Shown here piece after piece: positions 1 through 64,000 of a stretch of DNA of 64,000 nucleotides (within the stretch, counting starts at the first letter, position 1; each line of letters begins with the position of its first letter). Below the pieces are notes generated by a model. It ran no database searches and had not been told where the DNA came from. It saw only the letters and a program-made list of their open reading frames with translations. This stretch comes from a virus. The stretch is taken from IMG/VR virus record IMGVR_UViG_3300024346_000041, positions 1 to 64,000 of that record; one strand, 5' to 3'. A program made the translations under genes and the position numbers.

Positions 1-93
1 TCAGACCTTGCTAAAGAGTTTGCGGCTAGGCGTAAGGCAATACAAGATGCTACTATGATTGAAGAATTACCTCCAATACCTCCGCCAATTTAA
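1..93 (+). CDS. 3' end of a CDS truncated by the window start
   Basis: Open frame from position 1 (SDLAKEFAARRKAIQ...PPIPPPI) to TAA at 91-93. Confidence 0.6.
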   Translation, partial: SDLAKEFAARRKAIQDATMIEELPPIPPPI

Positions 94-105
94 GAAAGTA
101 CAACT

Positions 106-750
106 ATGAACGAGGCTACAATAACCACTCCACTTTGCTCGATAATGCATAAATATGGAAGCGATAAAGGTCTGGGTTGGCACAACTATACTAAAGAATA
201 TTACAACCTATTTAACAATCGTAGGTTTGATGTTAAAGCTGTTTTTGAATTAGGTATAGGTAGTACAAACAGCTTCATACCTACAAACATGGGACCAAGA
301 GGAATTCCTGGAGCGTCACTAAAAGGATGGAGAGAATTCTTTCCGAACGCAATCATATACGGAGCTGACATTGATAAGAGCATACTAATACGTGAAGAAA
401 GAATAGAGAGTTACTACGTCGATCAAACTTCTGAGCTTTCTGTCATGAGCTTGTGGGAAAGCTCAGCTCTTAAAAGTTTAAAATTTGACATTATGGTAGA
501 TGACAGCTTACATAGAGCTGATCCTAATTTTAATTTTTTAATTAACTCTTACCATAAACTTAATGTCGGAGGAGTTTACATAATAGAAGACGTACTTGTT
601 AAAGAAGACAACATAAACGAGTACAGAAACAGGCTAGAAAGTTTATTAAAAAAGGTTAACTTTAAGTATGAAATATTAAAAATTGCACATCCAACTAACA
701 AAATAGACAACTGCATCGTAAAGTTGTCAAACTTTAACGTCATTAAATAG
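106..750 (+). CDS. Class I SAM-dependent methyltransferase (sugar O-methyltransferase-like)
   Basis: KYGSDK..WHNY, VFELGIG, GASLKGWREFFPNA, GADID, FDIMVDD..H and GGVYIIEDV motifs. Confidence 0.85.
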   Translation: MNEATITTPLCSIMHKYGSDKGLGWHNYTKEYYNLFNNRRFDVKAVFELGIGSTNSFIPTNMGPRGIPGASLKGWREFFPNAIIYGADIDKSILIREERIESYYVDQTSELSVMSLWESSALKSLKFDIMVDDSLHRADPNFNFLINSYHKLNVGGVYIIEDVLVKEDNINEYRNRLESLLKKVNFKYEILKIAHPTNKIDNCIVKLSNFNVIK

Positions 751-770
751 AACATTAACCTTTGGTAACC

Positions 771-799
771 TTGCCCATATTTAAACGTAAAGGTAGTAT
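771..799 (+). promoter_or_regulatory. Sigma70-like promoter
   Basis: TTGCCC-N17-TAGTAT upstream of the RBS and ATG at 820. Confidence 0.5.
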
Positions 800-819
800 G
801 TCGATTTTGGAAGGTTACT

Positions 820-2745
820 ATGTCTAAGCGAACTATAATCCTAAGGCACCACAGAGCTGCTGGCGACATCCTTGTAATGACAGCTGTGGTTAGGGATCTA
901 TATAAAGCATACTCTGACACCGTAGACATAGGCGTAGAGACCCCATTTCCAGAGATATGGGAAAACAACCCATACATTGTAAAGCTTAAAGATAGAAGGC
1001 TAGGAGCATCTGTATATAACTTAAGCTACGGAGATGGCATACGGAAAGCTGGTAGAGAGCCTATACACTTTATGCAAGCATTCTATGACGACTTTGAAAA
1101 AAGGTCTGGAATGAAGCTTAGCCTTACCGATCCAAAACCTGACCTACACTTATCCGAATCTGAGCTCAGCAAAAGAGCAGTTGAAGGCAGGTACTGGGTA
1201 GTGCTGTCAGGAGGTAAAGCAGACTTTACAACCAAGCACCCTAGATTCTTTGACATACAGGACTCTGTAGACGTACTAAGATCTATGGGTGTAAAGTTTG
1301 TACAAGTTGGAGCCAGCGGTGGAAAGCCAGCCAGCCTTCACAGAACCATAGAAGGAGCCATAGATCTTAGGGGTAAAACGTCGCTAAGAGATCTGATGTC
1401 TTTGATACACCATTCTGACGGAGTTATATGCACTATAACTATGGCTATGCATATGGCTGCAGCTCTGCAAAAGCCATGCGTAGTTCTAGCCGGAGGAAGA
1501 GAAGAGTGGTGGTGGGAAGGCTACGTAAGAGAAAACCCTGCTTTCAAAGGCCTTAACGTAAATGTTCCTCACAAGTATCTTCACACCATGGGCCTACTAG
1601 ACTGCTGCAGAGGACCTAGAGCTTGCTGGAAGAACAAAGTTCTAAAGTCTGAAGGAGACAAGTCTTACTGCAGCTATCCACACCTTGAGCCTGAAGGGCA
1701 GACTGTTCCATTGTGCCAGCACATGATAGGAGCCAGCAAAATAACAGAGGCTGTCCTTTACTACTATCTAACCGGAATATTACAACCATTACCAGATTGG
1801 AGTTTGAATAACATGTTACCGTCAGTTGATAAACCAACCAGCCTAGTGCTTCCAGATGGTAGAAAAGTAAAAGTAGAGGTAACAATCGACGATTATAACG
1901 ATGTTACTTCCAAAAGAAAGATTGAGCTTCCTGTACTAAAGCCAGCCAAAGTGCATGAGCCTTTAGTTGTAAACCTAGTGGAGACGTCTCCACTAGCTGC
2001 CTTAATGGATCACGAAGAGATAGGAGGGCAGTTTACGCTTTGCCTACTTATGTACGGCAAGTTCTTTGATATGCATAAAAGATGCCTTAGCGCGTTAGCT
2101 GGTGTTCCAAACACTAGGTTAGACTTAAGGGTCTACCTTAACGAAGCTTGTGCTGAAACCATAGCTATGGCTGAAGAGATGCATAAAAATAAGCAAATAT
2201 CTGTTCTGTACAGGTCTGACAGTAACAAGTTCAAATACCCTTGCATGAGAGAAATGCTACACGACAAAGATAACCCTATAACCAACAAGTGGATGATATG
2301 GTTTGACGACGATACTATGGCGGACGTGGATAACCACTGGCTTGATAAGTTATGCCAAGCTATAATAACCAGTGTAAAGTCAGATCCTAGAGTAGGAATG
2401 TTAGGTGCTAGATACTTCTTTAGCATGAGCCAGTCACATTTAAGCTGGATAAGATCTGGCTCTTGGTTCAAAGGTGTAAGCTTTAGAGATAAGGTTGGAA
2501 ACCCAGCCCCTAACGGATTTAAAGTGCACTTTGCATCTGGGTCGTGCTGGGCGTTAAAAAGAGAATGTATAAGCGAGTGCGATATACCTGACACTAGGCT
2601 TAGGCACAATGGCGGAGATGTGTGCATAGGAGAGCAGTTGTGGCAGAGTGGATGGCACCTTAAAAACTGGAATAATGATAAAAGAATAATCCTATGGTCA
2701 AGCGTGGCTAGACGCGGATACGCAGAAAGTATCTTTGGAATATGA
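820..2745 (+). CDS. Two-domain glycosyltransferase: GT9 (heptosyltransferase-like) + GT2/GT-A domain
   Basis: N-terminal GDILVMT, ENNPYI, DLRGKTSLRDL, MHMAAALQKPCVVL (GT9); C-terminal WFDDD DxD motif. Confidence 0.8.
   Translation: MSKRTIILRHHRAAGDILVMTAVVRDLYKAYSDTVDIGVETPFPEIWENNPYIVKLKDRRLGASVYNLSYGDGIRKAGREPIHFMQAFYDDFEKRSGMKLSLTDPKPDLHLSESELSKRAVEGRYWVVLSGGKADFTTKHPRFFDIQDSVDVLRSMGVKFVQVGASGGKPASLHRTIEGAIDLRGKTSLRDLMSLIHHSDGVICTITMAMHMAAALQKPCVVLAGGREEWWWEGYVRENPAFKGLNVNVPHKYLHTMGLLDCCRGPRACWKNKVLKSEGDKSYCSYPHLEPEGQTVPLCQHMIGASKITEAVLYYYLTGILQPLPDWSLNNMLPSVDKPTSLVLPDGRKVKVEVTIDDYNDVTSKRKIELPVLKPAKVHEPLVVNLVETSPLAALMDHEEIGGQFTLCLLMYGKFFDMHKRCLSALAGVPNTRLDLRVYLNEACAETIAMAEEMHKNKQISVLYRSDSNKFKYPCMREMLHDKDNPITNKWMIWFDDDTMADVDNHWLDKLCQAIITSVKSDPRVGMLGARYFFSMSQSHLSWIRSGSWFKGVSFRDKVGNPAPNGFKVHFASGSCWALKRECISECDIPDTRLRHNGGDVCIGEQLWQSGWHLKNWNNDKRIILWSSVARRGYAESIFGI
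1975..1996. repeat. Dispersed palindrome copy 1: CTAGTGGAGACGTCTCCACTAG (22 bp)
   Basis: Perfect palindrome inside the GT9-GT2 gene, read as LVETSPL. Confidence 0.95.
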
Positions 2746-2788
2746 TCGCAAGTTAAGGTACACTGTATATAGCCTGGAGGGCATAAGC

Positions 2789-3244
2789 ATGAGTAATTCT
2801 TCTAGTTCGTTTAGTTCTTCTGATACGCCATCGGACAAGCATGGTATCAAGCTAAAGCGCTACATTCAAACTAAGTACGTCATAAACAACATTGATGGAT
2901 TTAGAATGAAGGTAGAAGCCTTAGACGCTAACGGTATGAGCAACTCTATATTCCGGTACTTGCGTGGACCCCTAAGCGCATCTACAGGGCTATACCAAGA
3001 CGATTTCGATGGTATATGTTCTCCGTCTGATTTAGAAGAGTTCTATGAAAATGCTCCAGAGCCAGGGGCTAACCCATCGTGGTTTAGGAAAAGTTACGTA
3101 GACTTAGTATTCAGGTCACAGGCCACGGCTAACGAGGCCTGGGAGATGATGCTAAGCGATGTTAGGATTCTTGTAAAGACGTTAGACACAATGGAAGCTA
3201 TACAGCCAGAGATGACAGTGTCCATAGGCGACCCATTAAACTAA
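2789..3244 (+). CDS. Hypothetical protein
   Basis: ORF 2735..3244; GGAGG RBS before ATG 2789. Confidence 0.7.
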   Translation: MSNSSSSFSSSDTPSDKHGIKLKRYIQTKYVINNIDGFRMKVEALDANGMSNSIFRYLRGPLSASTGLYQDDFDGICSPSDLEEFYENAPEPGANPSWFRKSYVDLVFRSQATANEAWEMMLSDVRILVKTLDTMEAIQPEMTVSIGDPLN

Positions 3245-3254
3245 GGAGACTATT

Positions 3255-3581
3255 ATGTCAGAAATTAAAAGCAAGCTAGTTATTATAGACGACGGAATGG
3301 TTATTAACATCCTTAACGACCCTAAGGTTTCAAGCCAAATACAAGCCGTAAAGATAGCTGTTGATAATGCTAGAGCCAGAGTTGGAAACGCTAGAAAAGG
3401 CGGTTGTAGGCCTTGCCAAGCCAAAGCACGTAATATAGCTGTAAACTTAATGTCAGTAAAGAAAGCCATAGCCCAGCTATCAGATGCTGATAAAGCAAAG
3501 CTCAAGAATATAATGAACGCCGAGCAGGCGAGGATAGTGTATACCAACGATTCAGGTAAGATTATACAGCTTACCTTCTAG
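3255..3581 (+). CDS. Hypothetical protein (CxxC)
   Basis: AAGGAG RBS; GGCRPC motif. Confidence 0.7.
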   Translation: MSEIKSKLVIIDDGMVINILNDPKVSSQIQAVKIAVDNARARVGNARKGGCRPCQAKARNIAVNLMSVKKAIAQLSDADKAKLKNIMNAEQARIVYTNDSGKIIQLTF

Positions 3582-3616
3582 CTAAATTGAAGCCCTTTTT
3601 GCGTCATAATATAGTG
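3579..3616 (+). promoter_or_regulatory. Bipartite promoter-like motif TAGCTAAAT-N12-TGCGTCATAATATAGTG, copy 1
   Basis: Same two blocks with the same 12-nt spacing at 63185-63222; both lie at gene ends upstream of + strand genes. Confidence 0.65.
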
Positions 3617-3639
3617 TATGGCTATAGCTATCAAATATA

Positions 3640-3683
3640 AGACCCGTAACGTCTAGACCTCACCGTCTAAACGTTACGGGTCT
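3640..3683. terminator. 19-bp stem hairpin (terminator or leader structure)
   Basis: AGACCCGTAACGTCTAGAC-CTCACC-GTCTAAACGTTACGGGTCT; the single mismatch is G-U on the - strand. Confidence 0.55.
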
Positions 3684-3776
3684 GATGTAAATTTTTAGCT
3701 ATTGGGTTTGCTAACTAGCAATAAGGTCAGTACCATAGACGCACGATCGGTACAAATAAACAGAAAGGATAATGAG

Positions 3777-4052
3777 ATGATTAAGGCTATAGCGTCTAAG
3801 TCTGAGAAGGTCGGCCAAAAGGCCAATGTTACGATTGAAGCTACCTCGCTTGAGGAAGCACAATCCAAGGCTTCAAGAGAAGCCGCTATTGAGTTCGGTT
3901 CCCAAAAGTTAGGAATGAACCGTCCAGGAATCTCCGGATCACCATGGATGGAGTGGGTTGACTCTAGTGGTAAATCTTTAAGCCACAAGGAGTTTGAAGC
4001 TGCAAAAGAAAAGTCGGTACATATTTCGTGGCCGCTACAGGAAGGGTTATAA
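3777..4052 (+). CDS. Hypothetical protein
   Basis: ORF 3702..4052; AAAGGA upstream of ATG 3777. Confidence 0.65.
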   Translation: MIKAIASKSEKVGQKANVTIEATSLEEAQSKASREAAIEFGSQKLGMNRPGISGSPWMEWVDSSGKSLSHKEFEAAKEKSVHISWPLQEGL

Positions 4053-4768
4053 TGGAACAAGGCAGTAGTCAGGTAAAGCCGTATGAAAGCAGGGATAATT
4101 CAAAAGCCGTATGGCTTAATGGTGAGTCCTACGCCACAGTCCTTCTTATATGCTTCATAGACGCCTACGGCACTGAAGGCTTAGAGTGGGATCCTATGAC
4201 CATAAGGCAAGAGATAGAAGAAGACTTTGGAGTAAAAGTTCCTAACAAAGTTTTTAACCGTCTTATGTCGGCTATAAACATAGCAACTACTGACCAGTTC
4301 TACACGTCTTTACCTGAGTTCATAGACCTTTGCAACATCTTATCAGGAGACATACTAGATCCAAGGTGGTTCGACCCTGCAGACCCTTCGGAGTGTGCTT
4401 GGGGAATAACCGAAGCTCTAATGATATCTCCGCCAGACGATGGAGACGAGAATCCATTCTCTAGCGATATAGTAGGATACATAGCTGAAGTTGTAAAATC
4501 TCACGGAATACACAACCCTCCTGACGTTTTAAAAATAGGTTTAGGAGCTGATGCTGATAAGATAGCAGAAAACGTAGCGCAAACGTTCTCAGACGACCCT
4601 GAGATGTACTCTGCCATATGGAAAGTACAACAAGAGAAATCAGACGACATCAAGACTTATGTTAAAGAAAACCTTAGAAGTCTTATAAGTCAGATAGATG
4701 GTTTAAAACTGGCTAACGGAAATACAGCCGGAGTTATAAAGAAATTAGCAGGGGATAAGCTAAAGTGA
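4052..4768 (+). CDS. Hypothetical protein (acidic)
   Basis: ORF 4028..4768; ATG 4052 overlaps the upstream TAA. Confidence 0.7.
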   Translation: MEQGSSQVKPYESRDNSKAVWLNGESYATVLLICFIDAYGTEGLEWDPMTIRQEIEEDFGVKVPNKVFNRLMSAINIATTDQFYTSLPEFIDLCNILSGDILDPRWFDPADPSECAWGITEALMISPPDDGDENPFSSDIVGYIAEVVKSHGIHNPPDVLKIGLGADADKIAENVAQTFSDDPEMYSAIWKVQQEKSDDIKTYVKENLRSLISQIDGLKLANGNTAGVIKKLAGDKLK

Positions 4769-5571
4769 TGAAGCTGAAGTTTGGAAGAACTATTCCTTTA
4801 AATTCAGAAGTACTAGAGCTTAATACAGATGAAGCTTATAAGCACTTAGCTATAAGAGATACCTACAGCTTGTACGAGCTAGTAGACGTTTCAAAGCTTC
4901 ACAAAGCTTACTATGAGTTTGATATGTACTTCAATAGTACCAGCGTATTTTCTAAAGCTTACGATCTGTTTAAAGAAGAAGTAGTACCATTTGTTGCGTC
5001 TCTAATAAGCGAAAAGCGTACAACTGAAACATACATAGCAGACGCCAGTGGAGCTACAAATCTTGGAAGATGCAAATATAAGATTTCGTTTCACTTCCGG
5101 TGCCCTAATGATTTAATAGACCACAGGGCTAATTACAACGTTGGCGCTATGTTAGACCCTATTATACAGGGTGAGTTTATGGAAGAGCTTAATGAGCTTA
5201 CTATGCAATTCACCGACAGTGAACGAGCACTGTTTGACAAAGCTTTAGTAGCTACTAACGGATCGTTTAATCCTACTTTTTACCTTAATAAAAATTTTAA
5301 TGAGATAGGTATTAATAGTAAATCAGAAAAAGACATAATTAATCATTTCAATAGTAAAGGCCACAACTCTGGATCAATGTATTCAGTAGTTAACTTTATT
5401 AACACTAACATATACAAAATGAACAGGGCCTATTCTATAGGTTACTTTCATCCAGATAACCTTCCAGCGGTTAGGTTAGTAGGCAGTAAAAAAGCTGGAG
5501 AAAGAGAACTGAAGCCGTTCAAAGACGCTTCGTTCGACATAAACAACTACTTGGTAACCAACGTAGTTTGA
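4765..5571 (+). CDS. AEP/PrimPol-like primase domain protein (possibly degenerate)
   Basis: LYELV..KAYYEFD (motif I), KISFH (motif II), INTNIY..NR..VRLVGSKK (motif III region). Confidence 0.5.
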   Translation: MMKLKFGRTIPLNSEVLELNTDEAYKHLAIRDTYSLYELVDVSKLHKAYYEFDMYFNSTSVFSKAYDLFKEEVVPFVASLISEKRTTETYIADASGATNLGRCKYKISFHFRCPNDLIDHRANYNVGAMLDPIIQGEFMEELNELTMQFTDSERALFDKALVATNGSFNPTFYLNKNFNEIGINSKSEKDIINHFNSKGHNSGSMYSVVNFINTNIYKMNRAYSIGYFHPDNLPAVRLVGSKKAGERELKPFKDASFDINNYLVTNVV

Positions 5572-5661
5572 TAGACACGTCGCTATAAGAAATACATTAG
5601 ACATAGAGTCGCCAGACGGTGATGTAGCTTTGTATTTTTACACCTAAATAAAGGAGAAGAA

Positions 5662-6285
5662 ATGAGCAACGTATCAGAAGCGATATCTGAAGCCGTGCGC
5701 AGGCGCGGTGAAGACGCTGAAGCAAACGCACTACTTGAAGTGCGTGTAGGGTTTGCTAAAGACAAGCTTATACCTAAGTCAATCCGTTGGGCAAAAGAGA
5801 CTGCAGATGCTCTGCACCCTTTACCAACAAAAATTCATAGAGCTATAAGTTTAGATCTTTTTGAAATGACAGGAGGCTTTCAAAAAGAAGTTAATCTAGG
5901 CGGAATTACAGTACACCCTGTGGTAGGGCGTAAAGAAATAAATTTTAGTATATTTGGTGCATACGACCCACTTAACGGTATTCTGAGCTATATAATTATT
6001 ATGAGTCCTTTAATTCCATTGAAGGACAGTATCTTTAAAACAATAGAAAATACTACGTCTAAACCAGCTCCTGTTCTAAAGGTAGACGGAGAATCAAAAT
6101 GTTACGATTACTCTTTTCAAATAACAACAACGAAGTGCGGTGAAGTTAGAGCAATTAAAGTTGAATGGCCCCACATCAACACTGAGAGGTATGCCGAATA
6201 CCTACATAATATGTGGATGTATGTTTCTGACTTAGTATTTGCTCTAGCAGGACCTAACAACTATGAAGGAGAAAACCATGGATAA
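5662..6285 (+). CDS. Hypothetical protein
   Basis: AAGGAG RBS; 207-aa ORF. Confidence 0.7.
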   Translation: MSNVSEAISEAVRRRGEDAEANALLEVRVGFAKDKLIPKSIRWAKETADALHPLPTKIHRAISLDLFEMTGGFQKEVNLGGITVHPVVGRKEINFSIFGAYDPLNGILSYIIIMSPLIPLKDSIFKTIENTTSKPAPVLKVDGESKCYDYSFQITTTKCGEVRAIKVEWPHINTERYAEYLHNMWMYVSDLVFALAGPNNYEGENHG

Positions 6286-7147
6286 CGATTATGAACGAGA
6301 AGAGGTAGTTGCAAAATTAATTGCTATTATAGACGACGCTGTAAAAAATTTAAGAAAGAAGGGCGTTTCTACGCCAGAGCTTATAGTAATGCTCCATAAT
6401 TCTGAGAGCGACATATACGCTAAGATGGAGTCAATGAAGTCAGATATAAAAAAATACAAGATAGAACCAGAAGAAATCTTTTCAGGATTTCTTAAAGCAG
6501 ACGCAGCTGCAGCTAAAGAGCTAAAGACTTGTGTAAAAACTATCGTTGTTACAAATGACGACATAACGTCCATTGTAGATGGAGAAGAGGTAAAAACATC
6601 AATAAACTCTATCTTTGCTAAAAGAAAGAGTCTTCGTATATGGACTCGAGCATTCTTCAGGTCTCAGGTGTTTCCTGAGTACAAAGGTTTAAGTCGTAGA
6701 AAAGGCGGTAGGCCTGATTCAGTATTGGTAGAGTTTACGTGCAAAGACGACGTAGCTACCGTTAAGACTACATGCATACAGCTTGACGATAATAATCCTC
6801 AAGTAAGTGAGATGGATAGGTTTGTAAAAAAAGGAGTTGATGCGTCAGCTTCAGCTGTAGAGATACGTAAGTTGGAAATTGCCAACTTAGTTGCATGCAC
6901 TTTATTCATTCACGGAGACATATATGAAGTAAGCTACTTCAGGGTGTCAAAGAAAGGAAAAATAGCAGAAGAGCCTAAAGCTTCTTTTAGAAACAAAACT
7001 GCACATGATAGATGGGTTAAAAGGTTACTAGAGAAAACTGCTAAAGAACAAGGTATAGACCTTGATAAAGATATTGAAAAGGAAGATAAGCCTTTGACTG
7101 CTCATAAGGTAAAACCAGTCAATCGTATTAACTTTTCTAGTAATTAA
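6278..7147 (+). CDS. Hypothetical protein
   Basis: ORF 6263..7147; AAGGAG before ATG 6278. Confidence 0.7.
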   Translation: MDNDYEREEVVAKLIAIIDDAVKNLRKKGVSTPELIVMLHNSESDIYAKMESMKSDIKKYKIEPEEIFSGFLKADAAAAKELKTCVKTIVVTNDDITSIVDGEEVKTSINSIFAKRKSLRIWTRAFFRSQVFPEYKGLSRRKGGRPDSVLVEFTCKDDVATVKTTCIQLDDNNPQVSEMDRFVKKGVDASASAVEIRKLEIANLVACTLFIHGDIYEVSYFRVSKKGKIAEEPKASFRNKTAHDRWVKRLLEKTAKEQGIDLDKDIEKEDKPLTAHKVKPVNRINFSSN

Positions 7148-7159
7148 TAAGGAGCCAAA

Positions 7160-7354
7160 ATGGGAGCTCCTAGAGAGTACCTAGAAGCTAAGTACGGAAT
7201 AAAAAACGTACTTAGCTTAGAGGAGTTAGAAAAAAGATTCACTATAGAAATGCAAACTAACGAGTCAGCAGTTCTTAAAAATCGAAATGGTAAGATAGTA
7301 TCCTGCTCTAGGCAACTAGACCCTCCCCTTTACTACAATTTTAATAAGTATTAA
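7160..7354 (+). CDS. Hypothetical protein
   Basis: AAGGAG RBS; fills an operon slot. Confidence 0.65.
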   Translation: MGAPREYLEAKYGIKNVLSLEELEKRFTIEMQTNESAVLKNRNGKIVSCSRQLDPPLYYNFNKY

Positions 7355-7365
7355 AAGGAGGTGTT

Positions 7366-7710
7366 ATGTTAAGCACGGAGCAAGTACTTCAATTCAATAA
7401 TAAGGCTATAAAGAATAGGTTCGTAAAGACGTTAAGTGCTCTACAATTAAAAAATATAAAAAGTATACCAGCTAAGTTACTAGGTTCAGTTAGCTGGGAT
7501 ATAACTAAAGCTATACCTTGCAGTACTATCAACAAGAAAGTTGTAGATAGGTACTTTCGGCTATTGATAGAGCCTCATATTGACAAGAGTTTACTATCAA
7601 AAAAGGAGGCCGCTACGTTAGCGTGCCTTCCATCCTTTGCCATAGATGTGGTAGAGGAAGATTATGTTGATCTGTTTGGCCAATTCGATGAGGAGAATTA
7701 TTGTGATTAA
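7366..7710 (+). CDS. Hypothetical protein
   Basis: AAGGAGG RBS. Confidence 0.65.
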   Translation: MLSTEQVLQFNNKAIKNRFVKTLSALQLKNIKSIPAKLLGSVSWDITKAIPCSTINKKVVDRYFRLLIEPHIDKSLLSKKEAATLACLPSFAIDVVEEDYVDLFGQFDEENYCD

Positions 7711-8707
7711 TCAACCAAAGCAAGCTGGTAAGAGTGTGGACGAAATGGGTTTCAATGGTTTAAGGAGTAGTGTAGATATGAGCGCAAGATCAGAAGAGAC
7801 GTCTTTTAGTTATAGAACTGGTACATTTGTACCTGAGTTAGATTCGACATATGTTATGCCAAAAGATACGAAAGAACTTTTCGAGGTTCTTCAGGAAGAG
7901 CGTAAGTCTGAAAGTCAGAACGTTATTTTGGTAGGTCCAACAGGTTGTGGTAAAACAGAATTTGCAAAGCAGTTCGCTGCTATGCACAAACTTCCACTGT
8001 TGAAAATGGATTGTGCTAATGTGACCGAGGCTCAACAGTGGTTCGGCCACTTTGACCTCAAGGGTGGTAATATGAGCTGGCAGGAATCTCCCTTTGACAG
8101 GGTTGTATCTGCTGGGAATCACGTCATATTGTTAGACGAGATCAACAGGGCGGCACCCGAGGTGCTGAACGTGTTGTTACCGTTGCTCGATACCAATCGA
8201 TCTACCTTTATTCAGGACCGCAAACCATCACCAATACTTAGGGACGGCGGTGGCTTGGTTTGGTTCGCAACTATGAACGAAGGTGCCGCTTACACCGGTA
8301 CAATCAAGTTAGACAGAGCGCTACGTGCTCGCTTCTCAGACGTGGTCGAGCTCACTTACCTCTCCAAGGTAGACGAGATCGAGCTACTAGTTAAAAGGAC
8401 TGCTATCAGCGTAGACAATGCGACCAAGCTGGTTGACATCGCCGATACCATTCGCCGTAAGGCAAAAGGTATCGACAGTGTCTTCACCCATACTGTGTCA
8501 ACTCGCGAGCTGTTAAATGCAGCTAAGAAGTTTACACGTGGTGGCGTGAAGACTCTAAGGTTTTCGCTAATCAATCACTTTAGCGCAGGCACTGGTGCCG
8601 ATAGCGAACGTGCCCAAGTGTTAGAAATGCTCAAAGGCAAGTTTGGCTCTATCGATGGCGATACGGCTAAAGCTACTACAGCTAGCGATCTTGTGTCAAG
8701 CTTCTAA
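7703..8707 (+). CDS. MoxR/CbbQ/CobS-like AAA+ ATPase
   Basis: Walker A GPTGCGKT, Walker B ILLDEINRA, ATMN sensor, LDRALRARF; GAGGAG before GTG 7703 (ORF extends to 7664). Confidence 0.9.
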   Translation: MINQPKQAGKSVDEMGFNGLRSSVDMSARSEETSFSYRTGTFVPELDSTYVMPKDTKELFEVLQEERKSESQNVILVGPTGCGKTEFAKQFAAMHKLPLLKMDCANVTEAQQWFGHFDLKGGNMSWQESPFDRVVSAGNHVILLDEINRAAPEVLNVLLPLLDTNRSTFIQDRKPSPILRDGGGLVWFATMNEGAAYTGTIKLDRALRARFSDVVELTYLSKVDEIELLVKRTAISVDNATKLVDIADTIRRKAKGIDSVFTHTVSTRELLNAAKKFTRGGVKTLRFSLINHFSAGTGADSERAQVLEMLKGKFGSIDGDTAKATTASDLVSSF

Positions 8708-8727
8708 CCCTAGGTTTTAATTAAGGC

Positions 8728-8753
8728 AGGACGGCGGTTTATATCGCCGTCCT
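8728..8753 (+). terminator. Intergenic GC-rich hairpin
   Basis: AGGACGGCGGT-TTAT-ATCGCCGTCCT between the AAA and VWA genes. Confidence 0.45.
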
Positions 8754-8766
8754 TGGAGGTATCATC

Positions 8767-10758
8767 ATGGGATTCAAAGAATGGTTCAATGATCCAGCAT
8801 ACAGGGCTGGATATGGTAGCAAAAGCTACTGGAAGTCGTGGAACGACGATTTGTATGGTGGGTATGACTACAGTTCGTATACAAGCTACACGTCGACGGC
8901 TTTAGTTCAGAGCCCTCAGGATAAAGCTAAGAAAGTGTGCGAGGATGGCCTGCGCGCTATAGGCCGTTCGGCTAACGTCATTCTGAACTCAGGTGACGAA
9001 AACGAGAGGAAGCTCTCAGTTAAGTTTAGTGACGGTACTGATGTTAACACAATCAGTGACAATACTATTTACATAAGCCCTGACGACTTAGTCAAAGCAG
9101 ACGGCGGCGTTACAGAAGATGACGTTGTAGACAGTTTGTGCGGCCAAGTTATGATGGCAGCTCAACTCAAAAGGCAGATAGACAGCGATACTTATCAAGA
9201 GTTTACTCGAAGCGATGATATGGATGTCAAAGCAGTATGGTCGGCTATTGAGTTTGCCATAGCTCGCGGTGATATTATTAATGATTGGAGAGGCTTCAAA
9301 CCATACTTCGATAACTACTCGATAGCCAGTAGCGTAGTAACCTCAAAGGTTATTAAGCAACTGCTAAAGAGCCACGATGGTTCTAGCCCTGAAAGCAAAA
9401 CGTCTAGTAAGGCGTTTGTTAAAGGCCTAGCGTGGAACCTCTATCACAGTCACGACCCTATTAAAATCCCAGCCGTTTACAACGAAGGTAAAATGGCGAT
9501 AGCTGAAGGTCTAGCTAGCGTTAGAACTCCTAAGGATAGGTGGTACTTAGCAGAGGAGGTAGTTAAGCTTTTTAGAAAGCTATACGACGGAGCTCCTGAA
9601 GAAGAAGAGGAGACTGACCCATCTGAAGATATGGTCAACATACTAAGCAAAGAAGGGTTAATAGAAGAAGCCTCAAAGCCAGCTCCTGTTCTGCCAAAGA
9701 AAGGTGCTGATAAGTTCTCAGGAATAGACGAGAGTCTATTCGGTCTAGCCAAAGTGGGCAACTCTAGCTGTTTCGATGCTTCTTCAATAGATGCAATATC
9801 TGGTGATAAAACGTCAGAGTTGAAAGACACTATCTCTCCTCCAGGGGTTCCAATAGTTTGTGGTATCGGAGGTGGAGGTCTGTCAATCAAGGCTGTGTGG
9901 GTTCCTCCTGATAGCAAGAACGAGAACGCCAAGTACTTTGACGCTACTAGAATGCAAATGATAGAAGCGTTTACAGAAAGGCTTAGAGACTCGTTTAGCT
10001 TCAAGTCTAAGGAAGCATCCAAAAAGATATTTGGATACAACTCTGGTAGGCTGCACTCAAACAGCCTGTACAAGATAGGTATGGACTTAGACACAGTGTT
10101 TTACCGTAGAAGTCACTGTGACTCAGATAAGATAGCAATCTGCCTTCTTGTAGATCAATCTGGTTCTATGAAGAACGAGACCGGAAACAACTCGTCAAGG
10201 ATAAGGGAAGCCGCAGAGGTTGCCTATATTCTTGCCAAGCTGTGTAAAGGTATCAAAGACGTAGACCTAACTGTAGTAGGCTTCAGCGCTCAAGAGTCAT
10301 CTCGTGAAGCGCATAATATGGGCGTATGTTCTTCTGACGAGATGAACATGCGTCTCATATACGATGAGCTAGATGCTAGCGTACCACTTGATAACATCCT
10401 AAAGATGTGTGGTCACGGTAATAACCTTGATGGTTATTCTGTGTGGCATGCAGCTAAGCACTTGCAGGAGTCAAGGCCTGATTACAAACGTAAGGTTATG
10501 ATCGTCATCTCTGACGGTCAACCTAACGGCTCTAATTACGGAGGCGACTCTGCTCATGAGCATGTTAATATGTGTAGGAAAGACGCCAGAGCTAGATTTG
10601 GTGTCGAGACATACGCAATCGGAGTAGCTAACGCTTATCCTGCTGCGCTGGGAGACAAGATGTATGGCCCTGGTAATAACATCATCATCAGTGATGTTAA
10701 GTCCAGTATAGGCTATCTATCTAGGTTCTTGAATCAGCTTGCTGATTCTACCGAATAA
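8767..10758 (+). CDS. VWA domain protein (CobT/NorD-like), partner of the AAA ATPase
   Basis: MIDAS LLVDQSGSM, VVGFS, IVISDGQP, YAIGV; SGRL motif; directly follows the MoxR ATPase. Confidence 0.85.
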   Translation: MGFKEWFNDPAYRAGYGSKSYWKSWNDDLYGGYDYSSYTSYTSTALVQSPQDKAKKVCEDGLRAIGRSANVILNSGDENERKLSVKFSDGTDVNTISDNTIYISPDDLVKADGGVTEDDVVDSLCGQVMMAAQLKRQIDSDTYQEFTRSDDMDVKAVWSAIEFAIARGDIINDWRGFKPYFDNYSIASSVVTSKVIKQLLKSHDGSSPESKTSSKAFVKGLAWNLYHSHDPIKIPAVYNEGKMAIAEGLASVRTPKDRWYLAEEVVKLFRKLYDGAPEEEEETDPSEDMVNILSKEGLIEEASKPAPVLPKKGADKFSGIDESLFGLAKVGNSSCFDASSIDAISGDKTSELKDTISPPGVPIVCGIGGGGLSIKAVWVPPDSKNENAKYFDATRMQMIEAFTERLRDSFSFKSKEASKKIFGYNSGRLHSNSLYKIGMDLDTVFYRRSHCDSDKIAICLLVDQSGSMKNETGNNSSRIREAAEVAYILAKLCKGIKDVDLTVVGFSAQESSREAHNMGVCSSDEMNMRLIYDELDASVPLDNILKMCGHGNNLDGYSVWHAAKHLQESRPDYKRKVMIVISDGQPNGSNYGGDSAHEHVNMCRKDARARFGVETYAIGVANAYPAALGDKMYGPGNNIIISDVKSSIGYLSRFLNQLADSTE

Positions 10759-11866
10759 AGTCTTCGACTCTTACGACATCGAAAGATGCTTTCTTGTAGG
10801 CAGTCTTTACACCAAGGCTGTCTACAAGCTTATCAAATAAGCCTGCATCCTTCCTAGGAAGGGTTGTAAGCTCTTCTGCTAGTTTCTCAGAGTCCACCAA
10901 GAGGCCGCCGCTTGAAACCCTATCAGTGAATTCTTCACCGAAAACGCCCCTTAACTCATCTAGAGCTATAGATTCAAGTGCGGCCTTTTTATATACAGAT
11001 CCGTTAGTAAGCTGAACATGGCTGTCTAAAGCTTCTGAAGCTTTCTTAATAGACAACGAATACAGGTCGGAATAAGAACCTAGGGACTTAAGCTTATACT
11101 CTTTATCTACAGATTCTATAATTGAAGCTGCTTTATCTAAGTCAGCATCAGTTGATTCTAATACATGCTGAGCTGTCTTTGCTAGCATAGTTTGTATATC
11201 AGAGTCTTTCTTTAATGTCTTAAGAGCCTTAGCTCTGTCAAATAACATGCTGGCTGCTTTAGTTCTAGAAACTAAGCCATTAGCCGCTAACTTATTCAAA
11301 GTATCATCGTTGTCCAACTTGACTCCGTACTCTGAAGCTTTGTCTAATATCTTGCTAGATATAATCTTTCTGTCATGAAAGTTTATGTCTCCAGCAAACT
11401 TTTCAATCCAATCGGCTGCAGCTTTAACTTCGCCAGAGTTACGCAAAGGGTAGCTTCTAGACTTGTTACCGTCTTCAAAGTTAACTACCATAGCGAAGTC
11501 AGAGTCAGACAAGTCGTTCTCAGAATGTGCTCTGAGGGCTGCGTGCTTTTCTACAAGGCTGTCGACGTCTGCTCGGATTCCAAAGTAGTCAGCAGCTTTA
11601 AGTATTCGTGACTTGATTACAGAAGCCACCTTGCCAAGAGACTGTTCTTGGTCTAAAAAGTAAGACATTGAAACGTATGTTGCAGGCGAGCTGTGGCATG
11701 GGAACTTTAAAGTTCTAGTGTCGCCATAAACGTTAGGAGCTAGGTTGCCTCCTTGTCCTGTAATGTCCGACGTAGAAGCTGACTTAACAAACTCAGGAAC
11801 TTCGTAAAGCTTAGTCATACTATGCAACCCTACTCCAGCTCCATCATTAGATTGGTCTAAGATCAT
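10748..11866 (-). CDS. Hypothetical protein rich in K-x-A motifs (possible virion/head protein)
   Basis: ORF to 12004; GGAG RBS precedes ATG 11866; about 15 K-x-A/KAS motifs; two related FP/YPL segments. Confidence 0.7.
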   Translation of the reverse strand: MILDQSNDGAGVGLHSMTKLYEVPEFVKSASTSDITGQGGNLAPNVYGDTRTLKFPCHSSPATYVSMSYFLDQEQSLGKVASVIKSRILKAADYFGIRADVDSLVEKHAALRAHSENDLSDSDFAMVVNFEDGNKSRSYPLRNSGEVKAAADWIEKFAGDINFHDRKIISSKILDKASEYGVKLDNDDTLNKLAANGLVSRTKAASMLFDRAKALKTLKKDSDIQTMLAKTAQHVLESTDADLDKAASIIESVDKEYKLKSLGSYSDLYSLSIKKASEALDSHVQLTNGSVYKKAALESIALDELRGVFGEEFTDRVSSGGLLVDSEKLAEELTTLPRKDAGLFDKLVDSLGVKTAYKKASFDVVRVEDFIR

Positions 11867-14357
11867 GGCAAATACTCCGATTAGTTTAAACTTCCATGCC
11901 GGTGTTAGTTGGAACAAGGTGATGTCTATTCTAAACATCAAACCTAGTAGCAGCGCGCTACCAATTGAAATACCTTGCGCTTTCTGCCCAAGCAATCTTA
12001 CCATATATGACGATTACTCCACAACAGGACAATGGTTTTACTGCAAATCATGCCATAAGTCTGGAGACATGATAGAGCTTATGGCTGGAAAGCTTAAAAT
12101 AACTGTTAGTGAAGCCATTGCAGCGCTAGTAGCTAGCGGGGATATAGATGACTCGCCAGCTAATTACGGTAAAAAGGTACAAGACCTCTTAATACGAACA
12201 ATAGGCATGAGAGCCAAAGTACTTGAGTTATGGGAAAGGTGTAAAGAAAACAGCAAGAATATGCTACCAGACCACAGGGTCATAGCAGCTAAGATGGGGC
12301 TAAAAATAGGTCATAACTGGGAAACGCTAGGAAGCACTCTTGTAGGGTTTTGCAATAAGCTAGACGTAGATAAAGCCCTTACTATGTCAAACAACGGGCA
12401 TGACCACGTAAACCTAGGAAACAACCGAACATTTACAGGAGAAGGATGGGACGAGGTATGCGTAATACCAGCCTTTGACATGCCAGGAAGAATAAAGACG
12501 CTTGTACTAATAGGAAACCTTGCTAGTCCAGAACTAAGAGTAGTGTGCAGGCACATCTCTTATAAGCTGTGGGGACCACACGACAATGAGTGCGGAATGC
12601 TATTCCTTGAAGAAGCATTAAGATCAAACCATACTAACATAGTTGTAAGCGGAGACATGGTAGACACTGTAAGACTCGCCTTAGACTATGTAGACAGGCA
12701 CAACAGTTTTCCACCTATACTAGCCATACCTGAAGACGAAGCAAGGCTGTCGGATGCATGGAGAGCGCTAAGCTCTGAAAACAAAATTATTACAGTAGTA
12801 GGTGAAAAAGCTGAAACACTGTCAGCGTCAAGCTCTGCGATAAGAATAGCTCAAAACCCAGGGTCTTGGGAGGCTGGATGGATGGGACCCTCAAAGTGGA
12901 TAGCTAAAGTACATGCAGCTGGCGTTGTTAAAAAGAAAGTGGAGACGTCTCCACTGGATGTAGGTTGGGCAAGAGTAACTTACAACGGAGTTAGTTACGA
13001 AGAAAGACCAGACGGAATATACTGCAAAGAAAAGCTAATGTGCGATGCTATTCTTAAAATAGACAAGATAGCCATAGAAGGTTCTAAGAACTACTACACA
13101 GGAAGAATAAAATGTGGAGGCTTAGAAGCTCCGTTTAAAACTAACATGACTGCTATAGACCAGGCATTCTCAAAGTGGATTAAGGCATTCTGTATTAAAA
13201 ACGATATGCAACTGCCAGTATGTAACAATGGGTACGCTAAAGTCGCAGCAAAGATAGCTCTGCTTTCTAAACCTCCTGATAGAGAAGTACTTACCGCTGT
13301 AGCAGCAGAGAGGCAAGACATAGAATACAACTTCTGCAAGTTTGAAATAAACTCAAAAGGTGAAGTAATAGACATAAACACCTATAGAAAGCTTAACGGA
13401 ACTGAATGCTTTATTAACGAGCCTATGACAGCATTTGAAAAAGGAGCCCTGTCAGACGAGAAGTCTGCTCTAGTATGGGCTGTAATAATACCTTGCATGG
13501 CTAACGCAATAGCCAGCAAGATAGGCTTAGCTACGGTAGGAATAGGGGTAGACCCAGAATCTTTTGAAGATATTAAATTTATTGGAAATAAACTTGGATG
13601 CTATACGAATAAACTTACAGGACCAGTATTCACCAAGTCAGTCATATCTACTACATTATCTGACGAGACTAAAAGCACATTACCTGTAGTAATAGCTCCA
13701 GATAAACCAGACGCTCCTATTCAAAGGCTTGGAGTAGAAAAAGCTTCAGGGGCTAGAAACTGCATAATTCCAATGGACTACATGGCCCTACTTGGTTGCA
13801 GGACCATATCTAGATGGGTATACCTAAAGCCAAGCGCCGTAGAGATAACCAGAGACACTGAATCAGCTTTAAACAAGCTTGCGCTAAGCTTTCTATCTTG
13901 GATGGCAAAAAGCGGTTACAAGACGGCAGGGTTCGATTTAATACACAAAACAGTTAATGCTTTAGAAGAGTGGTGCAACGCAAACAAGATAGCCACTAGC
14001 GGTTTAATCATGGGAGCTACCATGATAGATTCAGACCTGTCAAACAGCCTAAACAAGTCGATAACAAACTCGTTCACTGCTCTGTGTGGTAAATTTAGCA
14101 ATATGGGTTACTTTGAAAAGTCATGTAAGCGTAAGTCAACAAGAGTGGTTAAGTTTGGAGAATCTATGTGGGTAGAGTGCAGAGAGCTATTTAATGCATG
14201 TAAAGCTCACAACGTACCTCTACTTGAACCAAGCAGGCTAGCTCAAGCACTGTTAGCTACAAAAACAATACTAGACTACGCTAACAATCCAGACACAAGA
14301 ATACCTTGCTGGGTGATAGACCCAATTATCTGGGATGAGTGGTCTACCAAGCTTTAG
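11865..14357 (+). CDS. Large protein with N-terminal primase-type zinc finger (CHC2-like)
   Basis: CAFC...FYCKSCHKSGDMIELMA resembles the DnaG zinc-binding domain; no clear TOPRIM DxD. Confidence 0.6.
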   Translation: MANTPISLNFHAGVSWNKVMSILNIKPSSSALPIEIPCAFCPSNLTIYDDYSTTGQWFYCKSCHKSGDMIELMAGKLKITVSEAIAALVASGDIDDSPANYGKKVQDLLIRTIGMRAKVLELWERCKENSKNMLPDHRVIAAKMGLKIGHNWETLGSTLVGFCNKLDVDKALTMSNNGHDHVNLGNNRTFTGEGWDEVCVIPAFDMPGRIKTLVLIGNLASPELRVVCRHISYKLWGPHDNECGMLFLEEALRSNHTNIVVSGDMVDTVRLALDYVDRHNSFPPILAIPEDEARLSDAWRALSSENKIITVVGEKAETLSASSSAIRIAQNPGSWEAGWMGPSKWIAKVHAAGVVKKKVETSPLDVGWARVTYNGVSYEERPDGIYCKEKLMCDAILKIDKIAIEGSKNYYTGRIKCGGLEAPFKTNMTAIDQAFSKWIKAFCIKNDMQLPVCNNGYAKVAAKIALLSKPPDREVLTAVAAERQDIEYNFCKFEINSKGEVIDINTYRKLNGTECFINEPMTAFEKGALSDEKSALVWAVIIPCMANAIASKIGLATVGIGVDPESFEDIKFIGNKLGCYTNKLTGPVFTKSVISTTLSDETKSTLPVVIAPDKPDAPIQRLGVEKASGARNCIIPMDYMALLGCRTISRWVYLKPSAVEITRDTESALNKLALSFLSWMAKSGYKTAGFDLIHKTVNALEEWCNANKIATSGLIMGATMIDSDLSNSLNKSITNSFTALCGKFSNMGYFEKSCKRKSTRVVKFGESMWVECRELFNACKAHNVPLLEPSRLAQALLATKTILDYANNPDTRIPCWVIDPIIWDEWSTKL
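12938..12955. repeat. Dispersed palindrome copy 2: AGTGGAGACGTCTCCACT (18 bp)
   Basis: Perfect palindrome inside a CDS (KVETSPL). Confidence 0.95.
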
Positions 14358-16219
14358 GTGTTCCAGCCTGACATTCCTGATTCCATAGACTGCTCTCTAG
14401 TAACAGAGTACTTGTCCGTCTTAAAGTCAGGCCACCTTCCTGTCATGTGCCATAAACACAAAGCTCCAATGTTGACTGACTGGGCAAAGTCATCAGACAT
14501 GGCTGGGTTTCTCTGAATAGTGTAAATATCAGATCCAGCAGCTGTAGTTGTCTTGTTCTCGATTAAGGCTAAAAAGTCTTGAATAAGGCCAGGGTCTTCA
14601 GAGCTAACGTAATCGTAAGCAAAAAATCTTATCTTCTTAGTTCTAATAGCAGAGCACGTAGTAAGCAGGCTTCTAGTTTTATCAGCTCTGTAGTAAGGCC
14701 TAGGGTGAGTTGGAGAAGCCGGAACGTATGTAAACATACCTTTGCTAGCGGCCCTAACGTACTGCACCGGAAGAAGACTAGACGGCGATATACCCGACTG
14801 AACAAGAACTGTTTCTCTGACTACACCTGCTCCTGAGAAGTCATGAGTTATAAACTCGCATTTGTACATTCTGTAGATCTTTAGGCACTCTGCAGCTTCA
14901 GCCATGTGATCATGAGGTGTAAGCAGACGCTTAGCCCATATAACCTCTATTAGTCCAGTAGCTGTTATTCCCATTACAGCAAGAACGGTCAAGCTTACGC
15001 CCTTCTCACCGCCGCCACCCCAGTCAACTGCTAGTACTCGATGTGCATACTTTTTAAGCATGTCGTCTTTGCAATTAGTTGATGGGTCTCTAGGGTTGTT
15101 TTTAAGGTCTGGATTTGAAGCTGCTTGTAGTTCAAGCATGGACACAAGCTGTAAGCCTGCTCCAGAGCTTTCACCTAGTACTTCGTTTAAGAACTTCTCA
15201 TGCGTATAGTTTCCCATCCCTTCTCTCTTTGCATTCAACTCAGCCCACTTATCAGGTCGTGAGTAGTGAATATGCATAATTGGTTGCGGAATATGATAAC
15301 CAGCGTAGTTTAACCTTCTTTCAGGGTGTTTGTGAATCCATCTTCCATTTCTAGGATGAATAATAGCGAAGCATTTAGCACAGACTGTGCCGGGACGCTC
15401 TTCGCATATGTCAGCCCTAACCGGGCCAATCATGGCAATAAGGTCATGGTTAACAGATGAAACATTTAGATACTTGCAGGCGCTACAGGTTATACACCAC
15501 TCAGCCTGTGAAGATGACAGCCATTCTCTTTCAATGGTGTTATCAAGTGTCTTAGGGGTTCCAGCTAACTTCATAGTACCCCATTCGCTAGCTGACATGG
15601 TTTCACGGATAACTGGTATATGGTCACCATCCATATCCTGAACTTCGTCAATAACCACTTGATCAGCACGAATACCACGCACTCGGTCGGCGTCGAGTAA
15701 GGCAAACGAGAACTGCATCATGCTGTTGTTGCGAAAGCTTCGCTGCAAAACGCTGTTCTCTGTCTCTGGGCCTATCAATACTGATTTAACCGGAGACTGC
15801 TCTATAAAAGGGCGAACGTAGTTACTGGATAGGCGGCGCACCTGTTCAAACAAAGGAGTAATATAAAGGTTTCTAAAGTAAGGTATAGTGGCACAAGTTA
15901 TAACTCCATGCGCCGAGATAACCGTGCTTTTACCAACCTGACGCCCAGTCTTCAATATGGTGCGCCTAGGCATATAAACATTGAAGAGTGACTCAAATTG
16001 ATAGTGCTTTTCTAAGCTGTAAGGTTTACCATCGAGATTGAGTATTGCTGGTAGAATACAGGATAGGTTGGGAATACCTCCCTGTTTTATTCTGGCTACT
16101 ACTTCGTCTAGGCTCTTTTGGCTTTTAGAGGCTTTATCTGTTGGGTTTGGAGTACTAATCATGTTATACAGAATCTCTGAGAGGGTAGAGGACGAGTATG
16201 GTTCTGACGGATACAGCAT
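14354..16219 (-). CDS. terL: Terminase large subunit
   Basis: Walker A GRQVGKS, RVRGI, Walker B VVIDEVQD, coupling GTPKT, FLNEVLG, nuclease LAVDWG and C-terminal DDFAQS; true start may be 16162. Confidence 0.85.
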   Translation of the reverse strand: MLYPSEPYSSSTLSEILYNMISTPNPTDKASKSQKSLDEVVARIKQGGIPNLSCILPAILNLDGKPYSLEKHYQFESLFNVYMPRRTILKTGRQVGKSTVISAHGVITCATIPYFRNLYITPLFEQVRRLSSNYVRPFIEQSPVKSVLIGPETENSVLQRSFRNNSMMQFSFALLDADRVRGIRADQVVIDEVQDMDGDHIPVIRETMSASEWGTMKLAGTPKTLDNTIEREWLSSSQAEWCITCSACKYLNVSSVNHDLIAMIGPVRADICEERPGTVCAKCFAIIHPRNGRWIHKHPERRLNYAGYHIPQPIMHIHYSRPDKWAELNAKREGMGNYTHEKFLNEVLGESSGAGLQLVSMLELQAASNPDLKNNPRDPSTNCKDDMLKKYAHRVLAVDWGGGGEKGVSLTVLAVMGITATGLIEVIWAKRLLTPHDHMAEAAECLKIYRMYKCEFITHDFSGAGVVRETVLVQSGISPSSLLPVQYVRAASKGMFTYVPASPTHPRPYYRADKTRSLLTTCSAIRTKKIRFFAYDYVSSEDPGLIQDFLALIENKTTTAAGSDIYTIQRNPAMSDDFAQSVNIGALCLWHMTGRWPDFKTDKYSVTREQSMESGMSGWNT

Positions 16220-16295
16220 GGCTGATTCAATGGAGCCGATAGGCCTAGCCTGTCTTATAGCTCTATTGATGGTCTTAGCCTTCGCTGGATTCTAG
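16161..16295 (+). CDS. Small membrane-anchored peptide
   Basis: GGAG RBS before ATG 16161; hydrophobic C-terminus IGLACLIALLMVLAFAGF. Confidence 0.45.
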   Translation: MLYRISERVEDEYGSDGYSMADSMEPIGLACLIALLMVLAFAGF

Positions 16296-16350
16296 CCTTG
16301 TAAGCCCGTTAGGTACATACACTTACTTTAAAAAAAGAGGTAAAGTTTCA

Positions 16351-16560
16351 ATGGCAAACCGTTCACCTAAGAGGTTTTTAGAGCGTTCAGGATTGATTTC
16401 AACCCAAAGACTGCCAGCTAGTAGACTGGCACTTGGAAACTTAGCTTCCATGAATTATCCACTTAAGCCTCCTTACGATATAGAGCACAATCGACCTAAT
16501 GAAGGGTCGCCGCCTCCTGATAGAGGTATATCACGTGAATGGCCCTATGGAACTCTATAA
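16351..16560 (+). CDS. Hypothetical protein
   Basis: GAGG RBS; 69-aa ORF. Confidence 0.55.
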   Translation: MANRSPKRFLERSGLISTQRLPASRLALGNLASMNYPLKPPYDIEHNRPNEGSPPPDRGISREWPYGTL

Positions 16561-16856
16561 TAATAATGAGCTATAGATTGTACACTCCTGAAGACGATAA
16601 GGTAACAATAAGCTTTTGGGTAATAGCTGGCGGCCTAGTAGCTGCAGCTGCTCTAAAGTCTATGATTCCTATTTGTTTTAGCTTTGTTCTTTGTTACATA
16701 TTTTTACGAACCGATAGTAATATCAATGAGGGTAAGCCTTTCTGGGCGCCAGGGAAGTTTACTCGCCATCTTGACAGCTCCTATATAAGACTAACAAAAG
16801 GTCGATATAACGGTAGCGGCTATCATCGTAAGAGGAGATCTAAGAACAGGTATTAA
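16539..16856 (+). CDS. Hypothetical membrane protein
   Basis: Two hydrophobic segments; probable start about 16566. Confidence 0.6.
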   Translation: MALWNSIIIMSYRLYTPEDDKVTISFWVIAGGLVAAAALKSMIPICFSFVLCYIFLRTDSNINEGKPFWAPGKFTRHLDSSYIRLTKGRYNGSGYHRKRRSKNRY

Positions 16857-16922
16857 GGAGGACAGACCGATTCCAGCAATAAAGGATCGGTCTGTTATTT
16901 TACTAATCAAGGAAGTCCAAGC

Positions 16923-17495
16923 ATGAAGCTTGTAATAGTAGGATGTGGAAGAAGTGGAACGTCCGCTGTACACTCACAACTAAAAGCTGCTGGGTTCAAA
17001 ATAGGTCATGAAGTTTTACAGGAAGACGGAGGAATAGGTTGGCCTATGCTAATGAGTAGGCTCAAAAACATATGGCAGCCTTTAAACCCTACTGTGCTTC
17101 ATCAAGTTAGAGAGCCCTGGTCGGCTATATCTAGCCTAACCACTCACAAAATGTCTTTATGGAAAGCTGTGTCAAAAGAATCAGCTGGTTTATTAGAAAT
17201 AAAAAATAGCGCTCTAAGGGCAGCTATGTTTTGGATAAATTGGAACAAGCTGTGTATGCAGCTAACTGACAAGTTTTATAGAGTTGAGGACCTTAGGTCA
17301 AGCAGCAGCGAAGGTTACTACTTGCTTACAAGCGCATTAGCAATAAACAAACTACCTAAACCTACAAAAGTAAATTCAAGAAAGCATGCAAAATTAAAAA
17401 GAAACGACTTTGAAAAGTGGCCAAAAGTAGTAGAAGAAATAGATAATATGTCTCACTTATTTGGGTATTCTAGACTTGATAATTACTCTATATAG
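16923..17495 (+). CDS. Sulfotransferase-like protein
   Basis: VIVGCGRSGTS (5'-PSB-like), HQVREPWSAISS (3'-PB-like), YRVEDL, FGY. Confidence 0.65.
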   Translation: MKLVIVGCGRSGTSAVHSQLKAAGFKIGHEVLQEDGGIGWPMLMSRLKNIWQPLNPTVLHQVREPWSAISSLTTHKMSLWKAVSKESAGLLEIKNSALRAAMFWINWNKLCMQLTDKFYRVEDLRSSSSEGYYLLTSALAINKLPKPTKVNSRKHAKLKRNDFEKWPKVVEEIDNMSHLFGYSRLDNYSI

Positions 17496-17508
17496 CAAGG
17501 AGGCTAGA

Positions 17509-17838
17509 TTGATAGAAGCAATTATAACAACTTTAATAGTTGCATTAGCAAGCAAAGGAACTTTAGATGCTTGGTTTGATGGCACTATATTCTCTACAGC
17601 TAGAGCTCACGCTGAAGCTTGGAGAGAATCTAAATCAGCATACACATCATTGGCTGGAGAACTTTTATCTTGCCGATTTTGTCTTGGATACCACGTATCA
17701 TTTTGGATTACAGTTTTATGTTGCTTTAATGGCCTCAGCTTTATACTGTTACTGCCTGTGTGGTTGGCAAGTAGAGCTATTGAGCATGAATTAGAACTAG
17801 AGCTTAGGAGACGTAATGAGCGAAGAGATAATGATTAA
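17509..17838 (+). CDS. Membrane protein (DUF1360-like)
   Basis: GELLSCRFCLGYHVS motif, hydrophobic helices; AAGGAGG before TTG 17509. Confidence 0.6.
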   Translation: MIEAIITTLIVALASKGTLDAWFDGTIFSTARAHAEAWRESKSAYTSLAGELLSCRFCLGYHVSFWITVLCCFNGLSFILLLPVWLASRAIEHELELELRRRNERRDND

Positions 17839-18214
17839 ACAGTCGGAAGCAGTAAAAACAGTAAAGCTTAGACACGAAGAAGCTACTGATAGGTTTACTG
17901 AAGTTATAAATGAAGTGCTTGAAAACATTCCTGAAGTTAGATCTGTAGCTTTAGTAATAGACTGGTCAGTAGGGCAGGAACTATTTCCTTACGGAATAAT
18001 GATAGGAAGACGCGGGTCAGTAAATAGGCCTGATGAGCTTTATAGCTTGATGATACAAACAGCCAAGCTAGTAAGACACCAGTCCGATGTAATGGCCGGT
18101 ATATTGGCAGGGATGGATAAACTTGCTAGCGATTTAGCTTCGCAAATAACTAAACTTAAGAAAGAGCTAAATAACTCAGAAGCCCAACTAGAAGCTATGA
18201 AAGGCAAAGTTTAA
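17816..18214 (+). CDS. Hypothetical protein, C-terminal coiled coil
   Basis: AGGAG RBS; 132-aa ORF. Confidence 0.7.
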   Translation: MSEEIMIKQSEAVKTVKLRHEEATDRFTEVINEVLENIPEVRSVALVIDWSVGQELFPYGIMIGRRGSVNRPDELYSLMIQTAKLVRHQSDVMAGILAGMDKLASDLASQITKLKKELNNSEAQLEAMKGKV

Positions 18215-18215
18215 T

Positions 18216-18428
18216 ATGAAAAAAAGCAGGCAATTAAAGGCGGAAAGGGTTATACTACTTAGTAGCAGAAGGATGGCCTCTAGAATATTTAAGGTACAAC
18301 CAAGGGCCATGCCACTAAGCAAATTTAACGAAGACTTCTGTGAAAGGGTACGAGAGTTGTATGAAAGAAAATTCAAGATACCGGACAGGCTTGTAAGAGC
18401 CTACGACCTTGCAAGCCTAGTCCGGTAA
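18216..18428 (+). CDS. Hypothetical basic protein
   Basis: Abuts the previous gene. Confidence 0.55.
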   Translation: MKKSRQLKAERVILLSSRRMASRIFKVQPRAMPLSKFNEDFCERVRELYERKFKIPDRLVRAYDLASLVR

Positions 18429-18439
18429 GGAAGTGAGGC

Positions 18440-18604
18440 TTGAAAAGTGTCAAAATAGTCGGTGTTGAACTACTCAAGTTTAACAAATACTTAGTCATAC
18501 CGTCTTGTAAGCATTCCTTTGTGAATGATACAAGTGTAGTCAAACTAAAGGACGTGCCAGACCGCATAATGTGTTCTCGTTGCAAGTCTATTGATAAGCC
18601 CTGA
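18440..18604 (+). CDS. Small putative zinc-ribbon protein (54 aa, not in ORF track)
   Basis: TTG start after a purine-rich stretch; ...SCKH...CSRCK...TGA; fills the gap exactly. Confidence 0.5.
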   Translation: MKSVKIVGVELLKFNKYLVIPSCKHSFVNDTSVVKLKDVPDRIMCSRCKSIDKP

Positions 18605-18638
18605 TCGAAATCTTAGGCGGGTAACGATTAGGACATGC

Positions 18639-18669
18639 GCCGTGGCTCTCGTTGAGTCACGGCTTTTTT
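18639..18669 (+). terminator. Rho-independent terminator
   Basis: GCCGTGGCTC-TCGTT-GAGTCACGGC-TTTTTT. Confidence 0.8.
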
Positions 18670-18700
18670 CGTATCTACAGTTACTTAAAAGGAGCACATC

Positions 18701-19006
18701 ATGAAAAGTAAATCAGTTAAAGCTACTAACGAAAATACCTCTAGTAACAATGTTAAAACAATTACAGTTGACAATGCATCAATACTTAAAACAAAAACAG
18801 TATACGTTCTTGAAAAAAGTGACTTAGACGATTTAATGATAGCTTTAGTAAACTACGTTGAACTTAAAGAAGATATAACCAAAGGTAATTTAGCAATAAA
18901 GAAGTTTAGTATAGATATTACATACGAGCTAAATGGAGAGGTTAATATGAGACAAAGCTATGGAGCATCATCAAATAAAGATGCTTGGAGAAGACCAGCA
19001 TTATAA
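18701..19006 (+). CDS. Hypothetical protein, paralog of 19041..19490
   Basis: AAGGAG RBS; shares MKSKSVKA, D.DDLM.AL and AW.RP with the next gene. Confidence 0.7.
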   Translation: MKSKSVKATNENTSSNNVKTITVDNASILKTKTVYVLEKSDLDDLMIALVNYVELKEDITKGNLAIKKFSIDITYELNGEVNMRQSYGASSNKDAWRRPAL

Positions 19007-19040
19007 CTACTAACAAAAGTAAAACATTAAAGGAAAAACC

Positions 19041-19490
19041 ATGAAAAGCAAATCAGTAAAAGCTAAAAGTAAAGTAAAAGCTAAAAGCAAAATAGTTAAA
19101 ACAGTCAAGAAAACAAAAGTGCCAATCTCAGGTAATCCTCTTTACCTAAAGTTTGGCAGAGACATAGTAGAAATAGAAGGTAACAAACACGGAAAAATAG
19201 TTAGGAAAGAGTTACATATAGACGCTGATAAGATTAAAACAAAAAAAGACGGTAAGTACATTTACAATAGATACGACTACGACGATTTAATGGGAGCTCT
19301 AGCACGCATGGTAGCCATGTGTAACAGGCGACTTCCACTTGGTAACGATCCAATAGAGATCACAGACTTTTGTATTTCTGTAGCTTATAAGACTACAGAG
19401 GTTATGAAGCACCCTGACCTTAAAGATATGAGAGCTATGGTCAATGGATCACAAAGATTAGCTTGGTTAAGGCCTGGCGATAAGGAATAA
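19041..19490 (+). CDS. Hypothetical protein, paralog of 18701..19006
   Basis: AAGGA RBS; Lys-rich N-terminus; shared motifs. Confidence 0.7.
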   Translation: MKSKSVKAKSKVKAKSKIVKTVKKTKVPISGNPLYLKFGRDIVEIEGNKHGKIVRKELHIDADKIKTKKDGKYIYNRYDYDDLMGALARMVAMCNRRLPLGNDPIEITDFCISVAYKTTEVMKHPDLKDMRAMVNGSQRLAWLRPGDKE

Positions 19491-19581
19491 CATGAAGGGT
19501 TTACCGAGACCTTCATGTTGGTTTGGGAGCCCTTGGTGAGATAAGGGCAGCCCGTAGATAGGTTCTGCGGGCATCCCAAAC
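19489..19581 (+). ncRNA. Candidate structured RNA (hairpin + three-way junction)
   Basis: Four helices read directly from the intergenic sequence; see findings. Confidence 0.4.
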
Positions 19582-19605
19582 ATCTAACTTTTAACAAGGC
19601 TAAAC

Positions 19606-19770
19606 ATGATAGATAAAAAAAGTAAATGTAAATGCCCTAAGTGCAACAGGGTAGTTAAGAAGTTTCATCACTTAGCGTCGTACGCAGACAGGCTCTGCGC
19701 AAAATGCCTGGATAAACACGTCAACAAGGTTGGAAATTTTAAACCTATAAAGGAGGGTGACGATGAGTAA
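19606..19770 (+). CDS. Small zinc-finger protein (54 aa, not in ORF track)
   Basis: MIDKKSKCKCPKCNR...RLCAKCLDK; stop overlaps the next start. Confidence 0.6.
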   Translation: MIDKKSKCKCPKCNRVVKKFHHLASYADRLCAKCLDKHVNKVGNFKPIKEGDDE

Positions 19771-20080
19771 TAGCATAGAAGTTCCTGCTCGGGTCTCGTC
19801 TTATTTAACAAATACACTAAACAGAATGCCGTTCGAGCAGCTTCTCACCCTGTTCTTAAAGGGAGCATGCCGTCATACAGGCATACCTAATACTGGTGAA
19901 TTAAACCTTGAGCTTGAGGCAGTAAAGCTGGAGTGCATAGCACTAGATACATACAAATTTACATTTCGTGTAATACACGAATGCCCAGACGACAGAACGC
20001 ATTACGTGGTTGATAAAACCATAGAGGTCCTATCTGTAGCCGCTGCTGTATGGGGGCGTATAGGAGGTGGTCTACAATGA
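19763..20080 (+). CDS. Hypothetical protein
   Basis: AAGGAGG RBS. Confidence 0.65.
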   Translation: MSNSIEVPARVSSYLTNTLNRMPFEQLLTLFLKGACRHTGIPNTGELNLELEAVKLECIALDTYKFTFRVIHECPDDRTHYVVDKTIEVLSVAAAVWGRIGGGLQ

Positions 20081-20319
20081 CATGGAACCCTAGGCCTTCA
20101 GACATAGAGTGGACTCGTAACGTCATAGCTATGCTAAAAGAAGGTGGCTCTTGGGTTATTCCTATGACTGGTCAAACCTTTGTAAAACAAGGAGACAAGT
20201 TAATACTAATAGACTCAATGCCAACCGACTCTTACGGAGAAGAAGCTCAAGCTGATATGTTTCAAAAAGTTCTTGAGATCGGAAAACAATTAAACATAAA
20301 GGTAGAGAAACAAAAATGA
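20077..20319 (+). CDS. Hypothetical protein
   Basis: AGGAGG RBS; ATGA overlaps at both ends. Confidence 0.65.
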   Translation: MTWNPRPSDIEWTRNVIAMLKEGGSWVIPMTGQTFVKQGDKLILIDSMPTDSYGEEAQADMFQKVLEIGKQLNIKVEKQK

Positions 20320-20555
20320 CAGTCGACGAAGCAATAGAATTTATGCAAGAGTTAAAAACCCAAGGAAAGAAGCACATAATTGTAGGAGTTTGGACCGCAG
20401 ATCTCTTTGAAGTCAAGGATGACGACGCTTGGGGCGAAGTAGCTAAGGACATAGACGACAACGCTACTAGCTTATGGGATGATATGTTTTCAAACCTTCA
20501 GTTTGCAGTTGATAGCGCCTCTGAAGGCGTAACTGTTACACGAACAGAAGAATAA
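20316..20555 (+). CDS. Hypothetical protein
   Basis: ATGA coupling with the upstream gene. Confidence 0.65.
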   Translation: MTVDEAIEFMQELKTQGKKHIIVGVWTADLFEVKDDDAWGEVAKDIDDNATSLWDDMFSNLQFAVDSASEGVTVTRTEE

Positions 20556-20557
20556 AC

Positions 20558-21022
20558 ATGAACATCTTCGTGTTATCTGAGAATGTCAAGGAAGCAGCCG
20601 AGTGGCACGTAGATAGACACGTTGTAAAGATGCCTTTAGAGTCAGCACAGATGCTGTGCACAGCTTTAATAATAAACGGCTGCAATGACGTGGCATACAA
20701 GCCAGCTCACGTTAAGCATCCATGCACCTTGTGGGCTGCAGCAACTAGAAGTAACTTCGAGTGGCTGTGCAGGCTGGGTATAGAGTTATGCGCTGAATAC
20801 ACTTATAGGTACGGAAGAGAGCATGCTTCAGAGAAAGTAATACGTAGCTGCTATGAGAAGCATAGTAGCATACCTCCAGGTTCGTTGACTAGCTTTGCTC
20901 AAGCTATGCCCATAGAGTACAAAGGGGAGTGCGCTATAACGGCTTACAGGCTGTACTATGTTAAAGGTAAAAGCCACTTGGCTTCTTGGAAGCACAGAAG
21001 TAAGCCTGATTGGTTCTTGTAA
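20558..21022 (+). CDS. Pyrimidine-dimer DNA glycosylase/endonuclease V-like family protein
   Basis: MNIFVL..H.DRHVVKMPLESAQML, HPCTLW, EYTYRYG..H, FAQAMP, AYR.YY. Confidence 0.8.
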   Translation: MNIFVLSENVKEAAEWHVDRHVVKMPLESAQMLCTALIINGCNDVAYKPAHVKHPCTLWAAATRSNFEWLCRLGIELCAEYTYRYGREHASEKVIRSCYEKHSSIPPGSLTSFAQAMPIEYKGECAITAYRLYYVKGKSHLASWKHRSKPDWFL

Positions 21023-21038
21023 ACAAGAGGAGACTTAC

Positions 21039-21308
21039 ATGGAAGACCCATACAAGGATGAAATAGTAGCGAAAGCTGCTTCAAACAGCTTAAAAGTTCT
21101 AGATATGATAATGGAAATCATAAGAAAGGATAGAAAAGCAATAGAGTGCCCAGACTATCAAAGCTTTCTTAGAATGATTCATGATCCAAAATACGCACAT
21201 ATCAAGGAAGTATTAGATAAAACAAAAGCTGAAATAATTAAAAATGATTTAGATAGAAAAGAGCTAAAGAAAGAAATACTAAAGCAGAGAAACGACCTTA
21301 AACGATAA
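21039..21308 (+). CDS. Hypothetical protein
   Basis: GAGGAG before ATG 21039. Confidence 0.6.
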   Translation: MEDPYKDEIVAKAASNSLKVLDMIMEIIRKDRKAIECPDYQSFLRMIHDPKYAHIKEVLDKTKAEIIKNDLDRKELKKEILKQRNDLKR

Positions 21309-21342
21309 ACTACCAGTTTTAACACCAACCAAAGGAGATACA

Positions 21343-22005
21343 ATGAACGAGCCACAGTACGTAGTAGTAGAATATTATGAATCTGATAGAGGAGGTAAGC
21401 CTGGTGATAAAGGAAATAAGCTAGCTATTCATAGATTAGAAAATGGAGAAGTTGCAGCCGCTGAAGACGGCGCTCCTGAATCACAAGAAGAAGCTTTGAG
21501 AATGCTACAGGCCTTTCACAGGCCAATATACAAATCGATAGACGTTGCTAATGACGAGTGCGACAACGTTCTAGAGTATGCAGGCGATGGAGACGTCTCC
21601 ACTGACGAAGCTTTTAAAGAAGCTAAGTACGAAGTGGAAACCACTATACCCAACATGCTTATAGGTAACATACTAAAAAGCATTCCAACTGGAACTTATC
21701 ACAAGCTAGTCCTAGTGGAGTCTTCTAAGCTAAAGTGGTTTATGAAAATTGTTAGCTTCAGAAACTGCGGGGCAAAGGTAAGTGACGAGCTCAAAAGACT
21801 TGGAATGAAAGTTCCTGACCCTAAGTACTGGGTAGAGTGCTTTATATACAAAACCAAAGAAAAAGAAGAAGGCTTGGACTATGTAGGTAGCTGCTTAGTT
21901 GGCAAAGAGCTAACAGAACTGCATCTTAGTAAATACGCAGCTACAGGAGACGAGCTGTTTAATGACGAGCTATGGGAGGATAACCGTGCCAAAAGTAAAA
22001 ACTAA
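21343..22005 (+). CDS. Hypothetical protein
   Basis: AAGGAG RBS; 220 aa. Confidence 0.7.
   Translation: MNEPQYVVVEYYESDRGGKPGDKGNKLAIHRLENGEVAAAEDGAPESQEEALRMLQAFHRPIYKSIDVANDECDNVLEYAGDGDVSTDEAFKEAKYEVETTIPNMLIGNILKSIPTGTYHKLVLVESSKLKWFMKIVSFRNCGAKVSDELKRLGMKVPDPKYWVECFIYKTKEKEEGLDYVGSCLVGKELTELHLSKYAATGDELFNDELWEDNRAKSKN
21588..21601. repeat. Dispersed palindrome copy 3: TGGAGACGTCTCCA (14 bp)
   Basis: Inside a CDS, read as DGDVST (different frame from copies 1 and 2). Confidence 0.95.
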
Positions 22006-22069
22006 ACGTAGACCTAAAGTAAAGGTAAAACCATTAACTAGAATCAGGCGGCCCTCAAAGGCCGCCTGA
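21986..22069 (+). CDS. Very basic 27-aa peptide ending in a 10-bp GC hairpin
   Basis: GGAGG before GTG; VPKVKTKRRPKVKVKPLTRIRRPSKAA; TCAGGCGGCC-CTCAAA-GGCCGCCTGA at 22044-22069. Confidence 0.35.
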   Translation: MPKVKTKRRPKVKVKPLTRIRRPSKAA

Positions 22070-22088
22070 CTCATTGGAGGGTATTGTT

Positions 22089-22592
22089 ATGTTGACTAGA
22101 CTGATACTAGCTAGCGTAGTTGTATTGTTTGTATCTGCAAAACCAAGCAGTGCAGGCTGAGGCAGCTCAGCATCATCAGCCAGTTGGGCTGATAAAAAGT
22201 TGACGGTGGTTGACATAAGATACATGCAGATGCAGGTAGCATCTATAGATAAGTCTAATTCTAAGCCTATGGTAGAGCTAGCTATGAAGTCTGCTGACTT
22301 TAGAGTTAAGTCAGCTGGCTGCATACTTGCTAGAAAGTTTAAAGATGAATACCTAGAAGAGCTAATAGAGGCAGTAGCTGATGATAGCGAACTAGTTAGA
22401 CAGGCAAGCAGGGAAAGCTTGATAGTCTTGGCTGTATTATTAAACAATAATAAAAAGTCAGGGTCAGTAGATTTTGGCCCAATCCCTGGTGATAAAACAA
22501 TGGCTGGAGCTTGTGCCAGCCAGACCATGTGGAAAGCATGGTTTGCACAAAATAAAGATAAGTTAAACAAACAAAAATCAAAGGAGCAATAA
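22089..22592 (+). CDS. Exported HEAT-repeat-like protein with in-frame TGA at codon 24 (Sec/readthrough or pseudogene)
   Basis: GGAGG RBS, signal peptide MLTRLILASVVVLFVSAKPSSAG, TGA 22158-22160, same frame continues into ORF 22200..22592 (LIEAVADDSELVRQASRESL). Confidence 0.65.
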
Positions 22593-22808
22593 ATGAGCAA
22601 TATGAATGGAGACGTCCTATACAAGCAAACTCAACTGTCGAACAATCCGACAGTTGAGTACCCCTCGAAAGTCGAGCTTACAAAAAATACCAAAGGGTAC
22701 ACGTGGACTATCTGCCTCAGAGGCAACGATGGTAACGAGCAATCAATGATAAACCGTATGGAAGAACTTAATAAAGAAATGTTGGCTAAATTTAAAGGAG
22801 AGCAGTAA
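22593..22808 (+). CDS. Hypothetical protein
   Basis: AAGGAG RBS. Confidence 0.7.
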   Translation: MSNMNGDVLYKQTQLSNNPTVEYPSKVELTKNTKGYTWTICLRGNDGNEQSMINRMEELNKEMLAKFKGEQ

Positions 22809-22810
22809 CA

Positions 22811-25024
22811 ATGAAAACCAGAGAACATCTAGTCCAACACTTAGATAAGAAAACAGCTAGAAAATACGGTAAGCTACCTAATCCTGATTATCATTTTGAA
22901 GCAATAACTAAAGTTGACAAAGGCGCTTTAGAGCTTTTGAATAAGCTAGTGCACCTAAAGCCAGAAGAAGTTACAGACGATAACTCAAGATATTTAAGTT
23001 TGAGCTTTGGATCATACTTTAAAATAAATGAAGATGATGCTAGAGAAATAGTTAGCATGCCGTTTCCTGTCTACTTAACAGTGCGAAGTTGTACAAAAGA
23101 AGCTGCATTTATTATTATGGAAGCTAAAAGAGCAGCGGCAGCGCTGGCTCCTATTGATAGATCATACACTCTAAGCCTTCCACAAGAACGTATGCAAGAG
23201 CTTATCTTAGACGCTGTAAACTCAGGTCTTGAGAAAGACCTAGTTCCTTTTCTATACGATGAAGCTAGAGACACTCCTGTGTCTTCAAACTATTCGTCAT
23301 TTAGTGTGCCAGACTTAGAGTTTAAAGACGCAAATCTACTTGCAGCTTTAATAAGAATACAATATCCAAAACTAATAACGTCTACAATATTAGATTTAAA
23401 AGGAAATCATGACGATATTCAAGCAGATATTGATGACTACGACTTTAATACAATACTTACAAACCTTACAAAGGTAACTCCTGAAATATTAGCAGAAGCT
23501 ATGTTTATAATTATTAAACAGTATAGAAGGCTAAACCCTTCTCCAACTCCTAAGATGCTGCCAGTTAGCACTACGTCGTTGACCATACATAATAATTTAT
23601 CAAACATACCTCAGGCTCTTTATGATAAAGGAGCAAGTAGACTAGTAAGAACTAAACATGTGGCTGAACGTATAAAGAAAGTTATATCTTTTATGAAGCA
23701 CATGAATAAAATCATGGAAGATAAAGACAATGCTATGCCTGGATCGTATCACAACACATCTCCAAACTTTGATACGGTTCTTGCTGTAGAGCAAGGCAGT
23801 GTGCCTTACTCAGAAGACACTATTAACGAGATTATAAGCGTAAGCAAAAGCGGTATACGTATAAAAGGCGCGTCAAGAGCTTGCCAAAATAATGATACTA
23901 TGTTCAGCCCTGACGTAATATCACCAAGCACTATAAACTTAAGAAACCTAGACGTAATAAGAAAATACAGTGCAGAAACATCTGTACCTGTTTTTATGGA
24001 ATCTGTAGATACATCAGGAGTGGCAGATGCAGGCTTAAGCGAAGGCTTAAAAGGATTTGTAACTACCACACTTATTGCTCCTATTCTTAAAGTACAGCCT
24101 AACTCCTACATGACGTACAAAGATTACCAGTACGCTGACAGACATAGACAGACTGATAAGTTTAGAGAGCATTACTTTAAAATATCAGAAGCTAGTGGCA
24201 GGCGGTTTATGATTAAGCTAGCGCAAGGTATTCCTGTTAAATACGAAGATATCAATCCTATACTTGAAGCTGTAGAAGATATTGAGAACTTAGTACCAGG
24301 TAATATTTCTGATATACCTGAAAGAGCTAAGCTCGATGATGCTAATAGCTTAGATCTAGTTTGTGGATTCTTTAGAAAGCACACCGCTATGTCTGAAGAT
24401 GCAATTTACAACTTAGCTAAGGTAATACTGCTTCCTTGTAATCCTATTGGGTCTACGTTAACTTACGACACATACACAAGATATAGGCTGTCTAAGTACA
24501 TTATAGAGGCTACTGCAGGTGCGCTTGTTAATATAGTTATTCCAGCAACCTGCCCAATATCTAAGTCTTTGGTAAAAAGAATAAAGTACTTTAATGACAG
24601 GCCAGCTTGTTCTTTTTCACCAACAATAAGACATAGGTTTACTTTTAAGGGAAGCTGCCTATCGTACAGCCATCTAAACCCATATGACAAACAGTATGGA
24701 GACAGTAACAATAATAAGGCTATAGCAGCAGCTGAAGCTAAAAATCATAAGTATCTTTATGAACAAAATGGAGACATAACAGTTCCTTTTGTAGGATATG
24801 ACGTAAACGGAGTTCCAATTGTTAAAACTAAAGAATACTTAGATTTGTTTAGATCTACTGAAAATGGAAACTCAGTAGATATAAGCATATATGGTCACAA
24901 CCTTATAAAGTACGGAACAAGCTTTGGTGACGGGCTGTATCTAAGTATTATCAACTCAGATGAGACTTTAAAAGCATCTAAGGCGTTAGGAAAATCTCCA
25001 GTTCCTGCCGTTGCATCGGTTTAG
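22811..25024 (+). CDS. Large hypothetical protein (737 aa)
   Basis: Long ORF with AAGGAG upstream; no recognised motif. Confidence 0.75.
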   Translation: MKTREHLVQHLDKKTARKYGKLPNPDYHFEAITKVDKGALELLNKLVHLKPEEVTDDNSRYLSLSFGSYFKINEDDAREIVSMPFPVYLTVRSCTKEAAFIIMEAKRAAAALAPIDRSYTLSLPQERMQELILDAVNSGLEKDLVPFLYDEARDTPVSSNYSSFSVPDLEFKDANLLAALIRIQYPKLITSTILDLKGNHDDIQADIDDYDFNTILTNLTKVTPEILAEAMFIIIKQYRRLNPSPTPKMLPVSTTSLTIHNNLSNIPQALYDKGASRLVRTKHVAERIKKVISFMKHMNKIMEDKDNAMPGSYHNTSPNFDTVLAVEQGSVPYSEDTINEIISVSKSGIRIKGASRACQNNDTMFSPDVISPSTINLRNLDVIRKYSAETSVPVFMESVDTSGVADAGLSEGLKGFVTTTLIAPILKVQPNSYMTYKDYQYADRHRQTDKFREHYFKISEASGRRFMIKLAQGIPVKYEDINPILEAVEDIENLVPGNISDIPERAKLDDANSLDLVCGFFRKHTAMSEDAIYNLAKVILLPCNPIGSTLTYDTYTRYRLSKYIIEATAGALVNIVIPATCPISKSLVKRIKYFNDRPACSFSPTIRHRFTFKGSCLSYSHLNPYDKQYGDSNNNKAIAAAEAKNHKYLYEQNGDITVPFVGYDVNGVPIVKTKEYLDLFRSTENGNSVDISIYGHNLIKYGTSFGDGLYLSIINSDETLKASKALGKSPVPAVASV

Positions 25025-25032
25025 TAAATACA

Positions 25033-25060
25033 CACGGGCACCCTTTAACAGGCGCCCGTG
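25033..25060 (-). terminator. Hairpin terminator between convergent genes
   Basis: CACGGGCACC-N8-GGCGCCCGTG; mismatch is G-U on the - strand, followed by TGTATTT. Confidence 0.6.
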
Positions 25061-25079
25061 CATACAACCCAAACCCGAC

Positions 25080-25331
25080 TTAGGAGCACTTAGCTCTTGA
25101 TCTACTAAACAGCTTTCTTGTGTTTTTACCACAAGAGGAAGCTTTACAGGCCGGTGTCGATTCCTTAACAGTGGCTGCTGGTTTAACAGCCTCTACCTTC
25201 CTGGCTTCTACAACTGGGCTACTAGCTACAGAACAAGAGCCACCTGAGCAAGAAGACTGTCTTTTTGCAAAGACTCCGTCTACTGACTCGGAACCTAGAG
25301 CGATACTTGCAGCCACTACGAATTGAAACAT
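25080..25331 (-). CDS. Small secreted Cys/Ser-rich protein
   Basis: AGGAGG RBS, hydrophobic N-terminus, SSCSGGSC and CKASSC motifs; own promoter and terminator. Confidence 0.7.
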   Translation of the reverse strand: MFQFVVAASIALGSESVDGVFAKRQSSCSGGSCSVASSPVVEARKVEAVKPAATVKESTPACKASSCGKNTRKLFSRSRAKCS

Positions 25332-25376
25332 ACTAACCTCCTGTTAAATCTAACCGGCCCTGTTGCCGGAGATGAA

Positions 25377-25404
25377 AGTTTACAAATGTTAATAGGTTTG
25401 TCAA
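25377..25404 (-). promoter_or_regulatory. Sigma70-like promoter for 25080..25331
   Basis: TTGACA-N16-TAAACT on the - strand. Confidence 0.6.
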
Positions 25405-25509
25405 ATATACAAGAATAAAAATAGCTCATTTAAACTCATAAGTCTTTTAACATAAAGAGTTTAAAATTTAGATAAAATTAAGTTTTAACAACAAAATGAA
25501 AGGCAAGTT

Positions 25510-25755
25510 ATGAAAGACAAAAAAGAAATCGAGCAGTTAAGAGCTGAATACATTGAAGCAAAAATGGCAACAATGATAGACGATTGCGAAGGAGCCTCAG
25601 CTAATTCAGAAATGGCGTTTTATGCTGAAAAAGGATTAGAGATCGAATGCAATGGTCTTACCTTTGTAGAGCTAGAGGCACTTATGATTGAGCTCGCCGA
25701 GTTAAACGGTGAAGACGAGGACGATGAAGAAGACGAAGACGAAGAGTATGAATAA
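25510..25755 (+). CDS. Hypothetical acidic protein
   Basis: AAGG RBS; poly-Asp/Glu tail. Confidence 0.65.
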   Translation: MKDKKEIEQLRAEYIEAKMATMIDDCEGASANSEMAFYAEKGLEIECNGLTFVELEALMIELAELNGEDEDDEEDEDEEYE

Positions 25756-25790
25756 CTAAACTTAGTTTAAAAGTGTAACTGTATAAATAC

Positions 25791-25852
25791 TTTGTACAGT
25801 AGTTTGTACACGTTCCACTTAATTCACTATATTCTAAAGAATATAGTATTAT
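25791..25852 (+). repeat. 62-bp inverted repeat, left arm
   Basis: Exact reverse complement of 26253-26314. Confidence 0.97.
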
Positions 25853-25872
25853 ACTTTTTAAAGGACTAAACC

Positions 25873-26256
25873 ATGGCTTGTGTAAGATGTGTAGTTTTAA
25901 AAAATCATAAGGATAGGAGTGAAGCTGTAAGGTCACAACATTCAAAAATACCTCACTTTGTAAAAATGTCGTGTTCAAAGTTTCAAGTAGCTTTAGGTAA
26001 GCACCATGAATACGCAATAGATAGGGCTAAAGCACAGTTAACTGAAAAAGGTCTTAATCCTGATGATTTTGACTTTTTAAGTTTTGATTACGTAGAAGGC
26101 TACTTTATGAGAGATATGTTTGAGAGCAGTAACTTTGTAAAAATATGGAGAAATGCTGAATTGTTTAATATTAAACCTTTGGGACCATTTTCACCTTGGT
26201 TTTCCGATGGAGAAGAAGCTGACCAGTTTCCAAATGAATTAGAGTTAAATACATAA
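25873..26256 (+). CDS. Hypothetical protein enclosed by the 62-bp inverted repeats
   Basis: AAGGA RBS; stop TAA lies inside the right arm. Confidence 0.7.
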   Translation: MACVRCVVLKNHKDRSEAVRSQHSKIPHFVKMSCSKFQVALGKHHEYAIDRAKAQLTEKGLNPDDFDFLSFDYVEGYFMRDMFESSNFVKIWRNAELFNIKPLGPFSPWFSDGEEADQFPNELELNT

Positions 26257-26314
26257 TACTATATTCTTTAGAATATAGTGAATTAAGTGGAACGTGTACA
26301 AACTACTGTACAAA
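26253..26314 (-). repeat. 62-bp inverted repeat, right arm
   Basis: Exact reverse complement of 25791-25852. Confidence 0.97.
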
Positions 26315-26339
26315 ACAAAACCTCATTAAGGATTTTAAC

Positions 26340-26924
26340 ATGATAAAAGACCTAAGACTGAACTTGGACATGGATCAACTCACCGAACTTTTAAACAGTA
26401 TTGGTGATAAGGTTAACTTAAACATAGTACTTAGCCCTAGTAACAAAGCTAGGTTTAAATTAGGTAAGGTGGTTAGTCCAAATGAATTTAGAGATGACTT
26501 TAGCGATAACTTTGAAGAGCTAAACTTGCTAGATGTACAACGCGACGGGTGTAGTTTGAGCCTTCCAGCTGTTAAAGAGCCTAAGCTTAACAAACCTAAA
26601 AAGCGTAGGTTTGGAAAACACACTCGTATTACTAGGAAGCATTTAGAACTAAGGGACTCAATGAATATTGCGCATTATAGTGGAAGGCTTTCAGCTCCTA
26701 GCATGAGAGCTATATTAATTAAAGACTGCGATTTGTTTGATAAAAAGACAAAGAACTTTCTTACTGGGCTAGGTTACATAACTCTTGCTGACGTCACAAA
26801 GTCTACTGAGGCTTTGATTCTAGGGGCCTGCAGTAGTCTCAAATTCAGCGATTACGTCACTAAGACGGGTCTTGGCAGGGTTATTGAATGTTTAGAGAAA
26901 ATAGGTGTGTTTTTGAGAAAGTAG
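26340..26924 (+). CDS. Protein with C-terminal RNAP alpha-CTD-like domain
   Basis: IKDCDLFDKKTKNFLTGLGYITLADVTKSTEALIL...GLGRVIECLEKIGVFL follows the alpha-CTD pattern. Confidence 0.55.
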   Translation: MIKDLRLNLDMDQLTELLNSIGDKVNLNIVLSPSNKARFKLGKVVSPNEFRDDFSDNFEELNLLDVQRDGCSLSLPAVKEPKLNKPKKRRFGKHTRITRKHLELRDSMNIAHYSGRLSAPSMRAILIKDCDLFDKKTKNFLTGLGYITLADVTKSTEALILGACSSLKFSDYVTKTGLGRVIECLEKIGVFLRK

Positions 26925-26950
26925 TAGTTTTACTTTTAAAGGAGAAAGCC

Positions 26951-27271
26951 ATGGATGGACTAGCTACCTGTATTGCAACCGGATTAGTTGGATTTTCTAA
27001 TGATAAGGATCCGGTTGACTTTGTTAAGGACCATATTTTACGTAAAACTATACTTACAAATATTGACTTAGTGTTCAAAGATACAGCTAATGAAATAGTT
27101 TTATCAGCAACCGCTGATAACGGTAAGTTCTTTAGTTGTTGCATACAAACTCCTAAAGCTCCTGAACAGGAAGAGCTTCTCACAGGCTACATGTCTGAAT
27201 TAAGAAAGCAGTTCTGGGAAGCTATGCAAGAATGTGAGAACTTCGTAGCTGGTGAGAGCTTGCAGTGGTAA
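26951..27271 (+). CDS. Hypothetical protein
   Basis: AAGGAG before ATG 26951. Confidence 0.65.
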   Translation: MDGLATCIATGLVGFSNDKDPVDFVKDHILRKTILTNIDLVFKDTANEIVLSATADNGKFFSCCIQTPKAPEQEELLTGYMSELRKQFWEAMQECENFVAGESLQW

Positions 27272-27309
27272 AATTTAGGCTGACAAACTCTTACTTGGAG
27301 GTAAGTAGA

Positions 27310-27579
27310 ATGGCTATTGATCTAAATAAAGAAGACGAGCAGTTGGAGACGTCTCCAAAGCTTAGGAAAGAAGGTAAGGTTCAAATAGACAAGGTTATTA
27401 TTAATAACCTTTCTAAACTTGTTACCTACCCTGCTGGGTATATAAAGTCTGAAGCTATAAACGTTTATAGCGACAGGTGGCGGGTTAACATATGGACACT
27501 TGGCGATAACAACGCCAGAGTTGAAGGTTCTTGGTTTGTAGTAGCTGATCCTAAGGGCGCTGTAGTTTCTTTTAACTAG
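27310..27579 (+). CDS. Hypothetical protein
   Basis: GGAGG before ATG 27310. Confidence 0.65.
   Translation: MAIDLNKEDEQLETSPKLRKEGKVQIDKVIINNLSKLVTYPAGYIKSEAINVYSDRWRVNIWTLGDNNARVEGSWFVVADPKGAVVSFN
27343..27358. repeat. Dispersed palindrome copy 4: TTGGAGACGTCTCCAA (16 bp)
   Basis: Perfect palindrome inside a CDS (QLETSPK). Confidence 0.95.
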
Positions 27580-27586
27580 CGCTTTT

Positions 27587-27639
27587 AGTAAACGGTTTAC
27601 TGTCGTTTACTGCAGAGCTTGTTTAGTACGAGCTCTGCA
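27587..27639. terminator. Tandem intergenic hairpins upstream of the sigma factor gene
   Basis: AGTAAACG...CGTTTACT and TGCAGAGCTTGT-TTAGT-ACGAGCTCTGCA. Confidence 0.45.
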
Positions 27640-27676
27640 TATGTATTTAATTTAACTACATTTCTAGGATTAATTT

Positions 27677-28399
27677 ATGGCGGTTAGGCGCTCATCTGGT
27701 CTACGCAAAAAAACTAGCAAACATAACGATTTTGACTACTTTTGGAACAGACACCAAGGAACCGTTGCTTTGTTAGCGGCTACTTTAGTTAAAGATTGCG
27801 GTGGTCATGCAGCAGACTATATGGGCTCTATAGCCCTAACATTTAATACTTTTCTTATAGCTTCAAGAAAAAAAATAAAAAGATATAGTGATCTTAGCTT
27901 TAAGCATTCAGCATTTGCTTTTTGTATTTATTATGTAAAAGCTCATTTTGTAAGATACGACTCTGACCTTATGGCTTCTGAGTGGGTAAACTTTAAAAAT
28001 GGGTTAGGAAGCCGTAGTTTAAACTTGTCTAGTTTTAAAGAAAGTAAAGGAAAAAAAGTTAAAGTAACTACGCCTTCTGACTCTGTTATTAAAAATATAC
28101 GATGCAGAGAGGCTGAACTTAATTGGGCTTTAGGGTTTATTGAAGAAGCTGGCGGAATAGTTCCTATGTGGGAGCTAGTATCATCTAGGTTAACTGCTAG
28201 ATACAAACTGATAGTTAAATACAGATACATTCTTGAGATGACTTTTCAAGATATAGGAGACATCGTAGGCATATGCAGAGAACGCGTTCGTCAAGTAATT
28301 ATGAAGGCTTTAATTATTATTCGTAATACTTTAAGAAGTATTAATAATAAAGAATACCTTCATTTATTTCGAAAAGACAACGTAGGTTTTGAGTACTAA
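27677..28399 (+). CDS. Sigma-70 family RNA polymerase sigma factor-like protein
   Basis: Region 4 HTH: LTARYKLIVKYRY..EMTFQDIGDIVGICRERVRQVIMKAL. Confidence 0.75.
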   Translation: MAVRRSSGLRKKTSKHNDFDYFWNRHQGTVALLAATLVKDCGGHAADYMGSIALTFNTFLIASRKKIKRYSDLSFKHSAFAFCIYYVKAHFVRYDSDLMASEWVNFKNGLGSRSLNLSSFKESKGKKVKVTTPSDSVIKNIRCREAELNWALGFIEEAGGIVPMWELVSSRLTARYKLIVKYRYILEMTFQDIGDIVGICRERVRQVIMKALIIIRNTLRSINNKEYLHLFRKDNVGFEY

Positions 28400-28420
28400 C
28401 AAATCTTATTGAGGTTTATT

Positions 28421-28927
28421 ATGAGTGATTCAATTAGCATGCTTTTTGAAAAGATTCCTATGATCAAGAAGATGATAAAGGCAGTAATGGAAGCTAATGG
28501 CGAGCATCCTCCAGTATTTTTTACATCAGACGGTAAGAAGAAGATTGAAGCTAAGCCTGTGTTTTTTGCTAACGACCGTGATAAGGACGAAGTAATGGCT
28601 TCAATGAAAGTTAAAATACAAGACGGTTCTGTAAAAGAATATGTGTTTGTTGCTGAGAGCTGGTGCGTAGAGACTGATAAAGAAGAGACTTATAAAGATT
28701 ACGGATCTATATCTAAGCATCCATTAAAGAAAGAGATAATGCTTATGCAGTACTCTTCTCATAAAGAGGAGGTGCTGTACAAAGCGGCCATTATTAGGTC
28801 CAAAGGTGATAAGGTCTCACTAGGAGAATGGGAGACTTTTAGTACTAAATCTATTGATAAATTTGCCTCAAACAACACAGGCAGGTTTAACGATATGTTT
28901 GGAAAAGCCATGTCTGAGTTTAATTAA
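28421..28927 (+). CDS. Hypothetical protein
   Basis: GAGG before ATG 28421. Confidence 0.7.
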   Translation: MSDSISMLFEKIPMIKKMIKAVMEANGEHPPVFFTSDGKKKIEAKPVFFANDRDKDEVMASMKVKIQDGSVKEYVFVAESWCVETDKEETYKDYGSISKHPLKKEIMLMQYSSHKEEVLYKAAIIRSKGDKVSLGEWETFSTKSIDKFASNNTGRFNDMFGKAMSEFN

Positions 28928-28943
28928 AAAGAGAAGGCAGACA

Positions 28944-29741
28944 ATGGCAGCTAGCCTCATATCTAGGTTTTATAAAAGCTGTTTTTACTTAGAGTTATTT
29001 GCAACTGCAGCGCAGCACGGCATCAAAAGCCGTGCTGGCGTTATGTCAAAATTGCTGTACTTGAGAAGTAAAAAAACTAAAGCTTTTTTTAAGGTTTTTG
29101 AAAGACTACAAGATCTTAAGAAGCGTTATCCGTTTCTATGCCTTTCTTTGAGAAAGTGTACACTTCCTTCTTACCTTAGGTTTTCTAAAGACAAAGATAA
29201 GAAGACAGCTTACAGATGCAGTAAGATAAGGTATTGCCCATACTGCTGGAACAGGTCTATATGCAGGGCTTACAGGCGTATGACTAATAACCTATCTAAG
29301 GGCAGCGATAAGTATAAAGACTATGGCTTTTTTTACAGTGAAAAAGTTTCTTACATACCTGTAGGATCTAGCAGCAAGGTTATATCTGACAAAGGTTTAA
29401 GTATGTTTTCTCCAAGATGGAAAATGCGCGCTGCTACTCTTGCCGCTCACAAGGTCGCTGGAATAGCCGAAATGCTTATAGTTCACTCTCACTTATTAAA
29501 CGGAGATAGGGTTTACAAGCTTACGCTTAAGCAGGTAGCTTACTGCCACAAAGATTCTAAAACAGCTAAGTCGTCTTTGCATGCGTCTAAAAGATTTGGA
29601 AAAGCTGCTATTAATTTTTGTTGCTTTCCTGTATCGATGCTTTACGATGGCCCGCTAAGGTCTCTTAAGATAGATGAGTCTTTTAGGCGTAGAAGGTTGA
29701 TAAGGCAGTACGGATTGTTTTATTCAGCTGATGAACAATAG
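28944..29741 (+). CDS. Basic hypothetical protein with C-x5-CPYC motif
   Basis: ORF 28854..29741; RCSKIRYCPYCW. Confidence 0.6.
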   Translation: MAASLISRFYKSCFYLELFATAAQHGIKSRAGVMSKLLYLRSKKTKAFFKVFERLQDLKKRYPFLCLSLRKCTLPSYLRFSKDKDKKTAYRCSKIRYCPYCWNRSICRAYRRMTNNLSKGSDKYKDYGFFYSEKVSYIPVGSSSKVISDKGLSMFSPRWKMRAATLAAHKVAGIAEMLIVHSHLLNGDRVYKLTLKQVAYCHKDSKTAKSSLHASKRFGKAAINFCCFPVSMLYDGPLRSLKIDESFRRRRLIRQYGLFYSADEQ

Positions 29742-29788
29742 TCTATTTTTATAACCATACGTTGGTATTAAGAAAGGAATCTTACTCC

Positions 29789-30250
29789 ATGCATAAAGAC
29801 ACTAAGTTTAAAACCTATGTAGTGTATGTACCTCCTGTGTTTGACAAACTTCCTGATGTCTTGCCAAAATACCCTATGCCTGGAGAGAGTTACAACTATA
29901 GCCAGATGTCTGATGTGATTTCTATATTTGATAAAAGGTGGAAGTCTGCAGGCTCAATACCTGATAGAGAGCCGTTTGCAGTAGCTTCCACCAAGGAAGG
30001 AGTAGAGATTCCTGGGTCAGACCGGATTACTAGAGATATTATATACTCGGCCATAACCAGTGACGCTTACATTGAAGCTGTATCTGAGCGTGAGTCTTCT
30101 AATAAGTTTATTAATGAGTTACTTAGCCTTGACTGTTCTTTGGATGATCAGGATGATCTTGATGAGGTACCTACAACAACGGCTAAGCCACATGGAGGTG
30201 GCGACAAGTGTCAAAAAGAGAAGAAGAAAAGGGAAAACCCAAAAAGGTAG
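29789..30250 (+). CDS. Hypothetical protein
   Basis: AAAGGA before ATG 29789. Confidence 0.65.
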   Translation: MHKDTKFKTYVVYVPPVFDKLPDVLPKYPMPGESYNYSQMSDVISIFDKRWKSAGSIPDREPFAVASTKEGVEIPGSDRITRDIIYSAITSDAYIEAVSERESSNKFINELLSLDCSLDDQDDLDEVPTTTAKPHGGGDKCQKEKKKRENPKR

Positions 30251-30459
30251 TTAAAAAGCCTGCAAAGAAAGCTGACAACAGATACAACAAGCGAGCTAAC
30301 TGTGGCTATAAAAATTGCCTCAGATGCGGCAAGCAGTTTATGTCTAGTGATGTATGCAGGAACAGGATATGCGTTCCGTGCACTAGGCTTAATTGCAAGG
30401 AGTGGTCTCCTGGCGTGTACCGGTCTGGGCTATCCGTTGATTCAGAAGATAACTCTTAA
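30208..30459 (+). CDS. Small zinc-finger protein
   Basis: GGAGG before GTG; CLRCGKQF...NRICVPC. Confidence 0.7.
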   Translation: MSKREEEKGKPKKVVKKPAKKADNRYNKRANCGYKNCLRCGKQFMSSDVCRNRICVPCTRLNCKEWSPGVYRSGLSVDSEDNS

Positions 30460-31104
30460 CTATTTGTTGTTTCTTAATGAAACGTCAACTATGCTAGTAG
30501 CCCTTGAAATATAGATTTCGTCAGTAATCTCGCAAAACTCAGCTATTTTTTTAACTGTGGTTTTTGTGTTGTCAATGAGGTCGTTGTATGGAACCACTAA
30601 CGTTTCTATTCCAACTTCAGCTGCCCAAGCTAGTGTGTCAAGTCTTGCAGCTTCATATCTTCCTATAATTTCAGTAGCTCTTCTGTAATCTACTTTTATA
30701 ACTTTGCTCATACTTTTTGCAGACAAGTTTATAGGTCTTGATGTGCTAATTATTTTTAACTTACAGTTCATAAGGTATTCTTTAAAGTCTTGAACAAGGA
30801 ACACCATTCTAGGGTCTTTTAATCCCCACTTAGGCTTTACACATCTTTTTCTTATCAAGCTAGCATAAGCAGGGTTTGGAGCAGACGGTGTGCCTGGTTC
30901 AAGCCCGTCCATTAGGTAAGGTATATTTCCGTACATATTAGCGTGGTGATCTAAGAACTCCATGTCTTCGTAGAACCCTTTTGGGTTTTGCTCCATAGGA
31001 GGCAAAAGCCTATCTCCCATACTTATTCCTAAAGTATGTACTACTCCGGATAATGCGCTTGACCCAGACCTTGGAGTGCTTATTATAGCGTAGCATGTGT
31101 TCAT
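30460..31104 (-). CDS. Sulfotransferase family protein
   Basis: IISTPRSGSS, NPKGFYED, WGLKDPR, RP...SAKS, VPYNDLI. Confidence 0.8.
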   Translation of the reverse strand: MNTCYAIISTPRSGSSALSGVVHTLGISMGDRLLPPMEQNPKGFYEDMEFLDHHANMYGNIPYLMDGLEPGTPSAPNPAYASLIRKRCVKPKWGLKDPRMVFLVQDFKEYLMNCKLKIISTSRPINLSAKSMSKVIKVDYRRATEIIGRYEAARLDTLAWAAEVGIETLVVPYNDLIDNTKTTVKKIAEFCEITDEIYISRATSIVDVSLRNNK

Positions 31105-31127
31105 GTTTTTCTTTCTAAGGATTTACA

Positions 31128-31943
31128 ATGTCAAAGTCAAAGAAACAACTAGCCGCCTTTACTATAGTCCAAAACGAAGACTTTTTTTTAGATATATGGG
31201 TTAACTACTATTCTAAGACCATTCCTAAAGAAGATTTATACATACTTAATCATAACTCTGCAACAAAATCTTCATTAGAGTCTTTAGACAGACATAGGAA
31301 GGCTGGAGTTAATATTGTACCGGTGCACAGGTTTTTTAGTTTTGATCATGGATGGTTAAGAGACACAGTTCAATCTTTTCAATCGTTTTTGCTTCAAAGC
31401 TATGATGTAGTAGCGTTTGCAGAGTCTGACGAGCTACTAATACCTAACCCAGAGCTACATTCTTACGGTCTTAATGAGTACGTGTCTAAGAGGTTTGCTG
31501 AGCCAGGATTGTCACTTTTAAGATGCGTAGGTTTGGCATTAGACCACGACCCATCCAAAGAGCTTTCTATAGATTTGTCAAAACCTATTTTTGATCAAAG
31601 AGGTTTCTGGCGTTACGACACTATTTATAACAAGACTCTTATATCTAAAGTTTCTTGTAAGTGGGATGTTGGTTTTCATATTTTAAATGTACCTTCTACG
31701 CCAAAAGTAAGCGATGATCTTTTTCTCGTGCACCTTCATAAACTTGATTACGACATGTGTAAGAGTAAACACCGTGAACAAGTAAGCAGAACTTGGAATC
31801 CGGTTGACTTAGCTGAAGGCCTTGGTTTTCATAATAGGTTTTTTGATGGTGTTGAATTTGATAAATGGTTCTTTAAAGGTAATCAAGGACCTATTGATTC
31901 AAGTTTAAGACCTATTCCATTATTTATGCGCGGTGTAATATAG
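31128..31943 (+). CDS. Glycosyltransferase family 2-like protein
   Basis: FTIVQNEDFFLDIWVNYY, YILNHNS, FAESDELL, W..GFH, LVHLH. Confidence 0.75.
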   Translation: MSKSKKQLAAFTIVQNEDFFLDIWVNYYSKTIPKEDLYILNHNSATKSSLESLDRHRKAGVNIVPVHRFFSFDHGWLRDTVQSFQSFLLQSYDVVAFAESDELLIPNPELHSYGLNEYVSKRFAEPGLSLLRCVGLALDHDPSKELSIDLSKPIFDQRGFWRYDTIYNKTLISKVSCKWDVGFHILNVPSTPKVSDDLFLVHLHKLDYDMCKSKHREQVSRTWNPVDLAEGLGFHNRFFDGVEFDKWFFKGNQGPIDSSLRPIPLFMRGVI

Positions 31944-31953
31944 AAAGGTAGAC

Positions 31954-33156
31954 ATGACTGACAGTCTTAAACCGTTTTATCTTCAAAACTTATCAAAAGT
32001 TCCTTTAGTATATTCTTCCTTAGTAGTACCAACTATAAGGCTGAATGAGATAAGTGATTTTCTTTTAGCGTGGGAATCCTTAGACTGCTTTCCTAACGAC
32101 GTTCACATAGTATATGATGGTCACTCATCAGGTTTTAAAGACTTTAGTGAGCTGTTAGACCTTATTGACATTAAGAAGTATCGTTTGCATTTTCACAGTT
32201 GGGACTCAACTTACATAGGAAGCTCAGGCTACAATTTAATAGACAATGTTCCTATTCCTATAGACATGCTCGAATATGCAGGGTTTTCTTGTTTTAGTAA
32301 AAAAGATTCAGCAATACGAAGTTACGGGTTTCTTCAAGCTTGTGCTTTAAGCGCTAATAGAAAAAATAACGAATATAGAGAGCACGTTGTATTTACATTA
32401 GATGATGACTGTCGACCTTCAAAAGGTGAACGAGGCGGAGATTTCTTTAAAGCTCATTTATCAAACTTATTTGATTTTAACGTCTGGTCTTCTACAGTGC
32501 CTGGAGTGCGCGTAAGGGGTGTGCCTTACTTTACTAATACAACTCATTTACATAAACCTTTTGTTTCAATGAGTGTAGGTACGTGGGAGGGAATGCCTGA
32601 TTTTGATTCTATACAGAGAATAAGTAACCCAGCCCTTGAGAAAGCAGTACTTCCTTTACTTCACGGTCCTGTGTTAGCTCATCCTTCTGTGGTTTATCCT
32701 ATATGTGGAATGAACTTAGCGTTTATAGACTCGATGTTACCTTATGCTTTATTTCCTCCTATGGGTATGTTGTCTAACTACAAACGATTTGATGATATAT
32801 GGTTTGGTCTGTTTGCTCAGGCTGCTCTAAAGCTTAGCGGTGACGCATGGTGTTATGGTTACCCTAACTTAGACCATCTTAGGCTTAGTGACAGAATGAA
32901 TTGCTTAGTGGCAGAGGCTTCAGGTATAAGACTTAACGAAGAAGTGTGGAGAGGTATAGAGTGGGTGCTTAGCAACTATGGCAGCCCTCCTGAAGATGCA
33001 AAGACAGATGCTGGTGTTATGTCTAATTATATAGCTGAAGCAATGATGACACTAACACCAGACAAAAGCGGCTGCTCACAGGAGTGCTGCGACTACTTCA
33101 AGCTTTGGGCTAAAGCTGTTATTGATTGGAACAGGCTTATTATGAAGTATGTTTAA
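31954..33156 (+). CDS. Reversibly glycosylated polypeptide (RGP/GT75, UDP-arabinopyranose mutase-like)
   Basis: [29 protein letters not shown]...[21 protein letters not shown]. Confidence 0.8.
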
Positions 33157-33325
33157 GGTTAAACTTGCCAACAGTTTTTGTTTTGTCTTCTAATCTACTA
33201 ACTACTACATGAGCTGGAGCTTCTATTCCTATTTTTACCTGGTTACCACTTATACGAATTATTTTTATTACGATATCGTTTGATATCATTATAGACTCTT
33301 CTACTTTTCTTGATAGTACTAACAT
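33140..33325 (-). CDS. csrA: Carbon storage regulator
   Basis: [34 protein letters not shown]; AGGAG RBS. Confidence 0.93.
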
Positions 33326-33402
33326 TTTAGTTCTCCTAACGTGGTTTTAATTACCGCCCAGTTTATTGTATCTTTTCAAACCCAATTGACAGTGGAGTAT
33401 TT

Positions 33403-34539
33403 ATGAAAAATCTTATTAATAATGTTTCTTTGAATTCAAAGCCTTTGGCAGTAGTTACATCTGATTGGCACGTTGCACTTAACGCTTGGAAGAAGTTTCC
33501 AAGTATAAAAGGCGATGCTGAATACTCTCTTACCCAAATAGTTGATATGGCTATAGGTCTTAACGTACCGTTGATAGCGGCTGGTGATTTGTTTGACATA
33601 AAGAATCCTGACTCTTACAGCATTCACGTTGTTTCAAATCAGATGGCAAGAATGTATGAAAAAGGATTACCAGTATACTATGTGCAAGGGCAGCACGAGA
33701 TGTCAGATCCTACTTGGCTTAGTTTGTTTAAAGGTTGTGAGAATGTTCATAACAAGCACTTTAAAATAAAAGGAGTAGACTTCTTTGGTTACGACTATTT
33801 CCTTCCTAAGTCTGTTGAAGACTCTTACAACAGATTTAAGCCTGCCGACGTTTTAGTTACTCATCAAGTTTGGAGCGAGCTTCTCCCTCATACAGGACAA
33901 GAGTTTTGTTGCTCTTACTCGTTAGTAGAGCACAACCTTAAGTACAAGGCCCTCATAAGTGGAGACTTTCACTCACACTTTGTGTCAGATGTTAACGACA
34001 TGAAGTTTGTATCCCCAGGCAGCATATGCCTTCAAGACTTAAAAGAATCTTGCAACAAAGCAGCTTGGATTATGACTGAAGACCTTGGGTTTGTATCAGC
34101 ACCTTATAAGACAAGGCGACTAATTCAGTCAGTAATAAACTCAGAAAGCGACCTTCACACTATGGTAAAGGTTGCTGAAAAAGTTGAGTCTGACGACATG
34201 CCTAACGACATAGGACGGCCTATATTTAGGCTACGTTACTCTACTAAGTTAGATAACGTTAACGCAGCTATAACTTCAGCTTTTAAGGACAAGGCTCACG
34301 TGGACCTTGTGCCTATAATTGAAGAAATAGTTGACTTGCCATCAGTAGCTTCTGACTTGGACAAGCTAGTAGGATCTTTCGATATAAACTCGTCATTTCA
34401 TGAGTCTTTAAAAGACTTTTGCGATGTTACCGAAAGAAGCTACAGCGACCTTATAAAGCTATGGTCTAGTAGGTCTGTGGAGGACTTAAGGGGAGAGTTA
34501 GATAACATGCTTAGTGACATAAAAAGTGGTGGAACTTGA
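33403..34539 (+). CDS. sbcD: SbcD/Mre11-like metallophosphoesterase nuclease
   Basis: TSDWH, AGDLFD, GQHE, VTHQ, GDFH, SPGS. Confidence 0.85.
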   Translation: MKNLINNVSLNSKPLAVVTSDWHVALNAWKKFPSIKGDAEYSLTQIVDMAIGLNVPLIAAGDLFDIKNPDSYSIHVVSNQMARMYEKGLPVYYVQGQHEMSDPTWLSLFKGCENVHNKHFKIKGVDFFGYDYFLPKSVEDSYNRFKPADVLVTHQVWSELLPHTGQEFCCSYSLVEHNLKYKALISGDFHSHFVSDVNDMKFVSPGSICLQDLKESCNKAAWIMTEDLGFVSAPYKTRRLIQSVINSESDLHTMVKVAEKVESDDMPNDIGRPIFRLRYSTKLDNVNAAITSAFKDKAHVDLVPIIEEIVDLPSVASDLDKLVGSFDINSSFHESLKDFCDVTERSYSDLIKLWSSRSVEDLRGELDNMLSDIKSGGT

Positions 34540-34610
34540 AAGGTTTATAGGAGATAATGGTAGCTGGCTGCACTCAGTTACCATGTGTCTTCACATAGTG
34601 AGGTAATAAC

Positions 34611-35240
34611 ATGTCTCAAATTTTTAAGTTAGACTTAGATCAAGTTAGATCTGATTTACAGACTGCAAAAGACGAGCTCAAAAAGTCAGTAAGGGCGCTA
34701 GAGGATAAACGATTAGCGCTTAAAGCTAATACTGGTTGGGACAACACTATTTCTCAAGATCTAGGAACTGCAAGAGCAGCAGTTAATTCGGCAGGTGATT
34801 ATTACAATCAATTAGTTAAGCAGTATAAAGACGTTCCAGACTTGAAGCTGCCTTTACCTCCCACTGTTACTACTGCTAACTCTTTTGGAATTTACGGAAA
34901 CTTTAATACATGGGCAATTCCTCCTGAAATTTGTACAGGGTTTCCACCGCCATCTAATACAGCTGAGCCTATTCCTGATCCACCACCAACTAAGCCTGTG
35001 GTAGAGTCTCCATTAGCACCTAGTAACCCAAAGCCTAAGGGTAAGCCTAAGGGTAAGCCTAAGGTACTTCCTCCTAAGACTAAAGGTATTAATAAAGCTA
35101 AACCTAAAAAGCCAGTTTCAGTAAAGAAGCCTGCTACAATTAAAGGAAGCAGGCCAGCTACAAGCATTCCAAAGCCTGCTCCTCCGTTTCCTGTACAGGC
35201 ACCACCAAAGTCTAGCGCCCCTGCAGCACCTAAGGGCTAG
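34611..35240 (+). CDS. Coiled-coil + Pro/Lys-rich protein between sbcD and sbcC
   Basis: GAGG RBS; KPKG tandem repeats at 35031-35066. Confidence 0.7.
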   Translation: MSQIFKLDLDQVRSDLQTAKDELKKSVRALEDKRLALKANTGWDNTISQDLGTARAAVNSAGDYYNQLVKQYKDVPDLKLPLPPTVTTANSFGIYGNFNTWAIPPEICTGFPPPSNTAEPIPDPPPTKPVVESPLAPSNPKPKGKPKGKPKVLPPKTKGINKAKPKKPVSVKKPATIKGSRPATSIPKPAPPFPVQAPPKSSAPAAPKG

Positions 35241-35294
35241 TATTTTATAATGTAGTACTTAATAAATAATACGTTGTTTTTATTATTAAAATTA

Positions 35295-35336
35295 AAGATA
35301 AGCCTACCTCTTCTTTGGGGTGGGCTTATTTTGTTT
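35295..35336 (+). terminator. Rho-independent terminator
   Basis: AAGATAAGCCTACCTC-TTCTTT-GGGGTGGGCTTATTTT-GTTT. Confidence 0.7.
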
Positions 35337-35372
35337 AGTATGTATCATTTACCCTATTAGATTGGAGATATT

Positions 35373-37487
35373 ATGAAACTTGAAAAGCTTCGCTTACGTA
35401 ATTTCTGTCAGCATCAAGAACTTGATTGGACTTTTCTTGATGGCATAACCGCCATCACAGGACCTAATGGCGGAGGAAAGTCTAACGCTATTAAGGGAGC
35501 ATACGCAGCCCTTACTGGAGACTTCAAGAGAAATGAAGGTGTTCTATCAGAGAACATTAATAAAATATGCTCAGATAAAGATGAGTCATTTGTAGAGCTA
35601 ACGTTTTCTACAACAGGCGGCAGGGCTGTTATAAAGAGAAACCTGAGACCTAACAAGCGGTCTTTAATTATAAACTCTATGCCTCCACTTACTGGGGACA
35701 GAGAGGTTACTACTGCTATTGAGGGCTTGGTTGGGGTAAGCTCTAACATATTGTCTGACTACATCTTTGTAGACCAATGGCAAATGTTCAGCATATTTAC
35801 TTTACCTAAGTCTGACAGGCTTTCAGCGCTGCAGTCACTATACGGTTTAGACAAAGCAGAGCTTTGTTACGATGAGATAAATAAATATTCATCTAAGATA
35901 TTAGTTCAGGTTCCATCTGAGACCGTAGAGTCCGTATTAGCGCAGATACGAGAGAAGACTTTACTACTTGAATCTATATCGCAATCTTTGAAGGAAGTGT
36001 CTTTAAACGTAGTAGACGACACTAAGCTTCAAAAAGACCTTAGCGAAGTAAGAAGAAAGAAAGATGTAAAACATGACATTAACAAGTGTTCAGAAAGTTT
36101 AAGTTTAGTTTTGTCTGATCTAAGTCAGGCAGAAGAAGCTAGGCCCCCTCTTTCAGCAAAGGTTGATGATCTGTCTTTAGTTAAGGACTCAGATGCGGCT
36201 TTAGCTGAGTATAAAAAGCATCAGTATCAGTGGGGTCTTATACATAAGTACGACAGCAGCAAAGCAGCTAATGAGGCTCAGCTTGCTATAGTTGAAGAAA
36301 GCATATCAGTACTAGTTGCGTCTGCTCCTATAAAGCCATCTCCCTACATAGAGTCTAGTGGTTTAGATTTTGAGAAGTACTCACAGTCTGCTGGGGCTTT
36401 AGAGGCCAAGAAGCAGAACTTACTTCAGCTTACTTCAAAGAAAGAATGCCCTGTATGCGGCACCACCGGAGAAGTACTGTTAGCTGCAATAGACGCTATA
36501 TCTAAACACCTAGTGGAGACGTCTCCACTAGTAGATCATATGAAGAAGCAATATCAGCTTAGTAGAGAGTACGACACTGCTAACTACAAGCACTCTTCAG
36601 ACTTAGCTGGGCTTAACAGTAAGCTTGAGCTGATTAAACTAAGGCTTCAGGCTGAAAGACCTGAGCAGCCTTCTGTCTCTGAAGACGAGGTTAATAAGTT
36701 TATTTCTACCTTTACTGAGCTTAGAACATCTTATGAGTCTTTGTCATCAAAGCTTTCTGCTTTAGACTTTTCAATAACTTCTTTAAAAGCAACCAGAGAC
36801 TCACTTTTGTCTCAGATTGAAACTAGAAGTAAAGAGTGCAACGTAAGTGAAGACTATTGCATGCAAGAAAGAGTATTGTGTGATAGCATCAATTTAGTAA
36901 ATCAAGACAGAGAAAAGAAAATACGATTTGAAGAGCAATCAAAAGCAACTGTTGAAACTTTAGATTACTTATACAATAGAAGAGATAAGCTGGTTGGAGA
37001 CATAGAAGAAGCTAGGGTTAATAAAGTTGCTAAGGATCATTTTGAAAATCTTAAAGAAGTTATGCATAAGTCTAACTTACCGAAGAGACTTACGGTAAAC
37101 TACTTAAAGAGGACAGTGATTAAGTTGAATGAGTATCTAGAAGACTTTAACGCTCCGTTCAGAGTTTACTCTGATGATGAGTTGGTCTTCTGGGCAAAGT
37201 TTAATGACGGAAGAGATTTACCAGCTGCTAGATTGTCAGGCGGTGAGAAGGTTGTTCTGGCTCTTGCATTCAGGCTAGCTGTTCAGTTTGGAGTAGCTTC
37301 AGGTGTAAACCTGTTAGTACTTGATGAACCAACCGTAGGTCTAGACGATGACAACATCGAATGTTTAGACACAGCTTTCAATAGACTAAGAGCTATGTCT
37401 AAGTCCTCTGGACTGCAAGTTATTGTAGTCAGTCACGAGAAAGCTATGGAGCGCATGTGCGATCATACGCTGACTCTTTATAAATAG
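35373..37487 (+). CDS. sbcC: SbcC/Rad50-like SMC ATPase
   Basis: LRNFCQH, Walker A GPNGGGKS, coiled coil with zinc hook CPVCG, LSGGE, LVLDEPT, VVSH. Confidence 0.92.
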   Translation: MKLEKLRLRNFCQHQELDWTFLDGITAITGPNGGGKSNAIKGAYAALTGDFKRNEGVLSENINKICSDKDESFVELTFSTTGGRAVIKRNLRPNKRSLIINSMPPLTGDREVTTAIEGLVGVSSNILSDYIFVDQWQMFSIFTLPKSDRLSALQSLYGLDKAELCYDEINKYSSKILVQVPSETVESVLAQIREKTLLLESISQSLKEVSLNVVDDTKLQKDLSEVRRKKDVKHDINKCSESLSLVLSDLSQAEEARPPLSAKVDDLSLVKDSDAALAEYKKHQYQWGLIHKYDSSKAANEAQLAIVEESISVLVASAPIKPSPYIESSGLDFEKYSQSAGALEAKKQNLLQLTSKKECPVCGTTGEVLLAAIDAISKHLVETSPLVDHMKKQYQLSREYDTANYKHSSDLAGLNSKLELIKLRLQAERPEQPSVSEDEVNKFISTFTELRTSYESLSSKLSALDFSITSLKATRDSLLSQIETRSKECNVSEDYCMQERVLCDSINLVNQDREKKIRFEEQSKATVETLDYLYNRRDKLVGDIEEARVNKVAKDHFENLKEVMHKSNLPKRLTVNYLKRTVIKLNEYLEDFNAPFRVYSDDELVFWAKFNDGRDLPAARLSGGEKVVLALAFRLAVQFGVASGVNLLVLDEPTVGLDDDNIECLDTAFNRLRAMSKSSGLQVIVVSHEKAMERMCDHTLTLYK
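36510..36531. repeat. Dispersed palindrome copy 5: CTAGTGGAGACGTCTCCACTAG (22 bp)
   Basis: Identical to copy 1; inside the sbcC coiled coil. Confidence 0.95.
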
Positions 37488-37494
37488 GTGATAG

Positions 37495-38409
37495 ATGGGT
37501 ACAACAGTAGAAGGTTCGGTTTTCAAGCTTGCCTTAGACAGCAACAGTGAGGTGTGGGTTATAGAAGGCGACAGAATGCCTTACAGCACTAAGCTTACTG
37601 TTGAGGGTTACATAGACAAGCTTGAGACCTCTGGAAACTGCCCTGATAAGATTCGTGTTTTAGGTAGTGGTTCAAACGCCGGTATGATTGTAAGATTGTA
37701 CCGGCTTAAAGTTAAGCACAGGCTCAAGTCTCTTGAGATAGGCAGCCCAATCATAGTATCTAACAACGATGCGCCGGCTAATCTTATTAAGATGAGAATG
37801 GCTTCAGCTATTCCGTCTTTAGGTGGTTGGCATGAGGCTGATATGTTAGATTGCGCTTCATACGGGGTTGGGGCTCTTATAAGATCAGAGACAGAAGGCT
37901 CTCACATAAAAGCTTGTGAGCTAATGAAGCAGCATCCTGTATGGAACTATGTAAGCTTCATACCTCATATAGATGACATGTTCTTCACAAAGGTTATGGC
38001 TAGAATAGGTGACCCAAGGTGGTATATAGACCCTAACCATCCATCTAGGCTTTCAAGGTTGTATTCTTGGCTTGGCTTGTGCAATGGACCACAGACTGAC
38101 GATAAGCTTGTAAAGAAGTTTGACGTTTACTCCTGTTGGTCTAAAGGTCTGTCAGCTTCTATATCCGAGATGGCTAGGCCTGGTTGGTTTATTATAAGAG
38201 AAGGCAGTACTAAATGGGCAAACCACAAGCCTTGGGTTAGTTCGTTAAGAATGTCTCAGCTCTTTATCAAGTTTGTACGTATGGCTTGGATGGACAGCAT
38301 ATACCCATATCCAAACCCTTGGATGGAAAAAGTGTTTGATCCAGATCTTTTCTTTTCACAAGAGAAGGATTCAATAGGTCTGGCTATTCACCTGAGCAAG
38401 TTGAAGTAG
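37495..38409 (+). CDS. Degenerate IS110-transposase/Nop-domain-like protein
   Basis: HPVWNYVSFIPHID...VMARIGDPRWY...SRLYSWLGL resembles the Transposase_20/Nop helix-hairpin region; C-terminal SLRMSQLFIKFVRMAW helix. Confidence 0.55.
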   Translation: MGTTVEGSVFKLALDSNSEVWVIEGDRMPYSTKLTVEGYIDKLETSGNCPDKIRVLGSGSNAGMIVRLYRLKVKHRLKSLEIGSPIIVSNNDAPANLIKMRMASAIPSLGGWHEADMLDCASYGVGALIRSETEGSHIKACELMKQHPVWNYVSFIPHIDDMFFTKVMARIGDPRWYIDPNHPSRLSRLYSWLGLCNGPQTDDKLVKKFDVYSCWSKGLSASISEMARPGWFIIREGSTKWANHKPWVSSLRMSQLFIKFVRMAWMDSIYPYPNPWMEKVFDPDLFFSQEKDSIGLAIHLSKLK

Positions 38410-38631
38410 TGTACATGTAAGTTTATTTTTAATATTATTAAGTTTAACTTGCTAGCATGTAACGCTTTGTAATTAATTACAAAACTTGTTTTAAGTTCAG
38501 TAATTGACTCAACTCTACTATCAAAATAGAATCCGAAAGACCTACTTAGTAAAAACAAAAGTAGCAATCACTGGTATTTCCAGAGGTTGCCATAAGCCTA
38601 TTATTTCAAGTTATATTTCGAAGGAGCGATT

Positions 38632-40185
38632 ATGAGTGAAGTTTTATTTACTATAGGTAACTCTCTTTTGCAAGTGTCAGTACCAGGAATGAGTTCTTTG
38701 CCTGAAGATTTATCTAAGAGTTTAGAAAGCAGGCTTTGTTACACTCACAACACATACAACCAGCCTACTTACTTTTCAAAGAAAGGTGGAATAACTACAG
38801 AGATAAGAAGAGTGTTTCAGTATGACGGCCTTAATAACTTAGTTTGCCCAGCTGGGTTTCTATCAAAGATAAAAGCCGATGCAGAACTACTAGGATACAA
38901 GGTTTCAATTGTAGACATAGACAAAGAGTACCACAGCGGACCAGCCTTTAAATACGACATAATGCGGTTGAAGGGAAGGATGGAGCTTAGGGACAAACAG
39001 GATGAGTGCTTGGCAGCTATACTTACTTCTCGCGGCGGTATTATTGTAGGGCCTACAGGCTTTGGCAAAACGTTCATGTTTGCAGCAGTATGTTTAGCTT
39101 ATCCAAACGCCAAGATTCAAATAGTAACTAGAAGAGTAGACGTTATGCGCCGCATTCACTCTGGGTTGTCAAAGTTTATACCTGCTCTTGGAATGGTTGG
39201 TAGCGGAAAGAAGACTTGGGATAGAATCACAGTTATTACTGCTGATAGCATGCATAGGATATCCCACGAAGGCGAAGGTCTGGCAGACATACTTCTTTAC
39301 GATGAAGCACACGAAGCTGTAGCGCCAACGTATCAGCATGAGCTAGGTAAGTTTATGAGGACCCGTAAGTTTGGGTTCACTGCTTCTCCAGACGGAAGAA
39401 TGGATGGAGCTCATTTCATGCTAGAAGCAATATTTGGACCTAGGATATTCGAACTATCATATAGCGACGCTGTAAGTGTAGACCTTGTAGTCCCTATTAA
39501 GGTTGAGTGGGTGTATGTAAAAGGTAATGGCCCAAGCGCATTCTCAGATATGAGCGGAGTCTCTAAGGAGAGATGGGGCATATGGAGAAATGAAGAAAGA
39601 AATAAGGCTATAGCAGCAAAGGCTAGAGAATACGATAACGATGATCAGGTTTTAATTATGGTTAAGTCGATAGAACACGCTATACACCTTAAACAGTTTC
39701 TACCTGAGTTTCAGATGTGTTATGACTCAATGGATCCTGCAGATTACCAATCTTATGTAAACAAAGAACTTATCGATCCAGTTGCTGAGCCTTTAATGAC
39801 ACCTGCTAGAAGAGAAGAGATGAGGCTTGGCTTTGAGAGGGCTACTTTAAAAAAAGTTATAAGCACTGACGTGTGGTCTACAGGTGTAGACTTTGCACAA
39901 CTTTGCGTGTTGATACGAGCAGATGCTAGATCTAGCAAGATAGTAGACATTCAGGCTCCAGGTAGAGTTGCTAGAAAGCATGACGAGTCAGGTAAAAAGT
40001 TTGGTTTGGTTGTTGATTTTATGGATGCCTTCGATTTTACTTTTCTTAATAGAAGTAAGAGTAGAAGAGCAAGCTACAAGCAGATGGGTTGGGCTGAGAA
40101 GTTTATTAAAACAGATGTAGCTAAGACATTTTTTGAAGTAGATATATTAGATGAAGCGTTTGATTCAGTAGATGAAGAACTTTAA
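38632..40185 (+). CDS. Superfamily 2 DEAH-box helicase (UvsW-like)
   Basis: LRDKQ, GPTGFGKT, YDEAH, GFTASP, STGVD, QAPGRVAR. Confidence 0.92.
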   Translation: MSEVLFTIGNSLLQVSVPGMSSLPEDLSKSLESRLCYTHNTYNQPTYFSKKGGITTEIRRVFQYDGLNNLVCPAGFLSKIKADAELLGYKVSIVDIDKEYHSGPAFKYDIMRLKGRMELRDKQDECLAAILTSRGGIIVGPTGFGKTFMFAAVCLAYPNAKIQIVTRRVDVMRRIHSGLSKFIPALGMVGSGKKTWDRITVITADSMHRISHEGEGLADILLYDEAHEAVAPTYQHELGKFMRTRKFGFTASPDGRMDGAHFMLEAIFGPRIFELSYSDAVSVDLVVPIKVEWVYVKGNGPSAFSDMSGVSKERWGIWRNEERNKAIAAKAREYDNDDQVLIMVKSIEHAIHLKQFLPEFQMCYDSMDPADYQSYVNKELIDPVAEPLMTPARREEMRLGFERATLKKVISTDVWSTGVDFAQLCVLIRADARSSKIVDIQAPGRVARKHDESGKKFGLVVDFMDAFDFTFLNRSKSRRASYKQMGWAEKFIKTDVAKTFFEVDILDEAFDSVDEEL

Positions 40186-40211
40186 ACCTTTTTAAAAGAA
40201 TTGAGTACATC

Positions 40212-40955
40212 ATGACAGAAGAAGTTAAGAAGAAAAAATTACAAGAAAAAGGACCTAAGGTATGGGTAATTGTTTTAGGTTATAAGAACATGCCTTCTTG
40301 GAGAAATATTGGCGGAGTAGAACCTTATTTTGAAGACACGATATATTGCCCTACTATTACAAGTGTATCAAAGAAGGTTATAGACAGCATGGCTTATGCG
40401 TCTGGCGGTGACCCTGAGCTCATGAACTTTTTGCTTAAAGACGACTCTCCTGAGTTTAGAAAAATGCTAGCTATATTGATGAGTAATAAATATGCAGTTT
40501 TTAAGTATTCAGATAAGTTTGATACTACTATCACTTTAACTTTAGAGCACATGGAGTGTGTTTATATACAGCCAACCGCTGTTTCAGGTTACCCATCAGT
40601 AGTTGCTGCATCTAATTTCATAGAAGTAACTGCTATTAATGCTTTTATTACAGATGGTGATGTATTTTTAGAAAATGAAAAATTGTTTTTAAATGAAGAA
40701 CCTTACTATGAGGAGTACGAGTTAACTTACTTAAAAATAGACTCCATAGTAGGCATAGCTGATGACTACAATCTTGCAAAAAAGTTTAAAGTAAAGTTTG
40801 GTTCAGACAGTTGTAAACTTGGAAGCACTATCTACACTAATATTCCTAAGTTAAGGTATCTTAGAGTATTAGAGCCTTCGGCTGTTGTCCTAGCTAGGAT
40901 GAGAGCTGTCGAATTTGAGAAGCAAGACATGCTAGCTCTTGAAGGCGTAAAGTAA
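40212..40955 (+). CDS. Hypothetical protein
   Basis: 247-aa ORF in the replication operon. Confidence 0.7.
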   Translation: MTEEVKKKKLQEKGPKVWVIVLGYKNMPSWRNIGGVEPYFEDTIYCPTITSVSKKVIDSMAYASGGDPELMNFLLKDDSPEFRKMLAILMSNKYAVFKYSDKFDTTITLTLEHMECVYIQPTAVSGYPSVVAASNFIEVTAINAFITDGDVFLENEKLFLNEEPYYEEYELTYLKIDSIVGIADDYNLAKKFKVKFGSDSCKLGSTIYTNIPKLRYLRVLEPSAVVLARMRAVEFEKQDMLALEGVK

Positions 40956-41653
40956 TGGAGTCTATTGGAACTTTAGCTCTTGAAGCAAGACGTCTTTATT
41001 GCATGTTTATGCGTGACTACCTCCTAAAGACTAAGGGGGTCGTGTCTAACTACGGTTCCAGAGTAATACCTAATTACGATGGAACCTCTGTTTTAAGACC
41101 TAGGCCAGGAGAGGCTATACTTCATAAATATGGTAAAGACTACAAGCCTGTCTGGCCTTTAATAGCTAAATGTTCAATTGATAACAAAGTTTCATTGATA
41201 GAACTAATAAGAACTCAATTTGATACTTCTATGGGAGGGCCGCCTGCAGCTAGCGCATGTTACACAGAGAGGGCAGTGTCGATAACCAACTCTAGCAGAG
41301 AAGCTGAAAGACAAGAGACTCATAATTTAATAATGTCTTATAAGAAGATTGTTGAGGTTAACCTTGTAAACTCTATGCACCTTATAAAGAACTCTCGTTC
41401 TTTTTTGGACGTCATAGTGAGTAGCGATGTGTCTTGTTTCTTCAAAGTAAACTCTATGATGTTTATGGATGAGTCAGTAGACATACCCTCTAGCATGGTA
41501 AGCACAGCTATTAAAGATTATTTAATGAGAGTCGATGTCTATGGGACAGTTATACCAGACATTATACATAAATTGTTTATAAACAAAGCTCTTTCAGCTT
41601 TAAATCAGGAGAGGTCTAAGCTTCTAATTAATACCAAAAGCATAGTTTTGTAA
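40955..41653 (+). CDS. Hypothetical protein
   Basis: TAATG coupling; directly upstream of the helicase gene. Confidence 0.7.
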   Translation: MESIGTLALEARRLYCMFMRDYLLKTKGVVSNYGSRVIPNYDGTSVLRPRPGEAILHKYGKDYKPVWPLIAKCSIDNKVSLIELIRTQFDTSMGGPPAASACYTERAVSITNSSREAERQETHNLIMSYKKIVEVNLVNSMHLIKNSRSFLDVIVSSDVSCFFKVNSMMFMDESVDIPSSMVSTAIKDYLMRVDVYGTVIPDIIHKLFINKALSALNQERSKLLINTKSIVL

Positions 41654-41665
41654 CACGGAGGTCAT

Positions 41666-43324
41666 ATGCATGATAAATCTGAAAGTTTAGTGGACACCAC
41701 TATAGAGACGGTCTACAGGCTTGATTCAACTACAGTAGACTTTATGGTAAAGCATCTTATAGCTGATCGTCTGCTTATACTTGAGTCATTAGAGTATTTT
41801 AACACAGGATACTTTAGTCATGATGAGCGGGCTTACAGAGTTATCGTTAACGGTATTAAGCTTTACATGAAGACGGTTTACAAAGACCTAACGCTTACAG
41901 CTGAAATATTTAAAACTATAACTATAGATGATGACGAGCTTAGAGGAGGCACTCATGAATCAGCTCAACTTAAGCAGTCTGTGTTTCAAATAATAGACGA
42001 GGCTTTCTTAGTTCCTAAGGACAACATAGAAGCTAACCGTCATATATGTAGAGAGGTTATTCAAAGGTTTTTAACTGAGAGAGGCGTACACGATAAGCTG
42101 TATAGTCACTTTAGTAAGACATCATCTGTTCAATCGGTGTCTAAAGACCCTTCCATATTGTTAGGTCATTTTAGCAAAATATACAACAACTTTAAAGGAG
42201 CTGGCTCATCAGCAATGTGTGAGTCTATTCCAGATGTTTGGAAACCTAACATAGCTATAGGAGCTCCAATGGGACTACCTTACTTTGACAAGTTTATGAC
42301 AGGAGGGGTTGCAGCTGGAGATATTTACGGTCTTCTTGCTGGTACAGGTGCAGGTAAGACTTGGATGGGTATAAACATTATAGCCAACCATTGTTTTACT
42401 GAGCGAGCTAGAGAGATTCTATGTTTAGCTGAAGGAAGGCCTTATAAGCGTAAAGTAGGAGTTTATGCTAACTACGAAGGTAACATAGATTCTATAAGAC
42501 TTAGACTTGCTGCAACTGTGTCTAAAACCCCATTAAATACTATTAAGGCTCACGTTATTAATGGAGCTCTTCTTTCAACTAGTGGCAACCTTAAAGATTA
42601 TGAGCTAAAAAGATACTCAGGAGTTATAGAAGAGGTTCTTAGGATTTCAGAGTCAGATAGGTTTAGGGATACGAAATCCTTAGTTAACACGTATGTTCAA
42701 CTTCTTGACATGAGTGGCTCTGGAGGTACTAAGCTTGGACATGGTTATACCTCTGAGCTTACAGCTCAAGTTGACAAGCTAGTTAACTTTAAGAACGTTG
42801 AGATAGCCTTGATGGTTGTCGACTACGTTAAGCTTATTGTTGACAGGCATATATCAGCTAAGGGTATAAAAGTTGAGAATATGCGCCACTACATACGAAA
42901 GCTTGCTGAGGATGTATCAGTCAATATAGGTCTTAGCTATAACTGCTGCGTTTGGCTTCTGCATCAGCTTAGTGGAGAAGCTAATAGTATTAAAGCTCAT
43001 AAGCCTCTTCATCACTCTATGGCTAGTGAGTGTAAAGATTTTGCTGAGAACTGTCATAGAATGTTCTGCCTTGGGCAGAAGGATTTAAACAGCGGATGTC
43101 AAAGACTTGACGCCACTAAATATAGGGAGGATGAACACACTTCTAAGAATTGTGCAGTTATAAAGTTTGAAGCTGATTCATGTACTTACTCTTTAAACAA
43201 CGAATGGGTAATAGATGAGCAGGCAGGTTTTATAAGGGCTTCATTCTCAGGCAGTTCTATGGATGTCCCAACAAGCCGAAGTTACAAAGCAGCTTCTAAT
43301 GATTACTCTGACAGGGATTCCTAG
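41666..43324 (+). CDS. dnaB: DnaB-like replicative helicase
   Basis: AGTGAGKT, NYEG, MVVDY, LLHQL, KYRE. Confidence 0.85.
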   Translation: MHDKSESLVDTTIETVYRLDSTTVDFMVKHLIADRLLILESLEYFNTGYFSHDERAYRVIVNGIKLYMKTVYKDLTLTAEIFKTITIDDDELRGGTHESAQLKQSVFQIIDEAFLVPKDNIEANRHICREVIQRFLTERGVHDKLYSHFSKTSSVQSVSKDPSILLGHFSKIYNNFKGAGSSAMCESIPDVWKPNIAIGAPMGLPYFDKFMTGGVAAGDIYGLLAGTGAGKTWMGINIIANHCFTERAREILCLAEGRPYKRKVGVYANYEGNIDSIRLRLAATVSKTPLNTIKAHVINGALLSTSGNLKDYELKRYSGVIEEVLRISESDRFRDTKSLVNTYVQLLDMSGSGGTKLGHGYTSELTAQVDKLVNFKNVEIALMVVDYVKLIVDRHISAKGIKVENMRHYIRKLAEDVSVNIGLSYNCCVWLLHQLSGEANSIKAHKPLHHSMASECKDFAENCHRMFCLGQKDLNSGCQRLDATKYREDEHTSKNCAVIKFEADSCTYSLNNEWVIDEQAGFIRASFSGSSMDVPTSRSYKAASNDYSDRDS

Positions 43325-43335
43325 AAAGGAAAGCC

Positions 43336-44394
43336 ATGAGCACTTCGACTAGTTACGATGATGTATTGTGCCCTGAACTATACTTTAAGCTTAAGAAGTT
43401 GTTTGGTCAGGTCTATGTTAATAATAGAGGGGTCGGCATGGTGATGCGCCCCTCATCTAATGGAGAGAGGCCTACCTCTATAGTAAATGGAGAATATTAC
43501 AGGGTCTGCTGCCCTTTTTGTAAAGAGACAAGACATAGGTTGTACATAAACCATAGATGGTTTGAATATAGGCATATGGCAAACTGTTTTAACGAGACAG
43601 CATGTACTAGAGGCGAGTTAGGTAAGCTTAACCTAGACCAGCTTCACATGTGGCTTTTTAACACGTCTTCTAAGATAACTCTTTCAGTAGTTGATAAGCC
43701 TATGTCTTCTGAAGCATTGATTTCACTTACTGAGTGCAGAGCTCCTGAAAGGCTTACAAGTCTATCGGCTCTTAGTAAGGACCACGAAGCCGTAAAGTAT
43801 GTTGAGTCTAGAGGGTACAATCCAGTCGTGCTTGATAAGTACTTAGGCGTAGGCTGGATAGACGATATGGCGATTCCAACTCTTAAGGAACGTTTGTACA
43901 TACCTATATTTCAAGGCTCAAAGCTAATGGGTTATCAAGCAAGAATAATTTACGATGACCCATTGAAAAAGAAGCAGAAGTATATAAACCCAGTCGGAAT
44001 GAAGAAGTCTATGCTTCTTTATAACATAGACAATGCAAAGCTACAGCCAATGATAGTAGTCTGCGAAGGTCCTATAGATGTTTGGTCTGTAGGTCCAGCA
44101 GGTGTCGCTATTTTTGGAAGTGATTGCAGCTCTGGGCAGCTTGCTTTGATAGGGCAGAATTTTAATGGCAAGCCCATAGCTATAGCTTTGGATGGAGACG
44201 TAGCTTACAAAGCTGAGTCTTTAGTTGACAAGCTTCAGCAGGCAGCTCCAAGGTCTAAGATTATAAGAGTTAATATGGCTAAGGATGAAGACCCTGGTTC
44301 TTTAAAGATGGAGTTGTGGAGACGTCTCCAATCTCAGTTTCAAGACATAGGAGAAGCGATGCCAGAAGTATCAAAGGAGTGGCCTAATGATTGA
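43336..44394 (+). CDS. dnaG: DnaG-type (TOPRIM) DNA primase
   Basis: Zn finger CCPFC...CFN, Y.ESRG, YQAR, KYINP, VCEGPID, ALDGD, DPG. Confidence 0.88.
   Translation: MSTSTSYDDVLCPELYFKLKKLFGQVYVNNRGVGMVMRPSSNGERPTSIVNGEYYRVCCPFCKETRHRLYINHRWFEYRHMANCFNETACTRGELGKLNLDQLHMWLFNTSSKITLSVVDKPMSSEALISLTECRAPERLTSLSALSKDHEAVKYVESRGYNPVVLDKYLGVGWIDDMAIPTLKERLYIPIFQGSKLMGYQARIIYDDPLKKKQKYINPVGMKKSMLLYNIDNAKLQPMIVVCEGPIDVWSVGPAGVAIFGSDCSSGQLALIGQNFNGKPIAIALDGDVAYKAESLVDKLQQAAPRSKIIRVNMAKDEDPGSLKMELWRRLQSQFQDIGEAMPEVSKEWPND
44317..44330. repeat. Dispersed palindrome copy 6: TGGAGACGTCTCCA (14 bp)
   Basis: Inside the primase gene, read as WRRLQ (third frame). Confidence 0.95.
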
Positions 44395-47300
44395 TTTAAT
44401 AAAAGACTTTAAAAGCATATGCACTTATAGAAACTTTCTTTTGCTACAGGAGGGGACAGGTCCTTTAATAAACTACCCTTTTATATTTCCTTCTAAGAAT
44501 AAGCATATAGTAGCAAAGCCAGGGCCTGACTTTTATCAGTGTGCTGATAAGTTAGCAGGCCCTGAGTATCCGGAAGCAGTAGATTTCTACTCTGACTTTC
44601 TTTACTTTAGGGCTTTGTACTGCCAAAACTTTAGTCTTCCAGTTTTGTTTAATGGAAACATATTAAACGTAAACATGGTTCCTGGTAGCGGTTGGATGGA
44701 CAACTGCAGGCCTGGTCCTTTTAGGAAGTTTAAATGCATGGTAGTTGGTAAGTGTGCTTCCAACTTAGACGTAGCTCATGGAAAGATAGTTTTAGGTAAT
44801 AATAAGAGTCAGTTATACAGTCACCTTTCAAATATTAAAGGGCTATCTGCTGCAGATTTTTATATGACTTGTTCTGTAAAACATACGCTGCTTGATCCTG
44901 CTAGCAATGCTCTTAAAGCAAATTGGATACATAACTGTGCTCCGCTGCTAAAGATAGAGATGGCATTGGTTAAGCCTGACTTCATGCTTCTACTTGGTGA
45001 CGAGGCTATCAAGGCTGTCCTTGGTAGAGACAAGCGCTTACATACATCTACTGGTAAAGTGTTTGAAGTTAACATTCCTTTGCCTGATGGATCTTTTCAC
45101 ACAGCAAAGGCTATAACCTGCGTTAACCCAGCTTACGTTCTTAGATACCCTGAGCATAGTGATAGATTTGAAGCTTCTTTGAACCACTTCTCTGCGTTAT
45201 GCAATGACGTAGAGTTCTTGTCTAAAGAAACTAATATAAATCACTTTGCCGTTAGAACTAGCGAAGAGCTTTTAAAAGTTAGAGACGAGATACTTAAAGA
45301 TACTGCACCAGTAGTAGCGGTTGACCTTGAGTGGAATGGTGCATGGCCTGGAGATAAGAACTCTTACGTTAGGACAGTGCAGCTATCTTGGAAGTCTGGA
45401 GTTGCTTGCAGTATAATCGTAAATCAGGCTGGAGGAGGCTTTGTATTTGACGGAGGCCCTGACGCTTTAAGCTCTATACTAAACTCAATATTCTATCCAG
45501 AAGATGGAAGGCACATCAGAGTTGTAGGTCATTACCTTACTTCTGACTTGCCTTGGCTCAAGTCTATAGGTGTTGATCTTTCAAGCTTATTTGTAGCTCC
45601 AGAGGACGACCCCGTAAGCATGTACGGTCCTGACTATAAGTTTGGTTTTGAAAAGACTAAAGACTTTGGCGGTTTTGATACACTTCTAGCTGCTCACTCT
45701 GTAAATGAGACTGACTACTTTAATTTAGAGGAGCAGGCTGTAAGGTACTGCGGAGTACCGAGATGGGAAGGGCCTATTCTTGATTGGCGTAAGTCTCACT
45801 GTAGGGCTAAGGGTATAAAAGATTCAGAGCTGGAAGGATACGGAGACTGCCCTGATGATGTCATTATACCTTATGGTTGTTATGACGCAGATGTTACAAG
45901 AAGGCTCTTTGACTACTACAACGGCCATGGCAGTGTTAAGGGTAAGCTTGACGCTGATAAGTACGGTAATAACTGTAGGCCTGCTTTTTGGCTGTCTTCA
46001 AGAGCGTATCCTGCGTTCATAGAGATGCACGAAAAAGGAATATTAATAGATAAAGCAAGAGTGTTAGAGCTTACTGACTCTTACAACCTTCTTTATGAAA
46101 ACTTGATGGTTAAGATAAGAGCCGTCATACATTGGCCCGACTATAATCCATCAAGTACATTTCATAACAGAGAGCTTCTTTTTGGTGAGGAGCTATCTGG
46201 TAAGAGGGACATAAACGGCGGGTTCATAAAACAAAGACCTGACGATGCTATGACTCTTTCTTTAACACCTTATAAGAGTACTGGTACAGGATCTAAAGGT
46301 AAACTGTGGGCTGACCTTATAACCAAAAGGGAAGAGCACATGTATACCGCTGCCGTAGACAAGGAGACTCTTACCATATTGGCAGAAAAGCACCCAGTAG
46401 TGGCTATGCTTAGAGACATAAGGTCGCTTCATTACTTACGGACTACTGTTCTTAGAGGTCCAGACTTTGATGACGCAGGTAATGAGAAGACTGATTCTGA
46501 AGGTGACATAGTTTATGACAAGGGCATTCTCTCGTACATGAATGCTGACGACAGAGTTAGATCTATGTTTAGCCAGACTAAAGAAACAGGCCGTGCTTCT
46601 TCATCTAGGCCAAATATGCAGAACCTCGGAAAGACTATAGAAGAAAAGTACAAAGGTATATTTAAGCTGCATGGTAAAGACCTTGGAATGAACTATACGT
46701 ATCCTCTCAGGTCTGTGATAAGTGCAAGGCCTGGAACTGTACTGGTAGAGGCTGACTATACTGGCGCTGAACTGGCAATCATGGCTTGGCAGTCTGGTGA
46801 TAAGAACATGATTGACCATGTTCGTAGAGCTAACCTTCCAGAGGATCACCCAGACCACTACGACATCCATAGTAATGTGGCTGTAAATACATTTAGGTTG
46901 AATTGCCCAGCTACCAAGAAAGGACTCAAGGATATAGGTAAGTCAGGTATTAGAACAGCTGCTAAAGCTGTGGTATTTGGTTACGCCTATGGTCAGGGGG
47001 CTGACTCTACCGCTAGAAAAGCTAAGCAAGAGGGTGTCATAATATCTGTAAGAGAAGCTCAAGAGCTTATAGATGGTTTGGTTGCAATGTACCCTAAGCT
47101 TCCTTTGTACTTCAATGAGTGCAAGTCTAGAGTCAAACACCCAGGCTGGATGAGCAATGCTTTTGGAAGATACAGGAGATTTTCTCCTAGTGAAGATAGG
47201 CTTGTCGTGGCTGAGTATGAACGACAAAGCATGAATTTTCCAATCCAATCTGCGGTAGCTGACGCTATGTCATGCGCCCTAGATCACATATACAGCTACA

Positions 47301-47593
47301 GAAGCGCTGCACCAGTAGGCATGACCTACGACATAATACTTCAGGTTCACGATGCCGTGATTCTTGAGGTTCCATATGCTTGTGTAGAGTGGGTAGTTGA
47401 TACTGTCTTGCCGGTCTGTATGAGTGACAAGGTTGAAATTAGATCTTGTAATTTAGACGGAACGATGAGGAGCGGTAGTAACGGTCCTTTTCATCTAGGT
47501 ATAGCAACGGAGGTATTCACTAAGTGGTCGATACCGCTTACCAAAGAGGACTGTAAAGTTATGGGCATACCTGAGAGGTTTGCCCAGCATTAG
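44387..47593 (+). CDS. polA: Family A DNA polymerase with N-terminal UDG-like and 3'-5' exonuclease domains
   Basis: UDG4-like KPDFMLLLG..A, NPAYVLR; exonuclease VDLEW, YGCYDAD; TGRASSSRPNMQN, ADYTGAEL, RTAAKAVVFGYAYG, NFPIQS, QVHDA. Confidence 0.95.
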   Translation: MIDLIKDFKSICTYRNFLLLQEGTGPLINYPFIFPSKNKHIVAKPGPDFYQCADKLAGPEYPEAVDFYSDFLYFRALYCQNFSLPVLFNGNILNVNMVPGSGWMDNCRPGPFRKFKCMVVGKCASNLDVAHGKIVLGNNKSQLYSHLSNIKGLSAADFYMTCSVKHTLLDPASNALKANWIHNCAPLLKIEMALVKPDFMLLLGDEAIKAVLGRDKRLHTSTGKVFEVNIPLPDGSFHTAKAITCVNPAYVLRYPEHSDRFEASLNHFSALCNDVEFLSKETNINHFAVRTSEELLKVRDEILKDTAPVVAVDLEWNGAWPGDKNSYVRTVQLSWKSGVACSIIVNQAGGGFVFDGGPDALSSILNSIFYPEDGRHIRVVGHYLTSDLPWLKSIGVDLSSLFVAPEDDPVSMYGPDYKFGFEKTKDFGGFDTLLAAHSVNETDYFNLEEQAVRYCGVPRWEGPILDWRKSHCRAKGIKDSELEGYGDCPDDVIIPYGCYDADVTRRLFDYYNGHGSVKGKLDADKYGNNCRPAFWLSSRAYPAFIEMHEKGILIDKARVLELTDSYNLLYENLMVKIRAVIHWPDYNPSSTFHNRELLFGEELSGKRDINGGFIKQRPDDAMTLSLTPYKSTGTGSKGKLWADLITKREEHMYTAAVDKETLTILAEKHPVVAMLRDIRSLHYLRTTVLRGPDFDDAGNEKTDSEGDIVYDKGILSYMNADDRVRSMFSQTKETGRASSSRPNMQNLGKTIEEKYKGIFKLHGKDLGMNYTYPLRSVISARPGTVLVEADYTGAELAIMAWQSGDKNMIDHVRRANLPEDHPDHYDIHSNVAVNTFRLNCPATKKGLKDIGKSGIRTAAKAVVFGYAYGQGADSTARKAKQEGVIISVREAQELIDGLVAMYPKLPLYFNECKSRVKHPGWMSNAFGRYRRFSPSEDRLVVAEYERQSMNFPIQSAVADAMSCALDHIYSYRSAAPVGMTYDIILQVHDAVILEVPYACVEWVVDTVLPVCMSDKVEIRSCNLDGTMRSGSNGPFHLGIATEVFTKWSIPLTKEDCKVMGIPERFAQH

Positions 47594-47602
47594 GAGGATG
47601 AC

Positions 47603-48142
47603 ATGTACGAGTTGAATAAGAGAGATAAAGCTGCAATTAGAGCTGCTGAACTACTAGGTCCACATAGTGCAGCAGCTGTAAGGGAAATGCTTATAAAAGA
47701 AGGAAACGCTAGACTTAAGATGGATAGGCGTATGGAGATGCTAATGTCAGGTTCTCAAGCTGCGGAGGATATGATCTTAGCAGAAGATGCTATGGAAGAG
47801 GATGCCATGGAAAAAGACAAAAGAACTTTAAAAGAAAAAAGAAAATGGGCCGACGATGAAGACCCTATTCACCAATGTTGCGTATGTAACAAGTCATTGC
47901 CACAGCATCATTGGCAACTACCAAATACTGGTACGGACCACGGCGAGGAGTGTTATTTCTGCGACATGCCTACGTGTCTAGAGTGCATAGACCATGATGC
48001 ACCGCATGCTATAGGAAATGATGAATTAGAGGGGGAGACAGTATGCAAGTCTTGCTGCGAGAAACAAGTTAAACTACGTGATGGTAAAGACCAAGACGAT
48101 GAAGACGATTCTATAGCTGAGGCGGAAGACCACCCAAGCTAG
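47603..48142 (+). CDS. Cys-rich zinc-finger protein
   Basis: AGGAGG RBS; four CxxC pairs. Confidence 0.7.
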   Translation: MYELNKRDKAAIRAAELLGPHSAAAVREMLIKEGNARLKMDRRMEMLMSGSQAAEDMILAEDAMEEDAMEKDKRTLKEKRKWADDEDPIHQCCVCNKSLPQHHWQLPNTGTDHGEECYFCDMPTCLECIDHDAPHAIGNDELEGETVCKSCCEKQVKLRDGKDQDDEDDSIAEAEDHPS

Positions 48143-48166
48143 TGTTAACCTAAGCTGTATAACCTA

Positions 48167-48193
48167 TGATCCCAAAATATCTTTTGGGATTAT
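48167..48193. terminator. Intergenic hairpin
   Basis: TGATCCCAAAA-TATC-TTTTGGGATTA. Confidence 0.45.
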
Positions 48194-48217
48194 ACTTTTA
48201 TTAAAAAGGATGACAAC

Positions 48218-48730
48218 ATGGCAGCAATTGACGTGTGGTACACGATAGAAGATAAAAACTTATATAAGACTGAAGAAAATGATGGAGCTCGTTATGTGCG
48301 TAAAGGAGCAGAACGCACAAAAACTCTTCTATGCACAGTTGAACAGGCTGCAGGACATTACCCACGTGAGCTTGCTAAAGCATACCCAGTAAAGTCCATG
48401 ACTGACGAACAGAAGGATAGAGCGGTAGTTGAACAGCCTAAGATGGATGTTAGACCTGCTCTTCGGTCTAGTGATAATACAGAGTGCTCGTGTTGTAAAG
48501 ACGTTATAACCCATGCCAGAGTATTGAGCACGGCTCGTTACCCTATTTTATGCCTCATATGCTACCGCGAGTTACACCTAGGCAAGATTGTAAATCAAAA
48601 CATATCGTTCTTTGGGGGTAGGTTAGACTACAACTTTGAAAAGCATGAGAACGAAATGAGCGGACTCCAATCTAACGCTATAAGAGCTATGGAAGGACCT
48701 GATGGTATTTTTGATGACATTTTTATTTAA
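48218..48730 (+). CDS. Hypothetical protein with CxxC pairs
   Basis: AAGGA RBS; CSCC...CLIC. Confidence 0.65.
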   Translation: MAAIDVWYTIEDKNLYKTEENDGARYVRKGAERTKTLLCTVEQAAGHYPRELAKAYPVKSMTDEQKDRAVVEQPKMDVRPALRSSDNTECSCCKDVITHARVLSTARYPILCLICYRELHLGKIVNQNISFFGGRLDYNFEKHENEMSGLQSNAIRAMEGPDGIFDDIFI

Positions 48731-48745
48731 TCAAAAGGAGATTAA

Positions 48746-49222
48746 ATGAGCTGTAACTTAATAGAACTTACAGAGGCATTAAGCAACCTGTCTATACTAA
48801 TAAATGTAGACCATATTGTAAGCGTAAGCTCGGTTAGATGCGTAGAAATGCGAACTAGATACGTTAGGCGTCCATCGTCTAGAGTTGCTTGCTCTCAAGG
48901 TGTCAGCTTTGATGTATTGGAAAGCGTAAAGGACATTTATCATAAATATTTACAAATTAATAAAAGCGACGAGGCTTATAAGTCAATAGTTAGTCAGGAC
49001 CATATTCTAAACAAGCCAATATTTCCTACGTTAAAACTTAATACTAGAACTGTTAGATCTATTTTGCATGAATTTAAGGGTACAACTCTTTCAGAGTTTA
49101 TACAGTTATCTGCTGTAGACATTCTTGATTGGAGAAACGTGGGTGTAATTTCTCTTGCGCAGCTTCGTGCTGAGCTAAAGAGAGTAGGCCTAAGCCTTAA
49201 GGGAGATGAATGTGTTTCATAA
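48746..49222 (+). CDS. FlbD-like N-terminal domain fused to an RNAP alpha-CTD-like domain
   Basis: LIELT..ILINVDHIVSV..V.ESVKDI; ILNKPI..LKLNTRT...TLSEF.QLS..DIL..RNVG..SL.QLR..L...GLSL. Confidence 0.7.
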   Translation: MSCNLIELTEALSNLSILINVDHIVSVSSVRCVEMRTRYVRRPSSRVACSQGVSFDVLESVKDIYHKYLQINKSDEAYKSIVSQDHILNKPIFPTLKLNTRTVRSILHEFKGTTLSEFIQLSAVDILDWRNVGVISLAQLRAELKRVGLSLKGDECVS

Positions 49223-49252
49223 ATTTAACTTAAACGTGAAAGGGTTATAGCC

Positions 49253-49699
49253 ATGGGCGTATGTAAATTTAAAGTTAGCGAAGTGTTAAGGTGTGTAGTT
49301 CACGCTGTAAAGAACACTCCAGACGACGGGTTCTCTGTTCCGTCAGTACTATTAGTGCACGATAGCGGCGTGTACATTATGAGCAATGCTAGCCCTGCTG
49401 ATTTAGAAGGACCAAAATCATACGTAGCCTATGCTGAAGGCTGCAATCCTAGTAAAGACAGTGACTACTATCAAACTGCTAGAAGCTTGGTAGGCGGAGA
49501 TGACTTTGGAGAGGTTATAAAGCTTGATGAATCAACTATATCTAATTTTGCATCATATAAAGATCTATCCGTGTTAGTTACTGATAGTAATATAGAATTT
49601 ACTTTTTCAAATCCAAATAGCAAGAAACCGACTGAGCCTTTGGCTGAACTGTGCTCATCTCTTGAGACAGCACTTAAGAACGCTAATTACATTGAGTAA
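49253..49699 (+). CDS. DUF3085-like protein
   Basis: LLVHDSGVYIMSN, VAYAEGCNP, GGDDFGE. Confidence 0.7.
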   Translation: MGVCKFKVSEVLRCVVHAVKNTPDDGFSVPSVLLVHDSGVYIMSNASPADLEGPKSYVAYAEGCNPSKDSDYYQTARSLVGGDDFGEVIKLDESTISNFASYKDLSVLVTDSNIEFTFSNPNSKKPTEPLAELCSSLETALKNANYIE

Positions 49700-49713
49700 C
49701 TAAAGGAGTAAAA

Positions 49714-49911
49714 ATGGAATATCAAGTGATAGTTTCCGACAATGCTTACGAGCTTACAAAGGAAATAAAAGATCTTATCAGTAATGGATGGGAGATTAGA
49801 GGATCTCATCAGGTAGCTCTTCGTAGAGTTCAAAATAGGTTCTCTGGAGAGCGGCATATGGATAGTTTGAATCAGCTTGAGTACTCTCAAACTATGATTA
49901 AAAAGGAATAA
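49714..49911 (+). CDS. DUF1737-like small protein
   Basis: EYQVI....L...I...I..GW...G....YSQTMIK; AAGGAG RBS. Confidence 0.6.
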   Translation: MEYQVIVSDNAYELTKEIKDLISNGWEIRGSHQVALRRVQNRFSGERHMDSLNQLEYSQTMIKKE

Positions 49912-49916
49912 TAATT

Positions 49917-50348
49917 ATGGCAGAGCCTCTAGTTCACTCGCTTAGCTCGGCTAGGCAGTTTGGCGGTAAGCCTGAAGATTATATAGCAATCCACGAGAAG
50001 ATGGATTGCAGTAAGAAGTACTGCGGAGATAACCGACATAGAGCACTTACACATAGCCACTTTTGGATATACGAAGTAATGGAGCCCATTTTCGGAAAGA
50101 CAATTACAAACAGCGACGGAAAGATAGTCAGCATATATAGAATATGTGAACAGCATATCAATGAGGACTTTAAGTTTAAGTTCTTTCCAAACGTGATGGA
50201 TTATCTTTCTGAGATGAATCTCACTCCTTGGATGAATAATGCTATGGGGCCAGCCCCTAGAACTAAGACATACTTGGCCGATTCTGAATCTGAACTTAGA
50301 AAAGTAACTAGAACAATTAACCTGCAATCAATTGGAGAAACAAAATGA
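49917..50348 (+). CDS. DUF6915-like protein
   Basis: HSLSSARQFGGKPEDYIAIH..MD.SK....D.RHRALTH, I.NSDG, EQHI.ED. Confidence 0.7.
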   Translation: MAEPLVHSLSSARQFGGKPEDYIAIHEKMDCSKKYCGDNRHRALTHSHFWIYEVMEPIFGKTITNSDGKIVSIYRICEQHINEDFKFKFFPNVMDYLSEMNLTPWMNNAMGPAPRTKTYLADSESELRKVTRTINLQSIGETK

Positions 50349-50953
50349 CTAGTGACGATATTATGACTTATATTGAAAACGCTGCTAAAACTTACAATTT
50401 AATTGGAAGTTTTAGTACAGACTTTTCAGGCGCAGGTGACTCATTTAGCGACTTTGACTCTACGTCTGTAACTTGCATACATTGCGGTGTGACTAGAACT
50501 TCTTACGATTTAATATACAGAAGCTCTCCTGTTAGAATGATTCCAGCTCATGATACAAAATGCCCATGTTCAATAAGCAGTGCTTTGGCTGCTGAGTTTG
50601 AGCAGCAGGCTTTAGACGTCATTTGTTTTACCCCTGTTGATACTAGAACTACAGCTCCACTTTCTAATGTAAATTTATGGGCTGCTAAAGAAGATCTTTT
50701 GTTTCAAATTATAGATCTTGATGCTAGGTCTGATTTTAATAATGACGGATGCAGAGGCGCTATAAGCATTTATTTTAACACCTTAACAGTAGATATAGAG
50801 GTCTCAGAATACGAGCAAGTTTGTAACGACTTAGGTACTAACACTTACGACAAAAGTTATTTTACTGGAGTTAAAGAGCCTGAAGTTAGTAAGGATCCAA
50901 AAGTAGATGTAGATGCTTTAGGCGACTTTAAAACATGGTTAACGCCTTCATAG
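50345..50953 (+). CDS. Hypothetical protein (DUF6878-like)
   Basis: FSGAGDS and FNNDG.RG motifs; ATGA-coupled to the DUF6915-like gene. Confidence 0.55.
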   Translation: MTSDDIMTYIENAAKTYNLIGSFSTDFSGAGDSFSDFDSTSVTCIHCGVTRTSYDLIYRSSPVRMIPAHDTKCPCSISSALAAEFEQQALDVICFTPVDTRTTAPLSNVNLWAAKEDLLFQIIDLDARSDFNNDGCRGAISIYFNTLTVDIEVSEYEQVCNDLGTNTYDKSYFTGVKEPEVSKDPKVDVDALGDFKTWLTPS

Positions 50954-50961
50954 TTATTTTG

Positions 50962-50989
50962 TTTACATCGCAAATACGAATGGTAAACT
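50962..50989 (+). promoter_or_regulatory. Sigma70-like promoter
   Basis: TTTACA-N16-TAAACT with extended -10 TG. Confidence 0.45.
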
Positions 50990-51020
50990 GTGCCCTTATT
51001 AACTTTGTAAGGGGTCAACT

Positions 51021-51524
51021 ATGATAGCTTTCTGTGGATACGGCAGGTCTGGTAAAGACACGTCTGCTTATATGTTTTCTAAGATTACAGGTATTCCATA
51101 CGCAGGCAGCATATCTTGGATGCACAAAGAGATAGTCGCTGCAAAACTAGGTATTCCTGACCAGTTAGCCTGGGACACTAGGCATGAAATAAGAGAAGAC
51201 TGGAAGCGAATACTAGAAGAGTACAGGGGTGATGACCCTGCCAAATTAATCAGGACTTGTTTAAAATTTAGCCCTATTGTGTGTGGTGCAAGAACTTTTT
51301 TAGAGTTACAAGCTGCTTTACAGGAAGGACTTATAAAAATAGCAGTTTGGGTTGATAGGCCAGGTATTGCCAAAGACCCAACGGTAACCTATACTTCTTC
51401 TAACTGCACTCATGTTTTGAACAACGCTGGAGACTTAAGAGAACTTAACAACCAGATAGCGGCATTCATAAGTGTAAATTTTTCTAACGGGTCTAACGGT
51501 CTAATGGTTCCTAGTGGTCTTTAG
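51021..51524 (+). CDS. Deoxynucleotide monophosphate kinase-like P-loop protein
   Basis: IAFCGYGRSGKDT, VWVDRPG, LNNAG.L..L. Confidence 0.7.
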   Translation: MIAFCGYGRSGKDTSAYMFSKITGIPYAGSISWMHKEIVAAKLGIPDQLAWDTRHEIREDWKRILEEYRGDDPAKLIRTCLKFSPIVCGARTFLELQAALQEGLIKIAVWVDRPGIAKDPTVTYTSSNCTHVLNNAGDLRELNNQIAAFISVNFSNGSNGLMVPSGL

Positions 51525-51664
51525 ATGAATCGAGTCTACGTGACGTACAGCACATCGACAATTCGTTTTAAAAATCCAAAAAGTCTATTAGGCTATTTAA
51601 ATCCGTCACACAGTGTTCCGGAACAGCGCCGTGCTGTTCCAATTTTTTCATTTGGAGGTCTTTT

Positions 51665-52951
51665 ATGTCTTTAGGTATTAGTTTGCCAAACTTTGATTCT
51701 AGGCCAGATTCTAATAGGGGTGACCATACCCTTAAGTCAGGAGCTGGTATCATTATGCGTCCTTCGTGGACAAAGAGTGATGCTACTGTAATTCGCCCAT
51801 TTCCTTGTACAGAAGGCAATAGCTTTCAACCTGCAAGGTATAGCGAATCTGAGTGTTCTAAGTGGTTTTTTGAGTGCACCATGGTATCAAGCTTTGGTAA
51901 CCCTCAGAAAAGCTGGATTGCTTACGATCCAGAGGACCACAACTACGAGGTAAGGAGCAATCCTAGTGTTATGGTGTATGACTTGGCTTATCAGGTAGCC
52001 AACAACACTAATGTACGCGGTCCTCAAGAGTGGGCTCTTGCTATTAAAGGCGGAGCTGGTAAGTCTGCTACTGTTTCTAAGCCTGATAGAGTGCTTATTG
52101 TAAGATGTGCAGTTTATGAGTACAAAGGGGAACCAAAACAACCTGTGGATGGGCTAGCTCCTCATCACCAGACTGTTTTTATGGTACTCAAAAAGTCAGC
52201 TGCTCAAGCACTTATTAGAGAGGTAAGCTTGTTAAAGCCTGACGGTGCTAGTTCTACTGGTAACGTCAATGACAAGTTTAAGAGTGGTGACGTAGTATCC
52301 GTTAAGGACGGAGCATTCCTAGTCTTTTACGAGATTGGTATGACTCCAAGAGGTTATGAAGCTCCTGCTTTATCTCCAGCTAGCTACGGCAAGCCACAGG
52401 GCAAAGGCTACGATTGTTTAATCAGCAAGACGTACAGAGGCCAACCAGCCAGCTTTACTGATGCAGAGATAGAGATCGTAGCTAGAAGGACTGCTACCCC
52501 TATTAGAGACAACCTAAACTTCCCTTCTGACGAGGAGCAGATTAGGTATGTAGTTGATAGTATGAGAGGACAAGCTGCTCACGCTGGTCTAGTAGTTCAT
52601 GCTTTACGTGATAGATATGAACGTTTCTTGCCTAACGACTTCCTAAACTTTGGTAATGAATACCTTAGGCAGGTTGGTTTAATGGCTACAGCCGTATCTA
52701 ACCCAGGTTATGCTCAGCCTGTACTTCCTACTTACCCTGCACCTGTGTACGCTCCAGCTCAGGCGTATGCTCCAACTCCTGTTCAGGCTCCTGCTCAGGC
52801 TACGGTTAAGGCTGCTCCACAAGCTTATCCAGATCCACAGAAGATTGTTAACGCAGCAGCAGCTGCGCCAGAGATCGACTTAGATAAGGATGCACTTATG
52901 GCTCAGCTAAGAGAGTTAAGGGCTAAAGCTGGAATTACTGACGCTAAGTAG
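51665..52951 (+). CDS. Hypothetical protein, possibly ssDNA-binding; Pro/Ala-rich tail
   Basis: GGAGG RBS; lies directly upstream of RecA; function is inference only. Confidence 0.6.
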   Translation: MSLGISLPNFDSRPDSNRGDHTLKSGAGIIMRPSWTKSDATVIRPFPCTEGNSFQPARYSESECSKWFFECTMVSSFGNPQKSWIAYDPEDHNYEVRSNPSVMVYDLAYQVANNTNVRGPQEWALAIKGGAGKSATVSKPDRVLIVRCAVYEYKGEPKQPVDGLAPHHQTVFMVLKKSAAQALIREVSLLKPDGASSTGNVNDKFKSGDVVSVKDGAFLVFYEIGMTPRGYEAPALSPASYGKPQGKGYDCLISKTYRGQPASFTDAEIEIVARRTATPIRDNLNFPSDEEQIRYVVDSMRGQAAHAGLVVHALRDRYERFLPNDFLNFGNEYLRQVGLMATAVSNPGYAQPVLPTYPAPVYAPAQAYAPTPVQAPAQATVKAAPQAYPDPQKIVNAAAAAPEIDLDKDALMAQLRELRAKAGITDAK

Positions 52952-52962
52952 TAGTTAACCTA

Positions 52963-52989
52963 AGACCCTCCAGAGTTACTGGAGGGTCT
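52963..52989 (+). terminator. 11-bp hairpin
   Basis: AGACCCTCCAG-AGTTA-CTGGAGGGTCT. Confidence 0.55.
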
Positions 52990-53020
52990 ATAATACATAT
53001 ATAAATAAGGAGATAGATAC

Positions 53021-54232
53021 ATGGCTAAGAGAAAGTGGGACCCAGACGTAAAGATAACAGCATCTGACTTTTTTTCTTCACAGATGACATCTTCACAGGC
53101 TGAGCTTGGACGTAACGACACTTATATTGGATCAGAGTCTCAAAGGGTTATCATAGGCATTCCATTGCCTGCGTTTAGCCTAAGATACTTGTTCCAAAAC
53201 GACTGTTTTCCATTAAGCAGGATGACAGAACTGTATGGTATCAACGAGTCTTGTAAGTCAGCAATGTTGTATGAGATGTTTAGATGGCATGTTAATGCAG
53301 GTGGTGGGTACATCTTCAACCTAGCCGAACCTAAAGATAGCCCTGATCTTAGGTCTAGTATAATTGGCCATGAGGCTGATAGAAAGTGGCCAACTCAGAC
53401 TTGTAACAGCATAGAGGATTGGCAGGAGAACATAACAAAATGGCTTAAAGAAAGTAGAAAAGCTTTTTCTGAGTCAGGGTCTTGCCCTTTTCCTGGAGCC
53501 ATTGGAGTCGACTCTTTAACAGCTGTTGCAACTAGAGCAGAGATTGCTGCGATATGGGAAAAGGGTTTTGCACAGATAAACTTTGCAAAAGGTGCAAACA
53601 TTATTAACACCTATTGTAAGTTTGTGTTTTCAGAGATTAGAGTGTGGCCTTTTAGCTTCATTGGAGTTAACCATATGAAGGTAGGTAAGGACGCAAACGG
53701 TATTCCAGAGTATAAGATACCTGGAGGCCAATCGTTAGATTTTTATGCTACTTTTAAAATAAGAATGCAAAGGAAGGACGACATAGACAGGCTTGATGAG
53801 TCTGGTCGTTTAATTAAGTTTATTATGGATAAGAACAGCCTTGGAACGGCTCCAGAGCGAAGGTCCATACTAGCTCCTATGAAGTGGACATTTGACGAGA
53901 ATGGAGTTCAAACCACTTGGTGGGATTGGCATGAGGCAAGCATACGCATCATAGAAGGAATGACTTCAGTACGTAAGAAGGTTATTACTGACATCACAGG
54001 ACTTAAAAACATTGATAAGTCACGCAGGACTGCTGACTGCTCAAAGTTGGGCTTGGTAGGAGCTAGCTGGACTGAAGTAGGAGCAGCTATTGACGCAGAC
54101 GTAGCTATGAGAGAAGAACTTGACGCTTCTCAAGGTATACGAAAGCGTAGACCTTTTGTTTTAGGCGTTCCCTACTCAACTCAGATGAGGGAAGCATGTG
54201 AAGCTGGAGAAGTTGAGAAAGTGGGTGTGTAA
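53021..54232 (+). CDS. recA: RecA/UvsX-like recombinase
   Basis: PLSRMTELYGINESCKS, GVDSL, IGVNH, PGGQSLDFYATFKI, KNS. Confidence 0.85.
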   Translation: MAKRKWDPDVKITASDFFSSQMTSSQAELGRNDTYIGSESQRVIIGIPLPAFSLRYLFQNDCFPLSRMTELYGINESCKSAMLYEMFRWHVNAGGGYIFNLAEPKDSPDLRSSIIGHEADRKWPTQTCNSIEDWQENITKWLKESRKAFSESGSCPFPGAIGVDSLTAVATRAEIAAIWEKGFAQINFAKGANIINTYCKFVFSEIRVWPFSFIGVNHMKVGKDANGIPEYKIPGGQSLDFYATFKIRMQRKDDIDRLDESGRLIKFIMDKNSLGTAPERRSILAPMKWTFDENGVQTTWWDWHEASIRIIEGMTSVRKKVITDITGLKNIDKSRRTADCSKLGLVGASWTEVGAAIDADVAMREELDASQGIRKRRPFVLGVPYSTQMREACEAGEVEKVGV

Positions 54233-54790
54233 ATGGTAAGTAGTGAAGAGTTTTTCAGCAAGAGGCCGGTAGGAATAGATTCGGAGGCTGTCTCAGTTGA
54301 GGCAGCCTTAAGAGTCCTTGTTAATAGGTTTCCTTGCATTGGTTCGTTTCCTCATCTTAAGAGGCTTTGCAAAGAACAAACTGGTGATACCAAGGTTACA
54401 TTATCTTGGTTTTACGAAGAGTATCCTAATTTTCCAATTAGGGTAGTTTATAAAAACATTCCATGGATAAGAGACATGTGGGCTGGTTTACATAGCGGTT
54501 TTAAGAAGACCGAACTATATGCTGCTTGGAAAAGTAATGAAGACGCCATCAAGCTTAGCGGTGTTGATGACTTTCTTACAAAGCCTACAGCAGTAGTGTT
54601 CAACTGGCCCAGTTGGAAGATGTGTTGTATCCATAACTTAGAGTCGAAACAATTTGGCGGTTCTTGGTACAGCGTGGCCGCCGCCAAAGACGATGACTGC
54701 TTAAAGATCTACAAGTCTTTAAAGAACGGAGAAAGCTTTGTGATCGAGCCGTTCGAGCAGCTTCTTGATTCGATCACATGGTCTAATTAA
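54233..54790 (+). CDS. Hypothetical protein
   Basis: Abuts recA. Confidence 0.65.
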   Translation: MVSSEEFFSKRPVGIDSEAVSVEAALRVLVNRFPCIGSFPHLKRLCKEQTGDTKVTLSWFYEEYPNFPIRVVYKNIPWIRDMWAGLHSGFKKTELYAAWKSNEDAIKLSGVDDFLTKPTAVVFNWPSWKMCCIHNLESKQFGGSWYSVAAAKDDDCLKIYKSLKNGESFVIEPFEQLLDSITWSN

Positions 54791-54804
54791 CGAAAGGATT
54801 TCTA

Positions 54805-55188
54805 ATGAAAGATAACAGTAAAACTGGTGGAAACTTGTATGTAGAGATGAGCAGGTCTGCCAACATACCTTTAGAGGTTAGTGACAGCCCATCATGTGCA
54901 GCTTCCGCTCCTTATAAGTACTTGGAGGTTGCTCTACAGTATGTACCTTCTTGTGACAAAGAAGTAGCTAGCACTTTAGAGGCTTTTGACCGAGATTGGT
55001 TCAAGACTCTTGTAGACTTTAACCCTTCTATAAATAACCTTGGCGATGCTGTAAAGGAAGCGGCCAATGCTCTCATTTCTCAAGTTAACCCAGCCCAAGT
55101 AGAGATGCTTGTTAGCTTGTCTAATGACGTGGACAAGCTTGGGTTTTGTAGTAAGACTGTTAAGTTTTCATGGTCTAAACCAGAGTAA
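54805..55188 (+). CDS. Hypothetical protein
   Basis: AAAGGA RBS. Confidence 0.65.
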   Translation: MKDNSKTGGNLYVEMSRSANIPLEVSDSPSCAASAPYKYLEVALQYVPSCDKEVASTLEAFDRDWFKTLVDFNPSINNLGDAVKEAANALISQVNPAQVEMLVSLSNDVDKLGFCSKTVKFSWSKPE

Positions 55189-55194
55189 CCCACC

Positions 55195-56385
55195 ATGGCT
55201 ACAAGATCCCCTAGTAACGAACCTACCAACCTCGCCGTCTCCTTACGGGGTGCGTTGTTTCATAGAACCGACTATGAAAAGCTAGTTAATGTTTTAGCTG
55301 ACTGTGAAAGGACTACTGATTCTTGGATGATAGACTCCGAGGATCAGCTTGTACTTTCTAGAAAAGCTTTAACAGCTGGGGGTGATCGTATCTCATGGTT
55401 GGCTATGCGCCAGATTTGCAAAGCTCTATCTGCAGGTCTGGCGTCTTCTCTTGCCGACTTATTAGGAATGAGAAGATCTGCAGACGCCATGGATAAACCG
55501 TCAAAAGTTAAAGCAGACCCTGATGAAGACTTTACAGTCGGAGAGGCTGCATCCTTATACAACCTTGTTCTTAAGAAAAGGTTTGGTAGATTGTTTGGTT
55601 TCCAGGCCATTAGAAACTCTGAGACGAGAGTCATAGAGGCTCTAGTAGGCAATAGGTACAGGAGGTTATCCAATAGTGATTTTTTATCGGCTGTTTCTAG
55701 TGTTATGGGTTCTTGTAGCGTAAGTCTTTCTTTCTTCTCTGCTGAGCTGTCCGGAAGACGCGTATCCCTAGTATACTCTACGAACGGCTACGATGAGACA
55801 GGGCTTACACCAGGCATAAGGCTTGTTAATAGCGAGATAGGAGACTCGGCCATAAAAGCGGCTGTAGTACTTATTGATAGCAAAGGAGCCACTATGCAGT
55901 CTTCTTATGGAAGAATGGGAAGAGTAGCTCATTCAGGAAGAGACCTTCTTGGTAAGTTATCTCAACTCATTGTAGGTGTAGTAGCTAAGCTTGAAAACAA
56001 GACATTTTCTAAAGAGTCTATTGCTAAGAAAGAGTCAGACGCTCAGAGTAGGCTTCTAGGTTTTACAGGTGAAGAGAAGGATGAAGCTAGGTTTCGTTCG
56101 TTAGTTGAGTTCTTAACTGACAGGGGTGGTCTTACTTACTTTATGTCTAGACGGTGCCTGTCTATGGTTCTTACTGGTGATGAACCTGCTTCAAACAACT
56201 TCCTCATGCTAGATAGATCTAAGAACTGGCCAAGTAGGTCTGCTATGGACTTGGTACGTTCTATAACTATGGAGAGTCTTGAGCAGAGATCTCTCAACTT
56301 CTCCAACACGGACAAATACGAGCGAATAGCTTGGAATTTGTTTTTTAACAGGTTGGTTTTGCCGGATATTGTTTCCGGTGAATAG
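55195..56385 (+). CDS. DUF932-like protein
   Basis: A.RQIC..L, RYRRLSNSDFL, GIRLVNSEIG. Confidence 0.55.
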   Translation: MATRSPSNEPTNLAVSLRGALFHRTDYEKLVNVLADCERTTDSWMIDSEDQLVLSRKALTAGGDRISWLAMRQICKALSAGLASSLADLLGMRRSADAMDKPSKVKADPDEDFTVGEAASLYNLVLKKRFGRLFGFQAIRNSETRVIEALVGNRYRRLSNSDFLSAVSSVMGSCSVSLSFFSAELSGRRVSLVYSTNGYDETGLTPGIRLVNSEIGDSAIKAAVVLIDSKGATMQSSYGRMGRVAHSGRDLLGKLSQLIVGVVAKLENKTFSKESIAKKESDAQSRLLGFTGEEKDEARFRSLVEFLTDRGGLTYFMSRRCLSMVLTGDEPASNNFLMLDRSKNWPSRSAMDLVRSITMESLEQRSLNFSNTDKYERIAWNLFFNRLVLPDIVSGE

Positions 56386-56412
56386 TCTTTTCTTTTACAA
56401 CTGAGGTGATTC

Positions 56413-57321
56413 ATGAAAGACAAATTAGAAGCAATTGAAAAAGATACTGAGTTGGCTGCAAATCAGCATGTCAAATCAAGTGAACCCAATAAGCCAGATA
56501 TAACTGATTCTATGAGCGACGAGCTATTTGAGATTTACGAGAAGGAAAAGAAAGCTTACCAAGAGTTTAGAGACGATATGATTAGCTTTAACTACGACAG
56601 GGGTAGCGTAGCTAGAACTGTCAGAGGTAATCCTAAGCTTGGAGATAAAGCTGTAGAACAACTTTCTAAGGCTCTTTCAGTTGATAAATCAACTGTCTAT
56701 AAGACTATTACTTTTAGCTCTATGTATACAACTAAGTCAGAGCTTAACAAGGTAGTACAGCGAGCTAAGGATTCTGGGTTTGTATTAACTTGGTCTCACT
56801 TCGCTAGCGTTATGCATCTTCCGAGTTCTTCAGAAACAGACCCACATGATAATAGAAGAAAGATGATAGACAAGGCTATATCTGGTAAGCTTTCGGTTAG
56901 AGATCTTATGTCTGAGATCAAGACTGAGTTCGGCGGTACCACTGCTAAGAGGACTGCTAACAGAGGGTCAGAGGTATCTTCTTCTATCAAGCAGGTCATC
57001 AGCGGTACTGAAAGGTATCAGGCAAAGATTAAGGCTCAAGTTGAAAACATATTGGCTGACTTTACTGAAGTCGTAAACCAGATAGAAAAACCTGATGAGT
57101 TTTTATCAAAAGTAGAGGAGATGCATGAGACTGTAGCCACCCTTAGTTCCATGTTGGCTAGGATTTTAGTATTTACTGAAAACCTTCCATCTGTTACCAA
57201 GAAGGCCATAGAAGAAAGAGATGCCGCTAAGAAGGCACTAACCGATACTGACAAGTCTGAAGCGCTATCCAAGACTAAGTCAAGGAGGCCAGCGTCTATA
57301 GACTCTAAGTTAAGTAGCTGA
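56413..57321 (+). CDS. HTH DNA-binding protein (DUF1016 N-terminal/ParB-DBD-like) with coiled-coil tail
   Basis: GDKAVEQLSKALSVDKSTVYK..F...Y, LTWSHF, R...I..A....LSVRDL...I. Confidence 0.6.
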   Translation: MKDKLEAIEKDTELAANQHVKSSEPNKPDITDSMSDELFEIYEKEKKAYQEFRDDMISFNYDRGSVARTVRGNPKLGDKAVEQLSKALSVDKSTVYKTITFSSMYTTKSELNKVVQRAKDSGFVLTWSHFASVMHLPSSSETDPHDNRRKMIDKAISGKLSVRDLMSEIKTEFGGTTAKRTANRGSEVSSSIKQVISGTERYQAKIKAQVENILADFTEVVNQIEKPDEFLSKVEEMHETVATLSSMLARILVFTENLPSVTKKAIEERDAAKKALTDTDKSEALSKTKSRRPASIDSKLSS

Positions 57322-57328
57322 GGTTATA

Positions 57329-58078
57329 TTGAGCACTACGATATGCTGTTTGATGTACGGAGACTACCCTAAGCTGGCTTTAAGGTGTTTAAACCCTATA
57401 AGCCAGCTTTATAAAAGCGGAGTCGAAGTTAGAATAGGACTAAACGAAACGTCTGAGGCTACCAATAAGGTAGTCTCAGATCTTTTCATTAATAGCGACA
57501 GGTTAGTCAACCTTAGCTTTAACCCACAGATATTCAAATACCCTATGATGGATAGGCTTTTCAAGGCAAAGCCTATTACCACCGACTACGTTATGTGGTT
57601 CGATGACGATAGCTTTATAAAGGACTCTAATCCATTGGCGTGGCTGTCAGCTACTGAGAAGTTTATGAACGATAGCGAATCAGACATGGCAGGCGCTATA
57701 TACCACATACCCATATTACCAGGACAGACCGAGTGGAGACGTCTCCACTGCGACTGGTTTGTAAGTGGACCTCTTCCTGGAAGACCAGAGATGACAAAGT
57801 TTGCTACAGGAGGTTGGTGGATTATTAAGACAAGTGTGATAAACAAGTATAAGTGGCCTCATCCAATGCTTAAGCATTGCGGAGGGGATGTCCTTTTAGG
57901 CGAGCTAATAAGGCATCAAGGTCTTAAACTTTCAAGCTATAAGGCTGGCGTCGCTGTAAACGCAGACGATAACGGAAAAGAATCTGCATCTGATAGACGA
58001 GGCTATAACGAGCCACCTCTTGGTTCTAAGAAGTCTCAGATTGAAGTATGGAATGACAGATTTAAGAAAGAAGGGTGA
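57329..58078 (+). CDS. GT2/GT-A glycosyltransferase, paralog of the C-terminal domain of 820..2745
   Basis: C.LMYG, FKYP.M, PIT...MWFDDD, FA.G..W, L.H.GGDV..GE, RRGY.E shared. Confidence 0.75.
   Translation: MSTTICCLMYGDYPKLALRCLNPISQLYKSGVEVRIGLNETSEATNKVVSDLFINSDRLVNLSFNPQIFKYPMMDRLFKAKPITTDYVMWFDDDSFIKDSNPLAWLSATEKFMNDSESDMAGAIYHIPILPGQTEWRRLHCDWFVSGPLPGRPEMTKFATGGWWIIKTSVINKYKWPHPMLKHCGGDVLLGELIRHQGLKLSSYKAGVAVNADDNGKESASDRRGYNEPPLGSKKSQIEVWNDRFKKEG
57732..57749. repeat. Dispersed palindrome copy 7: AGTGGAGACGTCTCCACT (18 bp)
   Basis: Inside the GT2 gene, read as EWRRLH. Confidence 0.95.
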
Positions 58079-58081
58079 TTA

Positions 58082-58990
58082 ATGTTTAGCAGGAGGCTTA
58101 GTGATGAGAAGGTTAAGGTGTCTTCGTCGAAAATACTCAACACTCGCAAGCGGGTTGTTGATGCTCTCATTCCTTTTTGTGGCAGCATTCTTACAAGCGA
58201 TTCTATTAGTTCTGCTTCAGCTGCTTTATCATTTTGTATTCCAAAGGCATGCATAGACTTTGCTTTCTCTCAAGATATGCTTCTTAGATATTTAAGGCAG
58301 CCTATTACAGTACGCGACGTAGAGGCTATAGCTGCAAAGATAGCTGGTAACATGCCTCTTCTAATGCAAGGCGAACAGGTTAAAGATACTGACTGGAGAA
58401 TAAGGTCTGACTGGGGCCTTATAAAGATAGTAAGCATAGAGAAGGCTGTGAGGTTGTTTAAAGACGGGAATAAGCAGAGAGGCATATGGGTAGACCTTGA
58501 TGTTATGAGCGGGCCAGCTAGCTCAATGCTATATAGAAGGTTTTGGTCATCAGACATGTGCAACTATGCAAAGTATAGAATAGGTTTTAGTAGAAGCGAA
58601 GATAATAATAAATACCCATATCTAGATGAATCTAACTTTACAAGTCTGTACTTCCTAGGTTACTTTGATCACCTAGCGGTTAGGGAAAAGCCTGACTACA
58701 CAGAATTTCTATGTAATGACTATGTAGTATCTAAGAACAGAGAATTGCTTAGAAAGCGGTACAGGGCTATACATAGGAATGAAGAATTTACTTGTCCACG
58801 TGAGTACCCTGTAACAGTTAATTGTCATAGGTGCCCAGCAGGTTTAAGTGAATGCGAGGCAGCTACTCATCTGAACACCTATCAAGAAAAGCACTGTGAA
58901 GTGTGTAATAAGGTGTCTTGGGTAGACCCAGGAAAGCCAGGTAAGTGTGTTGATTGCGTAATCAGTACTAGTTTAAACTTAGTAGATTAA
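58082..58990 (+). CDS. Hypothetical protein, Cys-rich C-terminus
   Basis: CHRC, CEVC, CVDC. Confidence 0.7.
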   Translation: MFSRRLSDEKVKVSSSKILNTRKRVVDALIPFCGSILTSDSISSASAALSFCIPKACIDFAFSQDMLLRYLRQPITVRDVEAIAAKIAGNMPLLMQGEQVKDTDWRIRSDWGLIKIVSIEKAVRLFKDGNKQRGIWVDLDVMSGPASSMLYRRFWSSDMCNYAKYRIGFSRSEDNNKYPYLDESNFTSLYFLGYFDHLAVREKPDYTEFLCNDYVVSKNRELLRKRYRAIHRNEEFTCPREYPVTVNCHRCPAGLSECEAATHLNTYQEKHCEVCNKVSWVDPGKPGKCVDCVISTSLNLVD

Positions 58991-59001
58991 AGGAGAAAGT
59001 T

Positions 59002-59505
59002 TTGGCAACTAACATTTTAGGTCATGTGGATCGCAGGAGATATAACCCTTCAAGAGACATAGCATATTGCTGGCCTAGTATCATGCAGTCTGCCATGGAC
59101 AGGGTAAGCAAGGGCACAGGCCTCCCATGGTTTATGAGCTTAGTTAAAAAGCACCAAGTAACTGATGAGGCGCTTTCAAAAACTGCTAAGGCCATTGCGC
59201 ACTACATGGCTGCTTGTAACAAACCTGACGAATGTCCAAGTAATGTTAAGGATGCTATGGAAAAATCAGGATTATTTGAGTGTGATGAGACAGCAAAGAT
59301 GTTACTCTACGCCGCCTTAGGTGAAACAATGATGGCAGCCTTTTATTCATCTATACGAGACGTCCTTGTAGAAGATGAGCCTTCACCTTTGAATGATAAG
59401 AGGCTAATTGAGCTGGTTGGATCTTCAATGGACAGGATTTTCTATAGTAGAAGGTCAGCTTTGGGAAGGGTATGCGATAAGGTTGTTTCTTTTTTTAAAA
59501 AATAG
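59002..59505 (+). CDS. Hypothetical protein
   Basis: AAGGAG before TTG. Confidence 0.7.
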   Translation: MATNILGHVDRRRYNPSRDIAYCWPSIMQSAMDRVSKGTGLPWFMSLVKKHQVTDEALSKTAKAIAHYMAACNKPDECPSNVKDAMEKSGLFECDETAKMLLYAALGETMMAAFYSSIRDVLVEDEPSPLNDKRLIELVGSSMDRIFYSRRSALGRVCDKVVSFFKK

Positions 59506-59517
59506 TTAGGAAGTCTT

Positions 59518-60300
59518 ATGGTAGATGAAGAGTCTGATGTGTGGATGGCAAAGGTAGTATCTAAGCTTGGACCTCTACCTTCCAACTACATAGTGTTTGA
59601 TGTTGAGTCAACAGGCTTAGATTTATCAAACGATTTAGTGGTGCAGTTGGGGTACGTACTGGTACACAATCGCACCTTGGTAGACTGCGGTAGTTTTATA
59701 GTAGACTGGACTCATAATAGCAGCCCAGACTTCTGTTCTTGGCTTGATAACCGCATGGCTTTTACTAAGAATGCTATGGACTCTAAGAACCCTGGAGAAC
59801 TTGGCACCTCCGTATATAAGCACAGCATTGAAAGAATGAAGCAACATGGCATACCTGCCTATGATGCTTTCACTCACTTTATGGACATAGTTAAACTGTG
59901 TAAGTCTAATAAATTTAGCTTTATAGCGCATAACGGTCTTAGGTTTGATCAGCCAATGATAGATAGGTGTGTAAAGCAGCTTAGAGGCGACAACGAGAGC
60001 TTCAGCATTGAAGGCTCAGGTATGAGCTACTTTGACACTATGGGACTAGAGCGTGGAAGTCAGTGTAAGCTAACTCCTAACCCTGGTGACGATTGGTTCA
60101 GCTTTAACGTAAGGCTTATAAAAGAAGGTGGAAGGCTTTACAGCTCTTTAGACAAACACTGCTCTAAGAAGTACGATTTAGTGAATAAGCACAGCCTTCA
60201 AGGAAGTGCTCACGAGGCTGACTTTGACTGTAAGCTTACTCACCATCTTTTTGAAGAGTTTAGAGAGATGTCTGAACGAGGTTTTAAGAAAGTAAACTAA
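59518..60300 (+). CDS. DEDDh 3'-5' exonuclease (DnaQ-like)
   Basis: VFDVESTGL, AHNGLRFD, FDTM, AHEADFD. Confidence 0.9.
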   Translation: MVDEESDVWMAKVVSKLGPLPSNYIVFDVESTGLDLSNDLVVQLGYVLVHNRTLVDCGSFIVDWTHNSSPDFCSWLDNRMAFTKNAMDSKNPGELGTSVYKHSIERMKQHGIPAYDAFTHFMDIVKLCKSNKFSFIAHNGLRFDQPMIDRCVKQLRGDNESFSIEGSGMSYFDTMGLERGSQCKLTPNPGDDWFSFNVRLIKEGGRLYSSLDKHCSKKYDLVNKHSLQGSAHEADFDCKLTHHLFEEFREMSERGFKKVN

Positions 60301-60311
60301 TAGGGGTTTGA

Positions 60312-60923
60312 ATGAAACATGACATGGAAAGATGCCCAGACGCTTTAAAGTCAAAGGTATCTTCAGAGAGACCTGAAGGTACTATGACAGTTCTGGGATT
60401 AGATTTAGGTACATCTTGTGGCTACTCTTATTGTTTTTTAACTAAAGGCTCTTCTGATAGAAGAATGCACGCTGGTCAGCTGGACTTATCAGCTGGCCCA
60501 TATGACTCAGGGGCTATAAGGTTTATAAGGCTAAGGCACTTTCTAGCCGCTATCAAGCCGGACCTTGTGGCATTTGAAGACGTCAGGTACACTCCTCCGA
60601 ATACAGGCTTTCAAAGCGTTGGTGCTTTGTTAGCTAGGGCAGCCCCCGCTTGCGAGTGGTTTGGTGCTCTTAAGGCTACTGTGGCTACTTGGTGTGAGGC
60701 GCAGGGAATACCTAGTACAGGCATTCCTATCGGCACTATTAAGAAAAGGGCAACTGGAAAAGGAAACGCCAATAAGAGCGATATTATTGCTGCGTGCAAT
60801 AAAGAGTTTGGTTTTAACTTTGAAGTAGAAGGCTATGAAAGCACCGGTGTGGATAACATAGCTGATGCAGTTTATGTTTGCTCTGTTTTGATAGAGCAGT
60901 ATGGTTCAGGATTAGAGTTTTAA
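60312..60923 (+). CDS. ruvC: RuvC-like Holliday junction resolvase
   Basis: VLGLDLG, VAFEDV, IKK.ATGKGNANK, DNIADA. Confidence 0.85.
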   Translation: MKHDMERCPDALKSKVSSERPEGTMTVLGLDLGTSCGYSYCFLTKGSSDRRMHAGQLDLSAGPYDSGAIRFIRLRHFLAAIKPDLVAFEDVRYTPPNTGFQSVGALLARAAPACEWFGALKATVATWCEAQGIPSTGIPIGTIKKRATGKGNANKSDIIAACNKEFGFNFEVEGYESTGVDNIADAVYVCSVLIEQYGSGLEF

Positions 60924-60940
60924 TTATATGAAAGGGTTAT

Positions 60941-61936
60941 ATGAAGAAGTCGTTTGATAGTTCAAGTCAAGTAAAGGCTGCAGAAACAATATTGTCAGCT
61001 CCCAGCGCAGAATCCACAACAGCTTACTTTATGGACGCTTTAAGGTTATCCCAGATGCTGCAGTGGAGGGCCATAGAGGACCTAGAGGCTCAAGCTAAAG
61101 CTGCAGGCGCATCAGAGGAAGCTATAGTAAGGCTTAAGAAGGACGTGCTATCTTTAGCTAGGACCACCCCTATTGATAAGTGCATGCTTCCAAAGACTTG
61201 TATGAGAGTAGCCGGTTATCTTGCAAAGTCTATTCCTAACCACAAGAGGGATATGACATCAAACTTAAGCAAGAAGACTGCTGCCCTTAAAAATGTGATA
61301 GTAGGTGCAGATAAGAAGCGTAACCAGGCTTATAGGTTTGATGCAGGAATGACTGATCCTATATCTGCGTCTATTCCCATGATTGTATTTGGAAAGAGAA
61401 AAGATCTGGACTGTGTTATATCTCACATTCTAAATTGCGCTGAGAACAACTTACAGAACTGTTTGCACCTTAGCATGAAATCTTACAACAAGAAGTTTAA
61501 CAAGTATTACAGGAAGATACATCCAGACGATTGGACTGACAAGCTAAGGTCAAAGGATGGTTTGTTCTCTTTGATCAAAGAGTCAAGCAAGCTAACTCCA
61601 CTAAACCTTCTGCTAGTAGATGAGCTATGTCATGGGTTTAACCCAAAGGCCACAGCTGCTGAGCGCAGGCTCGGATCTAAGATAGGAAGAAAGGGTAGGT
61701 ATAAGGAAGCTCTGTGCTGCTTTAAGAGATGTAGGACAAACACCTCAGTAAAAGGTATCTGCACTATAGCGTTCCACTCCACTGACAGTAACATTGGAGA
61801 GCAGAATCAAGAAGTAACTAAATCTTTTTACGACTTAGGTTCTCCGTTCGATTGTTTGTCAGATAAGAAGTCAGTGTGGTTGGTAGACCGCTTAGGTAAT
61901 GTAACCTTAACTATTGCAAGGGCTGACCATGAATAA
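60941..61936 (+). CDS. Hypothetical protein
   Basis: 331-aa ORF; LLLVDEL hints at a degenerate P-loop fold. Confidence 0.65.
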   Translation: MKKSFDSSSQVKAAETILSAPSAESTTAYFMDALRLSQMLQWRAIEDLEAQAKAAGASEEAIVRLKKDVLSLARTTPIDKCMLPKTCMRVAGYLAKSIPNHKRDMTSNLSKKTAALKNVIVGADKKRNQAYRFDAGMTDPISASIPMIVFGKRKDLDCVISHILNCAENNLQNCLHLSMKSYNKKFNKYYRKIHPDDWTDKLRSKDGLFSLIKESSKLTPLNLLLVDELCHGFNPKATAAERRLGSKIGRKGRYKEALCCFKRCRTNTSVKGICTIAFHSTDSNIGEQNQEVTKSFYDLGSPFDCLSDKKSVWLVDRLGNVTLTIARADHE

Positions 61937-62591
61937 TAAGAAGCTAAGCCAAGAGGAGATAGAGTCTAGGCTTGAAGGTGTACCAGAAACTACGCTAGAA
62001 GGTAGAGTACCTGTATCCGAAGGTGTAGTCGATGGCGGCATAGACAACCCAACATTAGAGGATCTTAAGAAACTACCTCCTTTAAAAAGGGTTGAGCTTT
62101 CAGACTCACTTCATAGCCTTTCTAATGACTTTGTATTCTTTAACCACACAGCCCTGTTCTCCAAAGGAGGACTAGACTTTGACCCTCTTAAGGAGTATCA
62201 GATATGGGCTGATAATCAGGACTTGGTCAGCTATGTTATCTTTAACAGAAGCATATTTAGTGGCCTTGATTATCCTGATAACAGTGGCGGTCATGACTGT
62301 ATGCTCTCATTTGTTCCAATAGAGCACTGGCATGTTATAGAAAAAGCTATAGGCAAGTTTACAATACTTAATCGTGCAAAAGGTCATATGTTTCTTTGTG
62401 AGATGGTCAAGGTTAGAATACCAGACCCTAAGCAACCGAGCTTGACTATAGAGCCTTATCTGTGGAAGATGAACGGCTCAAGCCATAGCTGGGATTACAA
62501 AGGCTTTCCAGTTCCTAAACTAGTTAAGTTACCAGCTAGCTATGAAGCTAAGTATTTAATGAAAGTAGTAAACAATGAACCATCCAACTGA
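61929..62591 (+). CDS. Hypothetical protein
   Basis: ORF 61914..62591; ATG 61929 overlaps the upstream gene end. Confidence 0.65.
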   Translation: MNNKKLSQEEIESRLEGVPETTLEGRVPVSEGVVDGGIDNPTLEDLKKLPPLKRVELSDSLHSLSNDFVFFNHTALFSKGGLDFDPLKEYQIWADNQDLVSYVIFNRSIFSGLDYPDNSGGHDCMLSFVPIEHWHVIEKAIGKFTILNRAKGHMFLCEMVKVRIPDPKQPSLTIEPYLWKMNGSSHSWDYKGFPVPKLVKLPASYEAKYLMKVVNNEPSN

Positions 62592-62871
62592 TTTTATATA
62601 TCGCAAAACAAAAACGTTCGTAGAGGAGAGAGTTTACGAACGACCTGCTGGAGCTACTCCAGACGATTGGAGGCTTGTACGCATAAACGAGCCATTGGAC
62701 GACACTATCAACGAGTGGCTGTTAAATAACCAGTTTACCATTGTTGCAACATCTGCTCCTGGAATGGACAGCAGATGGTTAGACAAGGAGATGACCAGAA
62801 GGTCAGTTCTGGTGGCCATAACCGTTATTTATGAAGGTAACCAAAATGGACAATGGCCTGAACGAAAGTGA
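62575..62871 (+). CDS. Hypothetical protein
   Basis: Overlapping operon arrangement. Confidence 0.6.
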   Translation: MNHPTDFIYRKTKTFVEERVYERPAGATPDDWRLVRINEPLDDTINEWLLNNQFTIVATSAPGMDSRWLDKEMTRRSVLVAITVIYEGNQNGQWPERK

Positions 62872-63187
62872 TTCGGGCCAGACAGCGAAGGATTTATATC
62901 ACATCGTTGTTGTACCCTCTCATGGTTATCCTGAGTGTTTATCTTTCAATAGCAAGGAAGACTTTGTAGAGAAGCTCCGTTCTTACAACGGCAAGCGGGT
63001 GAGTTGTCACGTTTTTTATGGAGAGCGGATGCACATATCCCTTCCTCCACGCAAGCTAATCAATTCAGATGGACAGGTAGAGGCTGACCTTTCTTACGAG
63101 CCTAAGAGTACAGAATTAGACCCTAACGGCTCCATGTTTGACGACATGGAGGTGTTTGACGACGATGATGAGTACTTCAAGTCTTAG
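62846..63187 (+). CDS. Hypothetical protein, acidic tail
   Basis: AAGG before ATG 62846. Confidence 0.6.
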   Translation: MDNGLNESDSGQTAKDLYHIVVVPSHGYPECLSFNSKEDFVEKLRSYNGKRVSCHVFYGERMHISLPPRKLINSDGQVEADLSYEPKSTELDPNGSMFDDMEVFDDDDEYFKS

Positions 63188-63222
63188 CTAAATCCAGACC
63201 ATAAATGCGTCATAATATAGTG
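63185..63222 (+). promoter_or_regulatory. Bipartite promoter-like motif TAGCTAAAT-N12-TGCGTCATAATATAGTG, copy 2
   Basis: Identical blocks and spacing to 3579-3616. Confidence 0.65.
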
Positions 63223-63252
63223 CTACCTTATGGGTGGCAGAAAGGGGCGGCC

Positions 63253-63537
63253 ATGTTTGAAAACATTGTGGCAGGCCTTGTAATAACCTCCTTTGTAGTG
63301 ACCCTTTTATGGGTCAACTTTTCAAAGGGTAAATCTGGGCGGGTAGCCCAAGACGGTGCGGGCCCTGGTTACAGGCCCCACGTTCAATACGCCGGAGCAC
63401 TACGAGAAGTGGTCCGGCGGAAGGCTCAGAGTGATGGCCAAGTGGCCTGTACTCTGAGGCCTGATACGAAAGGGGCCCCAAGGCCCCAGCTTACTGTCTC
63501 GAAAGACAGTATTCTATGGGTAAAGAAGAAATTTTAA
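63253..63537 (+). CDS. Small membrane-anchored protein (region also highly structured)
   Basis: AAAGGGG before ATG 63253; N-terminal TM helix. Confidence 0.5.
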   Translation: MFENIVAGLVITSFVVTLLWVNFSKGKSGRVAQDGAGPGYRPHVQYAGALREVVRRKAQSDGQVACTLRPDTKGAPRPQLTVSKDSILWVKKKF

Positions 63538-63548
63538 AGGAGTCTATT

Positions 63549-64000
63549 ATGTCCCAGCAGCTAAAGGATTTGGCCCTTGTTACTCTGACCCCCAGCGCAT
63601 GGGAGGAGTCTTTTAAGGAAGAATTTTCTCCAGTAGGCCAGATTGGTGTTATCGTTGGATACCCCAACGGCGTCGTTGGGGTTTTCAGTAGGTCGAAGAC
63701 CTACCCATATAGCTACGTGGCCCGTCAGGCTGTTGACCCCTTAGGAAAGGTCTTTAGAACTTTCTGCAAAAGAAGCCCTTCAAATAGAAGGGCTTTTGAT
63801 AAAGCCTTGGATAGATTCGAGACTGGTGACCTCATACCACAGGCGGTGCAACTGCCTGTGGGTTACGGAATGATGTCGTCTTCGGACGACATCAGTCTTG
63901 AGTCATTGGCTTTGGCTTCTGGGGCTGAAGCTCCAGAGGCCTTAGAGGCTGCACTTCTAGGTTCCATCAAGTTGATGGCGCCATACAGGATGGCGCCATG
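63549..64000 (+). CDS. Hypothetical protein truncated by the window end
   Basis: AAGGAG RBS, ATG 63549, frame open to the end of the window. Confidence 0.65.
   Translation, partial: MSQQLKDLALVTLTPSAWEESFKEEFSPVGQIGVIVGYPNGVVGVFSRSKTYPYSYVARQAVDPLGKVFRTFCKRSPSNRRAFDKALDRFETGDLIPQAVQLPVGYGMMSSSDDISLESLALASGAEAPEALEAALLGSIKLMAPYRMAP

Follow-up and report, generated by a model that had tools for sequence, protein, structure and literature searches.

The genome of an uncultured, aquatic phage of ~190–200 kb carries the 14-bp perfect palindrome TGGAGACGTCTCCA at sites that are distributed genome-wide and spaced more evenly than expected by chance; the copies lie in genes, irrespective of frame, and show a preference for intergenic DNA. 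Our best explanation, which we regard as an even call, is that the palindromes are docking sites for a phage-encoded dimeric DNA-binding protein (the “reader”) that marks the genome in units of ~8 kb. It is probable that some protein reads the palindromes, and the product of the gene at 56413–57321 is put forward, more tentatively, as that protein.

Palindrome copies in the window

The window, that is, the whole stretch of 64,000 bp that was analyzed, contains seven exact copies of TGGAGACGTCTCCA, with core starts at 1979, 12940, 21588, 27344, 36514, 44317, and 57734 and gaps of 10961, 8648, 5756, 9170, 7803, and 13417 bp. A first-pass annotation of the same DNA had listed these seven copies, and all of its positions and extended lengths were right. 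The window is part of a contig of 75,404 bp (CheckV completeness 36%), which holds three further copies past the window, at 65140, 74331, and 74808, giving 10 exact matches on the 75-kb contig. All seven copies in the window are intragenic, as had been claimed for every copy; the copies at 74331 and 74808 are intergenic, and the claim is therefore true solely within the window. The window has no variants with one or two mismatches, and the palindrome did not arise in any of 100 dinucleotide shuffles. The enrichment also stands against a codon-preserving null, since in synonymous-codon shuffles the 8 intragenic copies of this contig dropped to ~0.02 and the 19 of a 190-kb relative to ~0.09. Contigs from other studies’ runs span the sites at 27344, 36514, and 44317 without differences, and a strain with 24 differences per 318 bp still has an intact 14-mer. 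Because contigs of other studies carry the sites, the palindrome is genuine and not the assembly or library artifact that the first-pass annotation had allowed for.

The sites, to which no strand is assigned, lie in genes of diverse kinds and are read as (V/L)ETSP four times, GDVS once, and WRRL twice. Copy 1 (1975–1996, a perfect 22-bp palindrome with core 1979–1992) is located in a glycosyltransferase gene (820–2745) and read as VETSP; the orthologous site is perfect in the relatives G001 and G002, with flanks that are 71% identical. Copy 2 (12938–12955, 18 bp, core 12940–12953; VETSP) lies in an ORF (11865–14357) that adjoins the large terminase gene and is conserved in G001, G002, G024, and G025. 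Copy 3 (21588–21601, 14 bp; GDVS), in the ORF at 21343–22005, is lineage-specific, the orthologous place in G002 having two mismatches. Copy 4 (27343–27358, 16 bp, core 27344–27357; LETSP) lies in the ORF at 27265–27579, directly upstream of the gene for a sigma-70 region-4 protein, and is intact in the divergent strain and in another study’s contig.

Copy 5 (36510–36531, 22 bp, core 36514–36527; VETSP) lies in a Rad50/SbcC-like gene (35373–37487), and its 22-mer is identical to that of copy 1. Its position is lineage-specific: G005 has a site elsewhere in the same Rad50-like gene, and G024 and G025 have two-mismatch relics, so that turnover among orthologs, which had been suggested as a check, is indeed seen. 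Copy 6 (44317–44330, 14 bp; WRRL) is at the 3' terminus of the primase gene (43336–44394), 57 bp before PolA starts, and is perfect or has one mismatch in every lineage. Copy 7 (57732–57749, 18 bp, core 57734–57747; WRRL) lies in a GT2-like gene (57329–58078) that immediately follows the gene of the candidate reader; the copy is perfect in G001, G002, G040, G005, G024, and G025, with flanks of 66–67% identity. The glycosyltransferase genes of copies 1 and 7 are paralogs (29% identity, E 5e-25, for the C-terminal part of the former) that carry the palindrome at non-homologous places, as had been noted before.

Conservation and spacing of the sites in related phages

Nine related phage contigs from IMG/VR contain 8–23 copies each, so analogous palindromes are present in relatives, the absence of which would have spoken against the first-pass reading. 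One relative, G001 (92% complete, 190 kb), has 23 copies, compared with ~0 in shuffles. Palindromes are found at orthologous positions between genomes that are merely 67–70% identical, and copies remain perfect although their flanks are only 66–71% identical. About 10 of the 19 intragenic sites of G001 are retained in all lineages possessing the gene, and one exact core has been kept across a clade with a GC content of 41–47% and several species-level lineages. The near-zero counts in codon shuffles and the perfect orthologous sites amid diverged flanks bear out the earlier proposal that selection acts at the nucleotide level and not on a peptide.

The density amounts to one site per 6.8–9.4 kb in seven genomes, and the clade keeps roughly one per 7–8 kb over the entire chromosome. 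The gaps in G001 have a coefficient of variation (CV) of 0.47, compared with 0.96 for the null (P ~1e-4), and the largest is 16 kb; for G005, perfect and one-mismatch sites together give a CV of 0.36 (P < 5e-5). The regular spacing proposed in the first-pass annotation thus holds. Mid-gene positions account for 75–80% of the copies, with no bias toward gene ends, and intergenic sites are over-represented in G001 (4–6 of 23, vs. 5% non-coding DNA).

The sites are clade-specific and not part of a host chromosomal system. A search of 185,579 species genomes with the 18-mer gave seven single matches, none of the genomes containing it repeatedly. The palindrome had no copies in 21 more distant relatives and occurred in single copies in unrelated viral contigs. 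We found no published description of such an arrangement of palindromes in phages.

A parallel array is present in the distant relative G012, which has 33 sites of a different, 18-bp palindrome. Site neighborhoods are conserved across this change of palindrome: 6 of the 10 G012 sites that could be lifted over lie within 300 bp of a site of this clade (null expectation 0.87; 0 of 5000 permutations). G012 has its own palindrome ~296 bp from the place of copy 2, in the orthologous gene, and likewise ~296 bp from that of copy 5, and at the very spot of copy 6.

Site architecture

The consensus of the extended site is y-A-G-TGGAGACGTCTCCA-C-T-r, with a tolerated half-site T-R-G-A-R-R-C. Among one-mismatch variants, 31 of 35 have the mismatch at half-site positions 2, 5, or 6, and positions 1, 3, 4, and 7 are rarely affected. 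The flanks on the two sides show no covariation: complementary pairs number 40 of 69, vs. 41.7 expected. Independent flanks and mismatches at defined half-site positions are consistent with a protein reader of two-fold symmetry, as far as the pattern of sequence variation indicates.

A candidate reader protein

The gene at 56413–57321 (plus strand), which had been the first choice among DNA-binding proteins in the first-pass annotation, encodes 302 amino acids with a predicted ParB/Noc-type helix-turn-helix DNA-binding domain (residues ~52–176), which is DUF1016_N-like, followed by a predicted helical dimerization domain at the C terminus; a CTPase domain is absent. The match to DUF1016_N (YhcG N-terminal domain, PF17761) reaches 22.5 bits for the protein in the window (E 1.3e-4, 126 of 137 model positions), compared with a cut-off of 32.8. 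Of 14 clade members, 12 have the match (best E 2.8e-6), and the positional orthologs in G012 and G014 exceed the cut-off, with 40.3 and 35.9 bits, respectively. The protein has 16 sequence homologs with identities of 39–97%, including P0074 and P0084 on contigs of 184–198 kb.

The AF2 model of the candidate has a pLDDT of 74 overall and 85–93 in the DNA-binding domain, with residues 1–35 modeled at low confidence; the protein begins straight with the DNA-binding domain. Its best Foldseek matches are DNA-binding domains of ParB, Noc, and Spo0J. In VIA-align, the best 12 matches all belonged to these proteins, with 96–116 residues aligned at an rmsd of 3.1–3.8 and Z scores of 7.5–9.0; for a helical domain, Z < 10 is a range that common arrangements can reach. 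No sequence match to HTH_ParB (PF17762) was obtained at E ≤ 1. The homodimer prediction gave an ipSAE of 0.77 vs. 0.00 for the best control. The models thus favor a ParB/Noc-like fold and a symmetric dimer for the first-choice candidate. The upstream neighbor (55195–56385) has no ParB-N-like fold or family, and so does not support a second gene as the source of a ParB N-domain.

The recognition helix of the candidate is invariant across the clade and differs in the positional ortholog of G012, a covariation between helix and motif that comprises two independent groups only. G011 and G014 have positional orthologs with the DUF1016_N domain and no clear palindrome array, which shows that possession of the gene is insufficient for an array. 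Some 70 genes besides the candidate are equally clade-specific. The link between 56413–57321 and the palindromes is circumstantial.

Comparison with known systems

A close parallel is KorB of the IncP plasmid RK2, which has a DNA-binding domain of the ParB family and uses it to read OB, a 16-bp palindromic operator found throughout the replicon (PMC11790492). KorB affects many loci together, and some OB sites are far from any promoter (PMC11790492). The protein is a CTP-dependent sliding clamp that, with its partner KorA, reaches promoters up to ~1.5 kb away (PMC11790492). As with OB, one palindrome is dispersed over the replicon (23 copies per 190 kb in G001, 10 per 75 kb here). Unlike in the KorB/OB system, the sites are mostly mid-gene and evenly spaced at ~8 kb, in a phage of ~190 kb that has no plasmid or prophage signs; moreover, no CTPase domain was found in the phage, the candidate starting at its DNA-binding domain.

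The Noc-binding site (NBS) of Bacillus subtilis is a 14-bp perfect palindrome that is dispersed over the chromosome and tolerated in genes. Noc, which spreads along DNA, combines a CTPase domain with a membrane-targeting helix; NBSs are unevenly spaced and avoid the terminus. The phage site resembles NBS in being a dispersed, 14-bp perfect palindrome tolerated in genes, and the modeled candidate aligns with the Noc DNA-binding domain (structures 6y93 and 7ol9) with Z scores of 8.3–8.7. In contrast to Noc, neither of these two elements was seen here, the phage genomes searched giving no ParB_N match and residues 1–35 of the candidate being modeled at low confidence.

Alternative explanations

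The strongest alternative, which we consider rather unlikely, is an operator array for a global regulator in the style of KorB/OB or of stoperators, with a repressor or a class-II-type activator switching many transcription units. The stoperators of cluster A mycobacteriophages, which are temperate, occur in two dozen copies of 13–14 bp, with site specificity and reader evolving together across subclades. Stoperators lack symmetry, follow the direction of transcription, and lie mainly between genes. The phage site is similar in its copy number of about two dozen genome-wide and in a clade-dependent specificity of the kind seen in immunity systems, and dissimilar in being a symmetric, perfect palindrome that is mostly intragenic. 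An operator array would account for the excess of intergenic sites and for the early region. There, a cassette occurs repeatedly, and in three instances a copy is placed between its terminator and a −10-like CATAAT; the putative start follows ~42 bp after the palindrome center, a position suiting an ordinary activator or operator. An 81-aa gene has conserved copies immediately next to its ribosome-binding site, and phoH and PolA likewise have conserved copies upstream. However, most copies are mid-gene without gene-end bias, and although these may act as roadblocks or distal silencers, intragenic copies have no conserved promoter element. The palindrome is missing from one of the four early cassettes, a tyrosine integrase was absent from five genomes, in which no other sign of lysogeny was found, and regulation as such does not require even spacing.

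We consider it improbable that the palindromes are cleaved or nicked by a phage nuclease, for which a lambda-gpA-type terminase together with a small HNH protein, or another enzyme, would be candidates. Such cleavage could serve headful-gated packaging cuts (“multi-cos”, with the largest gap below capsid tolerance), T5-like nicks, or breaks for recombination-dependent replication. The phage has a large terminase of the cos-cutting GpA type, a small HNH protein within the structural module, and Rad50/Mre11-like and UvsX recombination genes, and a packaging rule would suit the strict 14-bp core, its 4-bp center, the even spacing, and the maximum gap of 16 kb in G001. On the other hand, the ends of the G000 and G001 contigs are not at sites, assembled contigs from other runs continue across sites, and the spectrum of one-mismatch variants is more like that of a binding site than of a nuclease target.

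A stem-loop in mRNA or in the non-template strand that would signal, for instance, processing, antitermination, or pausing along the 190-kb one-directional gene array is very unlikely. Almost all genes are on one strand, extended copies fold as RNA with −10.7 to −14.8 kcal/mol, and the CUCC arm may alternatively pair with the Shine-Dalgarno GGAG at the 81-aa gene. However, the 14-bp-only copies are weak (−6.9 kcal/mol, z −0.86), the flanks show no covariation that lengthens the stem, and G-U vs. A-C changes in one-mismatch variants (17 vs. 12, sense strand) do not differ significantly, the mismatches falling mostly at positions 2, 5, and 6 and not being confined to stem ends.

There is equally little probability that the sites serve a host protein, either as decoys titrating a host regulator or defense protein or by recruiting a host nucleoid protein. 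The TG...CG...CA frame with its central CG may resemble LacI-family operators, and a decoy would be indifferent to intragenic placement. Against this, the 18-mer is repeated in none of the 185,579 species genomes, the exact core is constant over the clade’s range of GC content and lineages, and a decoy requires neither even spacing nor conserved positions.

The parS/ParB and matS comparisons of the first-pass annotation are not supported as such. ParABS systems have 14–16 bp palindromic sites with a central CG/ACGT, 1–10 per genome, and prophage N15 is reported to have several separate centromere sites (Grigoriev and Lobocka 2001, cited in PMC5016525). The phage palindrome shares the central CG/ACGT, and the modeled candidate fold resembles the DNA-binding domains of ParB and SopB; unlike in ParABS, the sites are unclustered and number 23 per genome. 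Six-frame searches for ParB_N (PF02195) gave no matches at E ≤ 0.01 in G000, G001, G002, G003, and G005 while matching in control genomes, and no ParA Walker ATPase (PF13614) was matched in G000, G001, G002, G005, and G012. With the ParB CTPase domain, ParA, DNA methylase, and integrase not found, and HTH_ParB likewise unmatched, ParABS is not supported, and plasmid-type partition is highly improbable. The sites are also not limited to one region as matS is, being spread over the genome at ~7.7-kb intervals. A methylation or restriction-modification target is not supported, as neither N6/N4 (PF01555) nor C5 (PF00145) methyltransferases were matched in G001, G002, G003, G005, and G012.

Possible roles of the array

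In our preferred explanation, each palindrome would dock a phage-encoded DNA-binding protein in the form of a dimer with two-fold symmetry. Since the candidate has no CTPase domain, the known action of ParB, KorB, and Noc at a distance, by sliding or spreading, would not be available to it, and the dimer would stay at each site instead of sliding off. With stationary dimers, the even array would supply a foothold in each stretch of ~8 kb, which may serve to bridge or compact the DNA, to tether it to a compartment for replication or packaging, or to control transcription across the whole genome.

Distribution of the palindrome among phages and prokaryotes

The 14-bp perfect palindrome TGGAGACGTCTCCA occurs seven times in the window (1975–1996, 12938–12955, 21588–21601, 27343–27358, 36510–36531, 44317–44330, and 57732–57749), exactly where the first-pass annotation had placed it, and the lengths of the extended palindromes (14–22 bp), the gaps, and the use of three reading frames agree with that description as well. 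The window holds no variants with one or two mismatches, and dinucleotide shuffles of the window yielded no copies. The window comprises the first 64 kb of the contig (G000; 75,404 bp), which carries three extra copies beyond it, two of them intergenic; its CheckV completeness of 36% puts the full genome near 200 kb. The proposal that selection acts on the DNA was borne out by a synonymous-codon shuffle that retained all proteins and per-gene codon usage, upon which the number of intragenic copies fell from 8 to approximately 0.02 in the contig and from 19 to approximately 0.09 in the related contig G001. The BsmBI and AatII sites in the motif had raised the concern of a cloning or assembly artifact, which was ruled out because contigs from other studies' runs span three of the sites without any difference, and a divergent strain differing at 24 of 318 positions leaves the core of the site unchanged.

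We scanned IMG/VR for the exact 14-mer, found many copies in a few large contigs, and then took whole-record counts. Perfect copies number 23 in G001 (190 kb, 92% complete), 14 in both G002 (181 kb) and G003 (101.5 kb), 11 in G004 (93 kb), 9 in both G040 (102.5 kb) and G026 (82.2 kb), 8 in G005 (136.8 kb), 5 in G024 (75.3 kb), and 4 in G025 (68 kb). These records form one clade, with large terminases at least 82% identical, and the 14-mer has no copies in 21 further relatives (terminase approximately 47–55% identical), several of which are complete genomes of about 200 kb. Unrelated viral contigs contain single copies, consistent with chance. Among 185,579 prokaryote species genomes, the 18-mer occurs seven times, each time singly, and the two matches that were checked are unrelated to the phage, so a host chromosomal system was rejected. 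Clade restriction and near-absence from prokaryote genomes together indicate that the array belongs to the phage lineage and not to a host chromosome. In the literature, the 12-mer core was found only in two papers on MamK and magnetosomes, both unrelated.

Conservation, turnover, and spacing of the sites

Nucleotide identity is approximately 90% between G000 and G001, and 67–71% between these two and G002, G005, G024, and G025. Many sites have nevertheless kept a perfect sequence at the orthologous nucleotide although their flanks have diverged. When sites were tabulated with the proteins as guide, about 10 of the 19 intragenic sites of G001 proved to be perfect or to have one mismatch in all lineages that bear the gene, the rest being lineage-specific. 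Positional turnover is seen in the Rad50-like gene, whose site lies 54% of the way along in G000 and G001 and 11% in G005, and in which G024 and G025 retain relics of the site with two mismatches. Judged from these alignments, the shifted sites are a case of turnover, with a replacement arising nearby. Recombination breakpoints between G000 and G001 (HSP ends) lay within 300 bp of sites in 2 of approximately 9 cases versus about 0.7 expected, which was judged not significant.

The gap CV in G001 is 0.47 versus 0.96 for random placement (P about 1e-4), with a largest gap of at most 16 kb. Values of 0.52 (P 0.007) and, for perfect plus one-mismatch sites, 0.36 (P < 5e-5) were obtained for G003 and G005, respectively. 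Across seven genomes, sites with at most one mismatch occur at a density of one per 6.8–9.4 kb, and the sole cluster, three copies inside 2.7 kb, falls where small genes make up an early-type region. What the data establish is an array of two-fold symmetric sites that is specific to the clade, selected at the nucleotide level, and evenly spaced. It is most economically explained as a set of docking sites for a phage-encoded dimer; competing readings are an array of global operators, sites of cleavage or packaging, hairpins, and sites for a host factor.

Genomic context of the sites

Bearing on an operator function, 75–80% of the copies lie within genes, with no preference for relative position in the gene, and at intragenic copies neither an extended flank motif nor a –10 element was found beyond ±3 bp. 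Intergenic DNA is 5% of the genome yet holds 4 to 6 of the 23 G001 sites. One conserved intergenic copy adjoins the ribosome-binding site of a gene encoding an 81-aa protein, another precedes phoH, and one copy inside the primase gene lies 57 bp upstream of the PolA start. The early region contains a repeated cassette consisting, in order, of a terminator T-run with AGCTATCA, the palindrome, CTTAATCCAACC...TGCGTCATAAT, and a small lineage-specific gene; the palindrome is centered approximately 42 bp upstream of the putative start and is absent from one of four such cassettes. Early-type cassettes are located at 74,200–75,400 of G000, beyond the window, and at L126:6100–9400 in a piece of G001, and the AGCTATCA/T-run word recurs in the distant relatives G005 and G008. 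The phoH leader of about 60 nt is strongly conserved (L144:10279–10346 in G003; likewise in G001 and G002), carries an internal hairpin (ccgggttaatacccgg) immediately following a palindrome copy, and matches no Rfam family.

The phage lies at a great distance from all isolates. The PolA–UDG fusion that it encodes is approximately 25% identical to polymerases of T5-like and Bacillus phages; at 44387–47593 of the window, this family A DNA polymerase is fused to an N-terminal uracil-DNA-glycosylase-superfamily domain and a 3'–5' exonuclease. Replication and recombination genes encode Rad50/Mre11-like proteins, UvsX, a DnaB-like helicase, and a primase, the large terminase is GpA-type, and CobS/CobT, PhoH, a class II ribonucleotide reductase, a sigma-70 region-4 protein, and many glycosyltransferases are also encoded. 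Between the Rad50-like and SF2 helicase genes, 37495–38409 encodes a 304-aa protein with a weak match to the PHROG "transposase" family (E 1.9e-4), which is 65% identical in G002; its identity of 31–34% in G005, G024, and G025 is much lower than that of its neighbors. The many sugar-modifying genes (30460–33156, 820–2745, and 57329–58078) include an RGP/UDP-arabinopyranose-mutase-like protein, a sulfotransferase, GT9/GT2 fusions, and a GT2 paralog, and could serve glycosylation of virion proteins or DNA. G001 (L121–L130) contains 42 copies of the 12-mer AGGAAACCAAGG and 35 of the 12-mer AGGCTATCAAGG, a heavy repetition that resembles a collagen-like Gly-X-Y repeat gene, probably for a fiber. 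A small HNH endonuclease domain protein (approximately 116 aa; G001 42908–43258, with orthologs at G002 119709–120083 and G005 32896–33207) is encoded within the structural module, distant from the large terminase gene.

Sequence tolerance of the half-sites

Outside the core, the consensus continues as y-A-G / core / C-T-r, and T-T / A-A is an alternative flank. The left and right flanks of a site show no excess of complementarity (40 of 69, compared with 41.7 expected under independence). The 35 one-mismatch variants found in seven genomes concentrate at half-site positions 2 (11), 5 (9), and 6 (11) and seldom affect positions 1 (0), 3 (1), 4 (2), and 7 (1). Nearly all changes are transitions, giving a tolerated half-site T-R-G-A-R-R-C; on the sense strand, 17 variants would be G-U and 12 would be A-C. 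The longest copies would fold well as RNA. Taken together, the flanks and the variants nevertheless lead us to favor, from the sequences compared, double-stranded DNA on which two half-sites are read independently, in preference to a hairpin of RNA or DNA.

Candidate and rejected readers

Six-frame searches revealed no ParB N-domain, ParA, HTH_ParB, N6/N4 or C5 methyltransferase, or tyrosine integrase. The candidate reader is the 302-aa product of 56413–57321, for which 16 homologs (39–97% identity) were found in 5.8 billion proteins, two of them (P0074 and P0084) on contigs of 184–198 kb. Residues 34–170, approximately, are highly conserved, with an invariant helix-turn-helix, and the C-terminal helices are variable; DUF1016_N is matched by 12 of 14 clade members. 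In the AlphaFold model, the domain has a pLDDT of 85–93, and the best Foldseek matches are the DNA-binding domains of ParB, Spo0J, Noc, and SopB; VIA-align gave Z scores of 7.5–9.0 for residues 52–176 against twelve ParB/Noc chains. The two-copy prediction passes (ipSAE 0.77 versus 0.00 for the best control) at a mark reached by 20 of 30 true homodimers and 1 of 23 single chains, a calibration that is approximate here, an own alignment having been used. Across the two-copy runs, at least 74% of contacts agree, and partner pLDDT is at least 77. These models make it plausible that the protein is a symmetric reader of a 14–18 bp palindrome, without a clamp domain. Counting against this candidate, positional orthologs bearing DUF1016_N are present in G011 and G014, distant relatives that both lack a clear array. 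Sequence searches of the PDB with the products of 56413–57321, 37495–38409, and 57329–58078 gave nothing useful.

Other readers were considered and rejected. The upstream neighbor, 55195–56385, is not recognizable as the missing ParB N-domain: no Pfam family was found for it, and its confident model has no ParB-like match. This 396-aa protein is conserved across the whole phage family, and its model (pLDDT 82, pTM 0.79) has no convincing PDB match, the best being an uncharacterized cyanobacterial protein (Z 7.2) and the T4 MotA DNA-binding domain (Z 5.4). Two observations favored the 81-aa protein (G001 85409–85654; L125:5409–5654, minus strand): in G001, G002, G003, and G040 the palindrome adjoins its ribosome-binding site, and in G005, where the sites seem more degenerate, a clean absence of the gene is seen. 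This reader was rejected because IMG/VR holds more than 600 loci of the family (60–70% identity), and the other phages lack an upstream or dispersed palindrome; the family is very common among viruses and has invariant PPIP, GE(C)W, and two Asn. The sigma-70 region-4 protein (27677–28399) is just 39% identical between G000 and G001, with the motif unchanged. Its flanking DNA is approximately 90% identical between the two and the neighboring 28409–28927 is 71% identical, and the sequence suggests that within a variable patch the allele has been replaced. Filtering by gene content was non-discriminating, 70 genes being clade-specific.

G012, a distant relative with a palindrome of its own

G012 (197 kb, GC 59%, terminase approximately 53% identical) lacks TGGAGACGTCTCCA but contains 21 perfect and 12 one-mismatch copies of another palindrome, TTGATATCAA (33 sites versus about 0.1 expected; L256–L265), a core that is extended to an 18-bp palindrome. 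Many of these sites lie in the same genes as TGGAGACGTCTCCA sites, and about a third are intergenic; their spacing shows no significant regularity (CV 0.77, P 0.07–0.15). The recognition helix differs in the G012 ortholog of the candidate reader. With reciprocal-best-hit orthologs as bridge, ten sites could be placed on G001, and six of these fell at most 300 bp from a TGGAGACGTCTCCA site (null mean 0.87; 0 of 5000 permutations). Offsets have both signs, and one site, at the primase 3' end, is at the same spot. That spot holds no palindrome in G012's closer relatives G011, G008, and G013. No enriched long palindrome was found in G011, G014, and G015, and G008 and G013 have a weak, irregular excess of TTGATATCAA-like words, perhaps a coding repeat. 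Repeated loss of an old array, with re-coding on at least one occasion, could explain this, as could two arrays that converged on the same neighborhoods; under either option, the location of the sites matters, beyond sequence alone.

Interpretation

Among described systems, the array comes closest to KorB/OB on RK2 (PMC11790492), Noc/NBS, and dispersed centromere sites. The clamp domain and the partners are the points on which it fails to qualify as ParABS, KorB, or Noc. Of the parS/matS-like site system initially proposed, the dispersed palindrome array thus stands and membership in a par system is not supported: the array can be said to work like a dispersed ParB-type site array, not to be a par system.

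A fuller scenario, which we hold as tentative and somewhat doubtful, combines an old, position-conserved lattice, an exchange of site sequence together with the reader helix, and a clamp-free ParB-type reader. The places of the sites would be inherited over deep divergence, with the site sequence and the recognition helix being exchanged together, and the reader would be a ParB-type DNA-binding domain acting without a CTP clamp. The sites could then be fixed anchors delimiting, for example, chromosome domains of approximately 8 kb for replication, packaging, or silencing.

Bacterial chromosomes and plasmids are known to be organized or silenced through dispersed palindromes that ParB-family proteins read. 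We found no description or explanation in the literature of a genome-wide, evenly spaced array in large phages without signs of lysogeny. The question is made testable by the precise site grammar, with its half-site positions that tolerate change, by the concrete clamp-less candidate reader, and by the neighborhoods kept where the palindrome has been replaced, which imply that the layout, too, is under selection. The arrays could also mark metagenomic contigs of one phage lineage for linking. Confirmation of the candidate would exclude the known sliding mechanism as the explanation, and, if the fuller scenario is true, these phages would possess a genome-organizing system distinct from ParABS, KorB, and Noc.

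Follow-up and report, generated by a model that had tools for sequence, protein, structure and literature searches.

A candidate selenoprotein gene in a bacteriophage and its Sec/Cys relatives in Planctomycetota

Selenocysteine (Sec) insertion is well understood in cells, and a few animal viruses bear selenoprotein genes. In fdhF of E. coli, the archetype of the bacterial selenoprotein genes, the SECIS has a GGUC loop. Other ways of decoding an in-frame stop codon are familiar from phages: UGA is the leakiest of the stop codons, and phage Q-beta is a known case of its being read through as Trp. Likewise, there are stop-recoded phages, in which TAG or TGA is reassigned genome-wide and which have suppressor tRNAs. 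For bacterial SECIS elements, a 2026 review gives a consensus with an apical loop of 3–9 nt, an upper stem of 4–16 bp, a G among the first two nucleotides of the loop with, as a rule, G or U after it, a distance of 16–37 nt between UGA and loop, and a minimum free energy of −7.5 kcal/mol or lower (PMC13188914). This review makes no mention of phages, viruses or Planctomycetes (PMC13188914). Among viruses, an in-ORF SECIS has been discussed for the fowlpox selenoprotein (PMC1802603). Our literature search found no published report of a bacteriophage-encoded selenoprotein.

Here, we describe a locus at positions 22089–22592 of a phage record from IMG/VR. The record comprises 75,404 bp, is estimated to be 36% complete and has a replication module with a DNA polymerase, a DnaB-like helicase and a UvsX-like recombinase; its first 64 kb are the stretch of DNA analyzed in this study, referred to as the window in the following. 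We consider it likely that the locus is one gene for an exported selenoprotein, with a UGA as the Sec codon and a SECIS of the bacterial type.

The layout of the gene, on the plus strand, is as the original prediction described it. A Shine-Dalgarno sequence, GGAGG (22076–22080), lies 8 nt 5' of an ATG at 22089, which opens a signal peptide of 23 codons (MLTRLILASVVVLFVSAKPSSAG, 22089–22157), directly followed by an in-frame TGA (22158–22160). The frame of this ATG stays open past the TGA (GSSASSASWADKKLTVVDIRYMQMQ...) until a TAA at 22590–22592, and the 143 residues encoded between the two stop codons (22161–22589) are predicted to form the mature exported protein, a HEAT-like helical-repeat protein. 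Signal peptidase I would likely cut at S-S-A|G, just 5' of the UGA, a site that we assigned from its small-x-small pattern. The downstream ORF, which starts at 22200, has no ribosome-binding site of its own: inspection of the sequence revealed no Shine-Dalgarno motif 5' of TTG 22200 or of ATG 22224/22230.

The region further upstream has features of its own. Just 5' of the ribosome-binding site, the window has a strong GC-rich hairpin (22043–22072, CAGGCGGCC..GGCCGCCUG, −23.3 kcal/mol), which is not followed by a T-run and overlaps a small Lys/Arg-rich ORF (21962–22069, MTSYGRITVPKVKTKRRPKVKVKPLTRIRRPSKAA). It is kept in the close phage relative L002 with differences in the loop only, and may have a role at the transcript end, in processing or in regulation. 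In the more distant phage relative L005, the 200 bp 5' of the gene (positions 1–200) are instead made of degenerate GGCNNG-like repeats (ggcgaggcgaggcatggc...), unlike the upstream region of the window.

An open frame across a stop codon could reflect a whole-genome stop reassignment, in which the phage or its host would decode TGA as Trp or Gly. Such recoded phages exist, and gene callers have apparently picked code 4 on the short contigs of some relatives. Stop-codon usage, however, contradicts this explanation, as the original prediction had anticipated from TGA serving as a normal stop in other genes: TGA terminates 11 of 68 long plus-strand ORFs, often in ATGA overlaps, and the TGA at 22158 is the only one in the 75-kb record that links a start led by a ribosome-binding site to an ORF without its own start. 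In L005, the copy of the gene itself ends at a TGA, and TGA therefore also terminates in that phage. Finally, no tRNA gene, including suppressor tRNAs, was found in the window, in G000 or in L002, a relative of 190 kb that is 92% complete. Stop usage, the count of in-frame TGAs and the tRNA search all speak against a reassignment of TGA as in code 4 or 25, which we regard as essentially excluded. Elsewhere in the window (57329–58990), two adjacent ORFs (57329–58078 and 58082–58990) lie in the same frame, separated by a TGA and one codon; these are probably ordinary neighbors, the second having its own ATG.

In the public databases, the seven homologs of the phage clade (P0001–P0007) are annotated as proteins of 120–136 residues that begin at internal Met codons. 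At the DNA level, the same TGA is found in L002 and in L003, an IMG/VR contig of 82 kb that, like the 190-kb IMG/VR contig of L002, encodes a protein with 92% amino acid identity, as well as in L005, which comes from a different metagenome, shares 65% amino acid identity and reads AAGGAG-ATG MTRFMILITVLVALSSPDLSKAG-TGA-GSNNSSASWADKKITKTDIGYMRIH. In the L005 leader, 14 of 23 residues are changed, yet it retains 23 codons and its hydrophobic character and ends with S-K-A-G. Past the UGA, the first 25 codons of the window and L005 align without an indel, with 7, 5 and 12 nucleotide differences at the first, second and third codon positions, and the other two frames are closed across them; between the window and L002, the stretch 22161–22223 shows two synonymous and no replacement changes. 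These comparisons indicate coding constraint on the sequence 3' of the UGA, in the same frame as the leader.

A lone in-frame stop looks like a fresh nonsense mutation, and a recent TGC/TGT>TGA change was among the options that the original prediction considered. Decay of the gene through such a mutation, or an error in sequencing or assembly, is nevertheless very improbable, because the same TGA is found in four independent assemblies from several metagenomes, across a divergence down to 65% amino acid identity, and also in bacterial genomes, and because purifying selection is apparent on both sides of it.

The same comparison bears on the possibility that the locus yields two products, a 23-residue hydrophobic leader terminated by the UGA and a cytoplasmic HEAT-like protein, for which ribosomes would reinitiate, or start by coupling, at TTG 22200 or ATG 22224/22230. 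All the public gene calls of the clade begin at an internal Met, and the window, L002 and L005 all have an in-frame ATG 22 codons past the UGA, as such an arrangement would have it. Yet L005 lacks the TTG of codon 14 and the GTG of codon 16, no start is conserved among these three within the first 21 codons, and the ATG at codon 22 is the first that they share. The peptide SASWADKK, which is conserved in the coding stretch before this ATG (22161–22223), therefore requires decoding of the UGA. In-frame conservation of these 21 codons equals that of the remaining protein and is free of indels, and no internal start has a Shine-Dalgarno sequence. Moreover, in nine bacterial genomes described below, the leader is likewise in the same frame and still looks like a signal peptide, and in relatives with Cys instead of the UGA, one uninterrupted ORF includes the signal peptide. 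We consider separate products quite unlikely and return to the reading as a single selenoprotein gene.

This reading calls for a SECIS 3' of the UGA. The original prediction pointed to a 9-bp stem at 22163–22191, which can indeed form (22163–22171/22183–22191, −11.3 kcal/mol) but is not conserved, with 4 of its 9 pairs in L005. A second hairpin (22175–22193), mutually exclusive with the first, is conserved: its stem (22175–22181/22187–22193) and loop (22182–22186) read AUCAGCC-AGUUG-GGCUGAU in the window and AUCUGCC-AGUUG-GGCGGAU in L005. Here, two synonymous substitutions turn an A-U pair into U-G, a compensatory change whose support amounts to one pair, and part of the sequence conservation could be due to the conserved peptide SASWADKK. 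With a 5-nt loop that has G-U at positions 2–3, a stem of 7 bp, a distance of 21 nt between UGA and loop and −9.6 kcal/mol, the hairpin agrees with the bacterial SECIS consensus in all four constraints.

For a wider view of the family, we searched 1.84 billion representative proteins with a sequence profile, which yielded 60 relatives at E ≤ 0.001. A first profile scan of genome contigs (alignment A4) gave no match; a scan of genomes with Cys-form proteins led to L006 in a metagenome-assembled genome (MAG) titled Gemmataceae bacterium (G003) and L007 in an uncultured Planctomycetota MAG. We then searched 201 genomes of the family of G003 with the phage-clade profile, read the matches in six frames and marked each TGA. 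Nine of these genomes have a signal peptide followed by an in-frame TGA (u) at the homologous place: G118 (..KAYGWG-u-NDNIRF), G069, G051 and G174 (..G/A-u-GPRGC, e.g. ..RLRAG-u-GPRGC), G012 (..SRAY-u-MSC), G122 and G146 (..TRGG-u-G), and G145 and G160 (..SAEAG-u-GQTNM). In six other genomes, the search found Cys forms, with ..A[QH]-C-xHGG after the signal peptide.

Altogether, Cys forms were verified in the DNA at L006/L008, L007/L009, L011, L012, L013 and L019 (..AQ-C-xHGG) and at L042 (C-VNGN-C). GC-rich relatives have the motif ..A-Q-C-x-H-G-G directly 3' of the signal peptide, and other relatives have a C-x4-C motif after it, such as C-LNGN-C, C-NAPN-C, C-VNGN-C or C-RNGQ-C, to which the u-GPRG-C of the bacterial UGA forms L020, L025 and L027 corresponds. 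Sec and Cys were matched in position by how far they lie from where the signal peptide ends and by the C-x4-C motif, the N-terminal region being otherwise unalignable. Across the DNA-verified relatives with this architecture, the codon is TGA in 12 (L002/L003, L005 and the nine bacterial genomes among them) and a Cys codon in seven, and never TGG or another sense codon. The homolog alignment, in which a conserved TGA or Cys was to speak for Sec, thereby supports the original prediction. In contrast to the u-x4-C forms of bacteria, the protein of the phage clade lacks a partner Cys close by, and it has no redox fold.

L042 is itself a viral locus (IMGVR_UViG_3300027782_000025, 275 kb, positions 2490–3090), with a signal peptide and no TGA. 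As this Cys form stands beside the UGA phages, the family is present in several large phages in Sec and Cys versions, the former as read here. The L042 phage comes from the same freshwater metagenome as L002. Neither megablast nor tblastn detected relatives in the phage collection, and scans of viral contigs with P0099, P0018 and P0081 detected none either.

The bacterial homologs are surrounded by housekeeping genes, for instance for isocitrate dehydrogenase, dienelactone hydrolase or a methyltransferase, with no gene neighborhood conserved between them, and the contig of G118 has no further similarity to the phage. The bacterial copies are therefore chromosomal and not part of prophages. The family was previously unannotated, occurs in Sec and Cys versions and is common in the family of the MAG titled Gemmataceae.

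The residues around the Sec/Cys position and the signal peptides themselves vary within the family. The original prediction had described the site as a lipobox-like Cys position, which did not withstand the comparison: at position −1, the Cys forms have Q and L023 has Y, the residues at position −3 include S, K, Y, D, R, E and H, and with L025 as the only DNA-verified member to have L, V or I at −3, we rejected a lipoprotein lipobox ([LVI][ASTVI][GAS]-C). Several of the GC-rich Cys forms among L006–L013 begin with MSxRRQFxLL, which resembles a Tat (twin-arginine) signal, and others have RW or HR there, whereas the signal peptide of the phage protein is of the plain Sec type.

Across the family, the hairpins 3' of the UGA vary in loop type. 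All 12 UGA-bearing sequences conform to the bacterial SECIS consensus, which is permissive. The loop is GGUC in the GPRGC clade, where an A-U pair is swapped for G-C between members, of the GCAG-GUC type in G118, G145 and G160, AGUU in G012, UGGG or UUGG in G122 and G146, and AGUUG in the phages; the phage loop differs from the GGUC of most bacterial members and of selD, and a similar AGUU is found only in L023. Under a strict definition (an uninterrupted stem of ≥5 bp, a 3–6-nt loop containing GU and a spacing of 16–37 nt), a hairpin is present in five of the six independent lineages. The background in the phage genome is 7.4% of positions and 7.3% of UGA triplets, or 1.6% for stems of ≥7 bp, and binomial arithmetic from these figures puts the chance of five in six lineages at ~1e-5.

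As a positive control, we used selD of G118, G174 and G122, which has its known internal UGA (..SCAG-u-AGK), followed by the hairpins GCAG-GUC, CUCAG-GUC and CGCAG-GUC, the same loop type as in the family hairpins of L010 and L017/L018. At these loci (G118:C80, G174:C29 and G122:C28; L043–L045), SelD is thus a selenoprotein in its own right, and the GCAG-GUC-type SECIS lies 33 nt after the UGA. With TGA or Cys in all the DNA-verified relatives and a SECIS-conformant hairpin 3' of every TGA, Sec insertion, which the original prediction named beside programmed readthrough and a recent nonsense mutation, has gained support.

Protein databases seem to tell a different story, as Trp stands at the position of the phage TGA, after the signal peptide, in proteins of four related clusters with a low-GC appearance: P0016 (..AKAG-W-ASNNNS), P0018 (..LQAG-W-KDNNN), P0027 (..SSAG-W-ANNQC) and P0021 (..LKAE-W-GDKPC). 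Full-length forms with Trp, however, are found only on contigs of ≤5.4 kb, and in the same 90% clusters, N-truncated counterparts that match them over the shared C-terminal region sit on contigs of 20–91 kb (P0092 vs P0099, letter for letter; P0084 vs P0018; P0102 vs P0103). In P0021 and P0027, the Trp occupies the place of the first Cys of C-x4-C. Because the Trp forms are confined to short contigs and their truncated twins to long ones, the simplest explanation, drawn from the protein records, is that the Trp stems from code-4 gene calls of a TGA. Public databases thus seem to hold code-4 translations beside N-truncated code-11 calls, which is a trap for tests of Sec/Cys alternation in protein databases.

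These records matter for a further explanation, in which no SECIS is involved and a near-cognate tRNA for Trp, Cys or Arg occasionally decodes the leaky UGA, giving mostly the 23-residue peptide and little exported full-length protein. Trp at the homologous position would be its natural trace, and the conservation of frame and signal peptide would fit any mechanism of readthrough; the Trp records initially led us to favor readthrough as Trp. We set it aside in view of the short-contig pattern, the C-x4-C alignment and the codons of the DNA-verified relatives, all of which are TGA or Cys and none TGG. Readthrough would also leave unexplained why Sec and Cys alternate and why SECIS-type hairpins occur at the right distance in six lineages. 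Overall, it appears unlikely.

Sec insertion, in turn, depends on a dedicated machinery, which the bacterial carriers possess. Among the 201 genomes of the family of G003, selB scores above the curated cut-off in 168, including all nine UGA carriers; with selB so nearly universal, an association between the machinery and the UGA form is uninformative and we discarded it as a line of evidence. A tRNA-Sec at or above the Rfam cut-off of 47 bits is present in eight of the nine carriers, with 66.7–72 bits in six, 49.6 in G012 and 50.2 in G146, and that of G051 scores just under it (45.1 bits). Of five carriers tested, four have selA and all have selD, which contains an internal UGA in three (G118, G174 and G122). 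In G118, selA adjoins selB on a 283-kb contig. By contrast, no tRNA, tRNA-Sec, selB or selD is present in the phage records, among them the 190-kb relative that is 92% complete, which would leave the phage dependent on its host.

Which host this might be is suggested by G118, which has the closest bacterial homolog (42% identity, blastp 5e-32) and a genomic GC content of 0.39–0.44, compared with about 0.40 in the phage. Low-GC members of the family of G003 are a reasonable guess on these grounds, and the family of the MAG titled Gemmataceae bacterium (Planctomycetota) is the likely source of the gene and host lineage. At the DNA level, a comparison of window positions 12001–32000 with the 201 genomes turned up nothing beyond short matches, all of them to an acidic repeat. 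This Asp/Glu repeat (25706–25755, in the ORF 25510–25755) has low-complexity DNA matches in about 90 genomes of the family of G003, which we rejected as a host link, given their shortness and low complexity.

For the protein, AlphaFold2 predicts six helices with a pLDDT of 89.9 (alignment of 39 sequences), preceded by a disordered N-terminal tail formed by the first ~10 residues after the UGA. Matches in Foldseek are weak and HEAT/alphaRep-like, the best with E = 0.06. Likewise, the window protein scores 17.9 bits against the Pfam family HEAT_2 (PF13646), for which the cut-off is 27.7, and 16 of 39 relatives match it at E ≤ 0.01. A protein atlas returned HEAT-like clusters, several of which come most often from Planctomycetota; neither the structure search nor the atlas gave a functional lead. 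Small-x-small motifs precede the Sec/Cys position (SSA|G, SKA|G, AHA|Q, LRA|G) and suggest that signal peptidase I would cut one or two residues before it. At the same place, relatives have tails rich in Cys, His or Met (QC-xHGGHHHH, C-x4-C, MMQKKEMMMK...DCCGMM), and because of these we hazard a guess, with low confidence, that the tail might be a redox-active or soft-metal-binding Se/S tail, carried on a helical scaffold and acting in the cell envelope.

From the observed conservation of the UGA, its Cys counterparts, the agreement of the hairpins with the SECIS consensus and the Sec machinery of the bacterial carriers, we infer that Sec is in fact inserted. In the mechanism that we propose, translation would start at ATG 22089 and produce the signal peptide. 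At UGA 22158, the ribosome would meet host SelB carrying Sec-tRNA(Sec), recruited by the mRNA hairpin at 22175–22193, which would act as an in-frame SECIS of the bacterial type. Sec would be inserted and translation would proceed to the TAA at 22590. Upon export, the signal peptide would be cleaved, probably after S-S-A, so that Sec would stand approximately second in a flexible tail at the N-terminus, borne on a compact domain of HEAT-like helices. From the phage would come only the gene and its SECIS, and from the host selA, selB, selC and selD. That all these elements come together in a phage gene, i.e. a UGA with a bacterial-type SECIS, use of the SelB pathway of the host, and an exported product whose mature chain starts with Sec, seems reasonably probable to us.

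If this is true, phages are able to exploit the Sec machinery of their hosts, and whether a full-length protein or a 23-residue peptide is made depends on the selenium status of the host. It would also mean that gene callers systematically shorten such genes, given that every public call of the clade begins 3' of the UGA. Furthermore, the gene would represent a new family of exported selenoproteins, with Sec unusually placed at the mature N-terminus, and its bacterial homologs would reveal that Planctomycetota have a Sec/Cys family of exported, HEAT-like proteins that has gone unannotated. The gene would also provide a simple test system for the compatibility of SECIS and SelB between phage and host.

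Among the known systems, stop-recoded phages resemble this locus in having an in-frame stop within a phage gene, but here it is a single site in a genome that otherwise uses TGA as a stop and has no suppressor tRNA. With the coat/A1 gene of Q-beta, it shares an in-frame UGA in a phage gene and a longer product made by decoding the stop; in Q-beta, however, no downstream hairpin is needed and Trp is inserted, whereas here the UGA is followed by a SECIS-type hairpin and the relatives have Cys, not Trp. The glutathione peroxidase homologs of fowlpox and molluscum contagiosum viruses are, likewise, viral selenoprotein genes that use the Sec machinery of the host, but they depend on a eukaryotic SECIS and SBP2 and belong to a known, host-captured enzyme family, while the phage gene would depend on bacterial SelB and belongs to an unannotated family. 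The closest parallel is found in the bacterial selenoprotein genes, of which fdhF of E. coli is the archetype: the locus has a UGA in frame, followed at a distance of 21 nt by a hairpin that has an upper stem of 7 bp and a 5-nt loop with G-U as second and third nucleotides (for the SECIS consensus, see PMC13188914), and Cys homologs. Bacterial carriers of the family, moreover, have selA, selB, selD and tRNA-Sec. Most of their family members share the GGUC loop with fdhF and, as verified here, with selD of the same genomes. Unlike bacterial selenoprotein genes, the phage gene resides in a carrier without its own Sec machinery, has the loop AGUUG rather than GGUC, and encodes an exported HEAT-like repeat protein, not a recognizable oxidoreductase, with the putative Sec about two residues into the mature chain. 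In short, the proposed mechanism is familiar, and the novelty lies in its carrier, a bacteriophage, and in the exported HEAT-like family with an N-terminal Sec, which public gene calls leave unannotated.

What the first reader, a model, noticed from the sequence alone, without database searches (positions are those of the whole stretch)
25791..26314. Single gene bracketed by a perfect 62-bp inverted repeat
Seen: 25791-25852 is the exact reverse complement of 26253-26314. The arms enclose 400 bp holding the RBS and ORF 25873-26256, whose TAA is supplied by the right arm. Each arm contains TTTGTACA twice and a 22-bp palindrome ACTATATTCT-AA-AGAATATAGT, plus an inward-facing -10-like TATTAT. No recombinase or transposase is adjacent and there is no convincing target duplication (only AC on both sides). 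Perfect identity implies a recent origin or ongoing homogenisation. Inference: an invertible cassette, a non-autonomous gene-carrying element (TGTACAGT ends recall TnsB-type ends), or a gene-capture site; transcription across it would form a long dsRNA stem.
Basis: partly seen in the sequence, partly recalled or inferred. Interest (0 to 1): 0.75.

Follow-up and report, generated by a model that had tools for sequence, protein, structure and literature searches.

The report
Phage gene between mirrored promoter-like arms
A small, fast-evolving gene of an uncultured large aquatic phage sits between two mirror-image copies of a promoter-like DNA element that have stayed identical to each other across a whole clade of phages, an arrangement I did not find described.

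Summary
The 62-bp perfect inverted repeat is real and is not recent. The same gene family is bracketed by an inverted repeat of 35-90 nt in all 7 related phage lineages found (9 contigs). Cargo protein identity across them falls to about 30%.

Every arm holds an invariant box CACTTAA(T/G)TCA, then 17-18 nt, then TAGTA. The spacer is a perfect palindrome that differs between lineages through compensatory changes. Differences between lineages almost always appear in both arms, and the repeat limits shift. This points to gene conversion.

Each of 5 genomes has exactly two copies, one per strand. In IMG/VR the element never flanks another gene. The box matches the -35-like box of a clade-wide, strand-specific promoter-like class (CTTAATYCA-N14-CATAAT, 20 copies).

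My reading is two inward-facing promoter/operator copies: the left drives the gene, the right is antisense or a second operator. Phage homologous recombination keeps them identical.

One contig (L010) carries the gene flipped exactly between the arms; 8 of 9 contigs are co-oriented. No recombinase or transposase was found, and the element does not behave like a transposon. The cargo has no known fold and models as a symmetric dimer. Function is unproven.

The parts
25791..25852 (+). Left arm of the 62-nt perfect inverted repeat, read inward towards the cargo
25793..25810 (+). TGTACA-N6-TGTACA pair in the outer part of the left arm. It is present on the right side in all lineages (a single copy in L004, a diverged form in L063) but on the left only in some, and it folds as a 6-bp mini-hairpin in single strands.
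25816..25826 (+). Invariant box CACTTAATTCA. It contains CTTAATTCA, the -35-like box of the clade's promoter-like class.
25826..25847 (+). 22-nt perfect palindrome (10-bp stem, 2-nt centre) filling the spacer. Its sequence is lineage-specific, with compensatory changes.
25842..25848 (+). -10-like TATAGT (25842-25847) overlapping the invariant TAGTA (25844-25848), which lies 17 nt after the box
25860..25865 (+). Ribosome-binding site AAAGGA of the cargo
25873..26256 (+). Cargo gene, 127 aa. Small alpha/beta protein with a mildly basic core and an acidic tail, no known family or fold, modelled as a symmetric homodimer.
26253..26314 (-). Right arm. It is the same element pointing inward, antisense to the cargo: TAGTA at 26257-26261, palindrome at 26258-26279, box at 26279-26289, TGTACA pair at 26295-26312.
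25771..25779 (-). Partial third, inverted copy of the box flank (AAGTGTAAC, 1 mismatch to AAGTGGAAC) just outside the left arm. It is perfect in L004, and 8-12 nt long in L062 and L063. A weak feature.
26340..26924 (+). Neighbour gene B, 194 aa. Its C-terminal domain resembles the RNA polymerase alpha C-terminal domain. It lies next to the cassette: downstream here and in L004, upstream in L009, L061 and L062.

Best explanation
The two arms are inward-facing copies of a specialised version of this phage clade's own promoter type. Each has a -35-like box CTTAATTCA, a spacer filled by a lineage-specific perfect palindrome (an operator or hairpin), and a -10-like nnTAGT. With the cargo they form one conserved, vertically inherited module. 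The left copy sits 20-80 nt before the cargo start and acts as its promoter/operator. The right copy points back into the gene, acting as a convergent (antisense) promoter or as a second operator for the same factor. Intramolecular gene conversion by the phage's homologous-recombination machinery keeps the two copies identical. That also explains why the repeat limits wander and why a crossover occasionally flips the gene. Shown here: the anatomy, its conservation, the concerted and compensatory changes, two copies per genome, exclusive linkage to this gene, one flipped contig, and the box shared with the promoter-like class. Inferred: promoter activity, the role of the right copy, gene conversion as the homogenising process, and which protein reads the palindrome.
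For: (1) Bracket in all 7 lineages: W 62 nt at 100%; L004/L003 55 nt at 100%; L009 67 nt at 99%; L011 48 nt at 98%; L061 35 nt at 100%; L062 38 nt at 100%; L063 90 nt at 82%. (2) The 32-nt element is 32 of 32 identical between W, L004 and L009 although cargo proteins are 81% and 50% identical; W versus L004 cargo shows 23 non-synonymous against 15 synonymous codon changes. (3) The box and TAGTA are invariant and 17 nt apart (18 in L011), although the palindrome is 19, 22, 23 or 24 nt long. This is fixed spacing of two sequence boxes, as in a promoter. (4) All 14 of 14 arms carry a perfect palindrome starting at the same base, with three different stem sequences. (5) Concerted changes: T/G after the palindrome in W versus L004; T to G inside the box in both arms of L062; about 8 differences between W and L009 shared by both L009 arms, against 1 unshared. 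(6) The repeat limits differ between close relatives, and a UvsX-like recombinase lies at 53021-54232. (7) There is exactly 1 forward and 1 reverse copy in each of 5 genomes, with 0 control matches. Of 98 IMG/VR stretches matching the bipartite pattern, only the 5 known contigs have inverted pairs. Of the 103 matches, 8 carry a perfect palindrome in the script; the two L063-type arms escaped that test only because its length limit is too short, and none of the 93 single matches has a palindrome. (8) CTTAATYCA-N14-CATAAT occurs 2, 7, 7, 2 and 2 times in the 5 genomes. All 20 copies are on the gene strand, all have a spacing of 14, and the control gave 0. Copies inspected follow a hairpin plus T-run and lie about 100-125 nt upstream of ORFs. 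The arm box is this class's box, and the arm's -10-like hexamer lies 15 nt after it. (9) The neighbourhood concerns transcription: a sigma-70 region 4 protein at 27677-28399 and an alphaCTD-like domain in B.
Against: No transcription start has been seen, and no RNA data were available. The arm's -10-like hexamer is weak and varies (TATAGT, AATAGT, AGTAGT). Its spacing is 15, not the class's invariant 14. The generic sigma-70 scan scores the arms no better than chance. A convergent identical promoter has no obvious benefit. A perfect palindrome in every arm fits a nucleic-acid hairpin at least as well as a protein site. The link between box and class was found after the fact; it rests on a 9-12-nt identity, and the 9-mer also occurs at 3 other places in the genome. 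Gene conversion is inferred from the pattern, not observed. The sigma-like protein has homologues in only 3 of 5 genomes, so it cannot be the general reader of the class.
Confidence: 0.42

Rival explanations
1. RNA panhandle. The cassette is read as part of a longer transcript. The arms pair into a 35-67-bp double-stranded stem that RNase III cuts, excising or insulating the cargo message, as in ORF-bearing intervening sequences of 23S rRNA.
For: The minimum-energy fold of 25770-26335 pairs the two arms completely (-170.4 kcal/mol, z = -10.3). Complementarity is kept through changes on both sides in every lineage. Stem length may vary, which fits the wandering limits. No terminator-like site separates the upstream gene, the cassette and gene B. 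The single mismatch in L009 is a G-U pair on the + strand. Size and shape match the Coxiella IVS: 428 nt, 28-bp stem, one small ORF, RNase III excision (passages read).
Against: Pairing alone does not explain an invariant box and TAGTA at fixed spacing, nor a perfect local palindrome in each arm that would compete with the long stem. It also does not explain the identity of the box with a strand-specific promoter-like class. In L063 the mismatches in the outer arm are not G-U on the + strand. There is no Rfam match.
Confidence: 0.22
2. Programmed inversion switch. The arms are recombination sites, and the gene is flipped at useful frequency to switch it (or read-through into the neighbours) on and off. 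The flip would be done by an unrecognised recombinase, possibly the cargo dimer itself, or by regulated homologous recombination.
For: L010 1-628 equals L009 1433-2060 (99.84%), while L010 562-2031 is the reverse complement of L009 1-1467. The junction lies inside the arm, and the sequence adjoining it is identical. L010 and L011 contigs end in or at an arm, as expected if the assembly graph branches there. The cargo models as a two-fold symmetric dimer: score 0.54, best of 3 controls 0.01. That mark was reached by 20 of 30 proteins solved as pairs and 1 of 23 solved as single chains. The runs share at least 79% of contacts and the partner pLDDT is at least 75. I used my own alignment, so the counts hold only roughly.
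Against: Of 9 contigs, 8 (all 7 lineages) are co-oriented with the flanking genes. There is no PF00239 or PF00589 match in G000, G001 (92% complete) or G002. The single flipped contig could be an assembler's choice at a repeat. If both arms carry inward promoters, a flip would not switch the gene off.
Confidence: 0.12
3. Only the left copy is functional, as the gene's promoter/operator. The right copy is a passenger duplicate that survives because frequent gene conversion keeps re-copying the selected left sequence.
For: The repeat limits wander. Sequences needed on one side only are sometimes copied to the other: the 5'-UTR piece ACTTTTA appears in the right arm of L004 and L009, and the TGTACA pair appears on the left only in W, L004, L009 and L063.
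Against: The right copy is retained in all 7 lineages over a divergence that reduced the cargo to about 30% identity. A single deletion would end a functionless copy for good, yet no lineage with a solo left arm was found.
Confidence: 0.12
4. Terminal inverted repeats of a small mobile element (like MPME, a MITE or a Tn7-type end) that carries the gene.
For: The shape fits: 524 bp, one small ORF, inverted ends. The order of the cassette and gene B differs between W/L004 (cassette then B) and L009/L061/L062 (B then cassette). Language-model neighbours include transposase fragments, but with 147-164 shared features, below the 170 guide value.
Against: There is no transposase. There is no target duplication. 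The outer ends of the repeat are not conserved. There are exactly two arms per genome. The syntenic slot is the same in all lineages. No empty site or solo arm was found, and every clade member recovered carries the cassette.
Confidence: 0.06

Closest known systems
PeSL / PmSL cassettes of T4-like phages (promoter plus stem-loop motifs flanking ORFans; PMC2839356 and PMC4122927, passages read)
   Same: Both are conserved promoter-containing intergenic motifs that flank single genes of unknown function in the plastic, early-gene region of large lytic phages. In both cases the phages have their own recombination machinery and no dedicated recombinase, and recombination between motif copies rearranges the gene. 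This clade also has PeSL-like terminator-plus-promoter composites.
   Different: PeSLs are many direct repeats, and they give excision, mini-circles and gene swapping. Here there are exactly two inverted copies tied to one gene family. They have a palindromic spacer, no terminator part, perfect identity and very long persistence. The outcome of recombination is inversion, not excision.
Invertible segments of phages and bacterial invertons (Mu G/Gin, P1 C/Cin; recalled, and cited in PMC13501310, passages read)
   Same: A DNA segment bounded by inverted repeats in a phage genome, seen in both orientations (L009 versus L010).
   Different: There is no serine or tyrosine invertase. The arms are 35-90 nt and carry promoter-like boxes. 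A whole gene with its own start signals is enclosed. One orientation predominates (8 of 9 contigs).
ORF-bearing intervening sequences of 23S rRNA (Coxiella burnetii IVS; PMC4990558, abstract and passages read)
   Same: An element of about 430-520 nt with one ORF of about 120 aa, enclosed by terminal inverted repeats that can form a long RNA stem.
   Different: This one lies not in rRNA but between phage protein genes. RNase III cleavage is untested. The arms hold sequence boxes at fixed spacing plus a local palindrome, which an RNase III stem does not need.
Face-to-face promoters with transcriptional interference (coliphage 186 pR-pL; PMC7498355 and PMC5001618, search listing and abstracts only)
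   Same: Convergent promoters in a phage, where the antisense partner can control the sense one.
   Different: In 186 the two promoters differ and lie about 62 bp apart (recalled). Here the two would be identical copies about 400-530 bp apart, enclosing a whole gene.
Mycobacteriophage mobile elements MPME1/2 (PMC3029335, passages read)
   Same: An element of about 440-520 bp in phage genomes with inverted ends and one small ORF.
   Different: MPMEs sit at different sites in near-identical phages and add 6 bp on insertion. This cassette keeps one slot and shows no insertion signature.

Membership tests
Site-specific DNA inversion system (Gin/Hin-type or tyrosine-recombinase inverton) | Segment between inverted repeats occurs in both orientations | tested here: met
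   L010 is flipped relative to L009, with the junction inside the arm. This is 1 of 9 contigs, and assembler choice is not excluded.
Site-specific DNA inversion system (Gin/Hin-type or tyrosine-recombinase inverton) | Dedicated serine or tyrosine recombinase encoded by the element or genome | tested here: not met
   PF00239 and PF00589 gave 0 of 3 records, including G001 at 92% completeness. The controls matched in 12 and 14 of 14 genomes.
Transposable element with terminal inverted repeats (IS, MITE, MPME, Tn7-like) | Transposase in the element, or elsewhere with matching ends | tested here: not met
   The cargo and its neighbours have no Pfam or PHROG transposase family. The genome-wide search covered only PF00239 and PF00589.
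Transposable element with terminal inverted repeats (IS, MITE, MPME, Tn7-like) | Target-site duplication and conserved outer termini | tested here: not met
   The flanks share only AC. The outer repeat limits differ in every lineage.
Transposable element with terminal inverted repeats (IS, MITE, MPME, Tn7-like) | Copies at different sites, or empty sites in relatives | tested here: not met
   Each of 5 genomes has two arms. The neighbourhood is the same in all lineages, and only the order relative to gene B differs. No solo arm occurs in IMG/VR.
PeSL-type regulatory cassette | Composite of terminator stem-loop followed by a promoter | tested here: inconclusive
   The arms carry the class's -35-like box and a -10-like hexamer but no T-run terminator. 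The AT-rich palindrome lies inside the spacer.
PeSL-type regulatory cassette | Many direct copies per genome that mediate excision or exchange | tested here: not met
   There are two copies, inverted, in each genome.
RNase III-excised intervening sequence | Flanking repeats form a long stem in the transcript | tested here: inconclusive
   The computed fold pairs the arms fully. Whether one RNA holds both arms is unknown.
RNase III-excised intervening sequence | Cleavage by RNase III | not testable with these tools
   No RNA-end data. The one run search returned DNA runs kept as contigs only.
Clade-specific promoter class CTTAATYCA-N14-CATAAT | Box CTTAATYCA | tested here: met
   Present in 12 of 14 arms. 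The two L062 arms have CTTAAGTCA.
Clade-specific promoter class CTTAATYCA-N14-CATAAT | CATAAT exactly 14 nt after the box, on the gene strand | tested here: not met
   The arms have nnTAGT at 15 nt and were not matched by the class pattern. The right arm lies on the opposite strand. They are therefore a variant, not a standard member.
Clade-specific promoter class CTTAATYCA-N14-CATAAT | Transcription starts downstream of the element | not testable with these tools
   No RNA data.

The most novel reading that the evidence does not exclude
The cassette is a self-contained control module of a new kind. Its product is a symmetric dimer with no known fold. The product would read the lineage-specific palindrome in both arms, so that protein and site co-evolve. 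Bridging the two mirrored promoter copies, it would either shut off its own convergent transcription by looping or promote the exchange between the arms that flips and homogenises them. In short, this would be a gene that carries and maintains its own pair of operators without any classical recombinase.
Probability: 0.15. Interest if true: 0.8.

Novelty: new variant of a known kind. Interest (0 to 1): 0.6.

Why it matters
Large lytic phages carry hundreds of fast-evolving genes of unknown function, and little is known about how single ones are controlled or reshuffled. This gene comes with two mirror-image copies of a promoter-like element that have stayed identical to each other over a long evolutionary span. 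That makes it a natural case of concerted evolution of a cis-element pair inside a virus. It would also extend the PeSL idea, in which promoter motifs double as recombination sites, from direct repeats (excision) to inverted repeats (flipping and antisense control). If the arms are active promoters, the module is a compact convergent-promoter device that works in either orientation and needs no dedicated recombinase. The clade-wide box CTTAATTCA-N14-CATAAT also gives a handle on the transcription programme of an uncultured phage group.

Tried and rejected
- Assembly artefact: rejected (the same architecture recurs in 8 other contigs).
- Further arm copies: none in the record. The palindrome scan of IMG/VR found only the relatives plus one unrelated coding-region palindrome, L014. 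The 16-mer scan gave 42 loci; 40 are single chance matches extending to at most 19 nt.
- Cargo function: no Pfam, PHROG or PADLOC family. There are 3 word-index homologues and 15 representatives at E of 0.001 or below among 1.84 billion. Foldseek PDB had no hit at E of 0.001 or below; the best VIA Z was 5.1, below that tool's stated noise level; the best BFVD E-value was 0.023. HUH/Y1 transposase was considered and dropped: no Pfam hit, and the HH pair is not conserved.
- Atlas neighbours (Plavaka, RAG1 fragments) fall below the guide value and are a lead only.
- No cargo match among GenBank phages, and only 2 weak partial matches in species genomes, so the host is unknown.
- Read evidence for both orientations: the laid runs are contigs that break inside the arms, no joints were reported, and X3 lacks cover over the cargo. 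None of this says anything about orientation or absence.
- 'Cassette recently transferred' (99.8% versus 95.9% identity between L009 and L010): rejected. The flank differences sit in two patches of gene B' and its downstream spacer, and the rest is near-identical.
- Similarity of the cargo's 5' region to the B-C junction (26916-26954, 74%): judged to be shared ribosome-site context, since TTTTAAAGGA occurs 6 times.
- RNAalifold on the left ends gave no structure because the alignment is not structural.
- The local motif pairing just outside the left arm was noted but not tested statistically.
- Literature: searches found no description of a phage gene bracketed by inverted promoter copies. The library lacks most subscription journals.

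Full report
**Observation.** The window comes from a 75,404-bp IMG/VR virus record that CheckV rates 36% complete. It is a large double-stranded DNA phage. It has a large terminase (14354-16219, minus strand), DNA polymerase, helicases and a UvsX-like recombinase at 53021-54232. Its terminase is about 30% identical to those of 180-187-kb Salmonella and Vibrio phages.

Positions 25791-25852 and 26253-26314 are perfect reverse complements: 62 nt with 400 nt between them. Shuffles expect no such match, and there is no third copy. The enclosed ORF 25873-26256 (127 aa) has an AAAGGA ribosome site, and its stop codon lies in the right arm.

The repeat is not an assembly artefact. In the contigs of one run (X1, flagged as a possible source of this DNA, so not independent) the 62-nt arm unitig has twice the depth of its surroundings (15.6 against 7.3-8.0). 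In a second run (X4, a different study) a contig crosses the whole right arm in the window's arrangement. Those contigs break inside the arms, so they cannot report orientation.

**Relatives.** The cargo family is small. I found 3 hits by word index and 15 representatives among 1.84 billion proteins. It is absent from GenBank phages and effectively absent from species genomes.

DNA was recovered for 12 contigs. Nine of them belong to one syntenic clade of large phages, forming 7 lineages:
- the window
- L003/L004
- L009/L010
- L011
- L061
- L062
- L063

Conserved genes lie upstream (window 25201-25344) and downstream (27367-27579, 28965-30250).

In every one of these lineages the gene is bracketed by an inverted repeat:
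- L003/L004: 55 nt, 100%
- L009: 67 nt, 99%
- L010: at least 35 nt, cut by the contig end
- L011: 48 nt, 98%
- L061: 35 nt, 100%
- L062: 38 nt, 100%
- L063: 90 nt, 82%

Three more distant homologues in unrelated contexts (L008, L012, L013) have no bracket. A scan with a conserved neighbour protein found no clade member without the cassette.

**Anatomy of an arm.** Read from outside inward, an arm contains:
- Often a TGTACA-N6-TGTACA pair. Some form of it is present on the right side in every lineage (a single TGTACA in L004, a diverged TGTAC...GTATACA in L063). On the left it occurs only in W, L004, L009 and, in diverged form, L063.
- An invariant box (T/G)(C/G)CACTTAA(T/G)TCA.
- A perfect palindrome that begins at the last A of the box.
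- An invariant TAGTA, 17 nt after the box (18 nt in L011).

The palindrome is perfect in 14 of 14 arms, but its sequence is lineage-specific:
- W, L004, L009 and L011: ACTATATTCT/AGAATATAGT
- L061 and L062: ATTATATCT/AGATATAAT
- L063: ATACTACTCCT/AGGAGTAGTAT

Its total length is 19, 22, 23 or 24 nt. Symmetry is therefore conserved through compensatory changes, while the two flanking boxes keep both their sequence and their distance.

**Evolutionary behaviour.** The element is far more conserved than the gene it encloses. It is 32 of 32 identical between W, L004 and L009, although the proteins are 81% and 50% identical. The W and L004 genes differ by 23 non-synonymous and 15 synonymous codon changes.

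Differences between lineages are nearly always present in both arms of a genome:
- the T/G just after the palindrome in W versus L004
- a T to G change inside the box in L062
- about eight substitutions plus the inner extension in L009

Unshared differences are rare: one in L009, and one at the palindrome centre in L011.

The limits of the repeat shift even between close relatives. W extends outward over both TGTACA copies. L004 and L009 extend inward over the first bases of the 5' leader. This is the pattern expected from recurrent gene conversion between the arms, in a phage that encodes its own strand-exchange protein. 'Recent origin' is excluded.

**Specificity.** The bipartite pattern occurs exactly once on each strand in each of five genomes, and the reversed control pattern gave no match. 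Across IMG/VR it matched 98 stretches. Only the five known contigs hold inverted pairs, and none of the 93 single matches has a palindromic spacer. The arms therefore never bracket another gene. This is not a general capture site or a dispersed repeat.

**What the box is.** Two more copies of CCACTTAATYCA lie near the end of the record, outside the window (G000 74342 and 74819). Three more lie in G001. They belong to a conserved intergenic composite: a hairpin plus T-run, then AGCTATYA, then CTTAATYCA, then 14 nt, then CATAAT. The composites lie upstream of ORFs.

The pattern CTTAATYCA-N14-CATAAT occurs 2, 7, 7, 2 and 2 times in the five genomes. All 20 copies are on the strand of the genes, all have a spacing of exactly 14, and the control gave none. 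This is very probably the clade's own promoter type, arranged like the terminator-promoter PeSL motifs of T4-like phages.

The arm box is this -35-like box. A -10-like hexamer (TATAGT, AATAGT or AGTAGT, overlapping the invariant TAGTA) follows 15 nt later. The left arm thus looks like a variant promoter pointing into the cargo, 20-80 nt before its start codon. The right arm is the same thing pointing back into the gene, the only antisense-oriented copy of the box-plus-hexamer arrangement in these genomes.

The neighbourhood fits a transcription theme:
- A sigma-70 region 4 protein lies two genes downstream.
- Gene B has a confidently modelled C-terminal domain whose best structural matches are almost all RNA polymerase alpha C-terminal domains. 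Foldseek probability is up to 0.99 and target TM-score 0.61-0.73, but E-values are 0.08 or above.
- Gene B always lies beside the cassette.

**Inversion.** L010 and L009 are close relatives. Bases 1-628 of L010 match L009 1433-2060 at 99.84%, covering the cargo and arms. L010 562-2031 is the reverse complement of L009 1-1467. The arm next to L009's left flank is followed in L010 by the 3' end of the cargo, and the flank adjoining the arm is identical.

This is the product expected from a crossover within the arms. The arm polymorphism places the crossover in the outer 23 nt, or else both L010 arms carry C. Eight of nine contigs have the gene co-oriented with its neighbours. No serine or tyrosine recombinase family is found in the window's record, in the 92%-complete relative or in a third record.

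I read the flip as an occasional outcome of the same homologous exchange that homogenises the arms. An assembler's choice at the repeat cannot be excluded. I recall that the assemblies used k-mers longer than the arms, but I did not check this.

The order of the cassette and gene B also differs: cassette then B in W and L004, B then cassette in L009, L061 and L062. So the region has been rearranged at least once at the cassette's border.

**The cargo.**
- It matches no family or known fold.
- The AlphaFold model is confident: pLDDT 85.7, pTM 0.81, 15 sequences. It is a small alpha/beta domain.
- The core is mildly basic to near-neutral (pI 6.4-9.5 across five homologues) and the tail is acidic.
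- A two-copy prediction supports, but does not show, a symmetric homodimer. The score was 0.54, with the best of 3 controls at 0.01. That mark was reached by 20 of 30 proteins solved as pairs and 1 of 23 solved as single chains. The runs agree in at least 79% of contacts and the partner pLDDT is at least 75. I used my own alignment, so the counts hold only roughly.
- The interface uses the family's most conserved residues: 9-11, 15-17, 39-46 and 67-79.

**Most likely mechanism and rivals.** I favour (0.42) two inward-facing promoter/operator copies kept identical by gene conversion. The left copy drives the gene. The right acts as a convergent promoter or as a second site for the same factor.

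The main rival (0.22) is an RNA panhandle processed by RNase III, as in ORF-bearing 23S intervening sequences. The computed fold pairs the arms completely. However, that reading does not account for the fixed-spacing boxes, the local palindromes or the link to the promoter-like class.

The other rivals:
- a programmed flip switch (0.12)
- a passenger right copy (0.12)
- a mobile element (0.06), which several tests speak against

**Comparison and novelty.** The nearest described systems are PeSL cassettes, invertible phage segments, rRNA intervening sequences, face-to-face promoters of coliphage 186 and MPME elements. Each shares some features and fails on defining ones (see the membership table).

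Earlier notes of this scan describe hairpin-bracketed gene cassettes in bacteria, compared there with rRNA intervening sequences. They gave me that comparator, which I then checked in the paper. They are leads, not evidence, and they concern other genes and other arms.

My literature searches found no description of a phage gene enclosed by mirrored copies of a promoter-like element. I rate this a new variant of a known kind, of moderate to good interest, with function still to be shown.

Noticed in passing
L064 10345-10373 and 10822-10850 (G000 74345-74373 and 74822-74850, beyond the window); also G001, G003, G004, G005: A clade-wide promoter-like class, CTTAATYCA-N14-CATAAT. It has 20 copies in 5 genomes, all on the gene strand. 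The copies inspected are preceded by a hairpin, a T-run and AGCTATYA, so they are PeSL-like terminator-promoter composites. In G000 and G001 some carry a 16-nt palindrome GTGGAGACGTCTCCAC abutting the box.
   Followed up: partly
window 26340-26924: Gene B (194 aa, pI 9.5) has a C-terminal domain whose best structural matches are RNA polymerase alpha C-terminal domains. The N-terminal 95 residues are predicted disordered. The gene lies beside the cassette in most lineages but on different sides.
   Followed up: partly
window 25510-25755: An 81-aa protein with 29 acidic residues (pI 4.05) lies immediately upstream of the cassette. It is present in the window and L004 but absent from that position in L009, L061 and L062. 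Its composition recalls DNA-mimic proteins.
   Followed up: no
window 27677-28399: The sigma-70 region 4 protein is only 40% identical to its counterpart in G001, although neighbouring genes are 81-95% identical. Homologues were found in 3 of 5 clade genomes.
   Followed up: partly
L009 819-882 and 1098-1305 versus L010: Two sharply bounded hypervariable patches (about 22 and 33 differences) lie in the B-type gene and the spacer before the cassette. The two contigs are otherwise almost identical.
   Followed up: no
L011 about 388-392: The cargo homologue in L011 lacks a block of about 19 codons present in L009 (alignment columns 429-485 of A5), yet it keeps its frame and both arms.
   Followed up: no
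window 27611-27639: A terminator-like hairpin with a 12-bp stem lies between gene D and the sigma-like gene. It is the only strong terminator-like site near the cassette.
   Followed up: no
I did not examine it.
   Followed up: no
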